Origin: a virus
Lineage: Duplodnaviria > Heunggongvirae > Uroviricota > Caudoviricetes
DNA: 64,000 nucleotides
Direction: 5' to 3' (one strand)
IMG/VR virus record: IMGVR_UViG_3300037504_000201
Span: 1 to 64,000 of that record
In this document: piece by piece, positions 1 through 64,000 of the stretch
Position numbering within the stretch: the first letter of the stretch is position 1
How the letters are laid out: the number at the start of each line of letters is the position of its first letter
The notes under the pieces: generated by a model
What the model saw: the letters and a program-made list of their open reading frames with translations, nothing else
What the model was told of the DNA's origin: nothing
Databases searched by the model: none
Position numbers and translations under genes: made by a program

Positions 1-1
1 A

Positions 2-1678
2 GCCCTTTTTCAGCCCGCCACGTGTCGTTACGCCCACGAGATGATTTCGTGGATGAAAAAGGGCTACCCCGGCATGGAGATGTGCCTGCAACTTTGCACC
101 GGCGACGGGCACATTCACGATTGCCCATTCCGCCGCCAGTCCAAGCGCAAGGAACCCATCGTCTACGGGCGGCACGAACACCTCGCCTACGGCGTTAGCG
201 TGAGAGACGGGTTCACACTGGGCGTCGTGGACGAACTGCCGCTCAAGGCGTTTATCCGTGAGCGCAAGATCGGGCACAAGCAGATCGACGAGGTGCGCGG
301 GAACGGCGGCCCACTAGACGCGCTGTTCGACCGGCTATACAACTTGATAAAATTCCCCGAGTCGTTTGGGGAGGACACGTGGTGGGGGCACCGTCTACTT
401 GATGAGATCGGGCCGATTCTTGACGACGTGTTTGCCGCCGTCGAGGTGGGCCAACTGCCGCTGCCTGAGATTCCGCCATTGTACGAGGCCAAGGATGTGT
501 TCGACGTCCCGGCCTTCTTTTGGGACGATCTATTGAAAAAGCTGTCCCCCGAATACGAGTGCTGGAAGGCAGGCTGGGTCAATTGGGTCCCCCGCGTCAA
601 GGTCAAGCCCGGCGTGGGCTTGCAAATCTTGGGCCGTGAGACGGTGTGGGAGAATCTGCCAGAGGCGCTGGTGGTGCTAGACGCCACCGGGTCCCCCGAG
701 ATATACGAGCATATTTTTAGACGCCCCATCCACAAGATCGTCGCCCCATCGGTCAAGGCGTCCGGGCGCATCTTCCAAGTCGTCCAGCGACTCAACAACA
801 TCACCGCCGTGATGGAGGCGACGGGCGAGGTAGACGACGAAGGGAAGAAACTGTACGCTCCTAAAAAGAACGGCGCCGAGATGCTCAAGTTAGCAGAGAT
901 GATCGCCGGGCACTATGAGCGACCGGGCCTGGTCACGTTCAAAGGATTAAAACGACACGCGCCTGAATGTTTCGGAGGGCGCGTGTTGCATTTTGGCGGA
1001 CTGCGAGGGCGCAACGTGCTAAAAGACGTGGATTGCTTGATCGTCGCCGGCGGGTTCTGCCCACCCATCCTTGCCGTGATGGACGCCTGCGCCGCAATCA
1101 CCGACCGGATGAAGCCATTCTTCGGCTACTCTGGAAGCGACCCGGTCAGCCCCTGGGTGCCCGCCGCCGTGCGCTACGTGACCAAGGACGGCTCGTGGGC
1201 ATGGCGTTACGTATCGGGATTTTGGAACGACCCCGACCTGCGCGCGTTCCTTGAGCAGTTCCGCCAGGCCGAGCTGGTGCAGTCCATTCACCGCTCACGC
1301 ATCAACTCGCGCCCAGAAAGCGACCCGGTGGATGTGTGGGTGCTGACGTCCATTCCGACCCAAGTCGAGCTGGACGGTGTGTATCAGTGCATCTCAGAGT
1401 CGCATCTATTCCCCAAGCGTGACACCGAGACGCACGAGGGTGTGTACTGGCCCCACTGGCTAAAGATCAAGCCAAAGCTGGACGAGCTGTGGGCGGCGGG
1501 CAGCGCGTGGGTAGACGCAGAGATGCTAGCCGGGTGGACGGGCGTGCAAGTTGAGACGGTGCGCTCTCAAAAGTGGCTTTCGTCCATCGCCGACTATGAA
1601 ACCGAGCGCTGGATTCTCAAGGACAAGCAGATCGGCAACGGACGACCACGCCTGGGGCTGCTGGCGGTGGAGAGTTAA
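2..1678 (+). CDS. hypothetical replication-module protein (5' end lies outside window)
   Basis: Long ORF whose frame is open to the window edge. Strand-like motifs VVLDATG and LIVAGG. No family recognised. Confidence 0.5.
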   Translation, partial: ALFQPATCRYAHEMISWMKKGYPGMEMCLQLCTGDGHIHDCPFRRQSKRKEPIVYGRHEHLAYGVSVRDGFTLGVVDELPLKAFIRERKIGHKQIDEVRGNGGPLDALFDRLYNLIKFPESFGEDTWWGHRLLDEIGPILDDVFAAVEVGQLPLPEIPPLYEAKDVFDVPAFFWDDLLKKLSPEYECWKAGWVNWVPRVKVKPGVGLQILGRETVWENLPEALVVLDATGSPEIYEHIFRRPIHKIVAPSVKASGRIFQVVQRLNNITAVMEATGEVDDEGKKLYAPKKNGAEMLKLAEMIAGHYERPGLVTFKGLKRHAPECFGGRVLHFGGLRGRNVLKDVDCLIVAGGFCPPILAVMDACAAITDRMKPFFGYSGSDPVSPWVPAAVRYVTKDGSWAWRYVSGFWNDPDLRAFLEQFRQAELVQSIHRSRINSRPESDPVDVWVLTSIPTQVELDGVYQCISESHLFPKRDTETHEGVYWPHWLKIKPKLDELWAAGSAWVDAEMLAGWTGVQVETVRSQKWLSSIADYETERWILKDKQIGNGRPRLGLLAVES

Positions 1679-1766
1679 CACGGTTCCGTGTTAATCAATT
1701 TGAGATAATTGATTGTCTTAAAATATAATAATAATGTTTTAAGCCAATCAATTAAGTCAAATTGAA
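1678..1766. repeat. AT-rich composite palindromic element, copy 1
   Basis: TAACACGGTTCCGTGTTA palindrome, then left arm AATCAATTTGAGATAATTGATT, an AT-rich spacer and right arm AATCAATTAAGTCAAATTGA. TTGAGA-18-TATAAT on the + strand (1700-1729). Confidence 0.8.
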
Positions 1767-1779
1767 CAAGGAGAAGACC

Positions 1780-1995
1780 ATGCTATTGATAATCTTGGCC
1801 CTACTATCCCCCATCGTCCCGCCCAATCAGCCCCCACTGGACGACATCGCGTGCATCGTTGGCGGGGAGGCGTCGCACTGGGACGCACAAGTTTTTATCG
1901 CCACCCAACTCATCCATGATCACGAACGCGGCGTTACTTGCGCGACCGCTGGTATGGCTGGCGTTGCGGGTCTGAGCAGGCCGAGCGCGCGGTGA
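1780..1995 (+). CDS. hypothetical small protein with hydrophobic N-terminus
   Basis: ATG at residue 7 of the tracked ORF with RBS AAGGAGAAG. Downstream of element copy 1. Confidence 0.5.
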   Translation: MLLIILALLSPIVPPNQPPLDDIACIVGGEASHWDAQVFIATQLIHDHERGVTCATAGMAGVAGLSRPSAR

Positions 1996-2155
1996 GGCTG
2001 GCGCTGGCTTACTACCCGTTACACTCACACTGCCGGTTCGTCGGAAGCGAGGCCGACGCCGTCACGTGGCGCGCGTGTGGTTGGATTGACGGTGAGGCCG
2101 ACTTGGTGTTTCGCGGCCCAGTTCTGGCGTTTGGATGTGAATAGCAAGCAATTGC

Positions 2156-2184
2156 TTGACATATTCTAGAATGTGTTATATAAT
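2156..2184 (+). promoter_or_regulatory. sigma70-type early promoter class A, copy 1
   Basis: TTGACA-17-TATAAT with the palindrome ATTCTAGAAT in the spacer and CAATTG just upstream. Confidence 0.7.
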
Positions 2185-2230
2185 CTAATCAAGTTAGTAA
2201 ACAACAGATGCGAGATTGAAGGAGACACAA

Positions 2231-2713
2231 ATGAAGCGCACGCAAGATCAAATCAACCAGATGACCAAGCAAGAAAAGATTGACGCCGCGATTGCGACGA
2301 TCCGCAAGCAGTATACCAGCGGAGAACTTACCTTCGAGCGTTTTGACCGGGCTTTTAACAACATTGAGCGCGCTGCCAAGATGATGGGTTGCGAGTTCAA
2401 CCACACCCGCCGCGAGAACGAAGTGCGCTATACCGAGGCGTGCGGGACAGTTGAGGCAGAGGACGGCACAGAGATTAAAATGACCGTCCAGCATGTCAAC
2501 ATCGACCCCGAACGCGCCAGGGCGATATTTGAGACGGGGCATGACGAAGGCGACTGGGGCTGGAAGCACAAGTCTTGGTATTGCCGAGACGAGCAAGAAC
2601 TGAGAGAAACGCAGGCAGCCGCCCGGTTTTACTATGGGTGGAAGGATGGATCGGAAAAGATCACGCCCATCGGCACCGGCGCATTTTGGTACGATGCGCG
2701 ATACGCTTGCTAA
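2231..2713 (+). CDS. hypothetical protein
   Basis: ATG with RBS GAAGGAGA. First gene after promoter A1. Confidence 0.6.
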   Translation: MKRTQDQINQMTKQEKIDAAIATIRKQYTSGELTFERFDRAFNNIERAAKMMGCEFNHTRRENEVRYTEACGTVEAEDGTEIKMTVQHVNIDPERARAIFETGHDEGDWGWKHKSWYCRDEQELRETQAAARFYYGWKDGSEKITPIGTGAFWYDARYAC

Positions 2714-2766
2714 TCGCAATTGAATCGGGGCGGCCTAACCAGCCGCCCCAGAAAGGATTAGAGACG

Positions 2767-2949
2767 ATGAAACAACAACCTAGCATTGATGAAATGAAGA
2801 GGATATGGCACTATCTAAACATCGGTTTGTCGCCAAGGCAGATAGCTGAAAAGATGGAGGCCGCCGGGTACGACTATCTGTGGTCGCTGGACGTTATAGG
2901 CAAAGAGATTGACGATGCCTATAGCGTGGCGCTTGGGAGCGTGCGATGA
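2767..2949 (+). CDS. small helix-turn-helix DNA-binding protein
   Basis: 60-aa ORF from an internal Met. LSPRQIAEKM resembles an HTH. Confidence 0.45.
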   Translation: MKQQPSIDEMKRIWHYLNIGLSPRQIAEKMEAAGYDYLWSLDVIGKEIDDAYSVALGSVR

Positions 2950-3024
2950 ACACAGAGCGAGTACTACCCAACGGAATGGACGAGATCGTCAATCGGCTAA
3001 TCGAGAGTAATTTACAGCAATTAC

Positions 3025-3053
3025 TTGACATATTCTCGATTATGCTATATACT
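3025..3053 (+). promoter_or_regulatory. sigma70-type early promoter class A, copy 2
   Basis: TTGACA-17-TATACT. Near-identical to the copy at 2156, preceded by CAATTA. Confidence 0.65.
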
Positions 3054-3089
3054 ATCTATAGATTGATAGAATGATGGAGGGAGACACCA

Positions 3090-3398
3090 ATGTATTACAT
3101 CAAGCAGGTTGAGGGCGAGCTAGCAGACGCAGCCAAGTCCATTCGCGCCGCTGTCAAAGCCAAAGACTTTGACCGGGCGCGTGAGATTTGGCGCGATGTG
3201 ACCGGTGAGGACGATAAGGATGAGTCGTGGTTTCGCTACAATGCGGCTCATTACATCGCTTGCCGGTCCGGTCTCACCGTCAATGACTGGCACCTGCTAT
3301 ACGAGCGGTGCAGCGACGAAGAGATGCGAGCCAAGGCCGCCGCTCGATTGGCAGAGCGCAAGGTCGGCGGCAAGTGGGCCGTCGAGTACACGTATTAG
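3090..3398 (+). CDS. hypothetical protein, tandem paralog 1
   Basis: 102 aa with RBS GGAGGGAG. Paralogous to 3408-3716. Confidence 0.65.
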   Translation: MYYIKQVEGELADAAKSIRAAVKAKDFDRAREIWRDVTGEDDKDESWFRYNAAHYIACRSGLTVNDWHLLYERCSDEEMRAKAAARLAERKVGGKWAVEYTY

Positions 3399-3407
3399 GA
3401 GGCTTCA

Positions 3408-3716
3408 ATGTTCTACATCGAGCAGACTGAAGGCACACGCGTCACCGCCGCTAACGACATCCGTCTGGCGGCTGAGCTTGGCGAATTCGCCCGCGCCCGC
3501 GCGATTTTTGAGCGCGTGACCGGCGAGCGGATGCCAAGCGCGACGGATGACGCCTGGTGGGCTGAAGCCGCGCCAATCGCCATTCAACGTTTTGTCCCCC
3601 GCCACATCACAGACACTTACCCGATGTGGCGCGAGGAATATTTCAGCGCCCGCGCCGCCGCCGACCACGCAGAGCGTGAGTTGGGCGGACGGTGGGCCGT
3701 TCGATTTGGATACTAG
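3408..3716 (+). CDS. hypothetical protein, tandem paralog 2
   Basis: 102 aa with RBS AGGAGG. Shares its N- and C-terminal motifs with 3090-3398. Confidence 0.65.
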   Translation: MFYIEQTEGTRVTAANDIRLAAELGEFARARAIFERVTGERMPSATDDAWWAEAAPIAIQRFVPRHITDTYPMWREEYFSARAAADHAERELGGRWAVRFGY

Positions 3717-3726
3717 GAGGGAGACG

Positions 3727-4092
3727 ATGCAGAAGATTTATTTAATCCGTGGCTGGCACAAGCTAGATTTGAATGTGCCGGATGACGTACCGGACGATTG
3801 GCAGATTTGGAACGCTGCCCGCCCGTTCCCCGCCCACAAGACGTGGCAAGGCGACTTTGTCCATGGTGTCTTTTACGGCGCCATTGACCCACAAGGCGAC
3901 TTCGGACAAGAGTACATCGAGCGTGCTCAAGAGCTGGATGCCAGCGTCATTGAATGGAAGGCTGAAGATGACGTATGGGCCTATGGGGAGATGATTTGCG
4001 CCAAATACGGGCGTGAGTTGGACGGGTTCACATTCGACCAGATCGCCGAAAGCTATGCCGGTTGGTTGCGGCGGCAAGAGGAGGGAAGATGA
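3727..4092 (+). CDS. hypothetical protein
   Basis: Internal Met with RBS AGGAGGGAG. Confidence 0.55.
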   Translation: MQKIYLIRGWHKLDLNVPDDVPDDWQIWNAARPFPAHKTWQGDFVHGVFYGAIDPQGDFGQEYIERAQELDASVIEWKAEDDVWAYGEMICAKYGRELDGFTFDQIAESYAGWLRRQEEGR

Positions 4093-4394
4093 AGTGGTAT
4101 ATTGGCTTCACCTTCGCCGACACCCGCGCATATCTCGACCAGCGCGGCATAGACGCAAGCCGCGTCAACATCGAGCGCTCGACGCGCTACCTTGAGTGCT
4201 TGGTGGCGCTGGCGATTCAGCATCAGTGGCCCCACGCGGGCTATCAGTGCAACGATGGACCGAGCGGGCGAACGCTCGAGATCGCGGGCGACGTAGGCGA
4301 CCCCACGTCCATTGTCGAGCGCGTCAAGGCGCGGCTCGGGTGGCCGGTGGACGATTACGGACAGGTGGCGCGATGCCAGAACGATCCGGCATAA
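4089..4394 (+). CDS. hypothetical protein
   Basis: ATGA overlap with the upstream gene. RBS AGGAGGG. Confidence 0.5.
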   Translation: MKWYIGFTFADTRAYLDQRGIDASRVNIERSTRYLECLVALAIQHQWPHAGYQCNDGPSGRTLEIAGDVGDPTSIVERVKARLGWPVDDYGQVARCQNDPA

Positions 4395-4924
4395 TCGCCT
4401 TCACCTACGCCTGGCGCCTTGTCGGGCCGACCCACCCGCGTCACTTGTGGCCAGGCGACCAACGCCCGGTATCCACCCAGTTCGTCGTCTACGGTGGGCT
4501 ATCGTTCCACACCGACCGCGACGACGCGCCGGGCCGGGTATGGATGCCGCACGTCATGGCGGTAACGGCAGAGGCGTTTTACCGTCACGCCTGGCGCGAC
4601 CGCAAGCCATTCCACGTCAACACCCACGTTGATTTGGAGGGCAAGTACACGCTCCACCCCTATTCGCTCGTCGCCGGCCTGGTCGTGTTGCTCGACTTTG
4701 ACAAAAACGGCGTGAACGACGTATGGGCGGACGTGATAGTCAGCAGGCCCGGCGACATCGAGTCGCTGGGTAACGAGATGGACGAAACGCTTGACTTTAT
4801 GCGAATGAGTCAAGCGGACAAGCAGCCGCTAGGTCAGTTCAGTTGGGGCGCCATCGTGCAAAGAGTGAGCGACGTGACGTTCCAATATGACGGCCCGGCG
4901 GCAGCGGCACAAGAGGCTTTTTAA
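4373..4924 (+). CDS. hypothetical protein
   Basis: Internal Met overlapping the upstream stop. Confidence 0.45.
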   Translation: MPERSGIIAFTYAWRLVGPTHPRHLWPGDQRPVSTQFVVYGGLSFHTDRDDAPGRVWMPHVMAVTAEAFYRHAWRDRKPFHVNTHVDLEGKYTLHPYSLVAGLVVLLDFDKNGVNDVWADVIVSRPGDIESLGNEMDETLDFMRMSQADKQPLGQFSWGAIVQRVSDVTFQYDGPAAAAQEAF

Positions 4925-4938
4925 GAAGGAGATAAACA

Positions 4939-5211
4939 ATGTTTACGAGGGTAATCGCGGATGAAAATGGTCCAGTTTACTTGCCGTATGAATTTAGCGG
5001 CGCATGGACTGGCGAAGAAAAGCAGATCGTCAAAAGCACGCTGGACAAGCACGTGCCAGAGCACGTCTACGCCAGCTTTAACAACTGGCACATCGCCAAG
5101 TATCACGACGGGCTTTTTACCGCCCGTCGCGCAACGTGGACAATGGGCGGCATCACGGGCGAGACGGCGCAAGAGTTAACTCAAAAGATTGCGGAGTACT
5201 ATCATGATTGA
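4939..5211 (+). CDS. hypothetical protein
   Basis: RBS AAGGAGA. Confidence 0.6.
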   Translation: MFTRVIADENGPVYLPYEFSGAWTGEEKQIVKSTLDKHVPEHVYASFNNWHIAKYHDGLFTARRATWTMGGITGETAQELTQKIAEYYHD

Positions 5212-5821
5212 ATTCGAATCAGACACCCAGACCAATAGAGTGCGGCTCGAGTGGGCCGCGCGGCGCATCGCGTCCAATCATGACAAGGCCCCCGCGTCCC
5301 CGCTCTACGCGCTATCTAAGCTCGTCATCGCCCCGCGCTGGATTGGGCGAGGCGTGCGAGCACCGGGATTGCGCCGCTGGAAGCGTGGCGAGCTGATCGA
5401 GGTCGTAGGCGCGCTGTTGCGCCGCGACAAGGCGGCGGCGCGTGAGGAATGGGGCGACGTGGGCTATTACGTCGCCCAATCGTGGGGCTGGCTGTGGCGC
5501 GCCTATGTGGCCGTCACGCCCAACGACGTCATCGAGGCCGCGTGCCGCAAGTTCGAGGCGCGCGCTGCGACAAAGCGAGTGGTACCCGTCGGACGTCGGC
5601 GGGTGATCAGTGCAAGGAGGGGTGAATCTATGTTACAGTTTCCACTTTTTGGGTTTGGCGATGCGAGCGTCTCCCGCTCGCCTGACGGGTGCACTGTTTA
5701 CACACAAAGAATGGGCATTGTATTGCGCACGATTACTTATTCGCCCAGTGGCGCGTACATAAGTACCGTTGATGTAAACACTGCCACAAAAGAGACGATA
5801 ATGGTGCAGCTCAATGAGTAG
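5204..5821 (+). CDS. MazG-like nucleotide pyrophosphohydrolase domain protein (putative)
   Basis: EL-IEVVGALL...EEWGDVGYYVA follows the EExxE...EexGD pattern of MazG/HisE. Confidence 0.4.
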   Translation: MIEFESDTQTNRVRLEWAARRIASNHDKAPASPLYALSKLVIAPRWIGRGVRAPGLRRWKRGELIEVVGALLRRDKAAAREEWGDVGYYVAQSWGWLWRAYVAVTPNDVIEAACRKFEARAATKRVVPVGRRRVISARRGESMLQFPLFGFGDASVSRSPDGCTVYTQRMGIVLRTITYSPSGAYISTVDVNTATKETIMVQLNE

Positions 5822-6149
5822 AATCAGCAACGAATGGGATGAGAATAGCGTGGCTGTCGAGGCGTTGATAATCTTCGCCAAGCTTCGCCGCGCCAAATGT
5901 TACCCCGATTGCCACAAAGTCGGCAAGCCCGAGATCGTCGCCGAGCGTCAGCACCTCGATGGAATGTCATACGAGGTCGTCATCCCCTACGAGGTGGCGC
6001 CGAACACCTACGGACCTGACCGGCTGGCCCGCTACCGGTTTGGCCCACGCTGTGATTACTGTCTTGGCACCGGCTTTAGCTCATCCGGCTCGACCGACGG
6101 CGTGACGTGCCGTGCGTGTCAGGGCTGGGGCGTAAAGCCGCCAGTGTAG
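5814..6149 (+). CDS. hypothetical protein with C-terminal CxxC-x-CxxC
   Basis: CDYC and CRAC motifs. Confidence 0.5.
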   Translation: MSRISNEWDENSVAVEALIIFAKLRRAKCYPDCHKVGKPEIVAERQHLDGMSYEVVIPYEVAPNTYGPDRLARYRFGPRCDYCLGTGFSSSGSTDGVTCRACQGWGVKPPV

Positions 6150-6158
6150 GAGGGAGAA

Positions 6159-6872
6159 ATGCCTAAACGTAAACGACCCACTTTGCAGCAACTCGAGGCC
6201 CATTCCGCGCCGATTATGAGCGCGATGGGCACAACGCTCACCGACACCGAGCGTGCAATTTACTGGCACGTGCGCAAGGCCGGCCCCAGCACGTCGCAAG
6301 ACCTGCTGGACGCCAGAAACGAGATCGGCGCGTGCGAAAGCGGTATTCGCAACGCACTGACTGACCTGGTCAAGCTAGGCCTGCTCACGCGTCGCCATGG
6401 AACATACCCTTACGTCCATGAGGCCGTGACGCACTTCCCGCTGGACGACGCGCAGAAGCTGTGCCAAGACGAGCGCGAGGTGGCGCGATGTCTGTCCGGC
6501 TGCGGAACCGACCGGTTCATTAGCCTGGCGCTGGATTTCTTCTGGCGCGCCAAGCCGGTATTAAGGATGGGGAAAGGATTGAGCGGTAGATACTTGGTAT
6601 ACGGCGTGAGCTACAAAGGCGGGTTCAAGGAACGGGTGTCCGTCTCGTTGGTTGAGCAGCACGAATACAAGCCAGACTACCATGTCCATATTAGCCCCGC
6701 CTGGTTTGAAAATATCGGTGCTGATGCACCGCTGATCAGCTTGCTCGAAGCCGACTTGGGCGCCTACCCGTGGGCTTATACCTACTGGGTGCGGCGCAAC
6801 GAGGGAAAGCTACCGCGCTACCTACTGCCCGGTCAAGAGGCGGCGATAATGGAGGAGCTAAACGATGCCTAA
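6159..6872 (+). CDS. winged-helix DNA-binding protein (putative regulator)
   Basis: RBS AGGAGGGAG. The N-terminal 90 aa are wHTH/MarR-like. Confidence 0.45.
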   Translation: MPKRKRPTLQQLEAHSAPIMSAMGTTLTDTERAIYWHVRKAGPSTSQDLLDARNEIGACESGIRNALTDLVKLGLLTRRHGTYPYVHEAVTHFPLDDAQKLCQDEREVARCLSGCGTDRFISLALDFFWRAKPVLRMGKGLSGRYLVYGVSYKGGFKERVSVSLVEQHEYKPDYHVHISPAWFENIGADAPLISLLEADLGAYPWAYTYWVRRNEGKLPRYLLPGQEAAIMEELNDA

Positions 6873-7167
6873 ACCGATTTTGTGGCACGCCTACGAAACT
6901 GACACGCGCACCGGCGCGCGCCGTCGCTTGACCGAGCGCCCAATGGCGTGGGCGTGGTGCGCGCGGCTGTTCGAGAACTTCAAGTCCTCCAACTCCAACA
7001 ACGGCGTCACCATCATCGACGTCGAGCCGGAGGGCGGGTGGCGCGTCATCGAACACGAGCCAATTATGGTAATTTTGCAAGCGTTCCGCGATGGACAGTT
7101 GGACATGCGCGGCGCGCTACAGGCGATAAAGCAGGTCGGGCAATGTGACCCGACGGATGAGCTGTAA
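6865..7167 (+). CDS. hypothetical protein
   Basis: RBS GGAGGAG. Overlaps the upstream stop. Confidence 0.55.
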   Translation: MPKPILWHAYETDTRTGARRRLTERPMAWAWCARLFENFKSSNSNNGVTIIDVEPEGGWRVIEHEPIMVILQAFRDGQLDMRGALQAIKQVGQCDPTDEL

Positions 7168-7174
7168 AGGAGAG

Positions 7175-7396
7175 ATGATGAAACCAAAGATTAAAAAAGA
7201 AGTCGCCGTGTCTTGGGTGTATAAGCCAGTGGGGATAATCTATTTGTACGCCACGAACGATGCCGCCAACGAGCTATCTGAGTTTGGTGATTTATTCCAG
7301 CGAGATTCAGGCGAGTGGCGCATGATCGTTGATCCAAGATTTGATTTTGATGAAGTGCTTGCGTACATCGAGCGCTACGGAGAAGATAAGAAATGA
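7175..7396 (+). CDS. hypothetical protein
   Basis: Internal Met with RBS AAGGAGAG. Confidence 0.5.
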   Translation: MMKPKIKKEVAVSWVYKPVGIIYLYATNDAANELSEFGDLFQRDSGEWRMIVDPRFDFDEVLAYIERYGEDKK

Positions 7397-7674
7397 ACCT
7401 ACCAACCGACAAAACCAAGCTGGACCACCTCGTCGCCGCCGTGCTGCTCAAGCTAGGCGATGCGACCGAGGCTCAAGAGGTAGTGGACGAGCTGGGGGCG
7501 ATGGGCTACGACGTGAGCGAATTCTCCAAACATGCTTGCGGGCACTGCCTGGCCCGCTTGCGCCGTGGGCACCCGGCAATCGCAGACCGCTACCGGGGCA
7601 CAAGTAATGTGTGGTCCCTCACGCGCATCGGGCGCGCGCGGGCCGAACGGTGGGCAGAGAGGATAGAGGTGTAA
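7393..7674 (+). CDS. hypothetical protein
   Basis: ATGA overlap (translational coupling). Confidence 0.5.
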   Translation: MNLPTDKTKLDHLVAAVLLKLGDATEAQEVVDELGAMGYDVSEFSKHACGHCLARLRRGHPAIADRYRGTSNVWSLTRIGRARAERWAERIEV

Positions 7675-7675
7675 T

Positions 7676-8278
7676 ATGGAATACATTGATAATCTGATGG
7701 ACAAGCTGGAAGTGGTATTCGCCCCACCGTGGAAGCGTATACCTGGTAACACAATCGTCGCCGGCGATTACATCGACGTGAGCGTCAAAGGCCAATCCGG
7801 GAAGGTCGTCATTAACTTGTACTGTCGCCCTGACTGGCGCCTGCTCTATGAACGCTACGGACAAAGCGTGCTGGACGCGCGGGGAGACGAGCAATCCAAG
7901 ACGATAGCCGTGACGTGGGTGTACCCAAGTGCTGACGCAGTCGATCCGCAAGACGTCAGTCGGCGCGTGGAGTTCTTTCTGCGCGAGTTTGGCGTTGCGC
8001 ACCTGGTTGACCTCGACCTATGGGACGCGGCGGCGCTGTTGGTCGGCAACGGGCCGAAGTGGTGGGCGTACACAGAGATCCCGCTTGTCGAACGAGAGAT
8101 CAAGGACGGAGTGGTCACGGCGCACTACCGGCGCAACGATGAGGGTGAGGTGGTAGGATTCTTGCACGTCAAGCGCGCGTCCATTGACTTACCAGACGGC
8201 GCCGACAATATGTCGCTGACGTGGTCGGGCACGCCGGAAGAGATCAAGTCAGTCTGGGAGACGCTAGACTTCGCATAG
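7676..8278 (+). CDS. hypothetical protein
   Basis: 200-aa ORF. Start is 2 nt after the upstream stop. Confidence 0.55.
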   Translation: MEYIDNLMDKLEVVFAPPWKRIPGNTIVAGDYIDVSVKGQSGKVVINLYCRPDWRLLYERYGQSVLDARGDEQSKTIAVTWVYPSADAVDPQDVSRRVEFFLREFGVAHLVDLDLWDAAALLVGNGPKWWAYTEIPLVEREIKDGVVTAHYRRNDEGEVVGFLHVKRASIDLPDGADNMSLTWSGTPEEIKSVWETLDFA

Positions 8279-8289
8279 ATATATGACTT

Positions 8290-8350
8290 TGTTGATTCTC
8301 CTAAAACATTATTATTATATTTTAAGAGAATCAATTATGTCAAATTGAAT
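8290..8350. repeat. AT-rich palindromic element, copy 2 (right arm only)
   Basis: Arm GAATCAATTATGTCAAATTGAAT. TTGACA-18-TATAAT on the minus strand, so it points antisense here. Confidence 0.7.
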
Positions 8351-8373
8351 TCTAGGAGGGAGATAGAAACCGC

Positions 8374-10149
8374 ATGACAATCACTCTACGCCCTTATCAA
8401 CAAGACGCCGTCGACGCCGCCTGGGTGCGTTTTGCAACCGACCAGAGCACGCTTTTCGCAATGGCGACGGGTTGCGGCAAGACCGCCGCCGCCTGCGGGA
8501 TGGGTGCCAGGCTGGTCGAGGAATACGGTCGGCCTATCCGCACGCTGCTCTTGTGCGACCAGCGGCACCTCACCAAGCAAGCGGTGAAGCACGTCGCCAA
8601 ACACTGGCAACACGTGCTGGGCACGCCGGGTGTGGTGATGGGCAAGCTGGACGAGTACAAACGCGACTTTGTGGCGTGCACCGTCCAGTCGCTCGTGTCG
8701 AACGGGCGCATGGCGCGCCTGCTGAGCAAGCCGGTTGACTTTGTCATCCTCGACGAGTGCCACCACGCTGTGGCACCCACCTGGCAACAGTGCATCGAGG
8801 AGATCAAGGACGCCAACCCCGACGTTAAAATCCTGGGTCTGACCGCCACGCCCCGCCGCACTGACGACGTGGGGCTTGAAAAAGTCTTTGACTCCGTCGC
8901 TTGCCGGTTGAGCATCGCCAAGGCGATTGAGATCGGCGCGCTGTGCCCGTTCGAGGCGCTGGGCTTCCGGCTTGAGCAAGCCGACCTCGACGCGCTGCGC
9001 CAGAACGAGGACGGAGAGTTCATCGACCAAGAAGAGGTGGACCGGATCCTTGAGGCCGCCAACGCCGAAGAGATTGTCATTGAGAAATGGGAAGAGTACG
9101 CGGCAGGACGCCCCACGCTCGTCTTTACCTCGACCGTGGCCCAAGCCTACCGGCTGGCGGCAAAGTTCCACGCCGCCGGGCACAAGTTCTATGCCATTGA
9201 AGGTAACACGCCCCAAGAGGAACGGGACCGGCTGGTCAAGGCCTACCGTGCTGGGGACATTGACGGCATCGTCAATGTGCGTGTGTTCGCCGAGGGGTTC
9301 GACGCCCCTTGGACCGAGTGCATCGCGTTCCTGGCCCCCACCGGCTCAGACCTCGTCTACGTGCAAAAGGTCGGGCGTGGCCTGCGACTCTACCCCGGCA
9401 AGGTCAAGGCGCTGATCCTCGACTTTGTGCCCGCCGGCGAGCGCGACTTCCGTATGGCCGGCGACCTACTGGAAGGCAAGCCCAAGGCTCAGCGCAAGGC
9501 CGAGAGCAAGGCCGCCGACGTAGGTGTGCTGTTCGGCCTGGGCATCAACTCAAAAGGCGAGGGCATCGACGCCGACCCCGACCAAGTGCGAATGATGGTG
9601 CTGGACTATCTGACCAACGGCGCGCGCGACTTGCCCTGGACGCTGTACAAAGACGACGGGCTGGCGACGTGCGCGATCTCGTTTAGTCGCACGCTGGCCG
9701 TCATCCTCAAGGGAGACGGCGACACCCCGCCCGAGGTCGCCGCCCGGCTTGATAAAGCGGACGGGGTCCGGGCGAACGGGGAATGGCAACCCAACTACGA
9801 CCCCGTCTACAAGGCGCTGTTGCGCCAGGACCACGGCAGCTTTAAGGTGCTGGAAGTGCGCGCGATAAAAGAAGAGGGACGCCGCACGCGATACGTCGTG
9901 ACGCCGTTGGGCCGGTCAGAGGATTGGGAGACGGCACGGGACATCGCAGAGCGGCACGCCGACAAGTGGGAAGACAAGCGCGTCGCCCGGCGCCGCAAGC
10001 AGTGGCGGGGTAAGCCGATGTCAGACAAGCAAATCCCGCTGTTGAAAAAGCTGCACATCTACTCGCCAGACCTAGACCGCGGTCAAGCGAGCCAGCTCAT
10101 TGACCACACATTCACCCGCCAGCGCCTTCAGCGCTACGGATATTTGTAA
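8374..10149 (+). CDS. SF2 DEAD/DEAH-box DNA helicase
   Basis: Motif I AMATGCGKT, motif II ILDECHH, motif III TATPRR. RBS AGGAGGGAG. Confidence 0.85.
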   Translation: MTITLRPYQQDAVDAAWVRFATDQSTLFAMATGCGKTAAACGMGARLVEEYGRPIRTLLLCDQRHLTKQAVKHVAKHWQHVLGTPGVVMGKLDEYKRDFVACTVQSLVSNGRMARLLSKPVDFVILDECHHAVAPTWQQCIEEIKDANPDVKILGLTATPRRTDDVGLEKVFDSVACRLSIAKAIEIGALCPFEALGFRLEQADLDALRQNEDGEFIDQEEVDRILEAANAEEIVIEKWEEYAAGRPTLVFTSTVAQAYRLAAKFHAAGHKFYAIEGNTPQEERDRLVKAYRAGDIDGIVNVRVFAEGFDAPWTECIAFLAPTGSDLVYVQKVGRGLRLYPGKVKALILDFVPAGERDFRMAGDLLEGKPKAQRKAESKAADVGVLFGLGINSKGEGIDADPDQVRMMVLDYLTNGARDLPWTLYKDDGLATCAISFSRTLAVILKGDGDTPPEVAARLDKADGVRANGEWQPNYDPVYKALLRQDHGSFKVLEVRAIKEEGRRTRYVVTPLGRSEDWETARDIAERHADKWEDKRVARRRKQWRGKPMSDKQIPLLKKLHIYSPDLDRGQASQLIDHTFTRQRLQRYGYL

Positions 10150-10155
10150 TTCAAT

Positions 10156-10184
10156 TTGACACAATTGATTTTTTGTTGTATGAT
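10156..10184 (+). promoter_or_regulatory. promoter within truncated element copy 3
   Basis: Arm TCAATTTGACACAATTGATT gives TTGACA-17-TATGAT pointing at 10208. Confidence 0.6.
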
Positions 10185-10207
10185 AGATTCTAGGAAGGAG
10201 ACAGTCT

Positions 10208-11170
10208 ATGAGTACTACTAAAATAGAATGGACCAACAAGACTTGGAATCCCATTACCGGATGCACGAAGGTCAGCGCCGGTTGCCAGCACTGTTATGCA
10301 GAGCGCATGGCGCGGCGGTTGGCCGGGCGCTTTGGCTACCCAGAGGCGCCGCATCATTTCGATGTGACGCTGCACCCCGACCGATTGGACGAACCGCTGC
10401 GCTGGCGCAAGCCACGGCGGGTGTTTGTGTGCTCGATGTCGGATCTGTTTCACGAGGATGTGCCGGATGAGTACATTTGCGATGTATTTTATACAATGCA
10501 TCGATGTACACAGCACACATTCCAGGTGCTCACGAAGCGACCCGCTCGGATGTTGGAGTGGTTCAATCGCCCTGCTGCATCACTCAGTAAGTGGCATAGG
10601 CCGCTACCCAATGTTTGGCTGGGCGTCACCGCCGAAAACCAGAAAGCCGCCGACGAGCGCATACCGCTGCTGCTCAAATGCCCGGCGGCGGTGCGGTTCG
10701 TGAGTTGCGAGCCGTTGCTGGGTGAGATTGTATTGGAAGCTCGCCCGAATGAAAATTGTCGTTCTTGTTTCGGCGCTGGATTCCAGCGCGGCGGAATGAT
10801 TGGCGATGTCGAGTGTCATTGCTGGGGCGATGGGTATCTAGGTAGTAATGGCGGTCCATCGCTCGACTGGGTAATCGTCGGCGGTGAGAGCGGACCCGGC
10901 GCACGCCCGATGGACCCAAGCTGGGCGCGTTCGTTACGTGACCAGTGTCAGGACGCTGGTGTGGCGTTCTTTTTCAAGCAGTGGGGTGAGTGGATTCACG
11001 AAAACCAAGCCAATGATTCATTGCGCCCAACTTCGTGCGGAGGACTAGGGGCTCTGATGGACAGAGGGAAAGTCATAACCCTAGACGGTGAGAGCTTTTT
11101 TTGGCGCGTCGGCAAGAAGCGCGCCGGTCGTCTGCTCGACGGGCGCGAATGGAATGAGTACCCCATCTAA
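10208..11170 (+). CDS. phage Gp37/Gp68 family protein (DUF5131)
   Basis: N-terminus EWTNKTWNPITGCTKVSAGCQHCYAERMA is the signature of this family. Confidence 0.8.
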   Translation: MSTTKIEWTNKTWNPITGCTKVSAGCQHCYAERMARRLAGRFGYPEAPHHFDVTLHPDRLDEPLRWRKPRRVFVCSMSDLFHEDVPDEYICDVFYTMHRCTQHTFQVLTKRPARMLEWFNRPAASLSKWHRPLPNVWLGVTAENQKAADERIPLLLKCPAAVRFVSCEPLLGEIVLEARPNENCRSCFGAGFQRGGMIGDVECHCWGDGYLGSNGGPSLDWVIVGGESGPGARPMDPSWARSLRDQCQDAGVAFFFKQWGEWIHENQANDSLRPTSCGGLGALMDRGKVITLDGESFFWRVGKKRAGRLLDGREWNEYPI

Positions 11171-11186
11171 GGAAGGAGACACTTCG

Positions 11187-11369
11187 ATGGAATTCAAGTA
11201 CCGCGACACCACAGCAACAATCGAGCAGACCGACCCATGGACCGTGCGCGTCACTACCGGCGCCGGGAACGTCATCGAGATTCACATCACGTCAGACGAT
11301 AGCGCCGACGGCGAAACCGGCGCCATCCTGGAGTGTGACGTGATCCAGACGGCGCAAGGGTCGCTTTAA
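11187..11369 (+). CDS. hypothetical small protein
   Basis: Internal Met with RBS AAGGAGACA. Confidence 0.45.
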   Translation: MEFKYRDTTATIEQTDPWTVRVTTGAGNVIEIHITSDDSADGETGAILECDVIQTAQGSL

Positions 11370-11770
11370 TGATAATCTCAATAGCCATCCACAGGGGCAC
11401 ACTCGCCGTCGTCACCTACGACGGCGCCGAGGTGACGTGCATCAAGACCTTGGCGATGAACCGCACGACGTGGCCCGACCTTTGGAACACGCTGTTCGGT
11501 TACGCCGCCGGCCGGGCACGCCAGAACGGCGGCAAGGTTGGCAAAGTCGTGCTGTACCAGAACGGCGGGGACATATCGGAGACCGAACGGATGTTCGGGT
11601 TGCTGACGGGCGTGGCGGGCGAGTTCAATTGCCCGCTTGAGCGGGCGCATTGTGACGACGAGGATGAGGCGCGCGCGTGGCGCATGTTGCCGGGCGGTGA
11701 GGATACCGCCGTGGCGCTGGCGCTGGGTGCGGCGATGAAGGTGATAAACAGAAAGGAAGATGAAAAATGA
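11369..11770 (+). CDS. RNase H-like fold protein, possible RuvC-like resolvase
   Basis: N-terminus MIISIAIHRGTLAVV and C-terminal ALALGAAMKV are RuvC-like, but the N-terminal Asp is not conserved. Confidence 0.25.
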   Translation: MIISIAIHRGTLAVVTYDGAEVTCIKTLAMNRTTWPDLWNTLFGYAAGRARQNGGKVGKVVLYQNGGDISETERMFGLLTGVAGEFNCPLERAHCDDEDEARAWRMLPGGEDTAVALALGAAMKVINRKEDEK

Positions 11771-12384
11771 AATACCCAAAAATTGAAACGTTGTGGAATC
11801 GCGGGGACGACTTTAAAGTCATGCCCGGAGATTTCAGAATGCCAGAGTTTGTGCTTGTCAAATCTTGGCTGATCACCGAGAAAATTGATGGGCGCAATCA
11901 TCGCGTGATCCTAAACGTAGACGGCACTGTCGAGCATCGCGGACGAACCGACCGCGCGCAATTTGCCGACTTTGAGCTTGAAGCGGCGCAGCGTATCATT
12001 GACGACGATTTGGTGCGCGCCGCCTTCGACCGAGGCTCACAAGCCGTTCTTTACGGGGAGCTGTACGGCCCTAAGATTCAAAAGGGAGGTGTGTATGGTG
12101 ATGAGATTCAGTTTAGACTGTTTGATGTTCGCGTTGGCGATTGGTGGCTAAATTGGAGAGACGTTGAGGATGTGGCGCAAAAGATCAACGTATCGACTGT
12201 GCCGCTGATTTACGAAGATGAATTTTTACCGACCTGCAAGGATGAGCTTGGGGACTATTTTACTGACGGCAGCTATGTCGGCGGCGACAGACCGGAGGGC
12301 ATTGTGGCGCGAACAGACCCTCTTTTATTCACTCGACGCGGAGAGCGTCTAATGTGGAAGCTAAAATTTAAAGATTTCAAATGA
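11767..12384 (+). CDS. ATP-dependent RNA/DNA ligase-like nucleotidyltransferase
   Basis: Motif I TEKIDGRN (KxDG). 205 aa, Rnl2-like size. Confidence 0.6.
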   Translation: MKYPKIETLWNRGDDFKVMPGDFRMPEFVLVKSWLITEKIDGRNHRVILNVDGTVEHRGRTDRAQFADFELEAAQRIIDDDLVRAAFDRGSQAVLYGELYGPKIQKGGVYGDEIQFRLFDVRVGDWWLNWRDVEDVAQKINVSTVPLIYEDEFLPTCKDELGDYFTDGSYVGGDRPEGIVARTDPLLFTRRGERLMWKLKFKDFK

Positions 12385-13367
12385 CCACCACTGACGAACT
12401 CCTTGACCGGCTAGCCCGGCACTTTGGCTCGGGTCGCATCACCGACCAGCGGGGATACACACACGTGGATTGCCCGTTCCCCGGTTGCGACGTCGAGGCC
12501 AAGGACCGCGCTTGTTCGTACTGGCTAAAGGACGGCTACGTCCGGGCCGGGTGCTTCAAGTGCGGCTTGCTGACCAAGGAGTTCCTAGACCTATCCATCG
12601 GCTACCGTTCCAATGGCTCGGCGCCAATCAGACGCGCAAGGCGGCAGAAGAAGGCGCCGCCCAAGCCAACCTACTACGCCTGGAAGCAGCCGGGGCAAGC
12701 GGAGATCATCCTGCGCCAGCAACTCAATCACCCCGATCGGGTGCGGCTTTGGCAAGAGTACCGACCCTTTGACGTGGCGGACTTGGACCGCTGGGAGCAC
12801 GGGGTAGGCGTGCTGCCCAACACCGCTTGTCGCCACCTTCGCCTCACCTATCCCGTCCGAGCACGTGGCGGACGCATCGTGGCGTTCCGGGGGCGCCGGA
12901 TAGACTGTGATTGCCGTGGCAAGTGGCTGACGTGCGGCGGCGGCAAGGTACAAAAGACGCTCATGATCTGCGGGCCGCTTGAACCAGGTCGCGTCGTCGT
13001 CATCGCCGAAAGCCCAATTGACGCACGCCTCGCCTACAAATTTGAGCCCGAGTACACCTACGTGGCATCGGGCGGCGGGGCCGGGCTATGGAACGACGAT
13101 TGGACCAGGCGCATCGCCGCTAGCTCCCCCGCCAAGGTCATCGTGTGGTTTGACAACGACCTCGCCGGTCAAGCGGTTGGGGACACGCGTGATAGGCTCG
13201 CGCGGGAGTGGTGGCTCAAACACCCCAACGCGCCACGCGGGCCGATTGCGAACGGGATTAGACTTTTTAACCGATTGCGGTTCAAGCTCCCCGTCGAGTT
13301 GTACGACTGGGGGGATGCACCGCCCAAGAGCGACATAAGCAGTTTGATAATAAGGAGGATGAAGTGA
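12381..13367 (+). CDS. DNA primase (zinc finger plus Toprim)
   Basis: N-terminal Cys cluster. IAESPIDA and WFDNDLAGQ resemble Toprim E and DxD motifs. Confidence 0.6.
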   Translation: MTTTDELLDRLARHFGSGRITDQRGYTHVDCPFPGCDVEAKDRACSYWLKDGYVRAGCFKCGLLTKEFLDLSIGYRSNGSAPIRRARRQKKAPPKPTYYAWKQPGQAEIILRQQLNHPDRVRLWQEYRPFDVADLDRWEHGVGVLPNTACRHLRLTYPVRARGGRIVAFRGRRIDCDCRGKWLTCGGGKVQKTLMICGPLEPGRVVVIAESPIDARLAYKFEPEYTYVASGGGAGLWNDDWTRRIAASSPAKVIVWFDNDLAGQAVGDTRDRLAREWWLKHPNAPRGPIANGIRLFNRLRFKLPVELYDWGDAPPKSDISSLIIRRMK

Positions 13368-13558
13368 CCGACAAATACTTGGTAGTGATGTATGGCAAAG
13401 ATGGAACATACGTGCATGAATGGAGCAACGTCGATGATGCGTGGATTGACTACAACAACATCGCCCAGCAAGGCTTTGGTGTCGTCATCTCACAAGTCAT
13501 TCAAGATTCAAGCATGCCCGACACGTATGCAGATTGCAACGCAGGAGAGGCAGAGTGA
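13364..13558 (+). CDS. hypothetical protein
   Basis: Overlaps the upstream stop. Confidence 0.45.
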   Translation: MTDKYLVVMYGKDGTYVHEWSNVDDAWIDYNNIAQQGFGVVISQVIQDSSMPDTYADCNAGEAE

Positions 13559-13746
13559 TGACCGATAACCGCCCAATCCTAGACCAGCTGCTGGACTTGC
13601 TCAACGTCAGCACCTACGGCGAGATCGTGCCGGCGGTGCGGGCGCTGATGAATGACTATGACGCATTTGTCATCAGCTCGTTTAAGCATTTAGCAGAAGT
13701 GGACGAATTCATAAAAGAGATGAGGGAGCTATGCACCAAGCCATAA
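13558..13746 (+). CDS. hypothetical protein
   Basis: Internal Met with RBS GGAGAGG. Confidence 0.45.
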   Translation: MTDNRPILDQLLDLLNVSTYGEIVPAVRALMNDYDAFVISSFKHLAEVDEFIKEMRELCTKP

Positions 13747-14150
13747 TCGACCAAAAGACAGACGTAAAAGAACAACTGCGCTACATTCGGCGCCAGATTG
13801 ACCAAGACGCATTCTTGATCAACCAGATCGAACGCGGGATAGTATTGAACGGCAAATCATACGCCCGTCTCATAGACACGCACACGCTGCGCATCGTCAC
13901 CGATGAACACGAACTTACCTCCGCCATCCGTCACGCTAACACCGTGCCCGGCTTTTGGGCCAGCCCCATCGGCCAGATTGTCGCGCGCGGTATTGTGCGC
14001 GACTTGCCAACATTGTCGCTGACCGAGTACGCCGAGCGCGAGGGTATCACGTTAAGCGCCGCCTCCCACAGAGTGCGACGAGGGGCGGCGGTGGCAGTCC
14101 CGGACCCGGATGAGCCGAACCCGCGCAAGGCGACGAGGGTGCTGGAATGA
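13731..14150 (+). CDS. DNA-binding protein with C-terminal HTH
   Basis: LSLTEYAEREGITLSAASHRVRRG is HTH-like. Confidence 0.45.
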   Translation: MHQAIIDQKTDVKEQLRYIRRQIDQDAFLINQIERGIVLNGKSYARLIDTHTLRIVTDEHELTSAIRHANTVPGFWASPIGQIVARGIVRDLPTLSLTEYAEREGITLSAASHRVRRGAAVAVPDPDEPNPRKATRVLE

Positions 14151-14479
14151 TAAATCGAACTCACGACCCACACGACATCGCGCACTTTGAGGCCGTGCGC
14201 CTGGCTCGCGAGGCCGGGCTGGACCCGGTATACTACCACGACCCGTTCGCCAAGCCGCCGGTGATGTTCGGCGACGCGCCCGACATCCGGCGGCGCGGGA
14301 TACTGGACGGGTCGGACGAGGCGCCGTTCGACCTTGGCGACAGCTGGCGCGCGCTGCCCGCCGGAAACACGGGCTATTGGTTCGTGGTCCCAAGGCTTTC
14401 CGCGCCAGATAGCCGATTGAGGACGTTGATTTGCACGCGACGTGAGATCGTGGCGTGCGATCCGTTGGATTTGCTATGA
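14147..14479 (+). CDS. hypothetical protein
   Basis: ATGA overlap with the upstream gene. Confidence 0.45.
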   Translation: MINRTHDPHDIAHFEAVRLAREAGLDPVYYHDPFAKPPVMFGDAPDIRRRGILDGSDEAPFDLGDSWRALPAGNTGYWFVVPRLSAPDSRLRTLICTRREIVACDPLDLL

Positions 14480-14673
14480 ACCTAACCCCCAAGACTTTCG
14501 CGTCCTACGACAAGAACGAGCTGGACGAACAGGAGCGCGCGTTCCTTGCTGGCACGTCAGGCGTCGTGCGCAAGATGGACTTTAACGTCACCGAAGTGGA
14601 CGACAGGCCATTCTTCGCCGTTCACATATTGTACGAAGAGTTCCCAGATCACACACAGATAAAGGAGGTATGA
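14476..14673 (+). CDS. hypothetical protein
   Basis: Internal Met overlapping the upstream stop. Confidence 0.4.
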   Translation: MNLTPKTFASYDKNELDEQERAFLAGTSGVVRKMDFNVTEVDDRPFFAVHILYEEFPDHTQIKEV

Positions 14674-15275
14674 TGAGTGACGATCCGCTTTTGGACAAAT
14701 ACGGACTAAAACCAGAAGACGTGATGGTATGCTTTCTCGAACGCGCAATAGGAGCGCACCCTACAGTTCTGTACTTTCTGAGCGAGGCAACCTACTGCCC
14801 GGAAAGCCCGTCCATGTTCGATGGCTCTTTGTCAAATGACTTTGACCGAACATCAAAGCTGCTAGAGAAGATGCTTTACGATGCGCTTCCAGGCGGCACT
14901 TATGACCGATTGCTTGCGCGAATGCAGCAACGCAAAGCGAGCCATTACGCATTCTCGTATGGCTTACACGGCAACGGCGCGGGCAAGTGGGAGAGAAAAG
15001 TAATCGCAGAGGTAGTGGGGCTATTTGAGATTCAACGCGAGAGTGAGTGGGGGAAAGATAAAGAAGTTTACTCGGCTGTCAAGAACGCCGATGACGCCAT
15101 ACACCTACTCGACGAATCTGTGATCCATTCCGCGTTTGCAAGCATTGACAATGTCCGACAGTTCGTTCTTCTATTCTTTAAAAATTGGTCAGAAGATGAC
15201 GGCGAAACAATGCAAGAGAGATGTTACGCCGCCGTCAACAAAGCCAACCAAAAAATGACAGGCAAGGAGGTATGA
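14670..15275 (+). CDS. hypothetical protein, paralog A
   Basis: RBS AAGGAGG. Shares LPGGTYDRLL...RKAS with 15272-15799. Lower-GC segment. Confidence 0.55.
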   Translation: MMSDDPLLDKYGLKPEDVMVCFLERAIGAHPTVLYFLSEATYCPESPSMFDGSLSNDFDRTSKLLEKMLYDALPGGTYDRLLARMQQRKASHYAFSYGLHGNGAGKWERKVIAEVVGLFEIQRESEWGKDKEVYSAVKNADDAIHLLDESVIHSAFASIDNVRQFVLLFFKNWSEDDGETMQERCYAAVNKANQKMTGKEV

Positions 15276-15799
15276 TGCACAAGCTAAAGATCAACAAGGC
15301 GACAGATTCAGAGGGTGGGACGCTCGTCATTGATGAGCGAGGGCTGGACGGCACAGCCGATACAGGAGTGCTACTGTCATTCTACGAAGGTGAAGCCGAG
15401 AAGTTAGAGCGATTCCTGTACAACACGCTCCCCGGCGGCACCTACGACCGGTTGCTATCCGATATGATGACGCGCAAGGCGAGCTTGTTCAAGGTGCGAT
15501 GGGGGGATGGCAATGCCTCAGAGCCGCCAGGAAAACCGTTCCGATGGGACGGCGAGATTGTCCAGCGAGTCCTGGACAAGTGCCACGAGTTGCCTGGCTT
15601 ACGTGACTGCATTGACACCACCGACAGCGCTCGCAAGCTACTCAACGACTCAACACTCGTGCCCGGACTCGATGGTCTGGATAGCGTGATGGTGTGGATG
15701 GAGCGATTTATGGCGAACTGGCCCCCCGCAATAGGGATGACGGAAAGCGAACGTTATCTTTTCGCCGTCAACAAAGCCAACAGCATAGGTGGTTTGTAG
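15272..15799 (+). CDS. hypothetical protein, paralog B
   Basis: Identical RBS context AAGGAGGTATGATG. Paralog of 14670-15275. Confidence 0.55.
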   Translation: MMHKLKINKATDSEGGTLVIDERGLDGTADTGVLLSFYEGEAEKLERFLYNTLPGGTYDRLLSDMMTRKASLFKVRWGDGNASEPPGKPFRWDGEIVQRVLDKCHELPGLRDCIDTTDSARKLLNDSTLVPGLDGLDSVMVWMERFMANWPPAIGMTESERYLFAVNKANSIGGL

Positions 15800-15801
15800 T
15801 G

Positions 15802-16062
15802 ATGGACGAGATATCCATATTTGAGCTAAAATGGACAGATACCGTTGTTGACGGCGTGATTGATATGTGCGAGACTTGGGACGTCGGAAGGTTTATCAAT
15901 ACGCGCGCAGACGTCGAGTTGCTGTTGTATTGCGCCGACTTGCGCGGCAAGGACATGTACACATGGTCATTCGATTTTACCAAGGCCCTGGTCGCCAACA
16001 AGGGCATGACCAGCGACCTTGAGCGATACAGAGACGCGATAAGGAGCGCGAACGATGACTAA
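15802..16062 (+). CDS. hypothetical protein
   Basis: Internal Met after RBS AGGTGG. Confidence 0.4.
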   Translation: MDEISIFELKWTDTVVDGVIDMCETWDVGRFINTRADVELLLYCADLRGKDMYTWSFDFTKALVANKGMTSDLERYRDAIRSANDD

Positions 16063-16924
16063 CCCACTATCCAACTCACTCGCCATCTTCGACTTGTCAG
16101 GCACGCTCACAGTCGAGCGGGGCGGCCCACCCAACATGCCCGGCGAGGTGGTGTTGGTTGACGGTGCGCGGGACGTGGTGCGCTGGCTTGAAAATAGCAG
16201 CGCCAGCGTTTACATCGCGTCCAACCAAGGCGGGGTCGCATACGGCTACCTTGACATCGACACGTGCGACGCGATTATGTCTAGATGCGCGATGCTGCTT
16301 GATCTTCCCAAAGAGCGCTTCTTCTGGTGCCCCCATCACCCCAAGGGCAACGTCAGCCCCTGGAACAAGGCTTGTTACAACCGCAAGCCCAACCCCGGCA
16401 TGCTCTTGACCATCATGCAAGAGACTGGCGTCCCATCCAAGCGAACGCTGTTCGTCGGGGACCGTAAAAGCGACGTAGACGCCGCGGGGCGAGCTGGCGC
16501 GCACTATGTCCACGCATCGCCGATTCGGCACGTGTTCGGGCGCGCCTGGTCGCTCTTCTCCCGGCCCGTCTTTATCATCGACGGTACCGAGGTTGCGCGC
16601 GACCTACGCGTCAAGCTGGTCAAGAAAGGGATCGAAGGCGATTTTTTAGACGAGATGATAGAGCTGTACGTCGGCCCGGCGATTGACGATGTTGAGCCGA
16701 CCTTCACACACAACAGCAAGCTATTCTACGCTGTCGATGGTGACGACGGCACCGTGACACAGCTGGCCCAAGTCGGTGCCCAGCGCATCGAGTACGTGGA
16801 GCAAGACACGTTCGACCGATTTGCCGAGATCAAACGTCGCTTGCACGGCGGGTGTAGCGACGACGTGTTGGTGGATTTGTTTGTTGAGCATCTACTCGTC
16901 GAGCGTGGTTACGCGACGAGATGA
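16055..16924 (+). CDS. HAD-superfamily phosphatase (GmhB/PNKP 3'-phosphatase-like) with extra C-terminal domain
   Basis: FDLSGTL (motif I variant), RKPNPGM and GDRKSDV, the HAD IIIA signatures. Confidence 0.6.
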   Translation: MTNPLSNSLAIFDLSGTLTVERGGPPNMPGEVVLVDGARDVVRWLENSSASVYIASNQGGVAYGYLDIDTCDAIMSRCAMLLDLPKERFFWCPHHPKGNVSPWNKACYNRKPNPGMLLTIMQETGVPSKRTLFVGDRKSDVDAAGRAGAHYVHASPIRHVFGRAWSLFSRPVFIIDGTEVARDLRVKLVKKGIEGDFLDEMIELYVGPAIDDVEPTFTHNSKLFYAVDGDDGTVTQLAQVGAQRIEYVEQDTFDRFAEIKRRLHGGCSDDVLVDLFVEHLLVERGYATR

Positions 16925-17033
16925 AGCATGGGGCGTGATCTCACACAGAAAGGAGGATGCTCCGCTAAATTGGCAATGAGGGAATGCCCCCGGCGGTACG
17001 TGCCCCGCCGCCGGGGCAAGCGGAGTGAGTAAT

Positions 17034-17243
17034 ATGACGAGAGCTGTAAGAATGGCAACTGGATTAGTTTTTATGGCCCTTCTGTTGCTACATCCACTGA
17101 GTAGGTCTGTGATTTATTTTTTACTACCATTGGGTAGTGGCGCAGATGATTACGTGGCGATTGCTTTGTTGGTGATCGCCGCAACAATCTTGTTCATCAA
17201 GGGATGGACAAGTATTCCAGATTTTTTCAAGAAAGGAAAGTGA
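17034..17243 (+). CDS. small two-TM membrane protein (possible SPFH partner)
   Basis: Two hydrophobic helices. Lower GC. Immediately upstream of the SPFH gene. Confidence 0.5.
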   Translation: MTRAVRMATGLVFMALLLLHPLSRSVIYFLLPLGSGADDYVAIALLVIAATILFIKGWTSIPDFFKKGK

Positions 17244-17244
17244 T

Positions 17245-18117
17245 ATGTACAAGTTTCGTTTTGTTCTCGCATTGGTTGTTCTGTCGCTACTGATTAGCGG
17301 ATGTTACTTACCGGGTACCGTGGATAGCTCCGAGGTCGGTCTGAAGATTACAAGCGGTAAGGTCGAGGATGTCCTGGAGCCTGGGCGCTACACCGACGTG
17401 GGTTGGTATACGTCTCTCGCTACCGTGGATACGTCTGCGAAGACCACTGACTGGAAGGACCCGGACCTGGTGACTAGAGATAAACAGCCCATCGGCCTTA
17501 CTATCTCGGTGACCTACGCACGAAACCGTGACCACAAGTCTATTAAACAGATGTGGACCCAGTACAATACAGAGGCGCGAGACGATAAAGCGCTGGCTGC
17601 ACAGGTGCTTAAACGTGTCCCTGGCGCAGCTAAGGACCTTACTACCCGTTACAGCCTGGACGAGATGCTCGGGATTACGCCAGACGCCCCTGGTCGGGCT
17701 ATCGTGACCCAAGCGCTATTCGACGCCTTAGAGCCGGAGCTTGAGGAGATCGGCATCAGTTTGCTCAATGTCACCATCGGTAACATTGCCCCGAGTGAAC
17801 AGTATCTTAATCTCTTGGAGGAAAAGGCCAATGCGCAAGCATCTACAGAGGTAGCGCGGGAGATGACTAAACAGCTTGAGGAACAGCTCAAACAAGAGGA
17901 AGCTCAAACCCAAATCGAGTTGGAGAAGGCACGTCGTCAGAACGAGGTCAATTCTGAACTAGCAAAGACGTATGAGCAATCGCCTGAATACTTTGAGCTG
18001 GAGAAGCTACGCTTGATGCAGGGCGTGATCGGCGGTAAAGACAAGCTCATTTTTATTCCACCCGGTACCGACCTGTCGTTATTGTTCTCTGCTGATGGAT
18101 TAGTCCCGCTTCAATGA
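17245..18117 (+). CDS. SPFH/band-7 (HflK/prohibitin-like) domain lipoprotein
   Basis: Signal peptide with lipobox LLISGC. EVGLKITSGKVEDVLEPGRY and a C-terminal coiled coil typical of SPFH. GC content is clearly below the surrounding genome. Confidence 0.7.
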   Translation: MYKFRFVLALVVLSLLISGCYLPGTVDSSEVGLKITSGKVEDVLEPGRYTDVGWYTSLATVDTSAKTTDWKDPDLVTRDKQPIGLTISVTYARNRDHKSIKQMWTQYNTEARDDKALAAQVLKRVPGAAKDLTTRYSLDEMLGITPDAPGRAIVTQALFDALEPELEEIGISLLNVTIGNIAPSEQYLNLLEEKANAQASTEVAREMTKQLEEQLKQEEAQTQIELEKARRQNEVNSELAKTYEQSPEYFELEKLRLMQGVIGGKDKLIFIPPGTDLSLLFSADGLVPLQ

Positions 18118-18305
18118 ACGAATACTCATTCAACCTGGCAGGCTGGACGGCGCATCGAGAAGACACGGTGCTGACGATGCTACTGGCAAACGTGATACAA
18201 GACCGGGTCACCGTCAACGTCGAGCCGGGCAGTCAAGTAGACGGCGCGGGCGTGGTGATGCAATGCGACGAGGAACGCGCCAAGGCCATCGTGGGCGTGG
18301 CGTAA
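18114..18305 (+). CDS. hypothetical protein
   Basis: ATGA overlap with the upstream gene. Confidence 0.4.
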   Translation: MNEYSFNLAGWTAHREDTVLTMLLANVIQDRVTVNVEPGSQVDGAGVVMQCDEERAKAIVGVA

Positions 18306-18361
18306 GAGAAGTACCATCGCAATTTGATGCGCTTTTACCGGCGCAAGGAGGGAACAAAGAC

Positions 18362-18712
18362 GTGGAAGAGGATGTGAGGCTTATAAATCTACTGAGTGAA
18401 AATGTTGAGTCTCTAACGACGGAAGTGGTGCAAGACATCATTGACGGATCGGACGAGGCACTTGTATTTTTTGCCGGGGACCCATTTAACCGGCGAGGTA
18501 TTGAGCCGGATGTCGTGCGCCGAATTCACACGCGCGACGCCAATACGACGGCGCGGCTGATCGTCGAGCGACTACGGTCGTGGAACAAAAGGCGACAAAG
18601 AGCGTGCATGGACCACAGTCGCCATCTTCAAATGATCAACGAGCACCTTTATCACGAGATAGAGGAAGCGGACAAAGAGCTTAAAGATTGGCTGTATGGG
18701 CCGGGAGGGTAG
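18362..18712 (+). CDS. hypothetical protein
   Basis: GTG after RBS AAGGAGGG. Start is uncertain. Confidence 0.35.
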   Translation: MEEDVRLINLLSENVESLTTEVVQDIIDGSDEALVFFAGDPFNRRGIEPDVVRRIHTRDANTTARLIVERLRSWNKRRQRACMDHSRHLQMINEHLYHEIEEADKELKDWLYGPGG

Positions 18713-18714
18713 CC

Positions 18715-19062
18715 ATGCCATATCACGTAACCTGGGACGACTTTTACGACGACCAGTTGCCAGACGAAGCGGAGCCAAGCGAGCGTGTGGCCTTTATCCA
18801 TTCCGGCGTCATTGTCTATGCAACATCGAACCGCTTTTATTACAAGGTGTTTAGCAAATCGCGGGGTTGGTACGCTATCGATATTCGGCAAGCTGCACAC
18901 TTGATGATTGCGCCAGAGTCGGTTGATGAGGTGGTGAATGGCGACCACCGACCATTGATTCAGATGCTGATTGACCAGGCCTTCGGCGCAACGGAGCCGG
19001 AGGACGTATTGATAAACCATATGGAAAGATTGAAAGGAGATAAACAAGAATGGCCGATTTAA
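18715..19062 (+). CDS. hypothetical protein
   Basis: RBS GGGAGGG. Confidence 0.5.
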   Translation: MPYHVTWDDFYDDQLPDEAEPSERVAFIHSGVIVYATSNRFYYKVFSKSRGWYAIDIRQAAHLMIAPESVDEVVNGDHRPLIQMLIDQAFGATEPEDVLINHMERLKGDKQEWPI

Positions 19063-19256
19063 CACTTTACGGTGCATGGATTATGGGCGATAACGAGTGG
19101 GGCACCACCGGCACCGGCGAGGTGTTCAACACACCCCACGTCGGCGTAGCCCGCGCGCAGGCGTGGCAATGGTGCAAATTTAGAAACACCGTCCCGGCCA
19201 AGTTTGGCGACGACGGCAAACCGATATTCTTAGGTGAACTCCCAGCGGACGAATAA
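19050..19256 (+). CDS. hypothetical protein
   Basis: RBS GGAGATAAACAAG. Confidence 0.5.
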   Translation: MADLTLYGAWIMGDNEWGTTGTGEVFNTPHVGVARAQAWQWCKFRNTVPAKFGDDGKPIFLGELPADE

Positions 19257-19416
19257 TCCGCTATGGAATAGGGGGCGTATAGGCACGACAAGAAAGGGGG
19301 TACTCATCAAAGCACTTAAAACTAGACCGGGCACGCTACATCTGAGGGGTCAGATAGCTGACCTGGTTGGCTTGAGGTAGTGGGCGGTGGTCGTGCCCCC
19401 GTCACCGCCCACGATT

Positions 19417-19506
19417 TACACGGTTCCGTGTTACTTAGCCGACTTAGTTTTAGCTCTTAAAACATATATTATATATTTTAAGAGAATCAATTATGTCAAA
19501 TTGATT
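19417..19506. repeat. AT-rich palindromic element, copy 4 (hairpin-extension type)
   Basis: TACACGGTTCCGTGTTA, then CTTAGCCGACTTAGTTTTAGCTC, spacer and arm GAATCAATTATGTCAAATTGATT. The TTGACA-18-TATATAAT it carries is on the minus strand. Confidence 0.75.
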
Positions 19507-19526
19507 TTAGATGAATAGGAGGTAAA

Positions 19527-19691
19527 ATGATGCAAGTAGTATGGATGGTGTTAGGTGTGGCGCTATGCTTCACCGGCGGCCTTGGCGTCGGGCTTGTCCT
19601 GGGCCGCGCCAACGGGTACAAGGAGGCGAGTCGTGTCAGGCGGCGCTATTACGGCCTGGGCGAGGAAGGGGCAGAACGTGACTTTACGTGA
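19527..19691 (+). CDS. small membrane protein (54 aa)
   Basis: RBS AGGAGGTAAA. One TM helix (VLGVALCFTGGLGVGLVLG). Not in the ORF track because it is under 60 aa. Confidence 0.45.
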   Translation: MMQVVWMVLGVALCFTGGLGVGLVLGRANGYKEASRVRRRYYGLGEEGAERDFT

Positions 19692-19908
19692 TTATCAAGT
19701 GGTCGAGGGCTACACGGCCCACATGCTGCGTAGTCGCGTCGTCAAGGCGATGCGTGACGGCTGGCGCCCCATTGGCGGTGTGGCGATGATGTACGACGGC
19801 AAGGTGTCGCGCTACGCCCAGGCGATGGTAAAGGACGAGGAAGATCAGTCGGTTTTGGACCGTCCCATTATCGACTATGCAGAACAGTTTAACGAAAGGG
19901 GTAAGTAG
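19678..19908 (+). CDS. hypothetical protein
   Basis: GTG start after GAAGGGG. Overlaps the upstream ORF's end. Confidence 0.4.
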   Translation: MTLRDYQVVEGYTAHMLRSRVVKAMRDGWRPIGGVAMMYDGKVSRYAQAMVKDEEDQSVLDRPIIDYAEQFNERGK

Positions 19909-20216
19909 TGATGACCAATAAAGAGCTACAAATAAATGTCAAGCGCGCGCTTGAACTGGCGCTTGAGCTTGAGCAAGCCGCGGCCGACGTGGCACAAGCG
20001 CTCGACGCATTCAATGAGGCAAGTTGCGAGCTTGGCGCCGCAAATCAGCGCCGACACGAACTGGCAATGGAGCTTCAACAGGTCGCGGACTTGAAGGGGC
20101 ATGTGCCCGGCGCGTCGGTGTGTATCCAGACCGGTGACGACATCGTGGTCACCATCACGCGCGTGCAAGGCGAACCGGTCAAGGCGTCGCGCCGCAAGCT
20201 ATACCGCGCCACTTGA
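19908..20216 (+). CDS. hypothetical protein
   Basis: ATGA overlap. Last gene of the + block. Confidence 0.5.
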   Translation: MMTNKELQINVKRALELALELEQAAADVAQALDAFNEASCELGAANQRRHELAMELQQVADLKGHVPGASVCIQTGDDIVVTITRVQGEPVKASRRKLYRAT

Positions 20217-20240
20217 CACGGGCGCGCGCCTGCGATACAA
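20212..20240 (+). promoter_or_regulatory. sigma70-type promoter
   Basis: TTGACA-17-TATACAAT-like (TACAAT). The -35 overlaps the stop codon of 19908-20216. Confidence 0.5.
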
Positions 20241-20246
20241 TAGAAG

Positions 20247-20320
20247 CATCTCCTCCTTGAGAGGCACCAATCGCTTGCCCCATCGGGCCACCGCACCCCC
20301 GATGGGGCAGCCTCTTTTTT
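20247..20320 (+). ncRNA. candidate small RNA (about 70 nt) with anti-SD motif
   Basis: Sits between the promoter at 20212 and an intrinsic terminator. Contains UCUCCUCCUU, complementary to the AGGAGG RBSs used throughout. Confidence 0.3.
20270..20320 (+). terminator. rho-independent terminator
   Basis: Stem TTGCCCCATCGGG / CCCGATGGGGCAG followed by CTCTTTTTTAT. It sits at the convergence of the + and - blocks. Confidence 0.75.
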
Positions 20321-21329
20321 ATCCCTCATCTATCACATCGGCCAGCTCATCAACCTGCGCGTCAAGCTCTTGCAGCGCCACAATACGCGCTGCTATCCGG
20401 TCGGCCAGCGCCGTAAGCTCGGCGGCCTTTTCCCGCAGCTCCGCCTCGTCCGCTCTCATCTCGTCAATCAATGCCATTAAATCCACCTTTCCATATTGTT
20501 GCAACAGCTCTTCTAGTCGCACTTCACGCGCGTCATCGTAGCCGGGCTGAATCGCCTGGAATATTGACGCGCCGGCAAATCCAAACCCATCAGCAGCGTC
20601 CAGCCTCCGCTCCACTCCGTCGATGTCGATACGGTAGCTTCCTCGATCAGGGCACCATCCGACGCCCATTATTACGCGCGAAATGTCGTGATGGGTGCGC
20701 CACCAGTCTAGCTCGAATGTCCAGTCATTGATGCTGGATTGATAATTCATCGGGACGAGAAAATCCACGCCCCAATTTAGCGCATCCTGCTGGACCTCGC
20801 GAAAGAATGGCGTGCCGCGGGGCCAGTCGGTGTACGGCCCGCCACTCAATCCGCCATCATACGTCGCCGTTCGGATAGCCGCCGACAACTCGCCAGTCGC
20901 CGATGCACGAAACGCCTCGACGATGCGCGTGATACCGGCTGTAATTCTATCGTCGATGCGTGGGCGATGGTCGTTGCCGGACACGTCGTATTTGTCCACT
21001 CGAATGCCATCGAGGTGGACATTGCCACTCAGCGCGGGAAAGCGCTCTATCGGCGCCAGCGATGACGCAACGAACCTATGCAATTGCGTCTCGCCCTGAT
21101 CGCCCACCGCCCAAGGCCGCGCGAACTCCAGACACCACACCCACAAGTGACAGCGCACGCCAATACCGGTCAGCGCGTCGATAGTAGCGCCAAATGCCTC
21201 TGCCGTGCCGCCGTACACCTCCGGCTGCAAAAGGTAAGCGTCGGTATACGATGCACGCTCAAAATGCTCAATCAGTCGCTCCTGCCGGTCGGTATACGCA
21301 CTCGGATTGATCCACGCCGCAATTCTCAT
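20319..21329 (-). CDS. TIM-barrel glycoside hydrolase-like protein with C-terminal coiled coil (possible endolysin)
   Basis: 336 aa. GH-like barrel pattern. Terminal gene of the late operon. Confidence 0.35.
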   Translation of the reverse strand: MRIAAWINPSAYTDRQERLIEHFERASYTDAYLLQPEVYGGTAEAFGATIDALTGIGVRCHLWVWCLEFARPWAVGDQGETQLHRFVASSLAPIERFPALSGNVHLDGIRVDKYDVSGNDHRPRIDDRITAGITRIVEAFRASATGELSAAIRTATYDGGLSGGPYTDWPRGTPFFREVQQDALNWGVDFLVPMNYQSSINDWTFELDWWRTHHDISRVIMGVGWCPDRGSYRIDIDGVERRLDAADGFGFAGASIFQAIQPGYDDAREVRLEELLQQYGKVDLMALIDEMRADEAELREKAAELTALADRIAARIVALQELDAQVDELADVIDEG

Positions 21330-21616
21330 CCCATCACCTCGTAAATTTGCGGCAGTATCTCCGGCTCGACCACTACATCACCCACGACCTCCATAAGCAG
21401 CACGCGCTCGGCCTGCGATAGCTCAAGCTCGCCGGCCTCAATCCGCGCCAACAGATCCGCCTTGGCGAGTGTCACGAACGCCTGGTAGGCCGGCAATTGT
21501 CGCGTGTGACCGCGTAGCGCCTGGGCCAGCACGTCGCCAACCGTGAGCGCCTTTCCGTTTCGCGTGGCCGGCTTACCGTTGATCTTGACAACTTGCGACA
21601 ATTCAATTACGTCCAT
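21326..21616 (-). CDS. hypothetical protein
   Basis: Overlaps the downstream gene's start. Confidence 0.45.
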   Translation of the reverse strand: MDVIELSQVVKINGKPATRNGKALTVGDVLAQALRGHTRQLPAYQAFVTLAKADLLARIEAGELELSQAERVLLMEVVGDVVVEPEILPQIYEVMG

Positions 21617-21996
21617 TACGCCACCTTTTCGAGATTGGTGTCCGTGCCGCCGTCGAACGTCGTGTACAGCGTGCCGAGATTGGAAATCACGCTCGTAAAC
21701 GACGTCAGCCGTGATTCGTTGGTCGGGACAATCCCTAGATGCTCGGGGTCAAAGCTGGCCTCATCAATGAGAGACTGAAACAGCGTCTCCCAGCGCTCGG
21801 TCAGCGAGTGCGCCCGTTCCATCATGAGCCGGTAATCCCGCGCAAACTGCCGCACGTCCTCGATGAACTGTCCTTCTTTGGTCATTTCTGCCATTTTCTC
21901 CATAGCCTCCGTTTCGCTATCGAAATACAATTTCTCGTCTATGTCGCGCAGCCATAGCACCCACTGCGTCTCGTCTCTGTAAATTCTTGCATTCAT
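21616..21996 (-). CDS. hypothetical protein
   Basis: 126 aa, acidic. Confidence 0.45.
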   Translation of the reverse strand: MNARIYRDETQWVLWLRDIDEKLYFDSETEAMEKMAEMTKEGQFIEDVRQFARDYRLMMERAHSLTERWETLFQSLIDEASFDPEHLGIVPTNESRLTSFTSVISNLGTLYTTFDGGTDTNLEKVA

Positions 21997-22005
21997 AATC
22001 CAGTC

Positions 22006-23763
22006 CTACGCATTATACAACTGAATGTATTTAAATGTGCCGTTGACGGCCACACGAAGCCGGGCATAGGCCGACCCTACAGCGTTGACGGTATCAACCG
22101 GGTCGCCGTCGCCTACGCTGCTGATGAAATTGATAAACTCCTCAGAGTCGTCGGCCTGATCCAATTCTAGCACCGGAATGGCGCCGGACGAATCCGATTG
22201 GTCAATGGAAACCTGGCCGGATGGCGATATGGTGCCTATGCCGACGCGACCAGAATACAGAATAGACAATAGATTGTCTGAAAATCCGCCCGCGTCCGTG
22301 CGGGACTGAAAAGCAAGCCGATTGTCGCCGCCCGCTGCGCTTGGTGTCACGTTGACCATCGCGAAATTTTTTCTATTCGCAGCCGCCTGCGAGCCATCAG
22401 AATTTAGCTCAAATCGTGATACGCCATTATTAAGAGTGGTTAGTCCACTGTCAATTCGAAATACAACATTTGACGAATTGTATACCTCCACGCTTGCATC
22501 GGGGCTATTTGTGCCAAATCCAACCTTGCCATCGCTCCCCCGCACGAACAGCGCGTTGGCCTCTCCGACGGCTTCAATCCGCGTGTCAACGTCCTGGGCG
22601 TCGTCGTTTATCACCACCTCGCCCTCGTCGATGCTGCCGTTGTATCCACTAAGGCGCAACAGCTCGCGTTGTGTATCATCCATCCATATTTTAAATATCA
22701 ACTCGCCGCCCTCGCCGCCGTCGGTAACATCGGCGCTTTTACCGCCTATGGTGACGAATCTTGTCTGATTATCACCGTCGTCGTTGCCGTAAAAATCAAT
22801 GGCGCCCAGCCAATCCCCGTCTGCCGGGCTGGAGCTATCCTTGATAAAAAGCAGCGCCGCAGGGTTGGCGTCGTCGTTGGTATTCTCAATCTCGATTTCC
22901 GGCTTGTTTGTTGCGCTATCCGTGACCTTGAACTCGTGCAGCGTCAGCAAGCCGTCCGAGTCCGTCGCTAACACGCGCGCGTTAGCGCCGGGGTCACTGT
23001 CGGCGCCTTCGATATACACATTGTCCCAGCCGCTGATCGTGCCGGTGACGTGTACGTCTTGCAGATAAAGATCGGCCCCCGCCACACCGGTCAAGTCGCC
23101 GTCGATGCGCGTGGAACGGATGCGTGTTGTGGTCGCCGCTGAGCACACCACATCGCCTTCAATCTCGCAGCCCTCAATATCTACCCCGCCACCGCAAAGG
23201 TCTACCGCCTCTCCACTGGACTCGTTGCTCATAAAAATGCGACATTGGACAATCGTGCTCTCGATAGTCCCATCGCCTCTCATTTTTACGCCGGTCACAT
23301 CGCGCCCGGTAGCGGCACCGTCCATGTTGATGTAGCATTGCTGCAAGTGCGTGTGGAATGCTCCGCTTGCGTCGATACCGATAAAATCCCCAGCGCCACC
23401 GGACAACGTGCGCGTGATGTGCATCCACACAACGTTAACATCGTTGTCTAGATCGAGAATCGGCCCGGTATCGTCCTCGCCGCCCAGTTGCACGATGCCG
23501 CTATCTTTAGCGCCGCCAAAGCCCAGCATCGTGACAAATTGCTCGTCAAGCGTCACATTTTCATTGTACACGCCTGGCATAATCGCCAATAGGTCGCTGG
23601 TAGAGCACGCGGCCTCGCCTTCCGTGACGGTGTCGTAATCCGCGTTGGATTTGGCGACGACGACAACGTTCTCAAAGTCCTGCAAATTGCCGCCAATACT
23701 CTCGACAATGACTTTCGAGAGTACGCTGCCGCTTGTGTTGATCGTAACCGCCGGAAACCTCAT
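22006..23763 (-). CDS. tail fibre/spike with beta-helix (pectin-lyase fold)
   Basis: ATGA coupling at 23763. Repeated beta-helix rungs (GDGTIESTIVQCRIF, VDIEGCEIEGDVV). Confidence 0.5.
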   Translation of the reverse strand: MRFPAVTINTSGSVLSKVIVESIGGNLQDFENVVVVAKSNADYDTVTEGEAACSTSDLLAIMPGVYNENVTLDEQFVTMLGFGGAKDSGIVQLGGEDDTGPILDLDNDVNVVWMHITRTLSGGAGDFIGIDASGAFHTHLQQCYINMDGAATGRDVTGVKMRGDGTIESTIVQCRIFMSNESSGEAVDLCGGGVDIEGCEIEGDVVCSAATTTRIRSTRIDGDLTGVAGADLYLQDVHVTGTISGWDNVYIEGADSDPGANARVLATDSDGLLTLHEFKVTDSATNKPEIEIENTNDDANPAALLFIKDSSSPADGDWLGAIDFYGNDDGDNQTRFVTIGGKSADVTDGGEGGELIFKIWMDDTQRELLRLSGYNGSIDEGEVVINDDAQDVDTRIEAVGEANALFVRGSDGKVGFGTNSPDASVEVYNSSNVVFRIDSGLTTLNNGVSRFELNSDGSQAAANRKNFAMVNVTPSAAGGDNRLAFQSRTDAGGFSDNLLSILYSGRVGIGTISPSGQVSIDQSDSSGAIPVLELDQADDSEEFINFISSVGDGDPVDTVNAVGSAYARLRVAVNGTFKYIQLYNA

Positions 23764-24362
23764 GTTATCACCCTGCACCTAAACTCTGAGACGGGTTCGG
23801 TGTAAAACACTTTCATCTGCATCAAGTCAATGTCGGCGCGCGTGTTGGTAGCCGTGGCAAACGCCTCAACCTGAATCGCCACGCCAAAGGAAGAATGCTC
23901 CACATACGCCTCGTTGATCGTGCCGGACAAGCCCCACAGATTCGACTCGTCGCCGCTAGGCAGCGTCACCGTCTCGTAATTGTCGGTACTGACACCCGAT
24001 GCGGCTTGCCAGTCCGCCGTATCGCCAGAGTTATCACTGCCAACAAGGCTGCCACCATAGACGAGCTTCATCACCTTGGTGCGCAGCGAGCGGTCAACAC
24101 CACCATCGGCGTCGTATCGCTTTTGGCGCACCATCTTGACTTGCACGCCGGTGATCTCAGAGCCGGTCGGGATAGAGAAGTTGAAATCGTAGGCTTTTAA
24201 AATGTCCGACTCTTCACCAGAGTCAAATCCGCCAGCGCCACCGACGGTAGATGCCGGCGTGGCGTCCTGGGAGCGGATGTTGCTGGTATTGCTCCAGGTC
24301 ACGCCGTCGGCGCCTGCCGTCGTCGCCTCTGCCGTAGACGATTTCCATCCCGTATCACTCAT
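23760..24362 (-). CDS. tail/baseplate protein
   Basis: TGATG coupling with RBS GGAGAG. Confidence 0.45.
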   Translation of the reverse strand: MSDTGWKSSTAEATTAGADGVTWSNTSNIRSQDATPASTVGGAGGFDSGEESDILKAYDFNFSIPTGSEITGVQVKMVRQKRYDADGGVDRSLRTKVMKLVYGGSLVGSDNSGDTADWQAASGVSTDNYETVTLPSGDESNLWGLSGTINEAYVEHSSFGVAIQVEAFATATNTRADIDLMQMKVFYTEPVSEFRCRVIT

Positions 24363-24784
24363 CAGTCTATTCTCTCCACAAAAATGATGACTTCGATCTG
24401 CGTGCACGTCGTGACGCTATCTAGGTTGAATACCAACCAGTCGCCTTCGTTGATTGTCAATTGCGACCAGTCCGGCGCGCTATCTTCGCGCACCTGCTCG
24501 CTCGATAGATAAGGCTCGGTGCCGGTATCCACCATGCTGTCGGCGTTGGTGGGCGGAAAGTTGGCGTGCGTGTCTTTCCAGATGTCAACGACGCAACTTC
24601 CGGACTGATCCGCCGCCACCGACCAGCCGGTTACACGGCATTTGAATGATAATCTTTCGTACCCCTTTACGCCCGTCGTCGGCTCCGACTGTCCGTTGCC
24701 GATAGTGGCGTGAATTTGACCTTCCGGATAATCTTTAGTGCTGTCTCGCACTACAAGGCGACCTGAGCTATCTAGCGTTGGCAT
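24362..24784 (-). CDS. tail/baseplate protein
   Basis: TAATG coupling. Confidence 0.45.
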   Translation of the reverse strand: MPTLDSSGRLVVRDSTKDYPEGQIHATIGNGQSEPTTGVKGYERLSFKCRVTGWSVAADQSGSCVVDIWKDTHANFPPTNADSMVDTGTEPYLSSEQVREDSAPDWSQLTINEGDWLVFNLDSVTTCTQIEVIIFVERID

Positions 24785-26121
24785 TAGTTGTTGATTGCCT
24801 CCCCCGTGATGTAGGCGTAAATTTTACTGGCCTCTTCCGCCTCTACCACTATCGTCTCAGACGCATCCAGCGCCCCCGCGCCGTCAATGATGTGCGTGTG
24901 CCCGCCGCCAAGCTCAATGTCCACAATGACGCGGCTGTCTAGCTTGACCGAAATGTCCAGCGCAGTCGATTTTGAGTTGTGGAGCGTGATCGACTCGACG
25001 CGCAATTTTTGTCCAGCCGCAACCGTGTAAGCCGTCGTCGCGGCTGCCGGCACCTGCGCGCCGTACAACTGCTCGGTCGCCACGTCAACGATCCCGCTGA
25101 TGGAATAATCCACCTTTGACGCGGTGTCGGTGTGGCCCTCGATCAAATCCAGCGCGTCAAGCGTGCGTGGCGTGGCGTCGATGTAGGTGCCGCCCGCCTC
25201 CAGCGAAAAATCAACGACGACCTGACCATCCATCTTAATCTGGATGTCTTCGCTTGACGAGTTGGTGTTGTGGATGACAATCCTCGTCACGCGCACGTTC
25301 TCGCCAGCCGGCGCCGTGTACAGCGTGTTGGACGCCGAGGGAAGTTGTCCGCTCGCCAGCTTCTCTTCAACGTCCACCGACAATCCTTGCACGCTGTTGA
25401 GGAAGCGCAAATCCATCCTCACACGGCTGGTGCTGGCCGACGTGTCGCCGGCCTCAAGCCAAATCGCCGCCAGCGCAAACTCACCCTCCGGCACCCGCGG
25501 CACATCCTCTATCGTGATCGCCGCCTCGGCATCGCCCTCTGTGACGTTGACCGTCGCGCTCTCGGTCAATGTCAGTAGCACCCACTTGGCGCCATTTGCA
25601 GGCACGTAGCTAGACAGATCGACCTCGGTCACCGTCTTGATCTCGGCATAGGTGGCACCGACCGGATAGGCGCCGGGCAGCACGTCGTATTTGACGCCCG
25701 TCGCTTGCGGCTGCACGCGCAAGGGGAAGATTTGCAGCATATGCAGATTGTTGGTGCGATCCGTGCCGTCCCATCCGTGCTCTTCACCGTGCAGATGCAT
25801 TAAATCTGGCGGTGTCACCCCGTCGATGATATAACTCTCACGCTCCACGCCGACGATGACCCAGCTTGCGTCCCCCCACCGCTTGCGGTCGCGTGTCACG
25901 CGCACCAGCGCATCAGGCCATGGCTTTACATCGCCGTACACCCGGATGCGTGATCCCTCTGTGCCGTCGGGATTGAGAATCGCGACCAGATGCTCTTGCT
26001 TGTCCTCATCTGCAAGCTCGATATAGCGCGCCAGATAGACCGACGGCGCATCTTCTTTTTTGTTGCTCCAGGCCGACACAGCGGCTTGAAGGCGCGAGCG
26101 TGCATCGTTGAGGTTAGCCAT
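24784..26121 (-). CDS. tail protein with two internal Ig-like repeats
   Basis: Two 50-aa segments repeat (LYTAPAGENVRVTRIVIHN and AYTVAAGQKLRVESITLHN). Confidence 0.45.
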   Translation of the reverse strand: MANLNDARSRLQAAVSAWSNKKEDAPSVYLARYIELADEDKQEHLVAILNPDGTEGSRIRVYGDVKPWPDALVRVTRDRKRWGDASWVIVGVERESYIIDGVTPPDLMHLHGEEHGWDGTDRTNNLHMLQIFPLRVQPQATGVKYDVLPGAYPVGATYAEIKTVTEVDLSSYVPANGAKWVLLTLTESATVNVTEGDAEAAITIEDVPRVPEGEFALAAIWLEAGDTSASTSRVRMDLRFLNSVQGLSVDVEEKLASGQLPSASNTLYTAPAGENVRVTRIVIHNTNSSSEDIQIKMDGQVVVDFSLEAGGTYIDATPRTLDALDLIEGHTDTASKVDYSISGIVDVATEQLYGAQVPAAATTAYTVAAGQKLRVESITLHNSKSTALDISVKLDSRVIVDIELGGGHTHIIDGAGALDASETIVVEAEEASKIYAYITGEAINN

Positions 26122-29100
26122 CAGTCATTCGTCCAATCCGAGATGATACCACATCCCCCATCGCATCCCAACGCCCGCAAATTGCCCGACTTGTCCGAGA
26201 ACGTCGCGCCGTCGGTGGTGGCATAAAACACCGACGGGTAAGAGACATTGGCGTCCTCGTCGTTGAAAAACGAGCGAAGCGCATACACCACGTCGCCATC
26301 GACCAAAAAGCAGTGTAGCGTGCGGTACGGGTTGGGCAAAGTGTCAACTGTGCTGCCGTTCTTTTGTACGTAAGTATCGCCCGTGCGGTCGTTTGGCGTG
26401 ACAACTTGCAGCGCATACCACGCGTCGTTGGCATTGATCGCCAGCATGTCCCGCACATCGGCATAGCTGTCTTCGTCGGTCAACGTCTTGACAGTGCTGA
26501 TCACCGGCGTCCCGGCGCCAATGTTGGAACACGAAGCGATGACGTGATTGCCACTTGTGGCGTCTTTCCAGCGCGCAAGCCAGAGCTTGCCGGTCGAGTC
26601 TACGTCAGCCGCGGTAACACCCTCTGCCGAGTTACCAACACCGCCATCGCCTTCTGGGTAGTCGTCGAACCCTTCCCAGGTGGCACCCCAATCGGTAGAG
26701 ATTTGCACACCGCTAAACTCTGACGCGGTTGGTGATTTTGCGCACAGCAGCAGACGAGAACCGTCATAGACCAGTTCGCCGTCGCCGGCATCGGTGATCG
26801 CTGCTCCGGACCCCTCAGTATCCTTGTTATAGTACACCCATCCCGTGTACTCTGTGGCGCCGACCTTGTGCCCGGCAATCTCGCCACCGCACGTCCAATT
26901 GTCACCCCAGTCGGTTGAGCGAAGTACGCGTGTCTGCTCGTCCGGTGCCGCGCCGTATTCGTATTGAATCACTGCCAGCAGGTACGTGGTTGAATAATCT
27001 ACAGAGATCGCCACCACGTCAACGATAGCTAAGGAGTCGGCGGTTATCGTGTCACCTATTGCCGTCTCGACCAGCGTCGTAGCGGCAGCGGGGGTTAACT
27101 TGCTCGACCACGACGTGGTGCCGCGCCAGTTGGTTGTGACGTACACAATACCGTCGTCTGGCGCCGTGACGCTCGTGTGCGCCAGGCAGCACGCCCACCG
27201 CGGATTAAGGCTTGGTTGGTCCAGCGCCGAGATGTAGGCGACGGACGTCAGTCCGGTGTTGAATGCCGCCCAAGTTGGCGGGCTGCCCGTCAGCGCATCG
27301 TCGGTCCAAAAGAAACCGCCGATACCCCCAACCCCCACCACCTCGCCTGTCCCAATTGCCGGACGGGGGTCAATCTCCGGGTCCTCGAGGTCGGGCGGGT
27401 CAGGGCGGTCAGGGGCATCGGGGATGTCTTTTGTCTCGCCGCCGTACTCACCTGGGTCTGCAAGGAGCGTCCAGGTTGACATTGTGACGCCCGGCTCGTC
27501 TCTAAATGAAATGGACTCAATCGTGTATGGACCGTCTGGCAGTCGCGCGTCAAAATCGCTCAAATCGCCGTCCAATATCTCGCACAATGCCGGGTCGGCC
27601 ACGTCAAACTCACCCGCCATCTCGACGCGAATGGGCTTTTGCCAGTTTTTGATTGCCAAATCCTGCCCCGCCCACCGGTTTAGCTCGGACTGGGTCTTAG
27701 GCGCCAGATTCATTACCTCTCCAGGCCGACCTCCATCCAATGGACTGGGGGGCGCACCGGACAAGTAAGCGTTAGTACCCTCTGTGCCGCCCAGTCTCAC
27801 CTCGCGCACCGACGCTTGGTGTGGGTCGGTAAAGCTGACGCTGATGATATGCGATTTGGCGAGGGTAAACAGCGTATCGCGCGCTGCCTTCTCCGTGTCG
27901 CTAAGATGCCAATAGTCACGTGTGGCCCGAAGAATACCTTGCCGGTCGCATCGCAGATTAGCAAAACAAGCGCGCAAAACGTCATCTATTTGATCGAGCA
28001 GAGAGTCAGCCTTGCAGTTCTCCCCCGGCCTGGCCCGGTCGGTCCAGTCACCGATAGGGATATAGTCACACACCTGGAGCACCGTTGAATGCCAGCGCAG
28101 AATGTGGACGACCACGCTATCAATTGACAAGTCGGTCAGGCCGTACCAATCGGACGGCGCCGCCTCGTCACGGATGCCAATTGGATAAGCCGGGATGTTG
28201 GAGATCAATTCGTTGGACGAAACAACGTCAAATGACACCGTTCTGTTCAGCGCGTCGCGGCGAAGTTGGTCGCTCGCACACCAGCCGACGTAACGCGTCT
28301 CGGCCCGATTGTCAACGAATGCCTCGTCCGCTTGCTGGTCGTCGTCTTGAGAGACAAGGATGATCAACGCGCCGTCGTAAAGATAGTCGTCGATGGTGTT
28401 GATCACGTCGTCGGTCAACGTCTCAAGATTGAATGATAATCGCCAGCCGCTCTTGTCCCCGTCGCGCCTACCAAGCGTCACGTAGCCCAGATCAAGCGTC
28501 CCGTCGTCAATGATGACCGGCACGTATTTTACGTCCGTCTCGCCGTTCGCGTCTGTCACGGTCAGAGAGACGTAATAGTATCCCGCCGACGTGTAACGAT
28601 AAGTGACGGTGCTGGTGTTCTCGGCCCCGGCCTGCACGGCCGGCGATCCGCCCAGCGCGTCCCACTCGTAGGACGTGACGGCGCCGCCTGACGGCACCAC
28701 GAACGAACCTTCGTCACTAAACACGACATCAGCTTGTCCGCCAGATAGCGTAGCCACAACCGCCGGGCCTGCGTTGGCGACGGGCGGCTGAGCAGCATTG
28801 TCGCTTGACCATGTAGTATCACCGTCTTTGCTGATTGCGCCGGTGTCCTGGTCGATAACCGGCACGCGCGGTCCTAATTCCCAAAAGCGGTAGACATAAA
28901 CTTTGTCTCCGGCATCCCAGTCTATCGCATTCTCTGCAACGTCCAGTGTTCCCGTTATGAGCACAAGCGGTGTCCAGTCCTTTGCGCGCACTTTACTTGG
29001 CTTCATCTTGCTCGCGCCGCCAGCCGTCGTTACACGACACGTCATTCCTGCAGTGACATCTGAGCCGTTCCCGGTGAGTGTTTCCACACTCAATGATTCT

Positions 29101-29228
29101 GCCCCTTGCGCATGCGCGAAAGGCAACTCACCGCTCCAAACGCACACCGGCTGGTATGCGTAAAGTTTAAATCGCTGCGCAAGCGGACGGGATGTAACCG
29201 TCGAGAGAGACGTGATCTTGTCTGCCAT
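26121..29228 (-). CDS. large tail protein with PKD domain and BNR/Asp-box repeats (candidate receptor-binding protein)
   Basis: 1035 aa. STDWGATW and STDWGDNW Asp-boxes. PKD-like TVTYRYTSAGYYYVSLTVTDANGETD. Confidence 0.5.
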   Translation of the reverse strand: MADKITSLSTVTSRPLAQRFKLYAYQPVCVWSGELPFAHAQGAESLSVETLTGNGSDVTAGMTCRVTTAGGASKMKPSKVRAKDWTPLVLITGTLDVAENAIDWDAGDKVYVYRFWELGPRVPVIDQDTGAISKDGDTTWSSDNAAQPPVANAGPAVVATLSGGQADVVFSDEGSFVVPSGGAVTSYEWDALGGSPAVQAGAENTSTVTYRYTSAGYYYVSLTVTDANGETDVKYVPVIIDDGTLDLGYVTLGRRDGDKSGWRLSFNLETLTDDVINTIDDYLYDGALIILVSQDDDQQADEAFVDNRAETRYVGWCASDQLRRDALNRTVSFDVVSSNELISNIPAYPIGIRDEAAPSDWYGLTDLSIDSVVVHILRWHSTVLQVCDYIPIGDWTDRARPGENCKADSLLDQIDDVLRACFANLRCDRQGILRATRDYWHLSDTEKAARDTLFTLAKSHIISVSFTDPHQASVREVRLGGTEGTNAYLSGAPPSPLDGGRPGEVMNLAPKTQSELNRWAGQDLAIKNWQKPIRVEMAGEFDVADPALCEILDGDLSDFDARLPDGPYTIESISFRDEPGVTMSTWTLLADPGEYGGETKDIPDAPDRPDPPDLEDPEIDPRPAIGTGEVVGVGGIGGFFWTDDALTGSPPTWAAFNTGLTSVAYISALDQPSLNPRWACCLAHTSVTAPDDGIVYVTTNWRGTTSWSSKLTPAAATTLVETAIGDTITADSLAIVDVVAISVDYSTTYLLAVIQYEYGAAPDEQTRVLRSTDWGDNWTCGGEIAGHKVGATEYTGWVYYNKDTEGSGAAITDAGDGELVYDGSRLLLCAKSPTASEFSGVQISTDWGATWEGFDDYPEGDGGVGNSAEGVTAADVDSTGKLWLARWKDATSGNHVIASCSNIGAGTPVISTVKTLTDEDSYADVRDMLAINANDAWYALQVVTPNDRTGDTYVQKNGSTVDTLPNPYRTLHCFLVDGDVVYALRSFFNDEDANVSYPSVFYATTDGATFSDKSGNLRALGCDGGCGIISDWTND

Positions 29229-29584
29229 TAGCTCAAATCCACCATCGAGATGACCATCTCGAGTGAGCTTACCGCGCCGCCAGTCTCAGCGCCGCCCGGC
29301 GTCACGGTGCAATACACACTCGAATAATCCGACCACACGCGCCCAATCTCTGGCTCTATTAGCGTCGCGGTGTGGGTGCTGCCATCGTCAAAATCAAACC
29401 AGTTGACGTTGTTCAGGTTCAACGCACGCCCGGACACGCGCAGCCGGCAAGAGCCGTACTTGCGCTTGATGGGCGCGCCAAGTCCATCACGCCCCACCAC
29501 CAAAGCATCGCCGTATTCCCATTCGTACTCTGTCGGCTGGGGAAACAATGGCGCGTCGTCAATCTCAAAGGCGTGTTCTGTCAT
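29228..29584 (-). CDS. tail protein
   Basis: ATGA coupling. Confidence 0.4.
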   Translation of the reverse strand: MTEHAFEIDDAPLFPQPTEYEWEYGDALVVGRDGLGAPIKRKYGSCRLRVSGRALNLNNVNWFDFDDGSTHTATLIEPEIGRVWSDYSSVYCTVTPGGAETGGAVSSLEMVISMVDLS

Positions 29585-30342
29585 CCCCGATCTCCCATCC
29601 CCAGATGCTCATCATAATCGTCACGGGGCGGTGTGGGCGCGGTAGGCAGCCGGAATGTAGCAAAGCTCTTGAACAAGTTAGACCGCGTAGTCTGCTGCTC
29701 AACCATCAGCGGCCCGATGTTTTGTCCGTATTGTGCCGCCGCCGCCACCAGCTCGTCACCCCACAAGTGCAAGTCGCCGGGGCAAGCCGTCGCCTGCCAG
29801 TACTTGTGCCCGACAATGCCTTGCAGGCTCGGAAGCTGGGGCACGAGCCACGCCATGAGTTGCCCGAAACAATCCAATTGCGCGTCGTTAGGCCGCACGT
29901 CGTGACCGGCCCGCAGGTCACCCGACATGCACACGCCCACGGTTTGATAATTCTTAGTGTCGTGCCAGGATACGGTCGCCAACTGGTTAAGCTGGTACAA
30001 TTCAATAACCCCGCCCGGTTCCCAGGCCGAGATTCCAAAATGATACCCCACTCTCGACCAGCTCTTGTACTCTCTGTGGTAGCGGTCCCACCAGGCGATG
30101 TTCTGCGTATCGCGTGAGCCAGCAGAGTGATGCACGGTGATCCACTTGATGTCAGTAAGCGGACGGTCCCAAACCGGGAACGGCCAGTGGGCGCCCTTAT
30201 TGGTCGCCAGCTCGTCAACAATGTCGATGGGCGGATAGACCTCTGGCTCGTCTTCAACCTCAATCTCGACGGGCGTGAAGGTGATGACGCCTTCGGGGGA
30301 CACGTCGCGTCGGTACAGTTCAATATCGCTTGCGCCAGACAT
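29581..30342 (-). CDS. N-acetylmuramoyl-L-alanine amidase (Amidase_2/PGRP fold)
   Basis: ITVHHSAG...YHF...ACPG zinc-amidase motifs. RBS CAGGAGG. Own upstream palindromic element. Confidence 0.7.
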   Translation of the reverse strand: MSGASDIELYRRDVSPEGVITFTPVEIEVEDEPEVYPPIDIVDELATNKGAHWPFPVWDRPLTDIKWITVHHSAGSRDTQNIAWWDRYHREYKSWSRVGYHFGISAWEPGGVIELYQLNQLATVSWHDTKNYQTVGVCMSGDLRAGHDVRPNDAQLDCFGQLMAWLVPQLPSLQGIVGHKYWQATACPGDLHLWGDELVAAAAQYGQNIGPLMVEQQTTRSNLFKSFATFRLPTAPTPPRDDYDEHLGMGDRG

Positions 30343-30358
30343 TGTTAACCTCCTGATA

Positions 30359-30451
30359 AATCAATTTGAGATAATTGATTGTCTTAAAATATATAATATA
30401 TGTTTTAAGAGCTAAAACTAAGTCGGCTAAGTAACACGGAACCGTGTACAC
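30359..30451. repeat. AT-rich palindromic element, copy 5 (reverse-complement of the copy-4 type)
   Basis: Arm AAATCAATTTGAGATAATTGATT, spacer, then GAGCTAAAACTAAGTCGGCTAAG and TAACACGGAACCGTGTA. Confidence 0.75.
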
Positions 30452-30453
30452 TT

Positions 30454-30546
30454 TAACCATAATGACTTGGGCTGCTAAGTTGAAGCACCCACAGCATAAA
30501 GCCGATTGCCGCCAATAGAGCCAGCGCGGTGATGATGCATTCCATG
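30454..30546 (-). CDS. 30-aa hydrophobic peptide (MECIITALALLAAIGFMLWVLQ...)
   Basis: RBS GGAGTGGAAC 6 nt upstream. Single TM helix. Sits between the tape measure gene and element copy 5. Confidence 0.35.
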
Positions 30547-30579
30547 TTCCACTCCTTTATACACGGTTTAGTGTGCACT

Positions 30580-33500
30580 TTAAGCCTTCTCGAACACCGA
30601 TGCCAGGTCATTCATGATAATCGCGGCGGCAGCGTCTGCCACCTTGCCGCCAATCTGGTCTCCCAAGCCGCTCACATTCACATCCACGCGCCCGCCGACG
30701 TTCACATTTTGCGGCGCCATCGTCGGGGTGCCGGGGAGCGCCATCTGGGCCGGGCTGGCGGCGCCGCCAAGGGCGCCGGATGCGTATACGTACTCACGCA
30801 CGCCCGGCTCGACGACGAAGGCGTGTGGGCCGGTCACCACGCCAGAGAATCCGTGTTGCACCGCGTCGGTGGGCATTTGGTATCCGCCAGGGCGTTGGTA
30901 GCCCGTCGCGCCGACCGGCGTCTGTCGCGCTGACATCCGAGCGTTGAACTGCGCAATCATCGCCTCATACTGAGCAATGTACGCTTGCAAGTCGGCAAGC
31001 TCTTGGTTGTATTGCTGGCGCTTGATCTCGATTTGATTGTTAGCTGCCTCTTGCTCGCGCCGTACCTCTTCTTGCAAGCTTTGATTCAGCGCCGCCAGCC
31101 GTTGCTGGTACGCCTCTTCTGCCGCGCGTTGTTGCTCGGCGTAATTGCGGCTTTCGGTGCGCACCTGCTCGCTGTAGTTCTGCTCCTCGTCCATCACGGC
31201 TTCGTCGCGTGCTTCACGCGCCTCTATAATGGCGAGGGCATTGCGCTCAATCGCTGCCTTGCGCACCGTGATGTCATAGTCGCGCTGGATGTCGCGCAGG
31301 CGTTGGCGATGTGCGCGCTCGATGTCCTCCATTCGCATGCGGTGGGCGCGTTCGTTCTTGGCGCGCTGGGATTGATAATCGCTGCTAAGCTGGTTGCGCC
31401 GCGCGAGGGCGTCTTGGCGGATCTGTGTGATGTTGTCTTGTGTATCGCGCTCGATCTGCTCGACCTCGGCGCCCATCTGACGTTGAATGTCGGCCTCTTG
31501 CTCTTGCGCCGCCGTCAATTCCTCATAGGCCGCGCCCTTGTCCTTCATCACGCGGATAGTCTCAAGCGTTGACTCGATGCTCTCACGCTCGGCGTTGCTC
31601 AGCTCAATGATGCCTTCCTTGGCTTGTTCTGTGTATTCGACCAGCTCCTGCTCGGTGATAATCCCGCGCGCATAGGCCTCGCTCAGCATCTCCATCGTGT
31701 CGCGCGCCTGGACCTGCTCCCACGACGTCTCGCCCAGCGCAACGGCAAGAGCGTTCTGCTTCGCCGCTAGCACCTCGGGGTCCATATCCACGTCGCCCAG
31801 GCCCCCGCGCGCAAGCTGCACTGCCTCTTCGCCCAGGGCAGATCGCTCTTGCAACGCGATAAGCTCTTCTTCTTCGAGCTTGAGACTCGCCGCCGCAAGC
31901 TGAGCCTTGGCGAACGCCTTCTCGACACCGCTAAGATTCTCTACCTTCCACTCAAGCCATTCGACCAGCGCCGCCGTGCTATCGCCCATCTCATCGACGA
32001 TTTGCGTGTACTTCCACGCGGCCTCACTGGCTTGCCCTATCGCCTCGGCATGCTTGGGCAGTTCTTCATTTGCCTCTTGCACGGCCCGGATGTACTCCGG
32101 GTAGCTCTGGCTTGATAATTGCAATAGCGTCTGAATCTCTTCTTCTTGTGCGTTGACAAGCGATTCTTCGTCCATGTGATTGCGCGCGACCCAGTATCTG
32201 TAATCTTCAAGCGGTCCCTCTGAATCGTATAGCGCCGCGCTGACATCGCGCCGCTTTTGCGCATAGTCCTGCGCGATAGCGATGGCTGATTGTTCTTCGC
32301 CGCCTACCTCGCGGATGGACTCAAGGTATTCACTCCATTGATCCTTGGTTTCCTCTGTCCCATCGCGCACTTCGGCACTAACTTTTTCGACTTGCTTGAA
32401 CATCACAACGAGGCCGCCAATAGCCGCAGCAAGGGCAGCGAACGGTGCCGCCGCGGACGCAGCACCGACTGCCAACTCTTTCAGCCCGCCCAGCATCGCG
32501 CCGGTCCCGCCGACGTTCTTGAGCGCGCTCAGATATTGCAGGTTACCCTTTAGCCCGGCGCTGATCTTTGTGGCGACGGTGTTCTGCCCCATCGCACCGG
32601 TCTGCGCGATAAGCGCCTTGTTCTCCGTCGCCAGCGCCGCCGCGTGGGCCGCTGCTGCCGTCGCCGCCGCCTGCTTGGCGAGGATGAACGGCGTAAACAG
32701 CGTACTCGCCATCTGCAAAAAGTTGGTGAATTTAGAGAAGAACGGGCCAATACCGGACTGGTCGATCAGGTTGTTGACGACGTTGGTCACTCGCTGAACG
32801 GACACACCGAATTGGTCATAGGAGTCGGTGGCCTTGGTGACCCCGTCCGGGAATTCCTCAAGCTGCTTGTCCGCCTGCTGCAAGAGCGCGTTCCATATCG
32901 CCATAGATCGCTCTTGGCTTGATAATTCCCCCGTCGTCTTGCCAAGCCGCTCTGCCGTCATCTCCAGCGCGTCGTTGAGCTTGATGGTGATGCCCAACTC
33001 GTCAAGGAATTCAACCTCGGCCTTGACGGCGCCGTAGGACATACGGGTGAAGGCGGCTTCTGTGGTCAGCCCGAACTGCTTGGATTTTAGCCGGGCAAAC
33101 TCCATCATCTGCGCCATGTCCTCGACGCTGGTCTCAAAGTTAGCGCCGAGCACCATGTTAGACACTTGCATGATGTTGTTGGCCGATACGGTGCCGTTCG
33201 CCGCGCGTTGCATCGCGTCAACCAGCTCGTCACCGGACAGCCCGGCGCGCTCGGCGAGGTGGTCGAACGACTCTGACATGTCGCGCAGTTGCGCGCCTTG
33301 CCGGCCCATCTGCGCGAATTGCTGCCCGACTTCGTTCCACGTGTCCAGCATTTCGTCGCCAGCCGCGCGGAATTGACGCCCCATATTCTCAAAGTGACCC
33401 AGCATCCCGTCAAGGTCTTGCTCGATGAGCACAACCTTGTCATGGGCCTCTTGGGCCATCTCGGCAAAGGCGCGCTGAATGTCCTCTGACGCGCCGGACG

Positions 33501-33633
33501 CCTGGTCACCTACTGAACCATACTTGGATTCCAGGTTATCCAACATGGCGACGAGGCGCGAGGCTTTGCCCTCGACGTCCTGAATGTCCATCTGGACCAG
33601 GATTTTGATAATGTCCTCGCGCGTCATCGCCAT
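30580..33633 (-). CDS. tape measure protein
   Basis: 1017 aa, extensively coiled-coil, with Gly/Ala-rich hydrophobic segments. Follows the chaperone genes. Confidence 0.8.
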   Translation of the reverse strand: MAMTREDIIKILVQMDIQDVEGKASRLVAMLDNLESKYGSVGDQASGASEDIQRAFAEMAQEAHDKVVLIEQDLDGMLGHFENMGRQFRAAGDEMLDTWNEVGQQFAQMGRQGAQLRDMSESFDHLAERAGLSGDELVDAMQRAANGTVSANNIMQVSNMVLGANFETSVEDMAQMMEFARLKSKQFGLTTEAAFTRMSYGAVKAEVEFLDELGITIKLNDALEMTAERLGKTTGELSSQERSMAIWNALLQQADKQLEEFPDGVTKATDSYDQFGVSVQRVTNVVNNLIDQSGIGPFFSKFTNFLQMASTLFTPFILAKQAAATAAAAHAAALATENKALIAQTGAMGQNTVATKISAGLKGNLQYLSALKNVGGTGAMLGGLKELAVGAASAAAPFAALAAAIGGLVVMFKQVEKVSAEVRDGTEETKDQWSEYLESIREVGGEEQSAIAIAQDYAQKRRDVSAALYDSEGPLEDYRYWVARNHMDEESLVNAQEEEIQTLLQLSSQSYPEYIRAVQEANEELPKHAEAIGQASEAAWKYTQIVDEMGDSTAALVEWLEWKVENLSGVEKAFAKAQLAAASLKLEEEELIALQERSALGEEAVQLARGGLGDVDMDPEVLAAKQNALAVALGETSWEQVQARDTMEMLSEAYARGIITEQELVEYTEQAKEGIIELSNAERESIESTLETIRVMKDKGAAYEELTAAQEQEADIQRQMGAEVEQIERDTQDNITQIRQDALARRNQLSSDYQSQRAKNERAHRMRMEDIERAHRQRLRDIQRDYDITVRKAAIERNALAIIEAREARDEAVMDEEQNYSEQVRTESRNYAEQQRAAEEAYQQRLAALNQSLQEEVRREQEAANNQIEIKRQQYNQELADLQAYIAQYEAMIAQFNARMSARQTPVGATGYQRPGGYQMPTDAVQHGFSGVVTGPHAFVVEPGVREYVYASGALGGAASPAQMALPGTPTMAPQNVNVGGRVDVNVSGLGDQIGGKVADAAAAIIMNDLASVFEKA

Positions 33634-33634
33634 G

Positions 33635-33970
33635 TCATTCGTTCCTCAGTCTGATCTGTTCGCTAATGTACGCCTCGTTACGCAGCTTCTGCCGCCGATA
33701 GCCAATCATCAGCGCCCGCCAGCGCCTGTCGATCTGGCTCCATTGGGGCGGCTGGTAGTTAAACAGCTCCATCGCCCGGAACTCTTCCATCACCGGCGGC
33801 TCGTACACCGCCACCGTGGGCTTGGTGGGCGGGACGGGCTTGCCATCACTCAGATGACTTTCGAAAAAGCGCCCTGGACGCTTCACGCTCACTCTCGGGC
33901 ACAATGCCAGAGACGGCGGCGTCCAGGGTTTCCTTGTCGCTCTTGGTGCGCAAAATCTCATAGCGCACAT
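33635..33970 (-). CDS. tail assembly chaperone, frameshifted extension (T-like part)
   Basis: Overlaps the 3' end of 33846-34376 in the +1 frame. Putative shift site CUU_UUU_CGA. Confidence 0.4.
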   Translation of the reverse strand: MCAMRFCAPRATRKPWTPPSLALCPRVSVKRPGRFFESHLSDGKPVPPTKPTVAVYEPPVMEEFRAMELFNYQPPQWSQIDRRWRALMIGYRRQKLRNEAYISEQIRLRNE

Positions 33971-34376
33971 ATTGCACCAGCCGATCGATCTTGTCCGTGG
34001 AGGTCTCTACGCCCGAAAGCCGGAATATCTCGGGCACTTCCCAATCGTCGGGCACCTCGACGATGCCCTTAAAGGCGTAGTACCACCTCACGCGCTGGAT
34101 GATGCGGCTGATCTTGTCGGTGTATTCGTCGATCTCGATGTAATAGCGAATCCAGCGCGGGTCGTCGGCCTTGGGGCGCACAAGTTCCGTGGTCCCCGCC
34201 GCCGTCTCAACCTCGTCTACCGGCTCTTCCGGTCGCGGGTTCGCCGCGTGAATGTCAGCCCACAAGTGGATAGGCACCTCGCGCGCGTGCACGGTGCGCC
34301 CGCCACTCAATGGGATGACAAGTAACTCTTCTTTGCTGCCGTCCAGAATCTCGACGGTCTCTCGTTCAAACCCCAT
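33846..34376 (-). CDS. tail assembly chaperone (G-like)
   Basis: 176 aa, acidic. Immediately upstream of the tape measure gene. Confidence 0.55.
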   Translation of the reverse strand: MGFERETVEILDGSKEELLVIPLSGGRTVHAREVPIHLWADIHAANPRPEEPVDEVETAAGTTELVRPKADDPRWIRYYIEIDEYTDKISRIIQRVRWYYAFKGIVEVPDDWEVPEIFRLSGVETSTDKIDRLVQYVRYEILRTKSDKETLDAAVSGIVPESEREASRALFRKSSE

Positions 34377-34394
34377 TATGACCCCCTTTTACTT

Positions 34395-34736
34395 CTACTC
34401 TACTTTTATCCCCCCGCCACGGCGCTCGATTGCGCCGCTGGTGACGGGGTTGTACAAACTCATTCGCTTCGACAAATAGTGCGACACGTTTGATCCCAAC
34501 AGCGCGATGACGAGTTGCCCGACGAGGCCGGCAATCTCGGTTAATTGCGCTGCCAGGTCGCCGGACAAGTCAAAGTCAAACACTTGCACGACGAACGTCA
34601 ACAGTGCTGCGATGACGATGTTGGCGCCGGTGGCCCATTTGCCGCCCTGCCCTTCTTTGATAATCCCGGCGTACTTTAGCACTCCAAGCACAGCCGTGAT
34701 CAACGTCCCAATCCCTACCGGGATAGCTACCCACAC
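34395..34736 (-). CDS. membrane protein (2-3 TM), holin-like
   Basis: GTG start with RBS AAGGAAGG. TM helices. Confidence 0.4.
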   Translation of the reverse strand: MWVAIPVGIGTLITAVLGVLKYAGIIKEGQGGKWATGANIVIAALLTFVVQVFDFDLSGDLAAQLTEIAGLVGQLVIALLGSNVSHYLSKRMSLYNPVTSGAIERRGGGIKVE

Positions 34737-34752
34737 GGATCACCTTCCTTTC

Positions 34753-36246
34753 TTAGCTCAGATTGGAGCCTTCACCGGCCCCAAAAATCTTCTCGATCCA
34801 GGTCGTGGTCACGACGTCACCGACCACCCACGCAAGATTGGCGTGGCACACGTGGCATGCGTTCAAGCCGGTATTGCTGGCGCCGGTGTCCTGCGCCGTC
34901 CACGTCATCCCGCCGTCCTCCGAGCGATACACCACGTCGTCGCTACCCGAATCGTCCACGAGCAGATACAAGATGTAATGATAATCCGGGTCGATCTGGA
35001 TATCGTTAATCGCCGATATGGTGTCGGGCAATGAGATGGTGGTGAACGTGTCGTCTTCGGTCTTGGTGTATTTGAGCGATGTGCCGTCAATGACAAACAC
35101 ATACCCGGCATAGTTGACGCACACACCGCCACCGTTACCGCTTAGCGTGCCCGCGGAGGTCCACGTCTTGGCGTTGTCCTCTGAGTAATAGAACTCATTA
35201 GAGTCGCCCACCGCCCAGATTTTGCCGTCGGTCGGGGACACTGCGAACGCGCGCACGTCGTTGGAGCCTCCGTAGGAACCAAGGCTCCAAGAAGCACCCT
35301 TGTCGGTAGAGTACACAACCTCTCCCTGGTCCGTCCCGGCGACCAATAGGCCGTCGTGGACTTTGATCGCGGCGGTGACAAACTCTGCGTCATAGTCAGA
35401 GTCGCCACTCATCAGCTCGACCTCGGTCCAGTTGGTGCCCCAATCGTCAGTGTAGATTGCGACTGGGTTTTCTGCGGCTGCCGTTTCGGTGCGGAACACG
35501 ATCACGCGCTTGGCAAGCGTCTGTGGCAAATCCACGCCCAACGGGAAGCCTACGTTTTCATAGGTCCCGTCAGTCAATGGCGTTGCCGCGGCAGCCGTCC
35601 ACGTCGCGCCATAGTCGGTCGTTAGCAACACGTTCGCCTCGGCGGCGGCGTCAGCGTCGGCGGTGATGACGCCATACTCGCCAGCGTCACGCGCCATTAG
35701 CCCGCCGTCAATCGGCTCGAAGAAAAACACACCGTTGCCCAGCTGGTCTTCGGTGGTGGTCTGGCGTGAGGCGTCGAGCGACTTTAGCTCAAATCCGTGC
35801 ACGCCCGTGGCGGACACTTGCATCATCATGCGCGACACGTCACCGGACTGGAGCGGCTTGGACCCATCGAATGCCGGGCCGCCCAATGACGCCTGCGTCC
35901 AAATGTACGCCACGTCATAGTTCTCCAAGTCGGTCTCGGCACCCCACCGCGCATAGTTCACGCGCAGATTGATTGGCCCTTTCTTGCGCAGCATGTCCAA
36001 ATAGTTCTTCTCGCGCAGCGGGCGGGACATCTGGAAGCCGGGGTCGATCTTGCCGCCCGGCAACACGCGCCGATTGACAAAACGCCCGCGCCGTCCAGGG
36101 TCAGAACACTGCACCGGACTACCCGGCTCCTGCCCGGATAGCTGCATGTTGCTGATCATCGAGCAACCCAGCCACTTGGGCGTGTCGTCGGGGTAGACTT
36201 GATAAAAGATACTTGCTTCACTGTTAAAGAATTCCTCGTTACTCAT
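34753..36246 (-). CDS. tail protein with BNR/Asp-box beta-propeller repeats (in the major tail protein position)
   Basis: Repeats TDYGATWT, DDWGTNWT, STDKGASWS, SEDNAKTWT, SEDGGMTWT. RBS GAGGTGAAGG. Confidence 0.5.
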   Translation of the reverse strand: MSNEEFFNSEASIFYQVYPDDTPKWLGCSMISNMQLSGQEPGSPVQCSDPGRRGRFVNRRVLPGGKIDPGFQMSRPLREKNYLDMLRKKGPINLRVNYARWGAETDLENYDVAYIWTQASLGGPAFDGSKPLQSGDVSRMMMQVSATGVHGFELKSLDASRQTTTEDQLGNGVFFFEPIDGGLMARDAGEYGVITADADAAAEANVLLTTDYGATWTAAAATPLTDGTYENVGFPLGVDLPQTLAKRVIVFRTETAAAENPVAIYTDDWGTNWTEVELMSGDSDYDAEFVTAAIKVHDGLLVAGTDQGEVVYSTDKGASWSLGSYGGSNDVRAFAVSPTDGKIWAVGDSNEFYYSEDNAKTWTSAGTLSGNGGGVCVNYAGYVFVIDGTSLKYTKTEDDTFTTISLPDTISAINDIQIDPDYHYILYLLVDDSGSDDVVYRSEDGGMTWTAQDTGASNTGLNACHVCHANLAWVVGDVVTTTWIEKIFGAGEGSNLS

Positions 36247-36475
36247 CCTTCACCTCACTTTCGATCTTGGCTTGACGCGGCGGCTTGACCTTCTCCCATT
36301 GCCGGGCCTCGAACGTCTCCACGTCCCGCTCGTCGATTACAACCACCTCACCGGGCGTGGCGTTGTAGCCTTGCCCGCTCACCGGCCCACGAACGTAGGG
36401 GTTGTGGCGCGGCGGGCCGACGTACCGCATTTTTACCCCATCCTTCACTGGAAAACGTCTGCGCGTTTTCGCCAT
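36239..36475 (-). CDS. hypothetical protein
   Basis: RBS GGGAGG, 8 nt before the internal ATG. Confidence 0.4.
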   Translation of the reverse strand: MAKTRRRFPVKDGVKMRYVGPPRHNPYVRGPVSGQGYNATPGEVVVIDERDVETFEARQWEKVKPPRQAKIESEVKDE

Positions 36476-36486
36476 ACACAACCTCC

Positions 36487-37020
36487 CTAGTTACCATATA
36501 CCCGGTCCGTGCTGCGCCGGGTGTCAATCATCAACGTGAACACCCCGGCAAAATATTGTTCTTTGCCATAAGGCCTCACGACCAATCCACTAAAATCTGT
36601 AATCTGTGCGCGTCTCACGCCCGCGTCGTCAAAGTCAAAGTCCTGCCATGCCTCGTCTGCGCCCAGTCCCTCAGCGTTGACCAACTTGGGACGAGCGTCG
36701 AAGGCGGTATAGATGTCGGGTATCAAGTCGTCCAGTGTGCGCGCCGCGTCGCCCACCAAGCCCTGAGTGACCGGAGACACGTACACCACCATCTCCAGCG
36801 TCACGCCCTCAAGCATGTAGCACGACGCGCGCGACCCGACCTCGTTGTCCACGTCGCGCGTCGTCGGGCCTGGCACCGTGATGGTGGACGGCAAATCCTC
36901 CCTGTTCAGCGCGTGCGGCGTCTCGTCGTAGGAGAATGCCGTCTGCCCGCTCACATTCTCATTGAGAATGGACGCAATCTGATCCACTACCGGGCCGTAT
37001 TCAAAATCTCCGCTGGTCAT
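36487..37020 (-). CDS. head-tail joining/tail completion protein (putative)
   Basis: Position. ATGA coupling. Confidence 0.35.
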   Translation of the reverse strand: MTSGDFEYGPVVDQIASILNENVSGQTAFSYDETPHALNREDLPSTITVPGPTTRDVDNEVGSRASCYMLEGVTLEMVVYVSPVTQGLVGDAARTLDDLIPDIYTAFDARPKLVNAEGLGADEAWQDFDFDDAGVRRAQITDFSGLVVRPYGKEQYFAGVFTLMIDTRRSTDRVYGN

Positions 37021-37952
37021 CCTATCAACACCTGATCTTCATCTCTCAGCAAGTACCCGTATCGCTTCGTCTCGCTCCCCACGCCCACCAACACGCGCGC
37101 GTAGGGGGCGATTAGCTCTATCGCCGTCTTGGGGATGGTGAGCGGTATTGAATAATCACCCGTCGCCGTCCCCACCTCGATGGTGCCGAACGGTGCGTTG
37201 GGTAGCTCGCGCAAGTAGTCGGCGGTGATAAGCGTGGCGCGAACAACAGGCATCATAGGGCGATAGATGTAAACCTTGTCGCCCGTCGAGTGCGCCGCCG
37301 CCGTCGATCCGCCTTGCGCGCGCAGGACAGTAAGCTTGTCGGTCGTCGCATTGACGTCGGACACGTACATCCACTCGTCGCCAATCTTGAGCGTCTGGCC
37401 AATCTGGAATCTGGGGTATGTGCCGTCTCCGCTTACCCCGTCGGCGTCGTTGACGGTCAACTCTGTGCCAGAGTCCGTTACGTCCACGGCAAGCGCATCA
37501 AGGCTATCGAGGTAGGCATCAGAGTACTGCTCGTGATAGCCCCATACCCCGGCGATGACGTTGGCCTTGACGAACGTGTCATCGTAGCTCAACGCGTCTG
37601 CGGAGTCGGGCATCATCACCAATCCGAATTTGACCTCGGTGTTGTAACGCCCCTCGCCAGAGATCAGCTCGTAATCGTCGGACGAGATGAGCGTGTTGCC
37701 GTTGTCGGTGTGAAACGTCGTGACGGACAGCAAATCCTCTTCGCCAAAGTCCAGCCGGTCGGCGTACAAGTAATCAAAGTACTTGGTGGCGATGGTCGGA
37801 TAGAACAGCCGCTCACAATAGGTCTCGATGCGCCGGCTTGCAGTCTGCAAGTCACGGATGATGTCCGTGATCTGCGCGTTGCTCAAGTCGACCCGTGCCG
37901 TCGCTATGTGTTTATAGGCGTGGAACTCGTCCACCGTTGCGTAGAGCATCAT
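37017..37952 (-). CDS. virion structural protein
   Basis: ATGA coupling. 311 aa. Confidence 0.4.
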   Translation of the reverse strand: MMLYATVDEFHAYKHIATARVDLSNAQITDIIRDLQTASRRIETYCERLFYPTIATKYFDYLYADRLDFGEEDLLSVTTFHTDNGNTLISSDDYELISGEGRYNTEVKFGLVMMPDSADALSYDDTFVKANVIAGVWGYHEQYSDAYLDSLDALAVDVTDSGTELTVNDADGVSGDGTYPRFQIGQTLKIGDEWMYVSDVNATTDKLTVLRAQGGSTAAAHSTGDKVYIYRPMMPVVRATLITADYLRELPNAPFGTIEVGTATGDYSIPLTIPKTAIELIAPYARVLVGVGSETKRYGYLLRDEDQVLIG

Positions 37953-38416
37953 TTTATCAATAGCTCCAGGAATTGCAGTGCGCCGCCGATCAAGGACAGC
38001 ACGACTAGAACGATGGTCACGTAGACTAGCACCGTCGTTGCCCTCTGATTTTGCCTCACCAAATCCTTAACGTCTCTCAATGCATCCCTCAGAAACTCAA
38101 AATAAACGCTCTCATCATCGCCGTCCAAATAAGCCTTTTCGGGCAGTGGCGGTTGCATCACGCCTTCGTCGATCGCTACCTTGGCAAATATCTTGCGCCA
38201 GAACTCATTATCGCGTCTTAGGACGATAGCGCCGATGAGCTTGTGTAGCGCCATGCGCTGCTCAAAGTGAATAATGAGCTTGCGAACCAGCTTGGATTTA
38301 GGCGAGCCGGGCGCGCACAGCATCTCGGCATCAACCCCAAGGTCGAAGCAGATGTCGCGCAGCTCCTCTTCGTTAAAGTATTGATCGAGAATCTGACCCA
38401 GCTCTTGACGATCCAC
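37949..38416 (-). CDS. hypothetical protein with C-terminal TM helix
   Basis: GTG start with RBS GAGGGG. Helical N-terminus, C-terminal membrane anchor. Confidence 0.4.
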   Translation of the reverse strand: MDRQELGQILDQYFNEEELRDICFDLGVDAEMLCAPGSPKSKLVRKLIIHFEQRMALHKLIGAIVLRRDNEFWRKIFAKVAIDEGVMQPPLPEKAYLDGDDESVYFEFLRDALRDVKDLVRQNQRATTVLVYVTIVLVVLSLIGGALQFLELLIK

Positions 38417-38423
38417 ACGTCAG

Positions 38424-38990
38424 CTACCCCTCGTACTCGTGTATACCGATGTAAAAGTCGAACGTGCCCGTGTTCTCGCCGGGGCACTTGCACCGCGCCC
38501 ACAGCTTGCTTCCAACCGGGGCACGTCCAGTCTGTACTTGGATAATCCCGGCTTCTTTTTGCACAGACGCGGAGTAAATAAACTCAGAGAACTGCCCCGC
38601 CGCCAATCCGGCGGCAAATGAGTCGCCGCGCGCAATCTGGATAAAGTAGGTCGAGGCACGTTCGGTGTCCTCTACAATGCACTGGTGCGGGTCGAAATAG
38701 GCAAAGCCGGACGATACCGGCGTGTCGTCGGAGCCCAGCACTTGAATCGCCGTGCCCCAATCGTCGTTCCCGGCGTCCATCTGGAATGCGCCGCCACCGT
38801 CGCCAATCCGGTCTGCGACGTGCGTCTCGCCAGACGGTGAAGCCGCCGCCTCAAACCAGCGTGCGCCGCCATGCAGGTGCCGCTCAATCTCTTCAACCTT
38901 GTAAGCCAAGCTGTTCGCCGTGCCCTCCAACCCGTCCACAGCGGATTGGTCTAGCTTTAGCGTGTCAACCGGGGGGTTATTCAACGGCAT
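38424..38990 (-). CDS. virion structural protein
   Basis: Internal Met coupled (TGATG) with RBS GGAGGG. Confidence 0.4.
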   Translation of the reverse strand: MPLNNPPVDTLKLDQSAVDGLEGTANSLAYKVEEIERHLHGGARWFEAAASPSGETHVADRIGDGGGAFQMDAGNDDWGTAIQVLGSDDTPVSSGFAYFDPHQCIVEDTERASTYFIQIARGDSFAAGLAAGQFSEFIYSASVQKEAGIIQVQTGRAPVGSKLWARCKCPGENTGTFDFYIGIHEYEG

Positions 38991-39388
38991 CACACACCCT
39001 CCGTCACGAGCAGCGTCTTGGATCCGCTCGCACAAATCGCGTTGACGGCGCCGGTGTACAGGTTGCCCAGCGCGCCGCTCATCTCGTAGCTGCCGCCCGA
39101 TGCGTTGAGCCGAATACCCTCATTCAGCACCGCTGATGCACCGAGCTTGACGTAAATTACCTCGTCGGAGTCGTTGACAAGTAGCAAGTACTTGCGGCTT
39201 GTGTTGGTGGCCTTGGCGGTGGTCGTGGCAGCGCCGACAGTCACGGCGGTGTGGGTGGGCGTGGTGTAGGCGCCGCTCTCGGCAAAGTCCAACCCGCCGA
39301 CGTAGACGACCTCGGCGTGGGTGTCGTCGCCCATGTCCTTGTATCGCTTGTCGATGCGACTAAACGCCTCGAACGTGTAATCAGCCAC
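38990..39388 (-). CDS. virion structural protein
   Basis: GTG start overlapping the upstream stop, with RBS GGAGGG. Confidence 0.35.
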   Translation of the reverse strand: MADYTFEAFSRIDKRYKDMGDDTHAEVVYVGGLDFAESGAYTTPTHTAVTVGAATTTAKATNTSRKYLLLVNDSDEVIYVKLGASAVLNEGIRLNASGGSYEMSGALGNLYTGAVNAICASGSKTLLVTEGV

Positions 39389-39815
39389 TGTCGCCCTCCA
39401 ATCGTTCGCGTAAATCTGCCAGCCGCTTGGGGCCAATGCCGTCGACCTTGAGCAATGTATCGTCGCTGGCGTCGCGCAAGCGCTCAAACGAGTCAAGGCC
39501 CAGCGCCTTCATGAATTCGATGGTGTTTGCCGGCAAGATGTCGTCGAATGTGTCAAGATCGATGACCGCTTCAGGCTCATCGCTGTGCGTCATTGTCACG
39601 GTAGGATAGTGCGCCCATCCGTTGCCAACCATCATCCCAGCGTAGGTCGCACGTGATACCAGCCGGTCTCCGGCCTCGCATGGCACGCCAGACAGCGTCA
39701 CGTCGAGATAAGTACCCGGCACGTCGACCACCACCTCGCGCCCGGCGTTGGGCTTGTCGCCCTTGCCCAGCGCGTTCTGCTCGGTGACCGCGTTGCCCAA
39801 ATCGTCAATGAACAT
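39381..39815 (-). CDS. protein with C-terminal helix-hairpin-helix motif
   Basis: LLKVDGIGPKRLADL is an HhH motif. RBS TAGGAGGG. Confidence 0.45.
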   Translation of the reverse strand: MFIDDLGNAVTEQNALGKGDKPNAGREVVVDVPGTYLDVTLSGVPCEAGDRLVSRATYAGMMVGNGWAHYPTVTMTHSDEPEAVIDLDTFDDILPANTIEFMKALGLDSFERLRDASDDTLLKVDGIGPKRLADLRERLEGDSG

Positions 39816-39824
39816 AGTTCCCTC

Positions 39825-40355
39825 CTACAATACCTTAAACTCTCGCGCGTCCACTTCCATCTGCGAGTCGGTCAAGTGCTCCTTGGCCCGCTCAAGCGCC
39901 AAGTCAACCGCCAACCTTGGCACGTCGCCCAAGATTTTCAATAGCAGCATCCCCAGCTTGTCGGCGCCTGCCACGCCCTTGTCGCGCCCGTAATTCTCGC
40001 CCGGCCCGCCAATGACGGTCGCGCCGGCTTTTTTAAAATAATACGGGAACTTGGTATCAGTAAAGTGACACACACTCGCATACACCACCACGCCCTCAAG
40101 GTTCAGGTCGCGGATGTCGCCAGCGTACAGCGCCTTTACCTTGATGGGGAAGGGGTTAGACGGGATGGAGTTGCCATACAGATAATGCGGGTCGGTCGTC
40201 ATCCCGTGCAGCCCAAGCCACACGAACCGTGCTTGCTCCATCACGCGCGTGTCGAACGTGCGATAGTCGAATGGTGGGCAGGTGACGGGGTGTGTCCCCG
40301 TCGCCCGCCACACCACGTCGGCCTGGCTTGCCATGCAGTAGGCCAAGGTCTTCAT
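39825..40355 (-). CDS. hypothetical protein
   Basis: Internal Met 3 nt after the upstream stop. Confidence 0.35.
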   Translation of the reverse strand: MKTLAYCMASQADVVWRATGTHPVTCPPFDYRTFDTRVMEQARFVWLGLHGMTTDPHYLYGNSIPSNPFPIKVKALYAGDIRDLNLEGVVVYASVCHFTDTKFPYYFKKAGATVIGGPGENYGRDKGVAGADKLGMLLLKILGDVPRLAVDLALERAKEHLTDSQMEVDAREFKVL

Positions 40356-40357
40356 AT

Positions 40358-41311
40358 CTAGTTTGCGTCGCTCCAGGTGCCGGTCTCTTGAAGCGGAATC
40401 CAAAACTCGCCGTCGATAGCCACCAACCATATGCTGTCACCGGCAGTGCCCGCGTTCTGAAGTCTATCAGCCGTTGCGTTGGTCAAGTGGTGCACCTGGT
40501 CCCCCGTCGCCGGCTGAATCGTGATCGTTTGGGCCTCGTAAACGTAAAATCCATACGATAGATCGGTGGTTGCGGACGGCAAAGTAATGGTAATCTCGCC
40601 ACTAGCGCCCTTGTTGTCAATGAGCGCGCCGGACAGCTGTCTGGTAAGCGTGTAATCCGCAGTCTTTGACAGAGACGGCACACGCGCATAGATCGGCATC
40701 AGATAGTAACTGGCCGCTTGAGTGAACGAGATCATATCCTGCCCACCAATCTCCCAATCAATCTGGTCGTCGGTGTCGGCGGTCACTGACGTATCCGCGT
40801 CGGCGTCCAAGTCCAGCTTTTGCCCGTTCAGATCAAAGGTGTCGCTTACAGTCGTAGTGCCGTCCACCGTCACGTTACCCGCCACGTCCAGTGTGGTGAC
40901 ATTGGCGGTGGTCGCCGTCAAGCTCGTGACCGTCTCGGTCGTCACGGTGTTGGTCGTGAGAATGCTGGTCGTAGCTGTAAGATTGGTTGCGGTCAAGTCC
41001 GTGATCGTCGCGTCGGTCAGCGTCATCTCGGAGAACGACGCCGTCCCGGTCCAGGTAAGCGTGCCGTCACCTTCAAGCGTCCCGCCGACCACCCAGGTGT
41101 TGCCACCGTCGGTAGAATAGTTGTCGGTCTGGTAGCCATAGGTGACAATGTCGCCTTCTTCCGGCACATCAGTCGTGGCGGGCGGCGGGGGGTAGTCAAC
41201 GTCCTCGATACCCCACTCGTTCATAAAGTATGCGGCGCCGAGAATGACAACGACGGTGATAACCCATCGCCCCAACTCGAATACCTTGCGCTTCAGTTCA
41301 TCGTTCGACAT
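40358..41311 (-). CDS. membrane-anchored Thr-rich repeat protein
   Basis: RBS GAAGGAG. N-terminal TM helix. Long T/A/D-rich repeats (TDLTATNLTATTSILTTNTVTTETVTSLTATTANVTTLDV). Confidence 0.45.
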   Translation of the reverse strand: MSNDELKRKVFELGRWVITVVVILGAAYFMNEWGIEDVDYPPPPATTDVPEEGDIVTYGYQTDNYSTDGGNTWVVGGTLEGDGTLTWTGTASFSEMTLTDATITDLTATNLTATTSILTTNTVTTETVTSLTATTANVTTLDVAGNVTVDGTTTVSDTFDLNGQKLDLDADADTSVTADTDDQIDWEIGGQDMISFTQAASYYLMPIYARVPSLSKTADYTLTRQLSGALIDNKGASGEITITLPSATTDLSYGFYVYEAQTITIQPATGDQVHHLTNATADRLQNAGTAGDSIWLVAIDGEFWIPLQETGTWSDAN

Positions 41312-41360
41312 ATTTCACTCCTTCGTAAAGGGTGGGGCGGTTAGGCCCCACCCGATTATG

Positions 41361-41819
41361 CTAGTCGTCGCCAGCGTGGCGCATCTGGTTATCGCTCGGG
41401 CACACGCTCGTGGTCTGAGTCACCGGCTTGGACTTTTCGTCCAGCAGATAGGTGATCGTCGCATAGTTGTTGCCGCTCACACCGGATACCACCATCGTGG
41501 CGTACCAGTGGTCAGAGGCCAGCTTGCGATTTTCAACCGTCCACACCGCAACTTGCCCGTCGTCAGTGTCGGCGAACGTCTTCTTCAGGTCCGTCGCATC
41601 AATACTATCCGGCGTCCCGTCGGCGGCTTCAGCAATCTTTAACTCCATGCTGATCCCGTCCGCCAGGTCGCCCAGGGCGACGATGACGTGGAAGCGCTCG
41701 CACTTGCTCACATCGACAAAGCTGCCCGAAGCCGGGTAGTTGCCGTTGGACAAAGCGACTTGCGCGTCAGCGTTACCGACTGCCAGCTTGTATTCGTTCC
41801 CTAAAATCATCCCGTACAT
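41361..41819 (-). CDS. head decoration/accessory protein (putative)
   Basis: Directly downstream of the major capsid gene. Confidence 0.35.
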   Translation of the reverse strand: MYGMILGNEYKLAVGNADAQVALSNGNYPASGSFVDVSKCERFHVIVALGDLADGISMELKIAEAADGTPDSIDATDLKKTFADTDDGQVAVWTVENRKLASDHWYATMVVSGVSGNNYATITYLLDEKSKPVTQTTSVCPSDNQMRHAGDD

Positions 41820-41837
41820 CTCTTGTACCTCCCTATA

Positions 41838-43265
41838 CTAAGCGCTGCACTTGAGTGCGGCGGCTCGCCAAGGCTCCATGAGCTTGCCGCCCACGCGCCT
41901 GCGAATCTGGAACTCGACCTTGTTGATCCCGGTATTGGAGTCGTTGTAGCGCACCACGGACAATCCGGCGCGCTCGACGATGATATACCCGGCCAGGTCG
42001 ATAAACACGATGGGGTAAGCGCTTGCCGCGATGTCGGGCATCGCCTCGGTCTCGGCGACCTGGAACCCGAACAGCCGGTCACCGGATTCGGCGGTGTCAA
42101 AGTAGAAGCGACCGAACCCGTCTTGCCAAAGCTCGATCTCGGCGGCGGTGTCAGAGTTCATCAGCCACACCGCGCGTCTGTCTGCGCGATATTGGCTGGC
42201 GATCTGGCGCCGAAGCTGCTTTGTGGTCGTGATCTGGATGTCATCCGCCACGCCCGTATCCAGCTCGGTGATCCCATCTTCCAGCGTGGTCCCGCCGGGA
42301 ACGATACCGCGCGGCTCACCCGCAACGCCCGTCCCGGCCACAAAGGCGTCGTCCTCGTCAACCGCCAGCGTGGTCGAAACCTGTGCAGAGAAGACGTCCT
42401 CGATGTTCTGCCCGTCCTCAAGGAAAGACACGGACATCGGGACCTTGTAGGTGTACAGCTCGACGGGAATCTCTTCAGTCCCGAAGGTTAGGTTGGTCTC
42501 TTCGGGGCTTTGCGTCTCGTCGCCCCACTTGCCGCGCAGGGCCGTTGGGTAGCGCTCGTCGGTGCTGGCGCCGGTGAGCTTGATCCAGCGCATAGAGCTG
42601 GACACGGTCTGAACGACCGTGGCGCCGTAGCGCCGGACGGCGGTCAGCCCAGCCATGCGAGTGATAATCCGGTCGGCGATTTGCGGAGGGACCGCGTAGC
42701 CGCCCAGAATGTCAACGCCCTCGACCATCGTCGCTTTGACCTCAGAGATGGAGTAGCCGGACTTGACCATGTCCAACACGGTGTCCGGGCTCCAGTATTG
42801 AGAATACAAGCTCTTCAGATCGTAACCCTTGCGTGCGGCGGTCTCGCCCCAGCGCATGTAAGCGGTGAACGCTTGCTTTTGGTCCCACAGCAATTGGCGC
42901 CAGTCGGCGCTCTTGGTGCTGCCGTAGGCCTCGCCCATCACTAGGTCGGTGTGCTCGTCCACGTCGCCGTAGCGCAACACCTGGATGGTCTTGTAGATTT
43001 TGCTCTTGTCGGCGCCTTTGTTCTCGCCTTCCGCCGGTTCGCCACCCATCGGCAATCGGTCGCCGCCGGCGGGTTGCGCGTCGCTCTCGGTCAGCTCGGC
43101 GTAGCTGTCAAGGCTCTTGAGCGCTTCGATTTGCGCCTTGAACTTGTCCAGTTGAGGTTGCACCTCTTCCTGGAACGCCTTTAAGCTCATCTCGCCAGCG
43201 GACATCTTGGCCCGGCTGTCGTCGATGAGTGCCTTCATCTTTTTCTGCAACTCTTGAATCGTCAT
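41838..43265 (-). CDS. major capsid protein (HK97 fold) with N-terminal coiled-coil delta/scaffold domain
   Basis: 475 aa. N-terminal 100-aa coiled coil. Position after the protease. RBS TAGGAGAG. Confidence 0.65.
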   Translation of the reverse strand: MTIQELQKKMKALIDDSRAKMSAGEMSLKAFQEEVQPQLDKFKAQIEALKSLDSYAELTESDAQPAGGDRLPMGGEPAEGENKGADKSKIYKTIQVLRYGDVDEHTDLVMGEAYGSTKSADWRQLLWDQKQAFTAYMRWGETAARKGYDLKSLYSQYWSPDTVLDMVKSGYSISEVKATMVEGVDILGGYAVPPQIADRIITRMAGLTAVRRYGATVVQTVSSSMRWIKLTGASTDERYPTALRGKWGDETQSPEETNLTFGTEEIPVELYTYKVPMSVSFLEDGQNIEDVFSAQVSTTLAVDEDDAFVAGTGVAGEPRGIVPGGTTLEDGITELDTGVADDIQITTTKQLRRQIASQYRADRRAVWLMNSDTAAEIELWQDGFGRFYFDTAESGDRLFGFQVAETEAMPDIAASAYPIVFIDLAGYIIVERAGLSVVRYNDSNTGINKVEFQIRRRVGGKLMEPWRAAALKCSA

Positions 43266-43280
43266 GATTTCTCTCCTATT

Positions 43281-45161
43281 TTACAAAGTTGATAACTCGT
43301 ACTCGTACAGCTCCAAGATCGCCTTGGCTTCGCTGATCTCATCCCGCCCCTTCAGGCCAGTCTCTAGCCTCTCTTCCAGAGTGGGTTCGACGTAGCGCAA
43401 GCCGGCAGCGTCGTAAGCTGCTTTTACGTAATCAAGGGGCCGGTCCCGAAGCGCGTACTGAATCGGGATCGGCGTAAACGTATCGTCGGCAACCGGGAAT
43501 GATAATATCTCCCGGTCCGGCGTTCGTTTTACCAGGTGGGGCACGGAGCCGGGGCTGTAGTAGAGTGCCTTTTGCGCCAGCAAACCATCTATCATATCCC
43601 AATAATCACTAGACACATCAATCCAGTCTTGCACCCACAAGCCAACCTCGTCTTGCCAGGCGTCGTCACGGTGCCCCAGGGTAGCAACGCCTAGCTTGGG
43701 GTCCTTGCCGTGATGGAACAATGCCGGCGCCTTGCTGTAGGCGTCAAGGTAAAACTCGGTCTTGGGGGTAAAATAATCGCCGTGCAAGTCTCTGTGGTCT
43801 GGGTCGCCCCATAGTGCCATGTAGCCGCCGATGACGGCGCCCTTGCGGTCGCCTCCAGGCAGCGCCACGGCTTTAAGGTAGGGGAATGAAAATGCCTTTT
43901 GCATCGTCATCGCCGAACCGGCTTGTATCTGTGGCTGGCCCTCGCTGTAGCGCGCCCAGGCCAGCACCGCGTCCAGCTTGGCGATAATCTCTTCGAGCGA
44001 TGATTGGGCCATTTTGCGCAAGGACACAAGGTCTTCCACCTTGCTTTGAGCGATGCGCTTGCCGGCCTTGGTGGCGCCGGTGTCGATGGGGACGATCTCG
44101 TTCGCCCACATCAGAGCCAGTTGCATCACGACCGGCTCTGTCGGCAAGTCTGGCGCGTCCGGCATCGGCGCGCCGCTTGGCACATAAGCCAGCGTCAGAT
44201 GGGGCGTGTAACCGTGCTCCGAGACGTTCAGTGTGCTGAACGCCCGCCGCAGACCCTCAATGTCGGGGCTGTCAGCGTTGACGTAGACAGGGTCGCCCGC
44301 CTCGTCGGTGCCACGGAACCGACCAATGCCGTTTAGCATCACCGGCACCGCCGTCATTAGCCCACGCGCCGTGTCGCGCACGGCGGACAACACGCGCGCC
44401 CGGTCCAGCTCGTCCACCTCGCCCAGGTAGGCGATGGTGACGTGTAGCGTCTCTGACGGTAACCCGCCGGGGATCACCAGCATCTCGGCCACTGTCGGGT
44501 CGGGGATCAACACCACCGCCGCGCCGTCCGAGCCGGGTGTCTCTTTCTCCGGTTCATATTGCTTGGTGACGGGGATAGGTTCGCCGAATGAAAATCCGTC
44601 TTGCCCCTCTGCGTAGGGATAACGCAGCAACTGCCCGTCCTCCATCCGACGCGCAATGACGGCGTCGTTGAGGATATCGTGAATCCAAATGTCGACGGGC
44701 GACGGGACGAGAATCCCTTCATCGTCGTAGCGACGGGGCCTAAACTCAGCCTCCCAGGCCGACCTCACCTTCTCTTCGTACTCGGACAGACTGTATGATT
44801 TGGCCTCGTCTTCGTCCATCGCTTGCGGTTCACCGAATACCGGCTCGCCTTCGTCGTCCTCTGACCACGGGTAGCTCATTAGCCCGTCGTCGTCCTTGGC
44901 GATCACAGCATCGTCGGTCACCTCAAGCACAGACCCGCCGTGCTCCTTCTCCCACGCGGCGCGGACGTCGGACTTGGAGCAGGCTTTGGCCTCGGCGCGA
45001 GGGGACGATTGAATCTTGTCTTCTAGTTTCTCAATCTCTTCCAGCTTCTTCTCATACGACGCCTTGAGCTTGTCCGCATCTTCCGGCGGCACGTCTTGCA
45101 TTGTGTGGAATAGAATGTAAGCGTCGATTACTAGCTGGTCCAGCTTTTCTTGATCGTTCAT
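43281..45161 (-). CDS. prohead protease (S78/U35, C-terminal) fused to a 2H phosphoesterase domain (LigT/Acb1-like fold)
   Basis: Two H-x-T motifs, LHVTIAYLG and PHLTLAYVP, about 75 aa apart. C-terminal IGGYMALWGDPDHRDLHGDYF...LFHHG matches the prohead protease. N-terminal coiled coil and two internal repeats. Confidence 0.5.
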   Translation of the reverse strand: MNDQEKLDQLVIDAYILFHTMQDVPPEDADKLKASYEKKLEEIEKLEDKIQSSPRAEAKACSKSDVRAAWEKEHGGSVLEVTDDAVIAKDDDGLMSYPWSEDDEGEPVFGEPQAMDEDEAKSYSLSEYEEKVRSAWEAEFRPRRYDDEGILVPSPVDIWIHDILNDAVIARRMEDGQLLRYPYAEGQDGFSFGEPIPVTKQYEPEKETPGSDGAAVVLIPDPTVAEMLVIPGGLPSETLHVTIAYLGEVDELDRARVLSAVRDTARGLMTAVPVMLNGIGRFRGTDEAGDPVYVNADSPDIEGLRRAFSTLNVSEHGYTPHLTLAYVPSGAPMPDAPDLPTEPVVMQLALMWANEIVPIDTGATKAGKRIAQSKVEDLVSLRKMAQSSLEEIIAKLDAVLAWARYSEGQPQIQAGSAMTMQKAFSFPYLKAVALPGGDRKGAVIGGYMALWGDPDHRDLHGDYFTPKTEFYLDAYSKAPALFHHGKDPKLGVATLGHRDDAWQDEVGLWVQDWIDVSSDYWDMIDGLLAQKALYYSPGSVPHLVKRTPDREILSFPVADDTFTPIPIQYALRDRPLDYVKAAYDAAGLRYVEPTLEERLETGLKGRDEISEAKAILELYEYELSTL

Positions 45162-46135
45162 AGTCCTAATTCCTCCGCCGCCTTTGCCATCCCGCGCATT
45201 TGAATGTCCTCCATGTCCTCATGCTTCATGCTCAAATCGCGCAACGTGTATTGGAACATCGCGCGGCGACGAATAGCATCTGCTTTTCTTCGACTTCGGC
45301 TGCTATAGCTGTAGCCGCTGATTACCTCGTCCAAATCGGCAATCTTGGACTCTATTCTGTCAACGTTCTGACGTAGTTTTTTTTGGGTGCTCTTGATCCG
45401 CGTGGTCCTCACCGCCTGTTTGACTTGCTTGATCTGGCTTGCATTGAGCTTGGTGCCGTCAGCGACGTGAAAATATTGACTGGCGATGTCGCGCGCCACA
45501 TCCGCCGCCTCGGGTGCAACAACCCAGCGTTTCTTACTTGGATTCCACTGGCGCATGCTGTACGCGATGTTGTTTTTTAAATCATCAACAAAGTCTCGAT
45601 TGTACGGCGTCTCAAAAGTTGTGCCTCCGCCCTTGTTTTTACCGATCACGGCCACGTCGCGCTCGGGATTCTTGGCGATTTGCTGGCGCAAGTCAGCGGT
45701 CGCGCCGGTGCGCAGTGACATAGCCGAAGTCCTTGGCGCGCTACCGCCGCGCTTCCCTTTGCGCCCGGCGTGCCCCCAGTTGCCGCTACCTGGGCCGCCC
45801 TTGGCCTCTTCCCGCTTGATAATCTTCTCACTGTCGGGGTCATAGCGATATGTATCGCCGTCCAGCATCTCGGCGATGCGCCGCCCGATGACGCGCCAGT
45901 CAGATTCCGAATAGTTGCCGGCCTCACGTTGCCCATCGTGGTTAAAGTACTGCATCGCCGCCAGCGCCCGGTCCCCGTCGCACGGGTACTTCCAGTTGAC
46001 GGGGTCGGCAAATTTACTCTCCGGCACGTCTTCATACTCTGCGGGTTTGGTGAGATGCCCGCCTTCGACGGGCGATATCCCGTATTTTTTAGCGCGCTTG
46101 GCTTGCGCTTCTTTTAGCTTCTCACGATCTGCCAT
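45158..46135 (-). CDS. head-module protein carrying Gly-rich motif GGPGSGNWGHAGRKGKRGGS
   Basis: RBS ACGGAGG. The motif is shared with the portal's C-terminal region. Confidence 0.5.
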   Translation of the reverse strand: MADREKLKEAQAKRAKKYGISPVEGGHLTKPAEYEDVPESKFADPVNWKYPCDGDRALAAMQYFNHDGQREAGNYSESDWRVIGRRIAEMLDGDTYRYDPDSEKIIKREEAKGGPGSGNWGHAGRKGKRGGSAPRTSAMSLRTGATADLRQQIAKNPERDVAVIGKNKGGGTTFETPYNRDFVDDLKNNIAYSMRQWNPSKKRWVVAPEAADVARDIASQYFHVADGTKLNASQIKQVKQAVRTTRIKSTQKKLRQNVDRIESKIADLDEVISGYSYSSRSRRKADAIRRRAMFQYTLRDLSMKHEDMEDIQMRGMAKAAEELGL

Positions 46136-46145
46136 ACATCGCCTC

Positions 46146-46210
46146 CGTAAAATAAAAGCGGTTCGCTAATGAGTCAAGCAGTCTTGCTTGACTCATTAGC
46201 GAACCGCTTA
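46146..46210 (-). terminator. rho-independent terminator (25-bp perfect stem)
   Basis: AAGCGGTTCGCTAATGAGTCAAGCA-agac-TGCTTGACTCATTAGCGAACCGCTT, then UUUAUUUUA on the minus-strand RNA. A GGCC-UUCG-GGCC tetraloop hairpin just upstream. Confidence 0.7.
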
Positions 46211-46242
46211 TCCGGCCCGAAGGCCTTGGGGTGGCTATTTGC

Positions 46243-46482
46243 TTATCTGGCCTGGCGGTTTAGTCCGTATCGGTGGCACAAATAATCGTCGTACACCACC
46301 AGGCATTTGTGCAAAACTATCGCGACGTCGCGCGCCCTATCCGACCACGCCCACCGCTGCCGGTGGGTCGGGAATGACGCCTTGGCGCCGTCTCCGTTGC
46401 GCGAGAATGAAAACTGCTCGCATAGATAATCATCGAGTAGAACGCATATTCTGTGAATGACTGTCGCGTGTGCTCTGTCCAT
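46243..46482 (-). CDS. hypothetical 79-aa protein with internal repeat (autonomous moron)
   Basis: Leaderless start 4 nt after the -10. Repeats LLDDYLCEQF and VVYDDYLCHRYG. Has its own promoter and terminator. Confidence 0.5.
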   Translation of the reverse strand: MDRAHATVIHRICVLLDDYLCEQFSFSRNGDGAKASFPTHRQRWAWSDRARDVAIVLHKCLVVYDDYLCHRYGLNRQAR

Positions 46483-46486
46483 ATCT

Positions 46487-46516
46487 AGTATACACTATCC
46501 CGTGTATGGTTGTCAA
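46487..46516 (-). promoter_or_regulatory. leaderless promoter class C, copy 1, with TACAC-N6-GTGTA operator
   Basis: TTGACA-ACCATACACGGGATAGTG-TATACT-AGAT-ATG. Confidence 0.7.
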
Positions 46517-46522
46517 TATGCC

Positions 46523-47143
46523 TTAACCGTGCCTCGTTAACGAGTACAACAATCCAGCGTCAAAGTTCTCATTAATGACATCCTCACTCCACCTCGATCG
46601 CACCTCGTCGGCAGTCATTCCCAGCTTCTGCTCAAGCCTCTTGATCTCGGCTTGCTCTTCGTCGCCAGTCATTATGCCGTCGTAACCAAGAAACCAACGA
46701 ATTGCTTTAAACCATCCTGGATTACGATAAGGCTCTTTGTTGTCCAGAACTATGTCAATAAACTCTCTCAGCGCCGTCGCGTAATCTCTTAGCGCTTCAA
46801 CCAGGCACAATCCCTCACCATAGCAAAACGTCACGTCGTCGTTGACGATAAAGTGGCATCGCCCATCCCGCTCTATGTTTATGGCATAACGCATACTCAT
46901 ACCGTGATCATTATCATTAATTGGGGCGTCTCTTGATTGTGTCGGTCTATCGTCGGGAAGCTGTGGTATATCACGGTACACTATGATGCATTCATTGCAG
47001 GCATTAGACGTCGCGCATCCAACTTGCCCCAGGTCGCCACCGTATTTGCTCTTGTCCGGATCGACAGCGACAAAGACGGGCATGTCGCCAAACGCATTAA
47101 GATGAACCTGTAATTGGTGGATCAACTCAGATAGTGACGCCAT
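46523..47143 (-). CDS. hypothetical protein (lower-GC moron)
   Basis: RBS GAAGGGG. Cys-rich. GC below the genome mean. Confidence 0.5.
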   Translation of the reverse strand: MASLSELIHQLQVHLNAFGDMPVFVAVDPDKSKYGGDLGQVGCATSNACNECIIVYRDIPQLPDDRPTQSRDAPINDNDHGMSMRYAINIERDGRCHFIVNDDVTFCYGEGLCLVEALRDYATALREFIDIVLDNKEPYRNPGWFKAIRWFLGYDGIMTGDEEQAEIKRLEQKLGMTADEVRSRWSEDVINENFDAGLLYSLTRHG

Positions 47144-47164
47144 AATATCCCCTTCGTATAGATA

Positions 47165-47233
47165 TCTGACTTTATCGATTCTCCTAAAACATTATTATTA
47201 TATTTTAAAAGAATCAATTATCTCAAATTGATT
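47165..47233. repeat. AT-rich palindromic element, copy 6
   Basis: CTGACTTTATCGATTCTCCTAAAAC, spacer, arm GAATCAATTATCTCAAATTGATT. TTGAGA-18-TATAAT on the minus strand points at 46523-47143. Confidence 0.75.
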
Positions 47234-47698
47234 TTACCGCCCCAGTACCTTGCGGATCACACCGACCACACCGTCAACGAACTTGTCGCGGAACATCTCC
47301 GCTGCCTCGTCAATGCGACGCCAGCCGCGCGCGCCGTGATAGTCAGCTTGATAGCCGCCGGGGCCGTGCACGTCTTGCGCATAGCTAACAGGGTTCTCGA
47401 CGGTCACCTCGGTCACGTCCGACAGGTAGGTTGACCAATGGTCACCCAACTGCTCGGACACAGACGTCTGCTCAAGCGTGCCGTCGGAGTAGAGATACAT
47501 CCCACCGGTGCCGCGCTTGTAAAATGACCCCCACGTGCCATACCTTGGCCGGTTAGCCTCAGACTCGGGCGGGTACTTGCCTACCCAATTCTCCATGGCC
47601 TTGCCTTGCTTGATAAGCATCGGCTGGGCTGCCCTGCGCAAGTCATCTACTAAGTTGGCGAACGTGGTTCGGACGGCACGGGTGTAGGCGCGGATCAT
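47234..47698 (-). CDS. hypothetical protein
   Basis: ATGA coupling. Confidence 0.45.
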   Translation of the reverse strand: MIRAYTRAVRTTFANLVDDLRRAAQPMLIKQGKAMENWVGKYPPESEANRPRYGTWGSFYKRGTGGMYLYSDGTLEQTSVSEQLGDHWSTYLSDVTEVTVENPVSYAQDVHGPGGYQADYHGARGWRRIDEAAEMFRDKFVDGVVGVIRKVLGR

Positions 47699-48213
47699 CT
47701 CAAAAGCTCCGGCATGTCCAATTGCTCATCCAACGCGTCGATGAACGTGTGCCACTCGGGCAAGCGATGGGCCTTGCGTTGGCCTCGGATGCGCTTAAGC
47801 GTCTTATAATTCGTCTTGATAATCCGGCGCTGAAGGAACGACTCGGGCAGCTCGCGCTTGACTTGCCGCCAGTCGCCGTCTGCTATCAACGTGTTAAGCC
47901 AGAACAGTGTGGACGGCACAATCTCGCCCTCAAAGTCATCTTGCGTCAAGGGGCGCCTGGTGATCGTATACATTGTGGATTCGCTCTGCTTGGACACGCC
48001 CACGCGGTAGGTGTCAGCTTGCTGCCACCAATAGCGAGGGGCCGTCACGTCAATCCACACCTCGATGAACTCAAGGAATTTGTTGTGCCCGCCGTCTTTG
48101 GGCGCCAGTCTCTCCGCAACTGCCGACATCTGATCAACCGGCTTATTGCGCGATAAGCTCAGGCCCAACAGCGCGAATTCGTAGCCGTATTCACCCAGCA
48201 CCTTGACAATCAT
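47695..48213 (-). CDS. hypothetical protein
   Basis: ATGA coupling. Confidence 0.45.
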   Translation of the reverse strand: MIVKVLGEYGYEFALLGLSLSRNKPVDQMSAVAERLAPKDGGHNKFLEFIEVWIDVTAPRYWWQQADTYRVGVSKQSESTMYTITRRPLTQDDFEGEIVPSTLFWLNTLIADGDWRQVKRELPESFLQRRIIKTNYKTLKRIRGQRKAHRLPEWHTFIDALDEQLDMPELLR

Positions 48214-49160
48214 TCCACCACCGCCTGGACCAGCTGCCCGCTGTAAAATTCCGTCGCGTCTGCAAACGCTAACACCGGATCGTCAGGCACCCGGTTGTTG
48301 AACACGCGCCGGGCGAGGGCGCGGACAATGCGCTGCTCGCCTTCCAATCTCAATACCCCATCGCCTAGCGAGAATGCCGCCACGTCGCGCGCCGCCCGCT
48401 CGTTGTGGTCAAAGACATAAAAGGTCAACGTCATCCGCTCGTCGCTGTCAACCTCTGCTTGCCCGGCTTGCAACATCGCGTTGAAAGCTTGATAATCGGC
48501 CTCAAGCGCGTTGCGATCCATCGCGGTGCCGTAACGGTCAACCATGCGGCGCTCGGCTACCTCGTCATCTCCGTTGAACCAACGAATGGCGCGCATGCTA
48601 ATGAGCCGCTCGGCGGCCTCACGCACAGCGATCTCGACTTCAGCACCGACGTCGCCATACTCAAGCGCTTCAACCCGCGCTATCATCATATCTCTGACAC
48701 GATGCGAACCGTAACCGCTGCCCATCAGGCACGTGTCGAGGCCCATATCGCGCTCGACCTCGGGAAGCGCCGTGTAAAGCGCGCTCGCCGGGTTGGTGAC
48801 GGGGGCCAGTGTCGCCCCTTGATAATCCACGCCCCACACCGCCCCCACTCCGTCCACAATCAAGCTGGACGGGGAGCGAACGGGGACGCCCAGTAAGTAG
48901 TCCAGCACCAGCAGCGCCTCGGCCCGCTCGTTGCGTGGCACATCGATGCCCAGCGACGGCTTGGCGCCGACGAACTCACGCAAGAATTTACCGTCCGCCA
49001 CATCGACGGTGACCGGAACAATAGGATTGCTTGGCAACAGCTTCTCGGACAGCACATAGGCGGCATAGTTGAGCGGGTCTTCCATCTCGACTAGAATGTT
49101 ATCATCGGTGTAGCATAGGTATTTATACATCTTCCACCTCGGCACTTCGCCGGTATACAA
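48210..49160 (-). CDS. hypothetical head-module protein
   Basis: 316-aa ORF. The alternative start at Met11 (49130) has better coupling. Confidence 0.4.
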   Translation of the reverse strand: MYTGEVPRWKMYKYLCYTDDNILVEMEDPLNYAAYVLSEKLLPSNPIVPVTVDVADGKFLREFVGAKPSLGIDVPRNERAEALLVLDYLLGVPVRSPSSLIVDGVGAVWGVDYQGATLAPVTNPASALYTALPEVERDMGLDTCLMGSGYGSHRVRDMMIARVEALEYGDVGAEVEIAVREAAERLISMRAIRWFNGDDEVAERRMVDRYGTAMDRNALEADYQAFNAMLQAGQAEVDSDERMTLTFYVFDHNERAARDVAAFSLGDGVLRLEGEQRIVRALARRVFNNRVPDDPVLAFADATEFYSGQLVQAVVE

Positions 49161-49770
49161 GCCGACACCGGCAATTGGTCAGACACTGCGTGCTCCCATC
49201 ACCGGGGAACGCGCCGCCATACGGGTTTAGTCGCATTGGACGCCACTCCATCGCCGCAAACTCTACGCAGTCCGGGCAGCTCTCGGCCTCGGGATCCAGC
49301 ACCCACTTCACCTCGTCAAATCGCGCCTCAATATGCGCGCGTTGCTTGCCACGCTCGTAGGCTTCGCGGGCCGAGTTGATGTACATCCGCGCGCGCGCTC
49401 TGATCTGCGCTGTGGACAATGCGCCGTCCGCTATCTGCTCGGCAAATCGATCAAGGAACCGGTATTGCTCGGTGAGCATCCCGCCGATTGAGCCCCAGTC
49501 CGCAGGCGTCATCTGGTCGCGCCCGCCACGCCCGAACAGATACTGTCGGATGTACTCGTCCTTGATCTCTTGGCGCATCGCGTCGCGCCAGTCTCCAGGC
49601 GAGATAAGCGGCGGGTCGCTGCCGGCCATCTCGGCAAGCGTGTCGGTGCGCGACGCGCTCACCTCAAGCGACGCGTCGACCAGCTCTATCGCGCGGGCAC
49701 GGGACATATAGCGACCGGTCTCCATGTCGCGGTAGCGCGCTGATCGGATGTCCCAAGCCCAGGTTGCCAT
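49123..49770 (-). CDS. minor head protein (MuF/SPP1 gp7-like, tentative)
   Basis: Position after the portal. C-terminal CPDC...C motif. TAATG coupling. Confidence 0.35.
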   Translation of the reverse strand: MATWAWDIRSARYRDMETGRYMSRARAIELVDASLEVSASRTDTLAEMAGSDPPLISPGDWRDAMRQEIKDEYIRQYLFGRGGRDQMTPADWGSIGGMLTEQYRFLDRFAEQIADGALSTAQIRARARMYINSAREAYERGKQRAHIEARFDEVKWVLDPEAESCPDCVEFAAMEWRPMRLNPYGGAFPGDGSTQCLTNCRCRLVYRRSAEVEDV

Positions 49771-49952
49771 TACTCTTCGCCTTCCTCCGCCTCGACCACG
49801 TAATACCACGGCGTCTGCTTGGCAATTTCGTGCGGCGTGTCGCTGGGGACGATGACGGAGGCGATAACGCCCTCTTCTAGCTCTTTACCTTGAACCTCGT
49901 AAAGCTTGCGGTCGCCGTGTTTGTCCGGGTCATAGTCGATGTATCTGGGCAT
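49770..49952 (-). CDS. small acidic protein
   Basis: TAATG coupling to the portal stop, with RBS GGAGG. Confidence 0.4.
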   Translation of the reverse strand: MPRYIDYDPDKHGDRKLYEVQGKELEEGVIASVIVPSDTPHEIAKQTPWYYVVEAEEGEE

Positions 49953-52396
49953 TAGTCACTGCCTCCAAATATTTCATCTAGGGAATCGACTTCTAAATAT
50001 TCGGCAAGAGCTTGTCGCTGTTCATTCGAACCATAATGATATACCCTAAAGGTATCGGCCTTAAATTCGAGATCTTTGGTTAGTGAGTACTCACGAAGGC
50101 CATACCTAGCAAGGTCGCCCTTCGTCACTCTATCCACAAACCCATACCTATAAGCATCCTTCATGTCCTTAAAACCATTAACCAATAAATCGTTCGCCCT
50201 TTGACCACGCTTACTCTCCAAGAACGCAGAGCGCATGGTTACATGGTGCCCAAGCTCGTGAGAGAAGATATACCTTGAAGACGATATAAAATCAGGATTT
50301 ATATGTATTGATTGCTCTTGCGGATCGTACACTCCTGCAGCATCATAATCGCCTACGTGGGAACGCCAAGGATTATCTGGCGAAAGTTGCGCGCGGATCT
50401 TTGTTGGCTCCGTCGTAATCCGCTTCAGCCCTTCCAAGTGTCGCGGCTGAATCTCATCTCGCACCATCATATCAACAACGACTTTGCGCGTCTTTTCATC
50501 AAGGCCCTCTACCAACTTGCGCCCAGGCCCAACCTCAAAGTATCGCGGATTGACACGTCCGCTTCCACGCATTGAACCCGGAGCACTCCCGCCGCGTTTC
50601 CCAGGGCGCCCAGCATGCCCCCAGTTGCCACTACCTGGGCCGCCTTTCACGTTCTCATCCCACGTCGGCGCGTTCATCAACTGCGCCCACTCGTCACTCA
50701 CCCGCGCAGCGCCCGCCACGGCCCGCTCGGCGTCGGTCTGCGTGATGGTCAACGTATCGTTGGCGAATAACGTGTCTCGGTCGGGCACAGGCATAAACTC
50801 GACGACCTCCTCCGGCTCCGACTCATTGTAGCGCGCCAAGAGCAGCGCCTCGGCGGTGGCGTCCTTGACCTCTGTGATAGGCAGATCGACCGGCGTCGCC
50901 GCAATCTCACGCAGGCCGGCAAACACCTCAAGCACGCCTTGGTCGCTCACGCCATCGGGTAGCGCAGTCAGCGCCGCTTCGGTCAGTGATTTTAGCCAGG
51001 CGGGGATGTCGTGGCACACGAACGGCGCCGACGACGGGTGCCGGCCAGACTGAGCGAAGCGCAACGCCTTGCGCTCCCACTTGCCCAGCTCGTCAAGCGC
51101 CTTGTTCTCTTCTTCTGCGGGCGGCTCTTCTTGCGTCTGTTCCTCGCCTTGCTGCCCCATCGATGCCAGCTCCGGTATCAATGGGATAAAGCGGGTGGGC
51201 AACGTGTCGCAGTACTCTGCCACCGGGCCGGCCTCGATAGGATCCAGGCCCTGCTTGGCCCGCGCCTCGTTGACCGTCATGTCCGGCGCGTATGTCGTAT
51301 AATCTTGACGGTCCTCATCACGTCGGGCGGGGCGAAAGTCCTCGTACTGACAAATGAATTGCTCGCCGTAGGTGGGCCGAATGAACTGCGTGGTGATGTC
51401 CCCGGCTAGAAGCTGCGCAATTGGGTAAACGTGCCACTCGGTCACCATGTCAAGGGACGCATACATCGAGGCGTAGGTGGTGTTCTGCGCCCCCAGCGCC
51501 TCCGACCAGCCCAGCACCTCCATAAACTCGCGGCGGTTGGAATCGCTCAACTGGACGATAGCCAGGTCGTCCAGGTTCATCTCCATCGCCTTGACGTCCA
51601 TATCGCCCGCGCGCATCACCAGCGCCGCCCGGTCCACCACCCGCAGCTCTTTGATAATCTCGTCGCGGATAGCAAAAAACTGCGAGCGCGTGACCGGCTT
51701 TTTGATGTTAAAGATGGTGGTGGGGGAGGCGTTCCTTGGCCCGAAAAAGTTCTCACGGAATCTCCGCTGGCCTAACTCAGTCTTGATGGTGCTCTCAAGC
51801 GCGCTTACCCCGCTCATCCCGTCCAATGGGTCGAGGATGTTGGGCATGCGACACCAAATGACTTGCGTGTGAGGAATCAGATAGGGCCGCCCGTCGCGCC
51901 CAGAGAACTCGTAGCCCAACACCGGCGTCTTGGTGTCGGGGCCTGGGATAGGCTGCACCGACATCGGCGGCAAGGGCCACAATGACTCCGGTTCAAGATT
52001 ATCATCCAGCCCTACAAAGATGAACGCGCTACCGCGAATCGGCAGACATAGCCCAATGAACCAGCGGAAGAACACGCCCGACATGAATGAGTTGGGGTCG
52101 TGCAAGAGAAGCTCGAACGGGTGATTCTCGACCGGCGTCGGCTTGTCCTCGGGCTTGGCACGCTCATAGATGCCGGGGATATAGCTGGAGAGAATCTTGG
52201 CGATGCCGTTGGCTGCTGTGTAGACGGGCGGGAGCTTGAGCGCCTTGCGCTGCAAGCTCTCGTGACTTGCGCCGGGCGCGGCACGTGATATGCCGCCGCC
52301 CATCGAGATAGGCAGATCGGGCACGGCGGGGTAAGGCTCACGTTCCCCAGGCCGTTCAATGCTCAGCTTTCCGACCCCCGGAATTCTGAATCTCAT
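49952..52396 (-). CDS. portal protein with C-terminal extension containing Gly-rich motif and HExxH zincin-like domain
   Basis: N-terminal 480 aa is portal-like. Then GGPGSGNWGHAGRPGKRGGS. Then a 230-aa domain with IFSHELGHHV. Confidence 0.65.
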   Translation of the reverse strand: MRFRIPGVGKLSIERPGEREPYPAVPDLPISMGGGISRAAPGASHESLQRKALKLPPVYTAANGIAKILSSYIPGIYERAKPEDKPTPVENHPFELLLHDPNSFMSGVFFRWFIGLCLPIRGSAFIFVGLDDNLEPESLWPLPPMSVQPIPGPDTKTPVLGYEFSGRDGRPYLIPHTQVIWCRMPNILDPLDGMSGVSALESTIKTELGQRRFRENFFGPRNASPTTIFNIKKPVTRSQFFAIRDEIIKELRVVDRAALVMRAGDMDVKAMEMNLDDLAIVQLSDSNRREFMEVLGWSEALGAQNTTYASMYASLDMVTEWHVYPIAQLLAGDITTQFIRPTYGEQFICQYEDFRPARRDEDRQDYTTYAPDMTVNEARAKQGLDPIEAGPVAEYCDTLPTRFIPLIPELASMGQQGEEQTQEEPPAEEENKALDELGKWERKALRFAQSGRHPSSAPFVCHDIPAWLKSLTEAALTALPDGVSDQGVLEVFAGLREIAATPVDLPITEVKDATAEALLLARYNESEPEEVVEFMPVPDRDTLFANDTLTITQTDAERAVAGAARVSDEWAQLMNAPTWDENVKGGPGSGNWGHAGRPGKRGGSAPGSMRGSGRVNPRYFEVGPGRKLVEGLDEKTRKVVVDMMVRDEIQPRHLEGLKRITTEPTKIRAQLSPDNPWRSHVGDYDAAGVYDPQEQSIHINPDFISSSRYIFSHELGHHVTMRSAFLESKRGQRANDLLVNGFKDMKDAYRYGFVDRVTKGDLARYGLREYSLTKDLEFKADTFRVYHYGSNEQRQALAEYLEVDSLDEIFGGSD

Positions 52397-52403
52397 ATGC
52401 TAC

Positions 52404-52586
52404 CTACCTCTCAATTTTAAACCAGCCCTCAACCCACAACGTCGCCACGATAACTCCGAGCCAGAACACCGGCGCGCCAACCCACCACGCCCACCCGGCG
52501 CCGAATGCCAGCCCGGCGAACGGGCAAGCGACCAGCGCATAGCACGCAGCGCGGCGGACGAGCCAAGACAAGCTTATCTCTGGCAT
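52404..52586 (-). CDS. small two-TM membrane protein
   Basis: Internal Met with RBS GGTGAGAG. W-rich TM helices. Confidence 0.4.
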   Translation of the reverse strand: MPEISLSWLVRRAACYALVACPFAGLAFGAGWAWWVGAPVFWLGVIVATLWVEGWFKIER

Positions 52587-52694
52587 ATCGCTCTCACCAC
52601 GGCAAAGCCCACACCAACATTTAGTAGGACGAATGCCCAAAAGTCGAGGCGCTTCCAGAACTCACGCACGCGCATCACAATGTAACACCCATCG

Positions 52695-53570
52695 CTAATC
52701 TCTTTTAGCTTGATCGTTCGCATTAAACACCACGTATGCAAAGACGCTCTCGGAGAACGTCTGTCTAAAATATGCCGGCGGCATGCGCCGGACGGCGCCG
52801 TCGTAGGCGTCCACAATGATAAACTCTAGCTCGTCCACTTCGTCTACGCCCACTACCAACACCCACGCCCGTCCCCCTTGGTCTCCCGACACTTGCAGCC
52901 CGACCAGCCCGCCGGCCTCAACCAACCGACTAAGGCGGTTGACGGGCAAAGGGGACGCCATCGTCGATTGATAATCTATATCGATATTGGGATAGGCCCG
53001 GTTGACGGCGGGCCAGTTGATGTCGGGCCTAAACGCATCGACTTGCAATAGCGTCGCGTTGGCGTCGAGGGGAGAGACCATAAAGCTACCCAATCGGCTG
53101 GCGGCCATAGCGACGGTCGTAACGGCGCCGCCGTGCGTGGCGAACGTCTCTGGCCCACCGCCCACCGGCTCGTCGGCCCAGCGCGTGTCGGTCTGGGCGA
53201 ACAAGTACAGCTCTTCGTGCGGGTGAAACAAGTCAATGAGACGACGAACACGCCTAATCTGCTCGTCAGCACGCGCCATTTGCGCAGCCAAGTCGGCCTG
53301 GTGCTCAAGCAAGTGCTGCTCCAGCGCCTGCAAGTCTTGAATGCCCAAATGCACCATCCCTCTAATATCGCTGTCCTCAGTCATTCGCTTGCACACCTCG
53401 CACAGCCGCTGAATGTGGACTACCTTGAGATTGGCGAAGGCGAGACGGGGATTGTCGTGCCCCATCGCGCTCAGCCGTTCAAGCGCCTCTTCCTCCGGCA
53501 GTGCAATCAGTTCGTGGTACAGCACATCTTCACTCGTCGTCACGGCGCACCACCGAGAACTCAACGTCAC
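52695..53570 (-). CDS. hypothetical protein
   Basis: 291-aa ORF. Start is uncertain (alternative GTG at 53543). Confidence 0.4.
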   Translation of the reverse strand: MTLSSRWCAVTTSEDVLYHELIALPEEEALERLSAMGHDNPRLAFANLKVVHIQRLCEVCKRMTEDSDIRGMVHLGIQDLQALEQHLLEHQADLAAQMARADEQIRRVRRLIDLFHPHEELYLFAQTDTRWADEPVGGGPETFATHGGAVTTVAMAASRLGSFMVSPLDANATLLQVDAFRPDINWPAVNRAYPNIDIDYQSTMASPLPVNRLSRLVEAGGLVGLQVSGDQGGRAWVLVVGVDEVDELEFIIVDAYDGAVRRMPPAYFRQTFSESVFAYVVFNANDQAKRD

Positions 53571-53733
53571 CTTGCACCATCAACACGTCAATGCCCGGCA
53601 GCGCCAGGCGCAACTCTTCGTAAAAGGCAACGGCGTGCTCGTGCTTCATGTCGCGCGGGATGCGCACCATGAGACGGTCACCCGGCCCAATGTCCAGCTT
53701 GGCAATCTCGACGGTCACAGCATCGATCTTCAT
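53530..53733 (-). CDS. hypothetical small protein
   Basis: TAAATG junction. Confidence 0.4.
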   Translation of the reverse strand: MKIDAVTVEIAKLDIGPGDRLMVRIPRDMKHEHAVAFYEELRLALPGIDVLMVQGDVEFSVVRRDDE

Positions 53734-54300
53734 TTAGTCCTCGTCTGGGTGCTCTCTCATATAATGCGCAAAATCTGCACTCATCTCTCGATTGCGCCGC
53801 TCAAGATGCGCAATCTCTTTAACGTACCCATCGAGGTTGTCTTGCAGCCTCTCGTTAATCGCCTTATATCTTTCGCACTCTCGTTTCAATTCTTCAACGC
53901 GCTGCGACCATTCTTCGGCGGTGTAGAGACTGCGAACGGCTTTTACTTTCCCGTCCTTATCAAAGCAATAAACGAATCCCTCCGGCGCGTTCTCTGAGCA
54001 CACGGCATTTTTTACAAAGTGCAGCACTTCAGGCGCACACCATACCCGATCCGCAATGTGCTGCATTGCCGATAGCGCTTCGTGGACATTGACGAACGGC
54101 ATGAACTTTATTATGTACGTATACATATCGTAGGACCGCCAAGTCTTCGTCTTTTCTTTTTTTATCAACTTAAAGCACGGCCCAACACTATCGTCTGAGA
54201 CAATAGCGCTCATCGCCTCTTGCGTTGTTAGGATGGTCGCGCCTTTGTCGTCGTGGCAAATGACGGTAAAATCGTTGACTAGGTCATATCTTGGTGTCAT
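53734..54300 (-). CDS. hypothetical protein with C-terminal coiled coil (lower GC)
   Basis: RBS AGGTGG. Confidence 0.45.
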   Translation of the reverse strand: MTPRYDLVNDFTVICHDDKGATILTTQEAMSAIVSDDSVGPCFKLIKKEKTKTWRSYDMYTYIIKFMPFVNVHEALSAMQHIADRVWCAPEVLHFVKNAVCSENAPEGFVYCFDKDGKVKAVRSLYTAEEWSQRVEELKRECERYKAINERLQDNLDGYVKEIAHLERRNREMSADFAHYMREHPDED

Positions 54301-54354
54301 GGTCTATCTACCACCTAAACGGATTGAGATTAAATCTAGTATCCATATCAATGC

Positions 54355-54927
54355 TCATTCCACCCTCGCCGTCACAATGCCGCGCTGGCGCTGATACTTG
54401 CCATTCTTGTCGGCGTAGCTCCGGGCGCACTCGCTCGACGCGCGCTGGAACAGCACTTGCGCGATGCCCTCGCCGGCGTAAATCTTGGCCGGGAGCCGCG
54501 CGGTGTTGCTGATCTCAAGCGTCGCATAGCCTTCCCACTCTGGCTCAAAGGGCGTTACATTCACAATAATACCACAACGCGCATAGGTGCTCTTGCCCAA
54601 ACAGATCGTCAGTATATCGCGTGGTACTCTAAAATACTCGACGGTGCGGGCCAACACGAACGAGTTAGGCGGGATGATGCAATATGGTCCCTGGTGTCGC
54701 TCCAACAGCTCCGGGTTAAACGCCTTGGGATCGACGATGGAACCGCCGTTGTAGCTGGGCCTAAACACATCGAATTCATCCGCCACCCGGATGTCATAGC
54801 CATAGCTTGACAGTCCGTAGCTGATCACGCCGCCGCGTATCTGCTCCGGCACGAACGGCTCTATCATCGGCGGGTCAGCGTTGCATCGTCGCTTGATCTC
54901 GTGGTCGGGAAGTAAGCCGTTAGTCAT
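54355..54927 (-). CDS. dcd: dCTP deaminase
   Basis: [35 protein letters not shown] match the Dcd family. RBS GGGAGGA. Confidence 0.85.
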
Positions 54928-55232
54928 TTACTAGCATCCTCCCAGGCGTCCACCGCTTTTCTCGCTATCATGAACGTATCAATGCCCATGCCGAACAATA
55001 ACGACGTTTTTACGTCTGGCAAAAAGCTATAAATTCTCTCTCTCAGAAAATCGCCAGACGTTCCGCCGAACTGCCTTGGTAGACAAATGATCAGCTCGTC
55101 ACCAGGACTAATAAGCTCGCCAATTTCGGAGATGATAAACGCAGCCGCGTCCGCATGATCACTAAAAGAATGGCACGTTACAACAAACGCCATCCCGGAT
55201 TTTGTAGGTATCACATTGTACCCGTCACTCAT
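54924..55232 (-). CDS. hypothetical protein
   Basis: ATGA coupling with RBS GGAAGG. Confidence 0.4.
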
Positions 55233-55690
55233 CCAGGGTCCCATCCTTCCAGCGGCACCAGCCAGCTCGCCGGGTTGGTCAGCTTGACCAGCTCTATGCC
55301 GATCTCGTGTAGCAAGTCGCGCGGCCAGCTCTTGCGGTCCAGCTCGGCACGCGTGCGCGCCAGCTCGCCGAACGGGACGAGCAAGGCCACGCCTCGGTCG
55401 CGCGGGGCGTAGAACTCGAAGGCGGCCCACGTACTGGCGGTGGTGGCGTGACACGTCGCCAGTGCAGTCCACTGCTCATCGCTGAATGTGTCCGTAAAAT
55501 TGACGCTCGTCACCGGCTCCTTGCACGTCTTGCACTCACAAAAGAATCCTTTGCCGTTGACGAGACATCCCAATAGGTCGATTGGGTTTTTTAGCCCTCT
55601 ATAATCCGTCGGGCGATGCACCCAAGCAACCATCGGGGACGCCTGGAAGCAATTCTTCATCTCGGTCTCAAAACTGCTGTGGCGACTCAT
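55229..55690 (-). CDS. PD-(D/E)xK nuclease (Hjc/RecU-like resolvase candidate)
   Basis: Leaderless start. IDLLGCL...FFCECK fits the D...ExK motif. Confidence 0.4.
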   Translation of the reverse strand: MSRHSSFETEMKNCFQASPMVAWVHRPTDYRGLKNPIDLLGCLVNGKGFFCECKTCKEPVTSVNFTDTFSDEQWTALATCHATTASTWAAFEFYAPRDRGVALLVPFGELARTRAELDRKSWPRDLLHEIGIELVKLTNPASWLVPLEGWDPG

Positions 55691-55696
55691 ATTACA

Positions 55697-55726
55697 AGTA
55701 TACACCATACCGTGTATGGTTGTCAA
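55697..55726 (-). promoter_or_regulatory. leaderless promoter class C, copy 2
   Basis: TTGACA-ACCATACACGGTATGGTG-TATACT-TGTAAT-ATG. Confidence 0.7.
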
Positions 55727-55747
55727 CGGGCGGGAATGGTAAAAGTG

Positions 55748-55855
55748 TACACGGTTCCGTGTAACTTAGCCGACTTAGTTTTAGCTCTTAAAACATTATA
55801 TATATATTTTAAGGGAATCAATTATGTCAAATTGATTGCTCTTGAATGCACTAGG
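55748..55855. repeat. AT-rich palindromic element, copy 7 (hairpin-extension type)
   Basis: TACACGGTTCCGTGTA, CTTAGCCGACTTAGTTTTAGCTC, spacer, arm GAATCAATTATGTCAAATTGATT, extension TGAATGCACTAG. The minus-strand TTGACA-18-TATATATA is in sense. Confidence 0.75.
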
Positions 55856-55888
55856 CGAGTGAGCAAGTGTAAGTGTCGGGTCGGGGAA

Positions 55889-55918
55889 TAAAAAAAGCCC
55901 CGCCGGGGGTGGCGGGGT
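55889..55918 (-). terminator. rho-independent terminator
   Basis: On the minus RNA: CCCCGCC-ACCCCC-GGCGGGGC, then UUUUUUUAUU. Confidence 0.7.
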
Positions 55919-55937
55919 TGGGGTTGGTACGGCGTGG

Positions 55938-56408
55938 CTATTTGTCGATAAGCATCTCTTCCAGTTCGTCCCACATCTCGGACGCCAGTTCATCCCGGTA
56001 AAACCAGGCGCTTTCTTCCTCGATCTGCTCGTCCGTCAGCGCTGGGACGCGGATGATAACGCCGTTCGATTGGTAGCGGTTGCCGATCTGGGCGCTCGAC
56101 AGCACGCGATAGGCGCCGTCGTCGAACAGCTCGGCGGCGTAGTACTCGCCATTCGCCGCTGCTTGCGTGCTCTTGACGATAGTCGGCACAAAGTCAATGC
56201 TATCGATGAATGCCCTCAGCGCCCACTTGAGCGCGGCAAAGCGCTGTCCGCGAAGGTGGGATGCGTAGTGTCTCAGCGCGTCGTCGATGATTGCCACGCG
56301 GTCGCCGTGCTGCCCGGCATCGCGGTGGGTCAGCACGGCAAGCTCGTCGAATAAGTCAGCGCGGTTGTCTGCCGCGCTGTAAACGTTGGTGTATCCGTTG
56401 CTGGACAT
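55938..56408 (-). CDS. hypothetical protein
   Basis: TAATG coupling. Confidence 0.45.
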   Translation of the reverse strand: MSSNGYTNVYSAADNRADLFDELAVLTHRDAGQHGDRVAIIDDALRHYASHLRGQRFAALKWALRAFIDSIDFVPTIVKSTQAAANGEYYAAELFDDGAYRVLSSAQIGNRYQSNGVIIRVPALTDEQIEEESAWFYRDELASEMWDELEEMLIDK

Positions 56409-56695
56409 TAGAGCCACTTCTTCGTTGAGATGGCACCATCTGCGCTCTCGACAACGCTGACGCGGCGATTCACATCGGCCATGTATGGTCGACCGTGCTG
56501 GTCAACGTGGACCCAGCCGCGCCGCTTGACTTCAATGCCGTTTTTGTGCGCCCAATCGCGCATCCGGCGCTTGAAGCTCTCGACATCGGATTGAGTCGGA
56601 GCGATGACCTTTTCAAGGTTGACGCCACGGTCAACTTGCACGCCACTCAAGCGCGCATGGTATAAGCACTTTTGATTTTGATTACAAACACACAT
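56408..56695 (-). CDS. hypothetical Cys-rich protein
   Basis: RBS AAAAAGGAGATTGAG. N-terminus MCVCNQNQKC. Confidence 0.45.
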   Translation of the reverse strand: MCVCNQNQKCLYHARLSGVQVDRGVNLEKVIAPTQSDVESFKRRMRDWAHKNGIEVKRRGWVHVDQHGRPYMADVNRRVSVVESADGAISTKKWL

Positions 56696-56807
56696 CTCAA
56701 TCTCCTTTTTCATTCTAGCGATCCCCCATTACCGCATCGTTTTCAGCGGCACCCGCACGGCGCGGGCTGTAGGGCCAACCCTGCTTGTTAGGCGGGGGTT
56801 TTAGATA
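56696..56807 (-). ncRNA. conserved structured RNA leader, copy A
   Basis: 90-nt repeat with multi-hairpin potential. Compensatory changes relative to copy B. Confidence 0.4.
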
Positions 56808-57017
56808 TTAGTCCAAGTGAGTCGCTTCATTCGCCCATGTGGCGACGTGGGCCGAGTACACCTGCCCGCATCGCGTGCAACGCGCGGCATAGCTACGCTG
56901 CTGCGGGACGAATCCAGCCTTGCGAAAGCCGCGTCCGTGCTCCCAGTACCCGTCTTCGACGGGCGCGCCACATTCGCATTTGCCATTTACCAACTCATCG
57001 GTTGATTTGACCTTCAT
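56808..57017 (-). CDS. zinc-ribbon protein (CxC...CxxC)
   Basis: RBS AAAAGGAGAGATTGAA. GKCECG and CTRCG motifs. Confidence 0.45.
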   Translation of the reverse strand: MKVKSTDELVNGKCECGAPVEDGYWEHGRGFRKAGFVPQQRSYAARCTRCGQVYSAHVATWANEATHLD

Positions 57018-57136
57018 TTCAATCTCTCCTTTTCTCATCAAGGCGATCCCCCATTACCGCATCGACTTTTCAGCGGCACCCGCACGGCGCGGGCTGTGGG
57101 GCCAACCCCGCTGGCTAGGCGGGGGTTTTGGAATTT
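57018..57136 (-). ncRNA. conserved structured RNA leader, copy B
   Basis: Near-identical to copy A, with a covarying GGGG-UUGG-CCCC versus AGGG-UUGG-CCCU stem. Confidence 0.4.
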
Positions 57137-57607
57137 CTAGGCGGGCCAATCCACAACCCACCAAGAGCCATCAATGAAGTATGCGCTAAACCAGCGGTCG
57201 CGGTCTCCGCCATCCTCGACATCGCGGGTCATATCGAGGCACTCGTGCACCCAGTAGGCATTGGGCACATCGTCCTCGCTCGCCAGCTCGCGCCAGGCTT
57301 GGACGTCTTGGGCGAAGCCGAGAGGAACATAGACTCGGCTCAGTGAGTGGGCAATTAAGTCACCCTGGCGTTGACCGCACCCAGCTATGACGGGCTCATA
57401 CTGCTCACCCGCAACAAGACGGCCTATCTCGATATTCACCATCTTGAAGCCGTCGTTTTCCCCGACGGCCAGAGCGATGGTGTGGGGTGCGCCCTTACTC
57501 AGCGACGCGAAGGAGATCATCTCCTCGCCATCATTGAATAGCATGTCCGCACAAACCCACCGCCACGGCAAATAACCTAATCTCATTGATAACTTTTCCA
57601 CGTTCAT
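57137..57607 (-). CDS. hypothetical protein
   Basis: RBS AAAGGAAG, 4 nt before the ATG. Confidence 0.45.
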   Translation of the reverse strand: MNVEKLSMRLGYLPWRWVCADMLFNDGEEMISFASLSKGAPHTIALAVGENDGFKMVNIEIGRLVAGEQYEPVIAGCGQRQGDLIAHSLSRVYVPLGFAQDVQAWRELASEDDVPNAYWVHECLDMTRDVEDGGDRDRWFSAYFIDGSWWVVDWPA

Positions 57608-57719
57608 CTTACTTCCTTTCTGCCGGTTTCTCGCGCACTCCGGCAAACGCTATCGGCCTTGCCACATCAGCTCCGGGCGGCCATCCCCGACGGACGCGGG
57701 CGCGTTGCCCGCGTTTCGG

Positions 57720-57947
57720 CTAGCGCTTTTTCAATTCGCGCCAAACGTCATCCTCAATCTTGGCATGAATGAAGCGCTTTTCGCCCTCATCGTACTCAAT
57801 CCCCTGCTCGCGACACCTCTTTTCCCAGCTATTCAAAACACCTTCGACGTATAGGCCAATGGACCAATCGAGAAATTCAGCAATGCTGAATGGGCTATCT
57901 TCCATCGCGCTATCGGCCACGCTGGCTAGCTTGTCAATGCTAGTCAT
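57720..57947 (-). CDS. hypothetical protein
   Basis: Internal Met overlapping the upstream stop. Confidence 0.35.
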   Translation of the reverse strand: MTSIDKLASVADSAMEDSPFSIAEFLDWSIGLYVEGVLNSWEKRCREQGIEYDEGEKRFIHAKIEDDVWRELKKR

Positions 57948-58131
57948 AATCCAGCCGTCCGCCGTGGACGGCCCAACGCTCGGCGTCTTCGACCTCGACG
58001 CGCAGCTTCTTGCCGCGCTTCCAGCCGATCTGCTCGGATGCATCGGCGCCGACGCGCTTGAACTTGTCCGACGCTCCGGCAGCGCTGATGCTACCGCTTC
58101 CATCGCCCTTGATCTTGATTACTGCCTTCAT
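57940..58131 (-). CDS. hypothetical protein
   Basis: RBS TAGGAGGAACAG. Confidence 0.45.
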   Translation of the reverse strand: MKAVIKIKGDGSGSISAAGASDKFKRVGADASEQIGWKRGKKLRVEVEDAERWAVHGGRLDYD

Positions 58132-58140
58132 CTGTTCCTC

Positions 58141-58380
58141 CTATCGATTTCCCGCGAACAAGGAGCGCGCCCACTCCTCGTCCGTCTGCGGCTTCTCATT
58201 CTCTCGTTCTGCGCGCGCTTGGCGCTGAATATCACGCGCGCGCTCTAACTCTTCCTCGCTCAGCCGGCACCACTCGTGGCGCCAAGCGCTGGACAACCCG
58301 TGCTGCTGAGCTTGCCCGGTCTCGATTTGCTCGCGGGTGACCGGCTTGCCGCACTTGCGGCACTTGCGCTCGTATATCAT
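58141..58380 (-). CDS. zinc-ribbon protein
   Basis: TAGATG junction with RBS AAGGAG. CRKCG...C motifs. Confidence 0.45.
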   Translation of the reverse strand: MIYERKCRKCGKPVTREQIETGQAQQHGLSSAWRHEWCRLSEEELERARDIQRQARAERENEKPQTDEEWARSLFAGNR

Positions 58381-58839
58381 CTACTCAATCTCCTTAATCG
58401 CGCTCAAGTCCCAGACCACCAGGTTGTAGCTCTGTTGCTGCCACATCCCCTTGTAGCCCAGGTCCTTGAGCCAGTTGGTCGTCATTTGCCAGATCGCGTC
58501 GTCCTCGTGCGCGAACTGGCTAACGAATTCGTCGGCCTTTGCGGTGGGCTGCCCATCGGCTACCCAGCCGTTGGCTTCCAGCCACTCGCCAAAGCCGGCG
58601 ATCTCGGTGGGATTGACGGCGATGTCGTCCATTTCTACCGTGACCTGCACTACGGGCTGAATCCCGTAGTGCCCGAAGATTTGGCCTTCCCAGTATTCGG
58701 GGTTCTGGCTCAGATAGACGCCTTGCCCCATCTGGGTGCCGCCCTTGCTTCCGGCTTGGCTTGCGCTGAAGCCATTGGCGCGGATGCTCTTGGCTGATTC
58801 TTCGGTCGTTATGTGGTAGAATTTCTTGGTCGCCATTTG
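58381..58839 (-). CDS. ADP-ribosyltransferase-like (H-Y-E type) protein, tentative
   Basis: RBS AGGAGA. FYHITTEE...GVYLSQNPEYWEG...VEMDD is consistent with H/Y/E ART or Tpt1-like folds. Confidence 0.3.
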   Translation of the reverse strand, partial: QMATKKFYHITTEESAKSIRANGFSASQAGSKGGTQMGQGVYLSQNPEYWEGQIFGHYGIQPVVQVTVEMDDIAVNPTEIAGFGEWLEANGWVADGQPTAKADEFVSQFAHEDDAIWQMTTNWLKDLGYKGMWQQQSYNLVVWDLSAIKEIE

Positions 58840-58875
58840 CCGTCTCCTAGTTGGTCCATCTCCTAACCTGGCTAT

Positions 58876-58904
58876 AGTATACCACACATTCTAGAATATG
58901 TCAA
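58876..58904 (-). promoter_or_regulatory. sigma70-type promoter class A, copy 3
   Basis: TTGACA-TATTCTAGAATGTGTGG-TATACT. Same ATTCTAGAAT palindrome and upstream CAATTG as the copies at 2156 and 3025. Confidence 0.65.
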
Positions 58905-58945
58905 GTAAGTGGTGGCAATTGGTCTAAGTTTTTAAGGTTCGGTAG

Positions 58946-59036
58946 AATTCAATTTGACATAATTGATCGGCTTAAAACATATATTATATATTTTAAAAGA
59001 ATCAATTATGTCAAATTGATTGTGCGTGAATGCACT
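58946..59036. repeat. AT-rich palindromic element, copy 8 (complete two-arm copy)
   Basis: Left arm ATTCAATTTGACATAATTGATCGG, spacer, right arm GAATCAATTATGTCAAATTGATT plus GTGCGTGAATGCACTAG. Minus-strand TTGACA-18-TATATAAT. Confidence 0.8.
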
Positions 59037-59056
59037 AGATTGCGATGCAATAGGAA

Positions 59057-60664
59057 TTATACCCAACCCATAAGGACGGCGTTGTCGCCTTCGAGGGCGA
59101 AGGATAGCGCCAGGGCGTCGGCTTTATCTGGGGATCGTCCGAGGGAATCGCGCATCTTGTCTTTAGGCGTGATGCGTCGCACGCCACCTTTGTTCTCGTA
59201 CTGGATCGCCGTCAGCTCTTGCGCCAGTTGGTCGTCTGGCGGCAGCATCGCCGTAGGGTCGTCGTGAAGCCAGCGGCGCACCTGGTCGAATAGATAGGCG
59301 CGCAGGTCATAGTAGGCGGTGACGCCATCCTCGTTGGGTGGTGACTTCCAGCTTACCTTGACGCCCAGCACCTGCGTCTCGGCGAACGGCACGCGCTCGG
59401 AGCGGGCGAGGCCGGCAATCTCTTGTATCCTCTCAATCTCTTCGCGCATCCTTGGCGCCACACCGGCACCAACTCCCACGGCGTCCACGGCCACGGCGGC
59501 GGGGTGCACGTTGGCCAGGCGCATCGTCGCCTCTTTCGCCGTCTCGTTGGGGTCGATGCCGTTCCACAGCTCAAGCGGCGCCACCCACCCACCGTAGCGC
59601 TTGCACAGACAGTTAAAGTCGGCGCCAAACTCGGCGATGTCCAGCCCGACCAGCGGCGCGATGCCAGGCGGTTGGTCGCCCACCAGCTCTTGCCTCAGCT
59701 TCCATCGCCCCATCGCGCGCGTTACGTCGCTTTCGGGGATGAGCTGATTGAGCGACTGGCCGGGGAAGCGGGCCAGAACGATGTAGGAGAGTTGCGGGTC
59801 TTCGACTTTGCGCCACCCGGCGCCGACCTGGTCTGCTAAAAAGTCGGGCACCTTAAAATATTCAAGCTCGGCCTCGTCGAACTTTTCTCCGTCAACAACC
59901 GGGCGCGACCACTTTTCTATGCGCCGGATCGTTCGTCGTCTCGTCACGGCCCCGCCGGGGATCACTGTCTCGCCGGTGATGACGTTAGGATGGGAGAAGG
60001 CGTCGAGGGTGACGACGTGGGCGCCTTGGGTGATGAGCTTGTAGGCCGGTGAATTCTTGGACCTCGGGTTGAACATCACAAGCAGCCGGGCGAACCCGCC
60101 GCTCATACACGACTCAATGCCGCGATACACCTCTTCGGGCACCGCATCCCCTTCGTCAATGATAAAGAGAAGGAAGGGAGCGTGCTTGCCGGCAAACTTG
60201 GCTTCACGTTCTGCGCTGGATCCGCTCGTCGGGATCGCCACACCGTCAAACCACCAGTTAGGCCCGGCAGCGATGTGCATGGTGTGCACGTCGCAATCAT
60301 TGAACAGCTCCGGATGGTCCATAACGCGCTGGTCCACCTCGCCCCACAGCAGGCGCTGGAGGTTGTCAAGTGGCGGGGCAGCAGCGCTGACGATCTTGGA
60401 GTTGGTGAGGCAGCGGAAGAACCACACGCCCACGTCGGCGGCGATAAACGTCTTGCCGACGGCATTAGCCGACTTGACGACGGTGACGCGGTGGTCGACG
60501 ACGGACTGCAGTACCTCGGCTTGCCCGTCGGTGACGTGGTGGCCCAGTACGCGCCGGGAGAAGCCGATAGGGTCGAAGGCCCAGGCGGACCATTCGTTGG
60601 GGGAGAGGCGTTTTAGCCCGGCGACGGCCTCGCGCTGAAGAAGGTAGCGGTCATTCCTCGCCAT
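59057..60664 (-). CDS. terminase large subunit
   Basis: Walker A KSANAVGKT. About 535 aa with a nuclease-like C-terminus. Overlaps the small subunit gene. Confidence 0.75.
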   Translation of the reverse strand: MARNDRYLLQREAVAGLKRLSPNEWSAWAFDPIGFSRRVLGHHVTDGQAEVLQSVVDHRVTVVKSANAVGKTFIAADVGVWFFRCLTNSKIVSAAAPPLDNLQRLLWGEVDQRVMDHPELFNDCDVHTMHIAAGPNWWFDGVAIPTSGSSAEREAKFAGKHAPFLLFIIDEGDAVPEEVYRGIESCMSGGFARLLVMFNPRSKNSPAYKLITQGAHVVTLDAFSHPNVITGETVIPGGAVTRRRTIRRIEKWSRPVVDGEKFDEAELEYFKVPDFLADQVGAGWRKVEDPQLSYIVLARFPGQSLNQLIPESDVTRAMGRWKLRQELVGDQPPGIAPLVGLDIAEFGADFNCLCKRYGGWVAPLELWNGIDPNETAKEATMRLANVHPAAVAVDAVGVGAGVAPRMREEIERIQEIAGLARSERVPFAETQVLGVKVSWKSPPNEDGVTAYYDLRAYLFDQVRRWLHDDPTAMLPPDDQLAQELTAIQYENKGGVRRITPKDKMRDSLGRSPDKADALALSFALEGDNAVLMGWV

Positions 60665-61145
60665 CAATTCGCTGCTCGACCAGCGCGTCGATTAGCGCGT
60701 CCAGCTTCTCCGCGCGCTCGGTGTCGGTTAGGCCGGCGTGGACGGATTCAATGGGGCCGCCGTCCTTGCCGGTCAGCTCGGTGCGCGTCGGCGCGTCCAG
60801 TCCCATGAGGTCAGCCCGGCGCTTCATCAACTTGAGCACCCGGTCAATCGCGCTGTAATCGCCTTGCGCCGCCCGCGTCCAGATGCCAAGCAGCATCCGG
60901 TCGATGCGCTCAAGTTCTAGCGTGCGAACGGCGCCCGCATCGTCTGCGATTTGGTCACGCAACTTTTCAAGCTCGCGCTTGACGTCTTTGTGCGCGTAGC
61001 GTTCACCCCACCCACCGGGTAGATTGTCAATGCCAAACTCTCGCACCGCAGCGGCGGCGATGTCGCGATATGTGGCACCGGCACGGCGCATTTTTAGCAC
61101 GTATTCACGTCGTTCTGCCGTGTCTAACAAATCGCTTGTACCCAT
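60651..61145 (-). CDS. terminase small subunit (putative)
   Basis: N-terminal HTH (RRAGATYRDIAAAA). Position immediately upstream of the large subunit. Confidence 0.55.
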   Translation of the reverse strand: MGTSDLLDTAERREYVLKMRRAGATYRDIAAAAVREFGIDNLPGGWGERYAHKDVKRELEKLRDQIADDAGAVRTLELERIDRMLLGIWTRAAQGDYSAIDRVLKLMKRRADLMGLDAPTRTELTGKDGGPIESVHAGLTDTERAEKLDALIDALVEQRIDGEE

Positions 61146-61159
61146 CTTTGCGTACCCTA

Positions 61160-61894
61160 TTACTCCAACAACTCTGGTTCAAGCCCCATATCGGCCAAGC
61201 GTTGGAGCGCCACCGCCACATATTTCGGCTCTATCTCGATTCCTCTGCATTGCCGGCCTAGTCGCTCGCAAGCCACGGCGGTTGTGCCGGAGCCAAGGAA
61301 GGGGTCGAAGACCACATCACTGGAGTCGCTGCCGTGACGAAGCGCATTCTCGCACAATTCGACCGGCTTCATGGTTGGGTGCTCCCGCGACGCCGAAGGC
61401 TTGTCGTACTCCCACACAGTCGTCTGCTTGCGGTCGAGCGGCGCATGATGGTCTGCGCCGGGCTTCCATCCATAAAACAGTACCTCGTGCCTGTAATGGT
61501 AATCCGAATGCCCAAGCACCATCGTGTTTTTTACCCATACGATTGTCTGTCGCCACACCCCAATGCTCTTTAGTACTGTTGCGAAATCGTAGAATTGCGG
61601 CCCCGCCGGGGCCGCAATGTACCAGCACGCCCCATCGCGGCTCACATCGAAGGCCATGCATAGCGACTCGGACAGCAGCCCCAGAAGATCGTCCGCGCCG
61701 TCGTTCTGGATGGTAAGCGCGTCATCGGTCTTGCCGACGTAATCCACTCCATACGGCGGGTCAGTCACCACGCAATCCGCCTTCTCCCCGTCCATCACTA
61801 AATCAACAACGTCGGGATCGGTACAATCACCACAGACAAGTCTATGGCGGTACTTGATCTCTGGCTCAAATTCGTGACCGCATTGGCATTTCAT
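61160..61894 (-). CDS. DNA methyltransferase (N6-adenine/N4-cytosine, beta class) with N-terminal zinc ribbon
   Basis: DPPYG (motif IV) precedes FDPFLGSGTT (motif I). Starts 2 nt after the ParB-like stop. Confidence 0.8.
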   Translation of the reverse strand: MKCQCGHEFEPEIKYRHRLVCGDCTDPDVVDLVMDGEKADCVVTDPPYGVDYVGKTDDALTIQNDGADDLLGLLSESLCMAFDVSRDGACWYIAAPAGPQFYDFATVLKSIGVWRQTIVWVKNTMVLGHSDYHYRHEVLFYGWKPGADHHAPLDRKQTTVWEYDKPSASREHPTMKPVELCENALRHGSDSSDVVFDPFLGSGTTAVACERLGRQCRGIEIEPKYVAVALQRLADMGLEPELLE

Positions 61895-61896
61895 AG

Positions 61897-62529
61897 CTAA
61901 TCCAGCTTGTGCAATCTGCCGCACTTGGGGCAAATTGTATAACGCCCAATCCCCCACAACTGCCCAGATTCAACCCCCCACTTTTTGCGCAGCTCTTCCG
62001 CCTTGTCGATCTGCGCGCCGGGGTCCTCGGGCGGCTCTTGCGATAGCGCCAACAACGCCTCGATATCGCCCACGTCAAACGCCACCGGCGCCTCGTCCAT
62101 CTGCGCAAGCTCGGCAAGCTGCTGCTCAAAGTCGGCTTCCCACATTCGCATATGGTCAGTGAGATCAAAGTCGCCGCCGGATAGCGTCAATGCGTTGTGG
62201 TCCACTCCGTACGACTTGGCAGCCGCCTCGCTGGCAGCGTCAACGCCGAACGTGACGGGCACAAGCCAGCCGCCGTTGTCGTCAACAGCAATCCCGCGCG
62301 GCGGGTCGTCGCCAGCATTGCGCATCGCGTCCAACGCGATAAAGCGCCCGTTGCCTTCAACAATCCCGCCGTCGCCCTTGTTCAGCTGCGGCTCGAATTT
62401 AGGCGAGTCCTTGAATCCGTGGCGTTTGAAGGACTTAATCAGCGCCTCAATGTCATGGCGCTTCTTGTTATCGTCCCAAAGCAGCGCGAGGTTCAATGGC
62501 ACGTATTCGATGGTCAGTTTATCACTCAT
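61897..62529 (-). CDS. ParB-like nuclease domain protein
   Basis: Leaderless start. GNGRFIALDA and surrounding region are ParB/Srx-like. Paired with the methyltransferase. Confidence 0.5.
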   Translation of the reverse strand: MSDKLTIEYVPLNLALLWDDNKKRHDIEALIKSFKRHGFKDSPKFEPQLNKGDGGIVEGNGRFIALDAMRNAGDDPPRGIAVDDNGGWLVPVTFGVDAASEAAAKSYGVDHNALTLSGGDFDLTDHMRMWEADFEQQLAELAQMDEAPVAFDVGDIEALLALSQEPPEDPGAQIDKAEELRKKWGVESGQLWGIGRYTICPKCGRLHKLD

Positions 62530-62535
62530 ACCTCA

Positions 62536-62565
62536 AGTATACACTATCCCGTGTACGCTTGTCAA
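62536..62565 (-). promoter_or_regulatory. leaderless promoter class C, copy 3
   Basis: TTGACA-AGCGTACACGGGATAGTG-TATACT-TGAGGT-ATG. Confidence 0.7.
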
Positions 62566-62578
62566 CTGGATACGCCTA

Positions 62579-62652
62579 AAATCAATTTGACTTAATTGAT
62601 TGGCTTAAAACATATAATATATATTTTAAAGGAATCAATTAAGTCAAATTGA
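62579..62652. repeat. AT-rich palindromic element, copy 9 (two-arm)
   Basis: Arms AATCAATTTGACTTAATTGATT and GAATCAATTAAGTCAAATTGAAT. TTGACT-18-TATATA on both strands. Confidence 0.8.
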
Positions 62653-62668
62653 ATTCTACCGATTGGTA

Positions 62669-62698
62669 TAAAAAAAGCCCCGCCGGGGGGGCGGGGCC
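62669..62698 (-). terminator. rho-independent terminator
   Basis: On the minus RNA: GGCCCCGCC-CCCC-GGCGGGGC, then UUUUUUUAUACC. Confidence 0.7.
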
Positions 62699-62715
62699 TT
62701 GCGGGGCGGGTTGCT

Positions 62716-62931
62716 CTACACTCGTTCGTCGAACTCCTGGGCGCGGATGATGCGTGTCTCGTGGGCGGTGACGTCAATGCCGGCCTCGCGGCACGCATAG
62801 CGCCAATCTTTGATCAGCCCGTCGATGTACTCATCACGCGAGCGTCCAAACTCGGTAAGCGTCAACGGGCAATAGGCGAGTGTCTGCTCGGCGATGCGCC
62901 GAAGGACGGTCCAGCGGGCGTCGTTATTCAT
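62716..62931 (-). CDS. hypothetical protein
   Basis: RBS GGGGAGG, 4 nt before the internal ATG. 8-nt overlap with the upstream gene. Confidence 0.45.
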   Translation of the reverse strand: MNNDARWTVLRRIAEQTLAYCPLTLTEFGRSRDEYIDGLIKDWRYACREAGIDVTAHETRIIRAQEFDERV

Positions 62932-63169
62932 CGTCCTCCCCTTTCGGCATCTTGGCGCCATATAGCGACAGATGCAAATTCTTCCACGCCACCGCCGCGC
63001 TGGTGCCGAGCGAGCCTTTAGCCGCTTCGGCGTCGTCGCGCGACGGGAACAGCTTGATTGTGCCATCGTCGTTCTTGATAGCTTGTTGACCGCTCGTCAC
63101 GGCGATGAAGACGATGTCGTCGGCGGCATGCTGGCTAGCGTTGAATAGACTGTGTTGCGTGGCGTTCAT
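62924..63169 (-). CDS. hypothetical protein
   Basis: ATGA coupling. Confidence 0.45.
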   Translation of the reverse strand: MNATQHSLFNASQHAADDIVFIAVTSGQQAIKNDDGTIKLFPSRDDAEAAKGSLGTSAAVAWKNLHLSLYGAKMPKGEDDE

Positions 63170-63468
63170 TCCAGCACCTCATCCGCCTTGGGCGCATAGG
63201 CCCAGGCGTCAACATTGGACGGATCAATCTCCCATCCGTCGTCGTCGATAAAGCGGCTGGGGCGCGTCGCGTCGTATGACGCGATTTGCAACGCGCCGTC
63301 CATCATAATCAAGCAGCGCGCATACGGCTTGGGCTGATCAGTATTTGCGTGCCATTCAAGCGTTGTCCGCCGCAGAACCTCCTTATGATACGGCCCCGGC
63401 TCGCTGTTTACAATTCCTCCCTGCGCCTTGATAAAACTCTTGGCTAATCGCAAGCCCTTCTTGCTCAT
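63166..63468 (-). CDS. hypothetical protein
   Basis: ATGA coupling with RBS GGAGGG. Confidence 0.45.
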   Translation of the reverse strand: MSKKGLRLAKSFIKAQGGIVNSEPGPYHKEVLRRTTLEWHANTDQPKPYARCLIMMDGALQIASYDATRPSRFIDDDGWEIDPSNVDAWAYAPKADEVLE

Positions 63469-63854
63469 TTCAACCCTCCATAAATCTTTCGCCACTCCTC
63501 AAATCCCAGCCGCTCGGCATCCTCTGACGGCGCGCGCTCTGCGCACTCGTCATAGCTCAGATGCTTGGATCCAGCCTTCACCCACTCGCCAATGGCCTCG
63601 TCGGCGCTGCAAGCGTCGTGAGCGCGAATGGCACGTTCGGCAGTCTTGACGTCGATCTCGCCGTTAACGAGCCCAGACACCACCCACTCGGCAAAGTCGC
63701 CCTGAGCGTCGGGGCTATCTGACTGCTCGATGGTCCAAGAGATGAGATTGAGCAACTCGGACCACGTTAGGGCTTGGATTGCGTCGAATCCGTAGACGAT
63801 CGCGCCGCCGGGCCAGCGCCTGACGGTTACGTCGGGGGATAGTTGTTTTTTCAT
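63465..63854 (-). CDS. hypothetical protein
   Basis: RBS AAGGAGAG. A 100-bp GC-rich structured leader lies upstream. Confidence 0.45.
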   Translation of the reverse strand: MKKQLSPDVTVRRWPGGAIVYGFDAIQALTWSELLNLISWTIEQSDSPDAQGDFAEWVVSGLVNGEIDVKTAERAIRAHDACSADEAIGEWVKAGSKHLSYDECAERAPSEDAERLGFEEWRKIYGGLK

Positions 63855-64000
63855 TGATCTCTCCTTATCACTATGTGCCAGCCATTCCGGCACTCCTGCC
63901 CGCCCCGGTGGTCTGGCGCTTCCACCGTCTCGCCCGTGCTGTGAAGCTGTCGCCATCGGGTGGGCGGGCAGCAGGGCCGGAAACCCGGCGCCTGCTAAAT

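What the first reader, a model, noticed from the sequence alone, without database searches (positions are those of the whole stretch)
20212..20320. Promoter-terminator pair defining a candidate 70-nt sRNA with an anti-Shine-Dalgarno motif
TTGACA(20212)-17-TACAAT(20235-20240) is followed within about 30 nt by a strong intrinsic terminator (stem GCCCCATCGGG/CCCGATGGGGC plus UUUUUU). The terminator sits at the convergence point of the two gene blocks.

The predicted transcript, GAAGCAUCUCCUCCUUGAGAGGCACCAAUCGCUUGCCCC..., contains UCUCCUCC. That is complementary to the AGGAGG/GGAGGA Shine-Dalgarno sequences used by nearly every gene in this phage. It could act as a regulatory sRNA or an SD-sequestering decoy. 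It could also be an attenuator remnant.
Basis: partly seen in the sequence, partly recalled or inferred. Interest (0 to 1): 0.55.

Follow-up and report, generated by a model that had tools for sequence, protein, structure and literature searches.

The report
Orphan promoter feeding a phage terminator
At the point where the two gene blocks of an uncultured phage meet, a near-perfect host-type promoter sits 18 bases before a strong terminator, so a roughly 72-base RNA with an exposed ribosome-binding-site-complementary tail is probably made, though nothing yet shows that this RNA has a function.

Summary
TTGACA (20213-20218), a 17-bp spacer and TACAAT (20236-20241) precede a two-tier hairpin (20259-20316) that runs into a run of six T (20315-20320). 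The hairpin folds at -33.4 kcal/mol (z = -5.0). It lies in the 102-nt gap between the last rightward gene (stop 20214-20216) and the last leftward gene (stop 20319-20321).

The hairpin is almost certainly the intrinsic terminator of the rightward operon 19527-20216. The promoter is probably genuine. The window holds 12 sites matching at least 11 of 12 consensus positions, against 0.23 expected. Ten of these are clearly the phage's own promoters. About 4e-4 chance sites are expected in this particular gap.

The predicted 71-73 nt RNA has a single-stranded 5' tail, AUCUCCUCCUU. Anti-SD hexamers are otherwise almost absent from sense strands in the 64 kb.

Support stops there:
- No relative carries the locus.
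- The one homologous junction (52% identical neighbouring protein) has a different terminator of opposite polarity and no promoter.
- No target stands out beyond generic SD pairing.
- There is no Rfam match.

Verdict: a plausible but unproven phage small RNA, at best a new member of a known kind. Interest is modest.

The parts
19527..20216 (+). Last rightward operon: 54-aa membrane protein, DUF1737 protein and a 101/102-aa coiled-coil protein. Its stop codon TGA (20214-20216) overlaps the -35 hexamer.
   Evidence: ORFs; gene calls on the identical Logan contig; DUF1737 match at E = 2.5e-8.
20213..20218 (+). -35 hexamer TTGACA (6/6).
20219..20235 (+). 17-bp spacer CGGGCGCGCGCCTGCGA, 82% G+C. 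It contains the 10-bp palindrome GGCGCGCGCC (20221-20230) and is unlike the AT-rich, class-specific spacers of the phage's other promoters.
20236..20241 (+). -10 hexamer TACAAT (5/6).
20248..20258 (+). Predicted 5' single-stranded tail AUCUCCUCCUU. The inferred start is A20248, 7 nt after the -10. The tail carries the anti-SD stretch UCUCCUCC (20249-20256) and matches the 16S rRNA 3' tail AUCACCUCCUU at 10 of 11 positions.
   Evidence: Unpaired in the MFE and centroid folds. Uniqueness on sense strands. The 16S comparison rests on general knowledge. The start site is inferred, not shown.
20259..20316 (+). Terminator hairpin. Outer helix 20259-20265/20310-20316, internal loop 20266-20275, inner 12-bp helix 20276-20287/20298-20309, apical loop 20288-20297.
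   Evidence: -33.4 kcal/mol, z = -5.0. The same structure forms in the read-through context..
20315..20320 (+). Run of six T, the U tract of the terminator. It overlaps the stop codon of the leftward gene.
20319..21329 (-). Last leftward gene, 336 aa: a TIM-barrel fold with a C-terminal coiled coil, function unknown. Its stop codon TAA is at 20321-20319. On this strand the hairpin is followed by AAGGAGGAGAUG, not by a U tract.
20199..20258 (-). The other-strand reading of the motif: AAGGAGG (20258-20252), then AG, then ATG (20249-20247) opening a 16-codon ORF that ends at 20199.
   Evidence: The SD-to-start spacing is 2 nt, against 4-10 nt at real gene starts.
19517..19533 (+). Translation initiation region of the first operon gene (AGGAGGUAAAAUGAUGC). 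It is predicted to pair with 20246-20257 in the full-length operon mRNA.
   Evidence: Pair probabilities are about 0.98, but the gain over scrambled controls is only 2.4-5.4 kcal/mol.

Best explanation
The hairpin plus T run is the Rho-independent terminator that ends the last rightward operon (19527-20216).

Between that operon's stop codon and the terminator sits an orphan, near-consensus promoter of the host's primary-sigma type. It most likely fires and is stopped by the same terminator. This would make a self-contained non-coding transcription unit producing an RNA of about 71-73 nt (about 20248 to about 20318-20320).

That RNA would be an 11-nt unpaired pyrimidine tail (AUCUCCUCCUU) attached to the terminator hairpin and its U tail. 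The layout matches sRNAs that start from a promoter at the end of a gene and share its terminator.

The inferred mode of action is base pairing through the 5' tail with SD/AUG regions of mRNAs. The RNA would also be perfectly antisense to any leftward transcript that reads past the 336-aa gene, which has no canonical terminator of its own on that strand.

What is shown: the sequence elements, the fold, the statistics, and the use of the same promoter consensus elsewhere in the phage.

What is inferred: promoter activity, the start site, the existence of the RNA, and any regulatory effect.
For: - Terminator: -33.4 kcal/mol, z = -5.0, stem running straight into T6, directly after a stop codon.
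- The phage uses similar canonical terminators elsewhere, near 62665-62696 and 55885-55916.
- Promoter: 11/12 match with the optimal 17-bp spacer.
- The window has 12 sites of at least 11/12, against 0.23 expected.
- Ten of those sites lie in intergenic gaps and form three families with conserved spacers. Nine of the ten point along their gene block and one (8343, - strand) points against it, so the host polymerase evidently reads this consensus.
- About 4e-4 chance sites are expected in this 102-nt gap, and about 0.02 in all non-coding sequence.
- The 5' tail is unpaired, and the MFE structure holds 68% of the ensemble.
- Anti-SD hexamers are otherwise nearly absent from sense strands.
- The - strand has no U tract after the hairpin, so leftward read-through, and hence antisense pairing, is plausible.
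- An unrelated phage contig (L021, which encodes a terminase) has the same layout. A consensus promoter starts 4 nt after a gene's stop codon, followed by a CU-rich unpaired start and a terminator at a convergent junction.
Against: - No expression data exist.
- The promoter belongs to none of the phage's promoter families. It has an 82% G+C spacer and no AT-rich upstream region, unlike every other strong promoter here.
- No conservation. The only homologous junction (L002/L003) has an unrelated hairpin with its T tract on the other strand, and no TTGACA/TACAAT.
- No homologue was found in IMG/VR, JGI metagenomes or GTDB genomes.
- No Rfam family matches.
- No target stands out. The best duplexes are 9-10 bp at generic ribosome-binding sites.
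- The same bases read as an ordinary SD on the other strand.
- IMG/VR holds no other consensus promoter followed by CTCCTCC, so the design is not common.
Confidence: 0.45

Rival explanations
1. Terminator only. The hairpin ends the rightward operon. The promoter-like site is either silent in the real host or a leftover, for example the promoter and 5' UTR start of a lost inserted gene, whose short transcript has no selected function.
For: - The site is a singleton outside promoter classes A-C, with a GC-rich spacer in a 64% G+C gap. The phage's evident promoters lie in gaps of 23-55% G+C, most of them 23-31%.
- A second singleton (22454, - strand) lies inside the fibre ORF, so stray consensus sites do occur.
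- Two unrelated metagenome hits show that transcripts beginning UCUCCUCCUU can simply be 5' UTRs of protein genes: L020, and L022 upstream of rpsU.
- The locus is not conserved.
Against: - Two singletons against 0.23 expected has a Poisson probability of about 0.02.
- This one falls in a 102-nt gap, where about 4e-4 chance sites are expected.
- An 11/12 match with a 17-bp spacer is hard to keep silent in a host that reads the same consensus at ten other phage promoters.
- This explanation does not account for the otherwise avoided anti-SD stretch.
Confidence: 0.35
2. A cis-acting 3' UTR element. In the full-length operon mRNA, the CU-rich stretch (20246-20257) folds back onto the SD and start codons of the operon's first gene (19517-19533) and damps its translation. 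This would resemble the 3' UTR to 5' UTR pairing described for icaR in Staphylococcus aureus. The promoter would be irrelevant or secondary.
For: - In folds of the whole mRNA, the pairs 20252-20257/19517-19522 and 20246-20250/19529-19533 have probabilities of about 0.98.
- This holds for six assumed 5' ends between 19300 and 19512.
- The pairing covers both the SD and the AUGAUG start.
Against: - Scrambling the stretch costs only 2.4-5.4 kcal/mol out of -340, and the SD then pairs elsewhere with similar probability.
- As a two-molecule duplex, this site ranks only in the top 2-7% of windows.
- The 5' region is transcribed and can be translated long before the 3' UTR exists.
- There is no comparative support.
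Confidence: 0.1
3. The motif belongs to the - strand. AAGGAGG plus ATG would be the ribosome-binding site of a 16-codon ORF (20249-20199), or the relic of a former gene start downstream of the 336-aa gene.
For: - On the - strand the sequence is a textbook SD followed by ATG.
- GGAGG on the sense strand is the rule in this phage, with 69 copies.
Against: - SD-to-ATG spacing is 2 nt, whereas real starts here have 4-10 nt.
- The ORF has 16 codons, overlaps the end of the rightward gene, and has no homologue.
- This does not explain the consensus promoter on the other strand.
Confidence: 0.05
4. A DNA-level insulator. A strong head-on promoter holds RNA polymerase just beyond the hairpin and blocks leftward polymerases, which have a hairpin but no U tract on their strand. 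The short RNA would be a by-product.
For: - The - strand hairpin (-38 kcal/mol) is followed by AAGGAGGAGAUG rather than U residues.
- The promoter lies 10-45 bp beyond the hairpin and faces it.
- In the relative L002, where a proper terminator exists for the leftward gene, no such promoter is seen.
Against: - This is entirely inferential, and no tool here can test it.
- I know of no established precedent for a promoter selected solely as a roadblock partner of a hairpin.
- A weak terminator-like site for leftward transcripts exists about 300 nt further on, at 19939-19954.
Confidence: 0.05

Closest known systems
sRNAs transcribed from a promoter at the 3' end of a gene that share the mRNA's terminator ('type I' 3' UTR-derived sRNAs such as DapZ and MicL in enterobacteria; from general knowledge)
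   Same: The promoter overlaps the end of the upstream ORF (the -35 covers its stop codon). The sRNA and the mRNA use one intrinsic terminator. The RNA is short (about 72 nt), with the seed in an unpaired 5' region followed by a terminator hairpin and U tail.
   Different: - The promoter lies just past the stop codon rather than inside the ORF.
- The element is phage-encoded.
- There is no evidence of expression, of chaperone binding, or of a defined target.
- The host is probably not an enterobacterium. Capsid relatives lie in Chloroflexota genomes.
Lambda OOP RNA (77 nt) and P22 sar RNA (68/69 nt), short phage RNAs with their own promoter and terminator (review PMC12197685, read)
   Same: The size is similar and the element is phage-encoded. 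It has a dedicated promoter followed closely by an intrinsic terminator. It is oriented against a neighbouring transcription unit, so it would be antisense to that unit's read-through RNA.
   Different: - OOP overlaps the coding 3' end of cII, and sar overlaps the ant ribosome-binding site.
- Here the overlap with the leftward gene is at most 1-2 nt of its stop codon.
- Any antisense action would therefore fall on untranslated read-through only.
- There is no sequence similarity and no Rfam hit.
Pyrimidine- or C-rich seeds that pair with SD sequences (RsaE/RoxS and RNAIII UCCC motifs; the icaR 3' UTR anti-SD; from general knowledge)
   Same: An exposed pyrimidine-rich stretch is complementary to GGAGG-type ribosome-binding sites. 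It could act in trans, or in cis from a 3' UTR.
   Different: - The motif here is CU-rich, a full CCUCC anti-SD plus an anti-AUG, and is linear at the 5' end rather than in hairpin loops.
- It is so generic that it would match most initiation regions of the phage itself.
Ordinary intrinsic terminator at a convergent gene junction
   Same: All defining features are present for the + strand.
   Different: - It is unidirectional, with no A tract upstream.
- It has an unusually large apical loop (10 nt) and a 10-nt internal loop.
- A consensus promoter sits 18 nt upstream.

Membership tests
Rho-independent (intrinsic) terminator | Stable G+C-rich stem-loop | tested here: met
   12-bp inner helix plus 7-bp outer helix; -33.4 kcal/mol, z = -5.0.
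Rho-independent (intrinsic) terminator | U tract immediately 3' of the stem | tested here: met
   The outer helix ends in the T run; T6 at 20315-20320.
Rho-independent (intrinsic) terminator | Located downstream of a stop codon on the terminated strand | tested here: met
   42 nt after TGA at 20214-20216.
Rho-independent (intrinsic) terminator | Bidirectional action (A tract 5', U tract 3') | tested here: not met
   The 5' flank is CCUCCUU. On the - strand the hairpin is followed by AAGGAGGAGAUG.
Primary-sigma (sigma-70-type) promoter | -35 and -10 hexamers close to consensus, with a 16-18 bp spacer | tested here: met
   TTGACA, 17 bp, TACAAT; 11/12.
Primary-sigma (sigma-70-type) promoter | The host polymerase of this phage uses that consensus | tested here: met
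   Ten further sites of at least 11/12 lie in intergenic gaps (nine of them pointing along their gene block); 12 observed against 0.23 expected.
Primary-sigma (sigma-70-type) promoter | Transcription start observed | not testable with these tools
   No transcript data are available.
This phage's own promoter classes A, B and C | Class-specific conserved spacer or flanking operator-like repeats | tested here: not met
   The spacer CGGGCGCGCGCCTGCGA resembles none of them. The locus is absent from all repeat families.
Base-pairing small regulatory RNA | A discrete short transcript exists | not testable with these tools
   Predicted only from the promoter and terminator.
Base-pairing small regulatory RNA | Accessible seed region | tested here: met
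   Positions 20248-20258 are unpaired in the MFE and centroid folds.
Base-pairing small regulatory RNA | Conservation of the seed and structure in relatives | tested here: inconclusive
   Only one related junction exists, on 1.1-kb contigs with 52% identity in the neighbouring protein, and it lacks the element. No other relatives were found.
Base-pairing small regulatory RNA | Specific target with extended complementarity | tested here: not met
   The best duplexes are 9-10 bp at generic ribosome-binding sites, -14 to -17 kcal/mol. The value reaches -20.7 only if the RNA starts 2 nt earlier than expected.
Any described RNA family (Rfam 15) | Covariance-model match | tested here: not met
   Only noise at E >= 2.4 in 19000-21500, and none on the + strand across the locus.
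Cis-antisense phage RNA of the OOP/sar type | Overlap with a functional part (coding end or ribosome-binding site) of the opposing mRNA | tested here: not met
   The overlap is limited to 1-2 nt of the stop codon of the 336-aa gene.

The most novel reading that the evidence does not exclude
The phage makes a small RNA whose 5' end copies the 3' tail of 16S rRNA (AUCUCCUCCUU against AUCACCUCCUU). The RNA would act as a free-floating anti-SD/anti-AUG decoy that occupies ribosome-binding sites in bulk. This would shift translation away from SD-led messages toward the phage's leaderless messages. The three class C promoters start transcription at or within a few bases of the ATG.
Probability: 0.04. 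Interest if true: 0.8.

Novelty: new member of a known kind. Interest (0 to 1): 0.35.

Why it matters
If the RNA is real and active, it would be a phage-encoded regulator built from almost nothing: a promoter, an 11-base tail and a borrowed terminator. It would come from a phage lineage, probably infecting Chloroflexota, for which no RNA regulation is known. It would also show that the strong avoidance of anti-SD sequences in phage messages can be broken deliberately.

If the RNA is not active, the locus is simply a well-built terminator with a stray or leftover promoter, which is ordinary. The more robust product of this work lies outside the finding: a map of the phage's three promoter families and its repeated palindromic control element.

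Tried and rejected
- Close DNA or protein relatives among deposited phages: none for the 2.5-kb region or either flanking protein.
- IMG/VR relatives of the 336-aa and 1034-aa proteins: none.
- Exact or degenerate DNA scans for the locus: none in IMG/VR and none in GTDB genomes.
- All three protein-database searches on the junction genes returned only the phage itself, plus one 52% relative on 1.1-kb contigs.
- Exact-protein look-ups gave one identical 1,877-bp Logan contig, so there is no population variation to analyse.
- Capsid relatives (IMG/VR L004-L009; Chloroflexota genomes L024-L026) share only the head module and do not reach a comparable junction.
- A scan for the phage's repeated control element in IMG/VR gave only single, apparently chance hits.
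- tRNA or tmRNA, which might mark an attachment-site relic: none.
- Rfam: noise only.
- Complementarity of the hairpin loops to other parts of the phage: only 9-12-mers of no pattern. The over-represented octamer GCCCCATC has no extended context.
- Function of neighbouring proteins: no Pfam or PHROG assignment except DUF1737. The 336-aa model (pLDDT 62.7) matches TIM barrels generically.
- Recurrence of 'consensus promoter followed by CTCCTCC' in IMG/VR: zero hits. The four metagenome hits are about the number I would roughly estimate from chance alone and are unrelated in sequence, so they are not evidence of a family.
- A search for the run accession SRR12689834 in the literature found nothing.

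Full report
**Setting**

The window is most of an uncultured tailed-phage genome.
- Genes run rightward from 1 to 20216. This block includes a helicase at 8374 and a primase-like gene at 12381.
- Genes run leftward from 64000 to 20319. This block includes the large terminase at 59057, portal at 49952, major head protein at 41838, tape measure at 30580 and a fibre-like protein at 22006.
- GC skew changes sign at the same point.
- No deposited phage is close at the DNA level. The terminase is 39% identical to those of Salinibacter phages.
- The head protein has 47% and 34% relatives inside an Anaerolineae MAG and Herpetosiphon geysericola. The host may therefore be a member of Chloroflexota, but only the head module is shared.

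**Observation**

The features exist as described, one base to the right of the stated coordinates.
- TTGACA is at 20213-20218, followed by a 17-bp spacer and TACAAT at 20236-20241.
- The stop codon of the last rightward gene (TGA, 20214-20216) lies inside the -35 hexamer.
  - A 7-bp outer helix pairs GAGAGGC 20259-20265 with GCCUCUU 20310-20316.
  - A 10-nt one-sided internal loop follows, then a 12-bp inner helix and a 10-nt apical loop.
  - The outer helix runs directly into T6 (20315-20320).
- The fold is -33.4 kcal/mol against -19.2 +/- 2.8 for shuffles (z = -5.0). It forms identically when 100 nt of upstream mRNA are included.
- The T run overlaps the stop codon of the last leftward gene (20319-20321).
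- On the - strand the same hairpin is followed by AAGGAGGAGAUG, not by U residues. The terminator therefore serves the rightward direction only.

**Is the promoter more than chance?**

- I scanned both strands of the whole window with the same rule as the tool. There are 12 sites matching at least 11 of 12 positions, against 0.23 +/- 0.44 in 100 dinucleotide-preserving shuffles.
- Ten of them lie in intergenic gaps; nine point along the local gene block and one (8343, - strand, in the + block) points against it. They fall into three families with conserved spacers.
  - Class A: 1700+, 8343-, 47226-, and more loosely 10156+. These are flanked by AATCAAT/ATTGATT inverted repeats.
  - Class B: 2156+, 3025+, 58904-. 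The spacer is TATTCTAGAATGTG.
  - Class C: 46516-, 55726-, 62565-. The spacer is ACCATACACGGGATAGTG.
- The polymerase that transcribes this phage therefore plainly recognises TTGACA/TATAAT with 17-18 bp spacing.
- The site at 20213 and one at 22454 (- strand, inside the fibre ORF) are singletons. Two singletons against 0.23 expected is itself unlikely, with a Poisson probability of about 0.02.
- About 4e-4 chance sites are expected in this particular 102-nt gap. About 0.02 are expected in all of the roughly 5.2 kb of non-coding sequence.
- Against activity, the spacer is 82% G+C and contains a 10-bp palindrome that occurs only twice in the window. The gap is 64% G+C, whereas the phage's evident promoters lie in gaps of 23-55% G+C, most of them 23-31%.
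- I rate activity in the natural host at about 0.7.

**The predicted RNA**

- With a start at A20248, 7 nt after the -10 (inferred), termination in the T run gives 71-73 nt.
- Its first 11 nt, AUCUCCUCCUU, are unpaired in the MFE and centroid structures. The MFE structure holds 68% of the ensemble.
- The stretch is unusual for this genome.
  - On sense strands CCUCC occurs 9 times against 69 for GGAGG.
  - CUCCUC and CCUCCU occur on a sense strand nowhere else in 64 kb. UCCUCC occurs once elsewhere.
- The tail matches the universal 16S rRNA 3' tail AUCACCUCCUU at 10 of 11 positions (general knowledge). Any good SD complement would do much the same.

**The same bases on the other strand**

- On the - strand the sequence reads AAGGAGG-AG-ATG and opens a 16-codon ORF (20249-20199).
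- Real gene starts in this phage have 4-10 nt between GGAGG and the start codon. A 2-nt spacing argues against translation.
- A relic of a former gene start cannot be excluded.

**Targets**

- Duplex scans of the tail against all sense-strand sequence found nothing beyond ordinary ribosome-binding sites. For an RNA beginning at A20248:
  - -16.6 kcal/mol at the gene starting at 5630;
  - -15.3 at the DUF1737 gene of the same operon;
  - -14 to -15 at several others.
- If the RNA began at G20246, the best site would be the start region of the gene at 15272 (CAAGGAGGUAUGAUGC, -20.7).
- No perfect complement longer than 12 nt exists for any part of the RNA.
About half of 89 ORFs have a 5-mer core near a candidate start, and three quarters have a 4-mer core.

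**A cis alternative**

- I folded the entire operon mRNA, with six assumed 5' ends between 19300 and 19512, through to 20320.
- The fold pairs 20246-20257 with the SD and AUGAUG of the first gene (19517-19533), with pair probabilities near 0.98.
- Scrambling the 12 nt removes the pairing but costs only 2.4-5.4 kcal/mol, and the SD then pairs elsewhere just as firmly.
- This is a lead, not evidence.

**Comparative evidence**

This was the decisive test available, and it largely failed for lack of relatives.
- The 336-aa neighbour has one relative (52% identity) among 5.8 billion proteins. The 101-aa and DUF1737 neighbours have none.
- The relative sits on contigs of about 1.1 kb (L002, L003) that include the sequence downstream of the gene.
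  - There the hairpin is unrelated (CACCCCTTCAGC/GCTGAAGGGGTG).
  - Its T tract lies on the strand of the 336-aa homologue, the opposite polarity.
  - No TTGACA/TACAAT pair and no CUCCUCC are present.
- Pattern scans for the locus found nothing in IMG/VR or in 185,579 species-representative genomes.
- The identical Logan contig adds no variation.

**A look-alike**

- A metagenome scan for TTGACA-N17-TAYAAT-N4-9-TCTCCTCCTT returned four contigs unrelated to this phage. By my own rough estimate, that is about the number chance alone would give.
- Two are 5' UTRs of protein genes. One of them, L022, precedes a gene whose product reads as ribosomal protein bS21.
- One (L019) is followed by a hairpin.
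- One (L021) is a phage contig with a terminase gene.
  - Its promoter begins 4 nt after the stop codon of a methyltransferase gene.
  - A 22-nt unpaired CU-rich start follows, then a 14-bp hairpin whose upstream A run and U-rich 3' side give it the look of a bidirectional terminator (my reading of the sequence), at a convergent junction.
  - The resemblance in layout is striking, but it is a single case.
- IMG/VR contains no consensus promoter followed by CTCCTCC at all. The design is not common.

**Weighing**

- The terminator function is as secure as sequence analysis allows.
- The promoter is probably real.
- That the resulting RNA has a selected role, and that the role runs through SD pairing, is unproven.
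- I put the self-contained small-RNA unit with a base-pairing role at 0.45. The alternatives are:
  - terminator plus silent or leftover promoter, 0.35;
  - a cis-acting 3' UTR anti-SD, 0.10;
  - a - strand ribosome-binding site or its relic, 0.05;
  - a head-on polymerase roadblock substituting for the missing leftward terminator, 0.05.

**Comparison with known systems**

- In construction the unit is closest to sRNAs that start at the end of a gene and share its terminator (DapZ/MicL type).
- In size, origin and orientation it is closest to lambda OOP (77 nt) and P22 sar (68/69 nt) (PMC12197685).
- It fails the antisense-family criterion of overlapping a functional part of the opposing message.
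- It has no Rfam relative.
- It cannot be tested for the defining property of any sRNA, which is that the RNA exists.
- If real, it is a new member of a known kind.

Noticed in passing
window 1693-1766, 8276-8349, 19432-19505, 30359-30432, 47159-47232, 55763-55836, 58947-59020, 62580-62653: An AT-rich element of about 74-100 nt occurs in eight copies. Two copies are near-perfect palindromes (58949-59019 and 62579-62655). The element carries the class A promoter (TTGASA, 18 bp, TATAAT or TATATA) bracketed by AATCAAT/ATTGATT inverted repeats that look like operator sites. It appears to be the phage's main transcriptional control module.
   Followed up: partly
window 8343 (- strand, in the + block); about 19500 (- strand, in the + block); 30359 (+ strand, in the - block): Three copies of the class A promoter point against the local gene block. 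They would give antisense transcripts to the gene ending at 8278, to the region around 19050-19400, and to the tape-measure gene.
   Followed up: partly
window 19417-19507 (-), 30358-30448 (+), 55748-55837 (-): Three copies share the promoter and the first 50 nt or so of transcript (AUGUUUUAAGAGCUAAAACUAAGUCGGCUAAGUAACACGGAACCGUGUAC), then diverge. The shared part contains two small hairpins. In the 55748 copy it ends in CUUUU, so it may be a short RNA or a common leader. GUUUUAAGAGCUA superficially resembles the Cas9 repeat GUUUUAGAGCUA; this was not tested.
   Followed up: partly
window 46482-46516, 55690-55726, 62529-62565 (- strand): In class C promoters (TTGACA, ACCATACACGGGATAGTG, TATACT), an ATG that opens an ORF of 79, 153 or 210 codons follows 4-6 nt after the -10. 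These messages are predicted to be leaderless.
   Followed up: partly
window 22426-22454 (- strand): A second orphan consensus promoter (TTGACA, 17 bp, AATAAT) lies inside the fibre-like ORF. It points toward the last three leftward genes (126, 96 and 336 aa), so it faces the promoter of the finding across a 2.1-kb module.
   Followed up: no
window 46156-46209 (- strand): A perfect 25-bp hairpin (-45 kcal/mol) is followed by UUAUUUU. It lies between the leaderless 79-codon ORF and the gene starting at 46135, and is far stronger than any other terminator in the window.
   Followed up: no
window 56706-56805 and 57031-57132: A stretch of about 100 nt is repeated 325 nt apart (85-92% identity between copies). 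It is G+C-rich and contains hairpin-forming segments (GCACCCGCACGGCGCGGGC and GGGCCAACCC...GGCGGGGG) ending in TTTT. It lies between small leftward genes (families D4 and D10).
   Followed up: no
window 55885-55916 and 62665-62696 (- strand): Two near-identical canonical terminators (GCCCCGCC...GGCGGGGC followed by U7) each lie just upstream of a copy of the palindromic control element and a class C promoter. They show the phage's usual order of terminator then promoter, the reverse of the finding.
   Followed up: partly
L021 12352-12460 (contig Ga0209521_10000105): An unrelated phage contig has the same layout as the finding. The promoter TTGACA-17-TACAAT starts 4 nt after a methyltransferase stop codon. 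A 22-nt unpaired CU-rich start (UUUCUCCUCCUUCUCUCC) follows, then a 14-bp hairpin that by its flanking A and U runs looks like a bidirectional terminator, and then convergent genes.
   Followed up: partly
L022 2578-2625 (contig Ga0315290_10077568): A consensus promoter gives a transcript that begins UCUCUCCUCCUU, about 35 nt upstream of a gene whose product reads as ribosomal protein bS21 (MTEVIVHENESFEAALKRF...). This could be a cis anti-SD in an rpsU leader. The protein identification rests on my reading of the sequence, not on a search.
   Followed up: no
window 723, 743, 13963, 20277, 32586, 51154, 53459, 58725, 59707, 61629: The octamer GCCCCATC occurs 10 times on the + strand, against 2 for its complement. 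My rough composition-based estimate is about 2 per strand. One copy is an arm of the terminator's inner helix. No extended motif surrounds the copies.
   Followed up: partly
window 19939-19954 (- strand): A terminator-like site, UCAAGCGCGCGCUUGA followed by CAUUUAUUUG, lies on the - strand inside the 5' part of the 101-aa rightward gene. It could stop leftward read-through about 300 nt beyond the junction.
   Followed up: no

Follow-up and report, generated by a model that had tools for sequence, protein, structure and literature searches.

We identified a 626-aa protein in the late head operon of a tailed phage (Caudoviricetes) that joins a 2H phosphoesterase domain and a prohead protease within one ORF. 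The window is the whole stretch of DNA analysed here, 64,000 nucleotides long. We consider it somewhat probable that this protein is a capsid-maturation protease with an N-terminal cargo region holding a LigT/ThpR-like 2H phosphodiesterase, which is packaged and delivered. Our confidence differs among the parts of this reading. The identities of the 2H and protease domains are close to certain, and incorporation of the protein into the procapsid is likely. That the 2H domain is then retained in the head and delivered is an even call, and an immune signal as its substrate is a tentative suggestion.

Gene context and domains of the 626-aa protein

At the gene level, the protein occupies the canonical protease slot, between portal and capsid and immediately upstream of the capsid gene (Table 1). 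The gene order is portal, several genes, the 325-aa gene, the 626-aa gene and the capsid gene. The sequence-only reading had placed the protein next to the major capsid gene, on its upstream side, and both the ORF list and the PF05065 match of the capsid protein confirmed it. The gene has an ATG start with a GGAGGA Shine-Dalgarno 9 nt 5' of it, its start overlaps the stop of the 325-aa upstream gene as ATGA, and the major capsid gene starts 15 nt past its end. No Shine-Dalgarno precedes the internal Met413 or Met415; the protease thus bears no mark of separate translation, and we rejected translation from these codons.

Table 1. Position and supporting evidence of the features described in the window. 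Gene coordinates of the 626-aa protein include the stop codon.
Feature	Position	Strand	Basis
Rnl2-type RNA ligase	11767-12384	opposite strand to 2H gene	PF09414 E=5.3e-19, phrog_548
HAD/PNK 3'-phosphatase	16055-16924	opposite strand to 2H gene	PF08645, PF13242
Major capsid protein, 475 aa	41838..43265	(-)	PF05065 E=6.8e-43 over aa 188-466; phrog_10
626-aa multidomain prohead protease carrying 2H phosphoesterase	43281..45161	(-)	ORF list
C-terminal amphipathic helix, aa 606-625, conserved	43287..43346	(-)	predicted helix 182-201 of model
Prohead serine protease domain, aa 432-585	43407..43868	(-)	divergent relative of HK97 gp4 / Peptidase_S78
Predicted catalytic Ser536 (YYSPGS)	43554..43556	(-)	invariant in 102- and 37-sequence alignments; aligns with HK97 gp4 S114 in GMSVGF
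Predicted catalytic His484	43710..43712	(-)	invariant in 37-sequence alignment (H60 of A3); aligns with HK97 gp4 H65
Linker segment, aa 366-410	43932..44066	(-)	phmmer of aa 341-440
2H phosphoesterase domain, LigT/ThpR-like, aa 213-358	44088..44525	(-)	Pfam, AlphaFold2, Foldseek
Second catalytic motif, H321-L-T323	44193..44201	(-)	His invariant, Thr nearly so, in 13 head-fused 2H domains
First catalytic motif, H240-V-T242	44436..44444	(-)	His and Thr invariant in 13 head-fused 2H domains
Repeat copy 2, aa 132-195	44577..44768	(-)	internal alignment; phmmer of aa 1-205
Repeat copy 1, aa 66-112	44826..44966	(-)	internal alignment
Charged K/E-rich N-terminal segment, aa 1-60	44982..45161	(-)	sequence only
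325-aa gene, translationally coupled, upstream of 626-aa gene	45158..46135	(-)	weak PF20223 match
Portal protein, 814 aa, marks head module start	49952..52396	(-)	PF04860 E=9.2e-29; phrog_2662, phrog_12

The neighbouring genes agree with a head-assembly setting. The capsid protein has its own N-terminal extension of ~185 aa, a separate scaffold gene is absent, and we presume that this protein is both the substrate and the assembly partner of the protease. It is at most 32% identical to the capsid protein of any deposited phage. Residues 3-94 of the 325-aa protein matched P0024, P0045 and P0139 (phmmer, E=1e-22 to 3e-25), and this DUF6582-like N-terminal domain is joined to the same protease family in other phages. 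The only close homologue of the 626-aa protein itself is P0010, a fragment, and no identical copy of the protein turned up when public assemblies were searched for its exact sequence.

For the C-terminal part, an HK97-type prohead protease had been proposed, and this assignment held. The domain has the prohead protease/assemblin fold and a conserved His and Ser ~50 residues apart. Besides the invariance given in Table 1, H484 is nearly invariant in the 102-sequence alignment. The HK97 gp4 residues aligned with this pair, H65 and S114, are those that we take to be catalytic in gp4. The motif IGGYMALWGDPDHRDLHGDYF...LFHHG lies at aa 444-485, and its family comprises 2,546 representative clusters. 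The domain of the 626-aa protein returned no Pfam match, nor one to PF04586 at E<=10, so its S78 membership rests on the relatives and on the fold: PF04586 is matched by 33 of the 102 protease-family members (best E=5e-7), P0153 reaches 21.5 bits against a cutoff of 21, and hhalign of the family profile with HK97 gp4 gave E=6.3e-5 and a probability of 64%. The capsid protein domain PF05065 is fused directly in 21 of the 102 relatives, and the protease stands at the N-terminus, followed by >200 aa, in 43 of 150. Acidic/leucine-rich tails recur at the C-termini of homologues, and the conserved C-terminal helix is a candidate capsid-docking tail, a role proposed by analogy with HK97 gp4.

For the middle part, the analysis supports the membership in the 2H phosphoesterase superfamily that the sequence-only reading had proposed. 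Both H-x-T motifs were present as described (HVTIAY from aa 240 and HLTLAY from aa 321), but the spacing of about 75 aa was not, since the distance between the two His is 81 residues. Within aa 234-336, PF13563 scored 40.1 bits (cutoff 27, E=4.9e-10) and PF02834 scored 30.4 bits (cutoff 23.3). By these scores, the 2H motif match is far beyond chance. The AlphaFold2 model of the domain (pLDDT 88.7, pTM 0.84) displayed the bilobed alpha+beta 2H fold. A Foldseek search of this model against the PDB returned 32 matches at E<=1e-3, and those listed all belong to the 2H superfamily, including LigT, CPDase, Acb1, VP3, Usb1 and AKAP18. A phosphodiesterase of Burkholderia phage BCSR5 (PDB 9Q2Y) is also structurally similar. 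Thus, the middle domain is predicted to be a 2H phosphoesterase with its catalytic residues intact. We rejected a degenerate, purely structural 2H domain, as the catalytic residues are kept across the fusions.

A structure comparison with LigT and Acb1 had been suggested; it retrieved the 2H fold, with LigT as the best match and Acb1 lower. The best PDB match was E. coli LigT (5ldm, E=6e-6, TM 0.66). At the sequence level, a word-indexed search with the single sequence of the 2H domain retrieved one protein only, and it took a profile built from head-fused 2H domains to reach further relatives. This profile returned mostly proteins annotated as ThpR, so that the closest cellular relatives are ThpR/LigT. 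The domain shares with E. coli LigT/ThpR the two H-x-T motifs, the GxGxF motif and a conserved Arg at ~17% sequence identity. The ThpR equivalog model TIGR02258 gave 24 bits against a cutoff of 65.7, which places the domain in the superfamily but not among the ThpR orthologues. LigT/ThpR is a stand-alone cellular enzyme of ~180 aa, whereas the 2H domain described here is one part of a head-morphogenesis protein of 626 aa, encoded in a late phage operon.

The label 'Acb1-like', also applied at first, found no specific support. The Acb1 Pfam model PF23474 did not match the 626-aa protein at E<=0.1, and in relatives it stayed below its cutoff of 27 bits (GMA2 Orf10 and Hanem gp25, 19.6 each; Edmundo gp18, 12.3). 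By structure, Acb1 (7T26) ranked 11 in the PDB, behind LigT and CPDase (E=8e-5, TM 0.67 normalised to target), and in BFVD the Acb1 entries were at rank 24 or lower, behind ~20 actinophage head-module proteins. LigT and ThpR are nearer by structure and sequence, and we rejected filing the domain as Acb1 on these family-model and ranking tests. Acb1 and the domain described here are both phage 2H folds and may plausibly do a like job, destroying nucleotide immune signals. However, Acb1 (T4 57B family) is small and stand-alone, with no head-protein fusion described, and the 2H domain here is fused to a prohead protease.

Compared with HK97 gp4, T4 gp21 and herpesvirus assemblin, the 626-aa protein has ~425 extra N-terminal residues, which comprise the charged segment, the two repeats, the 2H domain and the linker. 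No family matches were found for aa 1-60, the candidate coiled coil of the sequence-only reading. The two internal repeats noticed at first were genuine: aa 66-112 and aa 132-195 gave a local alignment score of 67, against 26.4 +/- 5.5 in 500 shuffles (maximum 49). This small repeat domain is typical of the protease family. A phmmer search of the collected homologues with aa 1-205 found it before the protease in P0001, P0011, P0015, P0016, P0021, P0023, P0031 and others, and also in P0004. The linker likewise occurs N-terminal to the protease domain in other members of the family (phmmer with aa 341-440: P0011, P0012, P0014, P0015, P0026, P0044 and P0048). The nearest relatives that lack the 2H domain (P0011-P0014) have proteases 57-62% identical to this one, and they show the 2H domain to be an accessory insertion.

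The same 2H clade on other head proteins

The sequence-only reading was aware of no earlier description of such a fusion. The joined protein is genuine, but the claim of novelty was overstated: like fusions stand unremarked in known phages, both in deposited genomes and in PHROGs (for example Edmundo gp18, with 2H and PF14550, and phrog_18402), and the packaging idea has been published. The same 2H clade is joined to the protease family of the 626-aa protein (P0010, P0015, P0037 and P0043), to protease plus capsid (P0152, P0153 and P0006), to the XkdF-type protease PF14550 (Edmundo gp18, P0007, P0008, P0162 and P0163), to a DUF2213-type protease encoded between portal and capsid genes (P0004), and to portal plus a MuF-like domain (P0005). 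Its partners thus cover at least three protease families, portal/MuF proteins and protease-capsid polyproteins. The covalent joining of a conflict-type enzymatic domain to a head-morphogenesis domain, found here in one ORF, therefore recurs in other lineages.

Edmundo gp18, from an Arthrobacter phage of the Laroyevirus genus, resembles the 626-aa protein in combining a 2H domain (PF13563, 41 bits) with a prohead protease, in 370 aa. Genes of this type belong to the head module, between the portal/MuF genes and the capsid gene, and the 2H domain of Laroyevirus gp18 is 32-35% identical to that of the 626-aa protein. In contrast, its protease is of the PF14550 (XkdF/S78_2) family, the order is 2H then protease, the repeats are absent, and several non-structural genes separate gp18 from the capsid gene. 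Annotations of Laroyevirus gp18 vary between 'aldolase class I', 'RNA ligase' and 'capsid maturation protease'. More broadly, the annotation of such genes in public phage genomes is inconsistent, with 'hypothetical protein' used in addition to these three names, and this conceals a widespread class of head-carried enzymes.

Head-fused 2H domains have been proposed to be packaged and injected against nucleotide immune signals (Iyer et al. 2017, 2022; PMC5512222, PMC9503650). In these two papers we did not find a protease as 2H partner; a protease is mentioned there as partner for Nudix. The new points here are the virion peptide over the H-x-T motif of a head-module 2H domain in GMA2, and a possible link of the fusion to CBASS as trigger and antidote.

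Proposed packaging, delivery and substrate

Calling the protein a candidate capsid-packaged enzyme, as was done at first, is the best-supported reading, by analogy with the head-protein fusions of the 2H clade and with the virion peptides of Gordonia phage GMA2. In GMA2 Orf10 the 2H domain spans aa 724-874 (profile E=8e-17). Of the Orf10 peptides, 18 are recorded in published MS of purified virions, one of them (aa 825-846) covering H836-I-T. Orf10 is a non-protease fusion and has only the 2H clade in common with the 626-aa protein. Like other MuF- or portal-fused 2H domains (polyvalent proteins), it places the clade on a head-resident protein; whereas MuF and portal proteins stay in the head, the carrier here is a maturation protease, which normally destroys itself and leaves the capsid.

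In the model that we propose, the 626-aa protein would be made late and would co-assemble into the procapsid through its protease domain and C-terminal helix, so that the 2H domain would lie inside the shell. During maturation, the protease would cleave the N-terminal extension of the capsid protein and its own linkers, and the compact 2H domain (~17 kDa) would remain confined to the head until its ejection, together with the DNA, into the next cell infected. There it would hydrolyse a nucleotide-type phosphodiester before any phage gene expression. Its target would most likely be a cyclic-oligonucleotide or 2'-5'-linked immune signal, the alternative being a 2',3'-cyclic phosphate RNA end. 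In HK97, the protease self-digests after maturation and the fragments exit the shell; thus, retention of the 2H domain in the head is an assumption of this model. T4 offers a partial parallel, as its internal proteins and Alt are targeted to the capsid, trimmed by gp21, kept in the head and injected with the DNA against host defences. In T4, a short N-terminal capsid-targeting sequence sits on separate proteins, whereas here the cargo would be covalently part of the protease.

An explanation that is compatible with this cargo model, and that we regard as possible but rather unlikely, is that CBASS senses the prohead protease and the fused 2H domain acts as an antidote in the producing cell, packaging being incidental. 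The fusion would secure the same time, place and stoichiometry for trigger and antidote. Prohead proteases cut the activation loops of CD-NTases late in infection. T4 gp21 is reported to be sufficient for CBASS activation, and T4 depends on the 2H enzyme Acb1 and on Acb2 for masking this effect (Hobbs & Kranzusch 2026, PMC12991175). CBASS escape mutations also fall in the prohead protease (Richmond-Buccola et al., bioRxiv 10.1101/2023.05.21.541620). That the clade is joined to at least three protease families, and that the nearest 2H relatives are mostly protease fusions, would fit the same explanation. However, the clade also occurs on portal/MuF proteins without a protease (P0005, GMA2 Orf10) and as stand-alone proteins adjoining ART toxins (GMA6 Orf12, Hanem gp25), which suggests a logic of head cargo in general and not one tied to proteases, and the Acb1 model is unmatched by the 626-aa protein. 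Combining both roles, the 2H domain could be a phosphodiesterase of cyclic oligonucleotides, joined to the protease by selection because CBASS-type sensors detect the activity of that protease, and it would then travel inside the capsid and forestall signalling in the next host; we hold this to be speculative and improbable.

RNA repair, which we judge possible but rather unlikely, would make the 2H domain a 2',3'-cyclic phosphodiesterase that heals the ends left when host anticodon nucleases, or other RNases that need no metal, cleave tRNA or mRNA. Its partners would be the RNA ligase and polynucleotide 3'-phosphatase that the phage itself encodes, and delivery ahead of gene expression might let repair begin at once. 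The kinship with the RNA 2',3'-cyclic phosphodiesterases ThpR/LigT, the best PDB match to E. coli LigT, and the presence in the window of an Rnl2-type RNA ligase and a PNK-type 3'-phosphatase all speak for it. Yet these two genes lie ~30 kb off on the other strand, in an early/replication module, and the 2H gene belongs to the late head operon. In the T4 paradigm, moreover, the PNK-type phosphatase already covers end-healing. The 2H domains in polyvalent or head-fused proteins were, in addition, reportedly never seen together with RNA ligases (Iyer et al. 2017).

Finally, an injected 2H domain that harms host RNAs early, as a 3'-5' exoribonuclease like Usb1/Mpn1 or an RNase leaving cyclic phosphates, is among the options raised for MuF- and portal-fused 2H domains (Iyer et al. 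2017) and would suit both the Usb1 structures among the Foldseek matches (E ~1e-3) and the 2H genes adjoining ADP-ribosyltransferase toxins in Gordonia phages, but we consider it very improbable, as the Usb1 matches are much weaker than those of LigT and the Usb1/HVSL family model is unmatched by sequence.

Possible significance for phage counter-defence

With a packaged and active 2H domain, the phage would enter its host armed to erase nucleotide alarms or to repair cut RNA before transcription. This would be a timing advantage beyond that of ordinary anti-defence genes, and many phages with the same 2H clade would likewise be pre-armed. Now that prohead proteases have been shown to trigger CBASS directly (PMC12991175), the protease partner gains new relevance, and the fusion offers a concrete and cheap case for asking whether phages pair a trigger with its antidote. 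If they do so here, trigger and silencer in one polypeptide would represent a new design principle of counter-defence, cis-linkage, and this would explain the independent fusion of one 2H clade to at least three prohead-protease families.

The LigT-like 2H domain and the prohead protease

The middle of the target protein is a bona fide LigT-like 2H enzyme, apparently an active one to judge by its motifs and predicted fold. Pfam models PF13563 (40.1 bits, cutoff 27) and PF02834 (30.4 bits, cutoff 23.3) scored above cutoff (aa 234-336). Both motifs quoted in the sequence-only reading are there (HVTIAY, aa 240; HLTLAY, aa 321), with a spacing of 81 residues and not the roughly 75 that it gave. 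Its two internal repeats were also recovered (aa 66-112 against 132-195, alignment score 67; shuffles 26.4 +/- 5.5). Across 13 aligned relatives of the domain, all from head-protein fusions, H240, T242, H321, R305 and the GxGxF motif (G278, G280, F282) were invariant and T323 was nearly so. The AlphaFold2 model of aa 205-365 was confident (pLDDT 88.7, pTM 0.84) and matched 2H-superfamily entries in the PDB, led by E. coli LigT (5ldm, E=6e-6) and then Deinococcus CPDase, with phage Acb1 (7T26) at rank 11 (E=8e-5) and rotavirus VP3, Usb1 and AKAP18 below it. A profile search returned mainly ThpR/LigT 'RNA 2',3'-cyclic phosphodiesterase' proteins, and the Acb1 Pfam model gave no match to the target protein. 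Thus, the proposed 2H assignment stands and 'LigT/Acb1-like' is half right: the domain is LigT-like, and Acb1-like at the superfamily level only.

As had been proposed, the C-terminus holds a prohead protease domain, and the motif quoted for it (IGGYMALWGD...LFHHG) lies at aa 444-485. Direct comparison of aa 420-626 with sequence libraries gave no match; an exhaustive search placed it in a large family, with 2,546 representative clusters. Peptidase_S78 matched 33 of the 102 best family members, and 21 of them carried a fused Phage_capsid domain. Of 150 members, 43 have the protease at the N-terminus, with >200 residues after it. S536 does not vary in either family alignment (37 and 102 sequences), and H484 is invariant in the smaller and nearly so in the larger. 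The family profile aligned with HK97 gp4 (hhalign, E=6.3e-5), pairing H484 with gp4 H65, and under more permissive settings S536 (YYSPGS) was paired with gp4 S114 (GMSVGF). A conserved C-terminal helix spans aa 606-625.

Other partners occur in the protease-family alignment: a PF01068 ATP-dependent DNA ligase domain in two of the 102 members (best E=2.6e-9), ChaB in one and a weak LigB match in one, which suggests that the N-terminus of this family may be a general cargo platform. In 183 records of Salinibacter ruber phages, such as phage 15_1, a protease of this family (31% identity to aa 444-582) ends an 846-aa 'hypothetical protein' with 600 aa N-terminal to it and no 2H domain.

The target gene lies in a minus-strand block that is a tailed-phage late operon. 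Its ATG has a GGAGGA ribosome-binding site 9 nt upstream and overlaps the stop of the upstream gene as ATGA; its end is 15 nt from the major capsid gene. The capsid protein has a ~185-aa N-terminal extension and a separate scaffold gene is absent, an HK97-style arrangement. In the translationally coupled 325-aa gene, 230 aa follow a DUF6582-like domain that is fused to the target's protease family in homologues P0024, P0045 and P0139 (E=1e-22 to 3e-25), so its product is probably another head-interior component.

The 814-aa portal is unusually long: the Pfam model spans aa 57-382 only and the PHROG portal profile stops near aa 559, leaving an extension of about 250 aa. In related phages, MuF or effector domains occupy such extensions. 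Replication and nucleotide-metabolism genes form a plus-strand block from position 1 to about 19 kb, with positive GC skew; from about 20 kb, genes are minus-strand and skew is negative. Coding strand and skew both switch at about 19000-20300, which looks like a divergent early/late module junction.

Genes discussed, in the window and in other phage genomes
Gene	Genome	Position	Strand	Remarks
Rnl2-type RNA ligase	window	11767-12384	+	PF09414 E=5.3e-19, phrog_548; early/replication module
HAD/polynucleotide-kinase-type 3'-phosphatase, 289 aa	window	16055-16924	+	PF08645, PF13242; early/replication module
SPFH/Band 7 (stomatin/prohibitin-like) protein, 290 aa	window	17245-18117	+	PF01145, E=2.8e-24; early region
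Tape measure	window	30580-33633	-	late operon
Major capsid	window	41838-43265	-	PF05065 E=6.8e-43
Target, prohead protease + 2H	window	43281-45161	-	626-aa ORF
DUF6582-like gene, 325 aa	window	45158-46135	-	DUF6582-like domain N-terminal
Portal	window	49952-52396	-	late operon
Large terminase	window	59057-60667	-	late operon
2H + XkdF-protease gene	Edmundo (L001)	5830-6942
846-aa protein	Salinibacter phage 15_1 (L002)	3276-5816
Orf10, 883 aa	GMA2 (L007, KR063281)	7981-10632		annotated only 'putative structural protein'

Recurrence of head-fused 2H domains

The 2H-protease fusion is recurrent and, from the homologues compared, its 2H part appears to be accessory cargo. In the same protease family, P0010 (92% identical) is a fragment starting within the 2H domain, the closest relatives without 2H (P0011-P0014, 57-62% identical) have repeat, linker and protease only, and P0015, P0037 and P0043 have the order 2H, repeat, protease, unlike the target. 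P0152 and P0153 are triple fusions 2H-protease-capsid, P0153 passing Pfam cutoffs for 2H and S78 alike. The target's 2H clade is also joined to XkdF-type proteases (PF14550) in P0007, P0008, P0162, P0163 and gp18 of Arthrobacter phage Edmundo (both domains above cutoff), to a DUF2213-type protease/scaffold protein in P0004, with portal and capsid genes on either side, to a Mu-type protease-capsid polyprotein in P0006, and to a portal plus MuF-like protein in P0005. Related Laroyevirus records carry the Edmundo gene as 'capsid maturation protease', 'RNA ligase', 'aldolase class I' or 'hypothetical protein', and this inconsistency among sister genomes hides the fusion.

In PHROGs, a 2H segment is embedded in the long head-protein families phrog_18402 ('head maturation protease') and phrog_2659. 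The nearest BFVD structures to the 2H model, outranking every Acb1 entry, are actinophage head-module proteins, including GMA6 Orf12, GMA2 Orf10 and the 1050-aa 'capsid morphogenesis protein' of Microbacterium phage OneinaGillian, from cluster EG, whose MuF-protease fusion was described with the 2H unmentioned (PMC7302621). Two Gordonia phages, GMA6 and Hanem, have their 2H gene flanked on one side by an ADP-ribosyltransferase toxin gene and on the other by a portal or portal-MuF gene.

Iyer et al. 2017 (PMC5512222) and 2022 (PMC9503650) described MuF- or portal-fused 2H domains and proposed that they are head-packaged and injected, acting as RNases or by breaking down defence signals of the 2'-5' or cyclic nucleotide type; for the capsid-processing serine peptidase they described Nudix as partner, but not 2H. 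The sequence-only reading knew of no described fusion of this type, and our literature search found no paper on the 2H-prohead protease fusion as such. Its kind, however, is not undescribed: the target is a variation on the head-fused 2H already hypothesised.

The 2H domain in GMA2 virions

Orf10 of Gordonia phage GMA2 directly follows Orf9, likewise annotated 'putative structural protein', and carries a C-terminal 2H domain (aa 724-874, profile E=8e-17; motifs H756-L-T and H836-I-T) that went unrecognised by Dyson et al. 2015 (PMC4524720). Among the purified-virion peptides in their S5 Table, 18 are from Orf10 and map to aa 142-846; one of these, SEVGDYDAYTPHITAVTGQQAR (aa 825-846), spans the second H-x-T motif. 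Virion association is thus established for GMA2 Orf10 as one member of the 2H clade, not for the target protein. The middle of Orf10 looks like an ADP-ribosyltransferase, from an R...S...ExE pattern spotted by eye around aa 575-680.

Possible roles of the fused domain

Our best reading is that the target protein is a maturation protease whose N-terminal region would be cargo; that this cargo is a packaged enzyme is plausible and has gained indirect support. A second reading is that a signal-degrading 2H domain on the protease would pair an antidote with the CBASS trigger: late in infection, prohead proteases turn CBASS on by cleaving CD-NTase activation loops (Hobbs & Kranzusch 2026, PMC12991175; Richmond-Buccola et al.), an activation that T4 needs Acb1 and Acb2 to mask (PMC12991175). 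Such pairing fits the repeated fusion of 2H to different protease families, but portal/MuF fusions and stand-alone 2H genes argue against it as the full explanation. RNA repair, the third reading, draws on RNA 2',3'-cyclic phosphodiesterases as the nearest relatives of the domain and on the ligase and phosphatase genes, present in the window as first claimed, which look like an RNA-repair set with no kinase domain identified in the pair, but some 30 kb separates these early-module genes from the 2H gene, and head-fused 2H versions are reported to show no association with RNA ligases (Iyer et al., PMC5512222, PMC9503650).

As a maturation protease with cargo, the target protein would co-assemble into the procapsid, which is strongly suggested because of the protease-capsid and portal fusions, and the parallel with HK97 gp4 makes its C-terminal helix the likely docking element. 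Maturation cleavage would release the 2H domain within the shell. We infer that the freed domain would stay with the DNA and enter the next host alongside it.

What the first reader, a model, noticed from the sequence alone, without database searches (positions are those of the whole stretch)
46487..62565. Leaderless promoter class C and a shared TACAC-N6-GTGTA operator present in seven copies
Three - strand genes have the ATG 4-6 nt after a consensus promoter with a conserved 18-nt spacer. These are TTGACA-aCCATACACGG(G/T)AT(A/G)GTG-TATACT-N4-6-ATG at 46487-46516, 55697-55726 and 62536-62565. The genes are the 79-aa repeat protein at 46243, the PD-(D/E)xK nuclease at 55229, and the ParB-like protein plus methyltransferase at 61897. 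These would be leaderless mRNAs.

The spacer contains the dyad TACAC-N6-GTGTA overlapping the -10. The same dyad occurs as perfect 16-18-bp palindromes, (T)TACACGGTTCCGTGTA(A), directly beside element copies 1, 4, 5 and 7 (1678-1691, 19417-19432, 30433-30450, 55748-55763).

One regulator probably controls both the leaderless moron promoters and the AT-rich elements. The controlled genes are DNA-modification and nuclease functions, which often need tight timing.
Basis: seen in the sequence. Interest (0 to 1): 0.8.

Follow-up and report, generated by a model that had tools for sequence, protein, structure and literature searches.

The report
Leaderless phage promoters sharing an operator-like dyad
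In an uncultivated 78-kb phage, three near-perfect bacterial promoters sit directly against the start codons of their genes, so the messages probably have no leader, and all three carry a short symmetric sequence that also recurs beside AT-rich repeats and probably binds one unidentified regulator; this is a well-supported but fairly ordinary kind of phage gene control.

Summary
The sequence observation holds. Three minus-strand copies of TTGACA-N18-TATACT lie 4 or 6 nt before an ATG at 46487-46516, 55697-55726 and 62536-62565. No Shine-Dalgarno sequence precedes these ATGs, although most other genes in the window have one.

Homologue N-termini confirm all three start codons. Orthologous loci elsewhere keep a consensus promoter at the same place. 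L012 and L011 also have the ATG exactly 6 nt after the -10, L007 has it 3 nt after, and L013 has an SD-containing leader instead. Between C1 and L007 the hexamers are 12/12 conserved but the spacer only 2/18, which is a classic promoter footprint.

The dyad claim is partly right. Only 4 sites match TACAC-N6-GTGTA exactly. The four sites beside AT-rich elements are ACACGG-NN-CCGTGT. The promoter sites share one perfect half-site (TACACGG) and one 5/7 half-site with them.

A shared dimeric regulator is plausible, with repression at the promoters the likeliest mode, but it is unproven. No regulator gene was recognised, and the dyad is absent from more distant relatives.

"Moron promoters" is wrong for two of the three. 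They head the terminase operon and the nuclease-to-portal operon. I class this as a new member of a known kind, of moderate interest.

The parts
46487..46516 (-). Class C promoter C1. The -35 TTGACA is at 46516-46511, the 18-nt spacer at 46510-46493 and the -10 TATACT at 46492-46487. The dyad TACACGGGATAGTGTA is at 46506-46491. The ATG at 46482 is 4 nt after the -10.
   Evidence: The orthologous promoter in L007 keeps both hexamers and the 18-nt spacing but not the spacer sequence.
46243..46482 (-). 79-aa protein gene. The protein has two DDYLC-containing helices forming a helical hairpin. Function unknown.
   Evidence: Homologue P0122 is 57% identical and aligned from residue 1. Of 44 identical residues, 25 use synonymous codons, and the third codon position is the most variable. 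The AF2 model has two helices at pLDDT 76. No fold match was found.
46149..46209 (-). Intrinsic terminator closing the C1 cassette: a hairpin with perfect 25-nt arms followed by a T-run.
   Evidence: (I25). An equivalent hairpin follows the homologue in L007.
55697..55726 (-). Class C promoter C2. The dyad TACACGGTATGGTGTA is at 55716-55701. The ATG at 55690 is 6 nt after the -10.
   Evidence: The 39 nt from the -35 to the ATG are identical in L012.
55229..55690 (-). RecU/PrfA-like (PD-(D/E)xK type) nuclease gene, first cistron of the operon that runs to the portal gene.
   Evidence: phrog_843 Holliday junction resolvase, E 2e-6. The N-terminus MSRHSSFETEM is conserved in P0212 and P0213. L013 has an SD-led Met at the homologous position. 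An ATGA overlap couples it to the next gene.
62536..62565 (-). Class C promoter C3. The dyad TACACGGGATAGTGTA is at 62555-62540. The ATG at 62529 is 6 nt after the -10.
   Evidence: The orthologous gene in L011 has a terminator, then TTGACA-17-TACAAT, then 6 nt, then the ATG.
61897..62529 (-). Stand-alone ParB-like protein gene (210 aa, C-terminal CPxCG). It is followed by an N6/N4 DNA methyltransferase (61160-61894), a 164-aa ORF and large terminase (59057-60667).
   Evidence: (in alignment A1 the conserved domain starts 3-5 residues after the Met in most homologues).
55748..55763 (.). P2 site TACACGGTTCCGTGTA. It lies between AT-rich element 55763-55836 and promoter C2, centred about 65 bp upstream of the C2 ATG.
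   Evidence: Conserved in L012.
1677..1692 (.). P2 site (TTAACACGG TT CCGTGTTAA, 9-nt arms) abutting element 1693-1766.
19417..19432 (.). P2 site TACACGGTTCCGTGTT beside element 19432-19505.
30433..30448 (.). P2 site AACACGGAACCGTGTA beside element 30359-30432.
30560..30575 (.). Possible eighth, weaker site TACACGGTTTAGTGTG, 127 bp from the P2 site at 30433. Its right arm TAGTGT matches the class C promoters.
55763..55836 (.). AT-rich palindromic element upstream of C2: a P1 arm (AATCAATT-N6-AATTGATT), an AT core and a CTAAG-repeat arm. One of nine copies or half-copies at 1693, 8276, 10149, 19432, 30359, 47159, 55763, 58947 and 62580.
   Evidence: (D1, D2)
62580..62653 (.). AT-rich palindromic element (P1, core, P1) upstream of C3. 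It has no P2 site.
62674..62700 (-). Intrinsic terminator upstream of element 62580 and C3. A paralogous terminator at 55898-55917 lies upstream of element 55763 and C2.
   Evidence: (D10)

Best explanation
The three class C sequences are host sigma-70-type promoters with consensus hexamers and an 18-bp spacer. Their transcripts start at, or within a nucleotide or two of, the AUG of the first cistron, so that cistron is translated as a leaderless mRNA.

- C3 drives ParB-like, DNA methyltransferase, a 164-aa ORF and large terminase.
- C2 drives the RecU-like nuclease through to portal and head genes.
- C1 drives a self-contained cassette holding the 79-aa gene, which ends at its own terminator.

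A 16-bp dyad is superimposed on the spacer and the first two bases of the -10. It is TACACGG-NN-T(A/G)GTGTA, spanning about -26 to -11. It is a weaker version of the ACACGG-NN-CCGTGT site (P2) found 44-45 bp from the centre of four AT-rich promoter-like elements.

The most likely mechanism is as follows. One dimeric DNA-binding protein, phage-encoded and not yet identified, recognises TACACGG half-sites. When bound at class C it occludes the -10 and spacer and keeps these otherwise constitutive consensus promoters off until the right time. At the stronger P2 sites it sits upstream of the element's core promoter, at about -52 to -60, where it could activate or insulate.

Leaderless translation of the first cistron would give little nuclease or ParB-like protein. 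The SD-led or coupled downstream genes would be translated normally.

Status of each step:
- Shown: the sequences, their geometry, the start codons, and conservation of the promoter position in relatives.
- Inferred: the transcription start sites, leaderless translation, binding by a protein, the sign of regulation, and that one protein serves both site types.
For: Promoter:
- Each copy matches 11 of 12 hexamer positions with an 18-nt spacer.
- Four orthologous loci have a consensus promoter directly upstream of the same genes. These are L007 TTGACA-18-TATACT, L011 TTGACA-17-TACAAT, L012 identical to C2 and L013 TTGACA-17-TATAAT.
- Between C1 and L007 the hexamers are 12/12 conserved and the spacer only 2/18. 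The adjacent coding DNA differs at about 44% of sites.

Leaderless:
- No SD precedes the three ATGs, whereas most genes in the window have GGAG-type SDs.
- The start codons are fixed by homologue N-termini and by the SD-led Met of L013.
- The ATG begins 6 nt after the -10 in C2, C3, L012 and L011. This is the geometry of lambda PRM-cI (own knowledge).
- It also fits the rule that a -10 hexamer in place of an SD upstream of the start codon marks leaderless genes (PMC4633059).

Operator:
- The exact dyad occurs 4 times against 0.01 expected.
- The 7-mer TACACGG occurs 15 times against 6.3 expected, and 8 of those are in the named sites.
- The 5 variable positions among the three spacers all fall outside the dyad arms (hypergeometric p about 0.03, own calculation).
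- Similarity among C1, C2 and C3 stops exactly at the two hexamers, and the genes are unrelated. This argues for selection rather than a copied segment.
- The orthologous promoters in L007 and L011 have unrelated spacers, so this lineage has brought three pre-existing promoters to one spacer sequence.
- P2 keeps its 44-45-bp distance from the element centre even where its neighbouring arm differs, at 1677 compared with the other three sites.
- P2 and class C are both conserved in L012. There the substitutions fall in linkers and in positions that also vary among the window copies.

Low translation of a leaderless first cistron has a precedent in the acuR operon (PMC3017554).
Against: - No transcript data exist.
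- In C1 and its orthologue L007 the ATG is only 4 and 3 nt after the -10. A canonical start site, about 7 nt after the -10, would miss the AUG.
- No HTH, RHH or other regulator family was recognised in about 60 ORFs scanned with Pfam and PHROGs.
- The dyad is absent from the more distant orthologous promoters L007, L011 and L013.
- L012 is close at the DNA level, about 90% identical in conserved coding parts. Its 93-100% identity in the regulatory region is therefore only a weak footprint.
- The right arm GTG-TA may partly reflect a promoter-intrinsic 'GTG before the -10' feature. This is also seen in class B promoters and in relatives' promoters.
- Three of the four P2 sites are inside near-identical long repeats.
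- The P2 site and the dyad at C2 are 47 bp apart, which puts them on opposite helical faces and does not favour looping.
Confidence: 0.55

Rival explanations
1. The three sequences are real leaderless promoters, but no operator is involved. The shared spacer reflects a phage promoter family optimised for RNA polymerase, or promoter copying or gene conversion within the genome. The resemblance to P2 is partly chance.
For: - Phage promoter families often share sequence outside the hexamers. In this window, class B (TTGACA-TATTCTAGAATGTGT..) and the element promoters also have family-specific spacers.
- L009/L038 and L031/L032 have promoter families of their own.
- GTG just before the -10 recurs in other promoters.
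- The dyad is not conserved in L007 or L011.
- No regulator was found.
Against: - A perfect 7-nt half-site is shared with P2. The chance of this in one of three promoter-class spacers is about 4e-3 (own estimate).
- The dyad is fully symmetric over 5+5 positions in all three copies.
- Variable positions avoid the arms.
- Similarity ends sharply at the hexamers.
Confidence: 0.25
2. Two different proteins are involved. P2 belongs to the AT-rich element machinery, for example as an activator site for the element's core promoter. The class C dyad is bound by something else, or P2 acts on C2 only as an upstream site.
For: - P2 has a fixed 44-45-bp offset from the element centre in all four copies and always lies on the side away from the downstream SD-led gene.
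- In L012 a real gene lies on the far side of the element.
- C1 and C3 have no P2 nearby.
- The inner two positions of the class C right arm differ from P2.
Against: - The left half-site is identical at 7/7 positions and the arm spacing is the same.
- A third site type at 30560 combines a perfect half-site with the class C type right arm.
Confidence: 0.12
3. The genes are not leaderless. They are expressed from longer transcripts that start in the upstream AT-rich elements or earlier. The class C sequences would then be weak, silent or purely regulatory sites.
For: - Element arms carry TTGACA-18-TATAAT-like promoters reading the same way, 85-110 bp upstream of C2 and C3.
- The C1 and L007 geometry is too tight for a canonical start site.
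- This phage otherwise relies on SDs.
Against: - A leadered transcript would present these ATGs with no usable SD. The GAGG in C3 is only 1 nt from the ATG.
- Terminators sit upstream of C2 and C3.
- Consensus hexamers are conserved at this exact place in four relatives.
- L013 shows the promoter is used with a 20-nt SD leader, so the site is a genuine promoter position.
Confidence: 0.06
4. MerR-like activation. A dimer bound in the over-long 18-bp spacer untwists the DNA to align the -35 and -10, so the dyad is an activator site.
For: The dyad lies between consensus hexamers separated by a spacer longer than optimal.
Against: - MerR-type promoters have 19-20-bp spacers with the dyad centred in the spacer (own knowledge).
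- Here the spacer is 18 bp and still functional.
- The dyad centre is about -18.5 and overlaps the -10.
- No MerR-family domain was found.
Confidence: 0.02

Closest known systems
Lambda PRM-cI leaderless mRNA with operators overlapping the promoter
   Same: - The phage uses a host sigma-70 promoter whose transcript begins at the AUG (PMC10491246).
- There are 6 nt between the -10 and the ATG.
- A dimeric-repressor dyad overlaps the core promoter.
- C2 and C3 even start ATGAGT, with A at +4 as in cI.
   Different: - Here the leaderless genes are first cistrons of lytic or late-type operons, not an immunity repressor.
- The dyad sits in the spacer and -10 rather than at the -35.
- No repressor was identified.
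- The lambda operator layout is taken from my own knowledge, not tested here.
acuR-acuI-dddL leaderless operon of Rhodobacter sphaeroides (TetR-type repressor)
   Same: The operon has a leaderless first cistron translated at a lower level than the downstream genes. It is repressed through cis sequences at the promoter (PMC3017554).
   Different: That is a cellular, autoregulated operon whose first gene is itself the regulator. Here the first genes are a nuclease, a ParB-like protein and a helical-hairpin protein.
Multi-copy phage operators: phiC31 conserved inverted repeats and mycobacteriophage L5 gp71 'stoperators' (own knowledge)
   Same: One short operator motif recurs at a promoter and at many intergenic positions across a phage genome, next to repeated promoter or terminator modules.
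   Different: - Those systems are immunity repressors of temperate actinophages with 15-30 sites.
- L5 sites are asymmetric and block elongation.
- Here there are 7-8 sites of two strengths, and lysogeny functions were not seen in the window.
phi29 protein p4 switch (own knowledge)
   Same: One dimeric phage protein represses promoters where its site overlaps the core and activates where it lies upstream, giving an early-to-late switch on host sigma-A promoters.
   Different: - The recognition sequence is different.
- p4 works together with protein p6.
- Dual action here is only a hypothesis.
Leaderless genes of Actinobacteria and Deinococcus-Thermus and their phages
   Same: A -10 hexamer replaces the SD directly upstream of the start codon (PMC4633059).
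   Different: There, leaderless genes make up a large fraction of all genes. Here only 3 of about 90 genes are leaderless, in a phage that otherwise uses strong SDs. The host is unknown.

Membership tests
Sigma-70-type promoter | -35 and -10 hexamers close to TTGACA/TATAAT, separated by 17 +/- 1 bp | tested here: met
   TTGACA-18-TATACT in all three copies, 11 of 12 hexamer positions.
Sigma-70-type promoter | Hexamers conserved in orthologous loci while the spacer and flanks diverge | tested here: met
   L007 has hexamers 12/12 and spacer 2/18. L011 and L013 have consensus promoters at the same place.
Sigma-70-type promoter | Transcription initiates there | not testable with these tools
   There are no transcript data for this uncultivated phage.
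Leaderless mRNA gene | -10 hexamer ends about 6-7 nt before the start codon, so that +1 is the A of the AUG | tested here: met
   Met for C2 and C3, with 6 nt between, and for L011 and L012. C1 has 4 nt and L007 has 3 nt, which is tighter than canonical and so inconclusive for C1.
Leaderless mRNA gene | No Shine-Dalgarno sequence upstream of the start codon | tested here: met
   No SD at 3-12 nt for the three genes, whereas most other genes have one.
Leaderless mRNA gene | The annotated ATG is the true start codon | tested here: met
   N-termini are conserved in homologues: 79-aa protein (A3), ParB-like (A1) and nuclease (A2). L013 has an SD-led Met at the homologous codon.
Leaderless mRNA gene | Mapped 5' end at the start codon and translation from it | not testable with these tools
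   Needs 5'-RACE, Cappable-seq or a reporter assay.
Repressor operator overlapping a core promoter | Dyad-symmetric site of 14-20 bp overlapping the -35, spacer or -10 | tested here: met
   TACAC-N6-GTGTA spans spacer positions 5-18 plus the first 2 nt of the -10 in all three copies.
Repressor operator overlapping a core promoter | The same motif recurs at other regulatory sites (a regulon), above chance | tested here: met
   Four P2 sites plus one weak site. There are 10 hits at <=3 mismatches against 2.5 expected and 15 TACACGG against 6.3 expected. Caveat: three of the P2 sites lie in long near-identical repeats.
Repressor operator overlapping a core promoter | A cognate DNA-binding protein is encoded by the phage or host | tested here: inconclusive
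   No HTH, RHH or other regulator family was found in about 60 ORFs. About 14 kb of the contig lies outside the window. The host is unknown.
Repressor operator overlapping a core promoter | The motif is conserved in relatives | tested here: inconclusive
   Conserved in the close relative L012. Absent from L007, L011 and L013.
MerR-type activated promoter | 19-20-bp spacer with the dyad centred in the spacer, plus a MerR-family regulator | tested here: not met
   The spacer is 18 bp. The dyad centre is about -18.5 and overlaps the -10. No MerR domain was found.
Moron (autonomous promoter-gene-terminator insert) | Own promoter and own terminator flanking a dispensable gene between conserved genes | tested here: met
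   Met for C1 only. Promoter 46487-46516, the 79-aa gene and terminator 46149-46209 form a cassette that is conserved in L007.
Moron (autonomous promoter-gene-terminator insert) | The same criterion applied to C2 and C3 | tested here: not met
   No terminator follows the first gene. The nuclease overlaps the next gene by ATGA. The methyltransferase ATG is 2 nt after the ParB stop. The operons continue to portal and large terminase.

The most novel reading that the evidence does not exclude
A single small dimeric phage protein, from a family not recognisable by current profiles, reads TACACGG half-sites in two grades. High-affinity perfect sites lie at about -52 to -60 of -35-less promoters inside the AT-rich elements, where it would activate. 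Low-affinity sites lie inside the spacer of consensus leaderless promoters, where it would repress. Its rising concentration would then sequentially switch tail and lysis operons on and packaging and head operons off, or the reverse. Leaderless first cistrons would add a translational throttle for the toxic nuclease and ParB-like proteins.
Probability: 0.2. Interest if true: 0.55.

Novelty: new member of a known kind. Interest (0 to 1): 0.4.

Why it matters
This would be a clean, comparatively supported example of leaderless first cistrons at the head of phage packaging and head operons. The phage otherwise uses strong Shine-Dalgarno sites. It suggests deliberate low translation of a nuclease and a ParB-like protein from the same transcript that makes abundant structural proteins.

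The window also shows three promoter classes built on identical consensus hexamers. They differ only in spacer palindromes: P1 (AATCAATT-N6-AATTGATT), TTCTAGAA, and TACACGG-N2-..GTGTA. That is a compact, synthetic-biology-like scheme for temporal control that could be rebuilt in vitro.

It does not open a new category. Leaderless phage genes, operators overlapping promoters and multi-copy phage operators are all known.

Tried and rejected
1. Close relatives by DNA:
- Megablast against INPHARED found nothing.
- Pattern scans for the class C promoter and the P1 arm found nothing real in IMG/VR, GTDB genomes or JGI metagenomes. The one hit, L001, is a chance match in AT-rich DNA.

2. Capsid-based relatives (L003-L006, at most 50% identity) share only the head module. 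None of the motifs is present.

3. ParB-like relatives:
- 14 GTDB loci and 52 IMG/VR loci carry no P1, P2 or class C motif, and no further leaderless ParB genes.
- Two strict pattern hits, in L031 and L046, precede only 25-aa and 7-aa ORFs. They are promoters, not leaderless genes.
- The MAG labels of these loci span many phyla, so the host cannot be inferred.

4. Getting the rest of the 77,750-bp contig failed. Look-ups returned only short Logan contigs.

5. Regulator hunt. Pfam and PHROGs on about 60 ORFs found no DNA-binding regulator. The only hint is a sub-threshold Lsr2-like DNA-binding hit in 56408-56713.

6. The idea that the 79-aa protein is the dyad binder was rejected. The model is a plain two-helix hairpin with no fold match.

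7. The idea that the ParB-like and methyltransferase ORFs are one frameshifted gene was rejected. Stand-alone ParB-like proteins of about 195-250 aa ending in CPxCG are the rule among homologues.

8. P2 as an RNA hairpin or terminator was rejected. The stem is 5-6 bp with a 2-4-nt loop, and there is no consistent T-run.

9. Resemblance to the CRP, FNR and LexA consensus sites was considered from memory and rejected. The arm orientation or spacing differs.

10. A literature search for the exact motifs found nothing.

Full report
**Context**

The window is part of an uncultivated tailed-phage contig.
- The major capsid protein is 100% identical to a protein on a 77,750-bp JGI contig. The next relatives are at most 50% identical.
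- GC content is about 58%.
- Genes run on the plus strand from 1 to about 20 kb, and include a helicase, DUF5131, an RNA ligase and Toprim.
- Genes run on the minus strand from about 20 to 64 kb, and include large terminase 59057-60667, portal 49952-52396 and capsid 41838-43265.
- Nothing close exists in INPHARED, IMG/VR or GTDB genomes.

**1. The observation**

| Copy | Sequence (minus strand) | Coordinates |
|---|---|---|
| C1 | TTGACA-ACCATACACGGGATAGTG-TATACT-AGAT-ATG | 46516-46480 |
| C2 | TTGACA-ACCATACACGGTATGGTG-TATACT-TGTAAT-ATG | 55726-55688 |
| C3 | TTGACA-AGCGTACACGGGATAGTG-TATACT-TGAGGT-ATG | 62565-62527 |

- The consensus scan scores each copy 11/12 with an 18-nt spacer.
- The full pattern with N6-ATG occurs twice against 0.02 expected.
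- The exact dyad TACAC-N6-GTGTA occurs four times against 0.01 expected: the three promoters plus 55748.
- The other three 'palindromes' match only the inner ACACGG-NN-CCGTGT and have 1-2 mismatches to TACAC-N6-GTGTA.
- These sites are inverted arms around an asymmetric TT/AA centre, not perfect palindromes.
- Three of them lie inside 91-102-nt repeats that are 91-98% identical.
- Against the element-side consensus TACACGGNNCCGTGTA, each promoter site has one perfect half-site and one 5/7 half-site.
- An eighth, weaker site sits at 30560-30575.

**2. Are these promoters?**

The best evidence is comparative.
- **L007.** The 79-aa protein has one real homologue, P0122 (57% identity, aligned from residue 1). 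On its 589-bp contig, L007, the gene is preceded by TTGACA-cggcattggtatttgagg-TATACT-tga-ATG. The hexamers are 12/12 identical and the spacing is again 18 nt, but the spacer matches at only 2/18. The coding DNA differs at about 44% of sites.
- **L011.** The ParB-like gene's 62%-identical homologue has a terminator hairpin, then TTGACA-17-TACAAT-ggggat-ATG.
- **L012.** The nuclease's 71%-identical homologue has the whole regulatory region, including a class C promoter identical over 39 nt.
- **L013.** The nuclease's 60%-identical homologue has TTGACA-17-TATAAT followed by a 20-nt leader with AAGGAG.

A consensus promoter at this exact position is therefore an old, conserved feature of all three genes.

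**3. Are the genes leaderless?**

Start codons:
- The 79-aa ORF has no other possible start. It is a real protein: 25 of 44 identical residues use synonymous codons, and the third codon position is the most variable.
- In the ParB-like alignment, the conserved L(T/R)(I/L)EY(V/I)PL block begins 3-5 residues after the Met in most of the 22 homologues aligned.
- The nuclease N-terminus MSRHSSFETEM is conserved in both homologues. In L013 this Met is served by a good SD. That rules out both the in-frame ATG in the C2 spacer and Met11.

Other evidence:
- None of the three ATGs has an SD at 3-12 nt, whereas most other genes in the window do.
- In C2, C3, L012 and L011 exactly 6 nt separate the -10 from the ATG. 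This places the A at the modal start position, as in lambda PRM-cI (own knowledge; PMC10491246).
- It also fits the rule that a -10 hexamer in place of an SD marks leaderless genes (PMC4633059).

Caveat. In C1 the gap is 4 nt, and in L007 it is 3 nt. With E. coli-like start-site selection, the transcript would begin inside or after the ATG. C1 is therefore only possibly leaderless.

**4. What the promoters drive**

- **C3.** It is preceded by a terminator and an AT-rich element. It drives the ParB-like gene, a methyltransferase whose ATG is 2 nt after the ParB stop, a 164-aa ORF and large terminase.
- **C2.** It has the same upstream module, with a paralogous terminator (D10). It drives the nuclease, which overlaps the next gene by ATGA. 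No predicted terminator lies in the intergenic gaps on the way to portal; the one terminator-like hairpin (52791-52775) is inside an ORF.
- **C1.** It is a closed cassette ending in a hairpin with 25-nt arms plus a T-run. The cassette is conserved in L007.

'Moron' therefore fits C1 only.

By analogy with the acuR operon, where the leaderless first cistron is translated less than the downstream genes (PMC3017554), leaderlessness may keep the nuclease and ParB-like protein scarce. This is inference.

**5. The dyad**

For an operator:
- The 5+5 symmetry is perfect in all three copies.
- The five variable spacer positions all lie outside the arms (p about 0.03, own calculation).
- Similarity among the copies ends exactly at the hexamers, although the genes are unrelated.
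- The orthologous promoters of L007 and L011 have unrelated spacers, so this lineage has converged three pre-existing promoters on one spacer.
- The perfect TACACGG half-site is shared with P2. TACACGG occurs 15 times against 6.3 expected, with 8 of those in the named sites.
- P2 behaves as a module. It sits 44-45 bp from the element centre whether its neighbour is a P1 arm (1677) or a CTAAG-repeat arm (19417, 30433, 55748).
- In L012, substitutions fall in linkers and in positions that also vary among the window copies. The P2 core and class C are intact.

Against an operator:
- L012 is about 90% identical in conserved coding parts, so that footprint is weak.
- The dyad is missing in more distant relatives.
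- GTG before the -10 also occurs in other promoters here and in relatives, which could account for part of the right arm.
- No regulator gene was recognised.

The position of the site, about -26 to -11, favours steric repression. The MerR model fails on spacer length, dyad position and the absence of a MerR domain.

At the elements, P2 lies at about -52 to -60 of a core promoter that, in the CTAAG-arm versions, lacks a -35. This is compatible with activation, so dual action like phi29 p4 (own knowledge) is possible but speculative.

**6. Verdict**

| Claim | My estimate |
|---|---|
| The class C sequences are promoters | close to certain |
| C2 and C3 are leaderless | about 0.8 |
| C1 is leaderless | about 0.5 |
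| The dyad is an operator | about 0.55-0.6 |
| The same protein binds class C and P2 | about 0.45-0.5 |

This is a new member of known kinds: leaderless phage genes, operators overlapping promoters, and multi-copy phage operators. It sits in a phage with no characterised relatives.

Noticed in passing
window 57651-57721 (-): Rfam gathering-level hit to the type II hammerhead ribozyme (RF02276, 41 bits against a threshold of 37, E 6e-5). It lies between two small minus-strand ORFs in the class B-driven operon.
   Followed up: no
window 1693-1766, 8276-8349, 10149-10184, 19432-19505, 30359-30432, 47159-47232, 55763-55836, 58947-59020, 62580-62653: There are nine AT-rich elements or half-elements. 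Each full arm is a 22-bp palindrome, AATCAATT-TGACAT-AATTGATT (P1), that contains a TTGACA -35. This -35 lies 18 nt from a TATAAT-like -10 in a palindromic CTTAAAA-N13-TTTTAAG core. A symmetric element therefore looks like two overlapping divergent promoters with an operator on each -35. In three copies one arm is replaced by ACTTAG direct repeats plus P2.
   Followed up: partly
window 2156-2184 (+), 3025-3053 (+), 58904-58876 (-): A third promoter class has the form TTGACA-TATTCTAGAATGTGT..-TATA(A/C)T, with a 17-nt spacer. Its spacer carries its own palindrome, ATTCTAGAAT. This suggests a second spacer operator.
   Followed up: no
L012 1-420 versus window 19432-19560 and 55690-55840: In relative L012 one element sits between the nuclease gene and a divergent MQVVWM... 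gene. In the window, the homologue of that gene is 36 kb away, beside element 19432. The elements therefore mark rearrangement junctions or module boundaries.
   Followed up: partly
window 46523-47232 versus L007 1-131: In L007 the C1 cassette directly follows the homologue of gene 47234-47698, and that gene's stop codon lies inside the -35. In the window, element 47159 plus a 206-aa gene (46523-47143) are inserted between them.
   Followed up: partly
window 56408-56713 (-): A 101-aa ORF gives weak Lsr2-like DNA-binding domain hits (phrog_1223 E 1.4e-4; PF23359 at 16 bits, below threshold). Lsr2 binds AT-rich DNA in Actinobacteria. This is a possible binder of the AT cores and a faint host hint.
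   Followed up: no
window 56706-56805 and 57031-57132: A direct repeat of about 100 nt (85-92% identical) contains a terminator-like hairpin on the plus strand. It lies within a run of small Cys-rich ORFs.
   Followed up: no
window 46135-46209: The head operon gene 45158-46135 starts (GGAGG-N6-ATG) only 24 nt after the very strong C1 terminator, and no good promoter lies between them. Capsid-operon transcription seems to need read-through or antitermination.
   Followed up: no
window 20213-20241 (+): A near-consensus promoter, TTGACA-17-TACAAT, lies at the convergence point of the plus- and minus-strand gene blocks. It points into the 3' end of the minus-strand tail operon and may produce an antisense RNA.
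   Followed up: no
L037 2908-2935 and 3160-3187 (-): A distantly related 84-kb viral contig has two promoters, TTGACA-CCGTC...ACGGTG-TATAAT. The first (at 3160) carries a 7-nt-arm dyad, ACACCGT-N6-ACGGTGT, spanning the -35 to the -10; the second (at 2908) keeps it only imperfectly. Spacer dyads on consensus promoters may be a recurring theme in this phage group.
   Followed up: no
window 61897-62529 and 61160-61894 (-): The ParB-like protein ends in CPKCG and the adjacent methyltransferase begins MKCQCGHEF. Many 195-aa homologues end in CPxCGHEF. Together the two ORFs cover consecutive parts of one PHROG profile. This may be a gene fission or fusion boundary at a zinc ribbon.
   Followed up: partly
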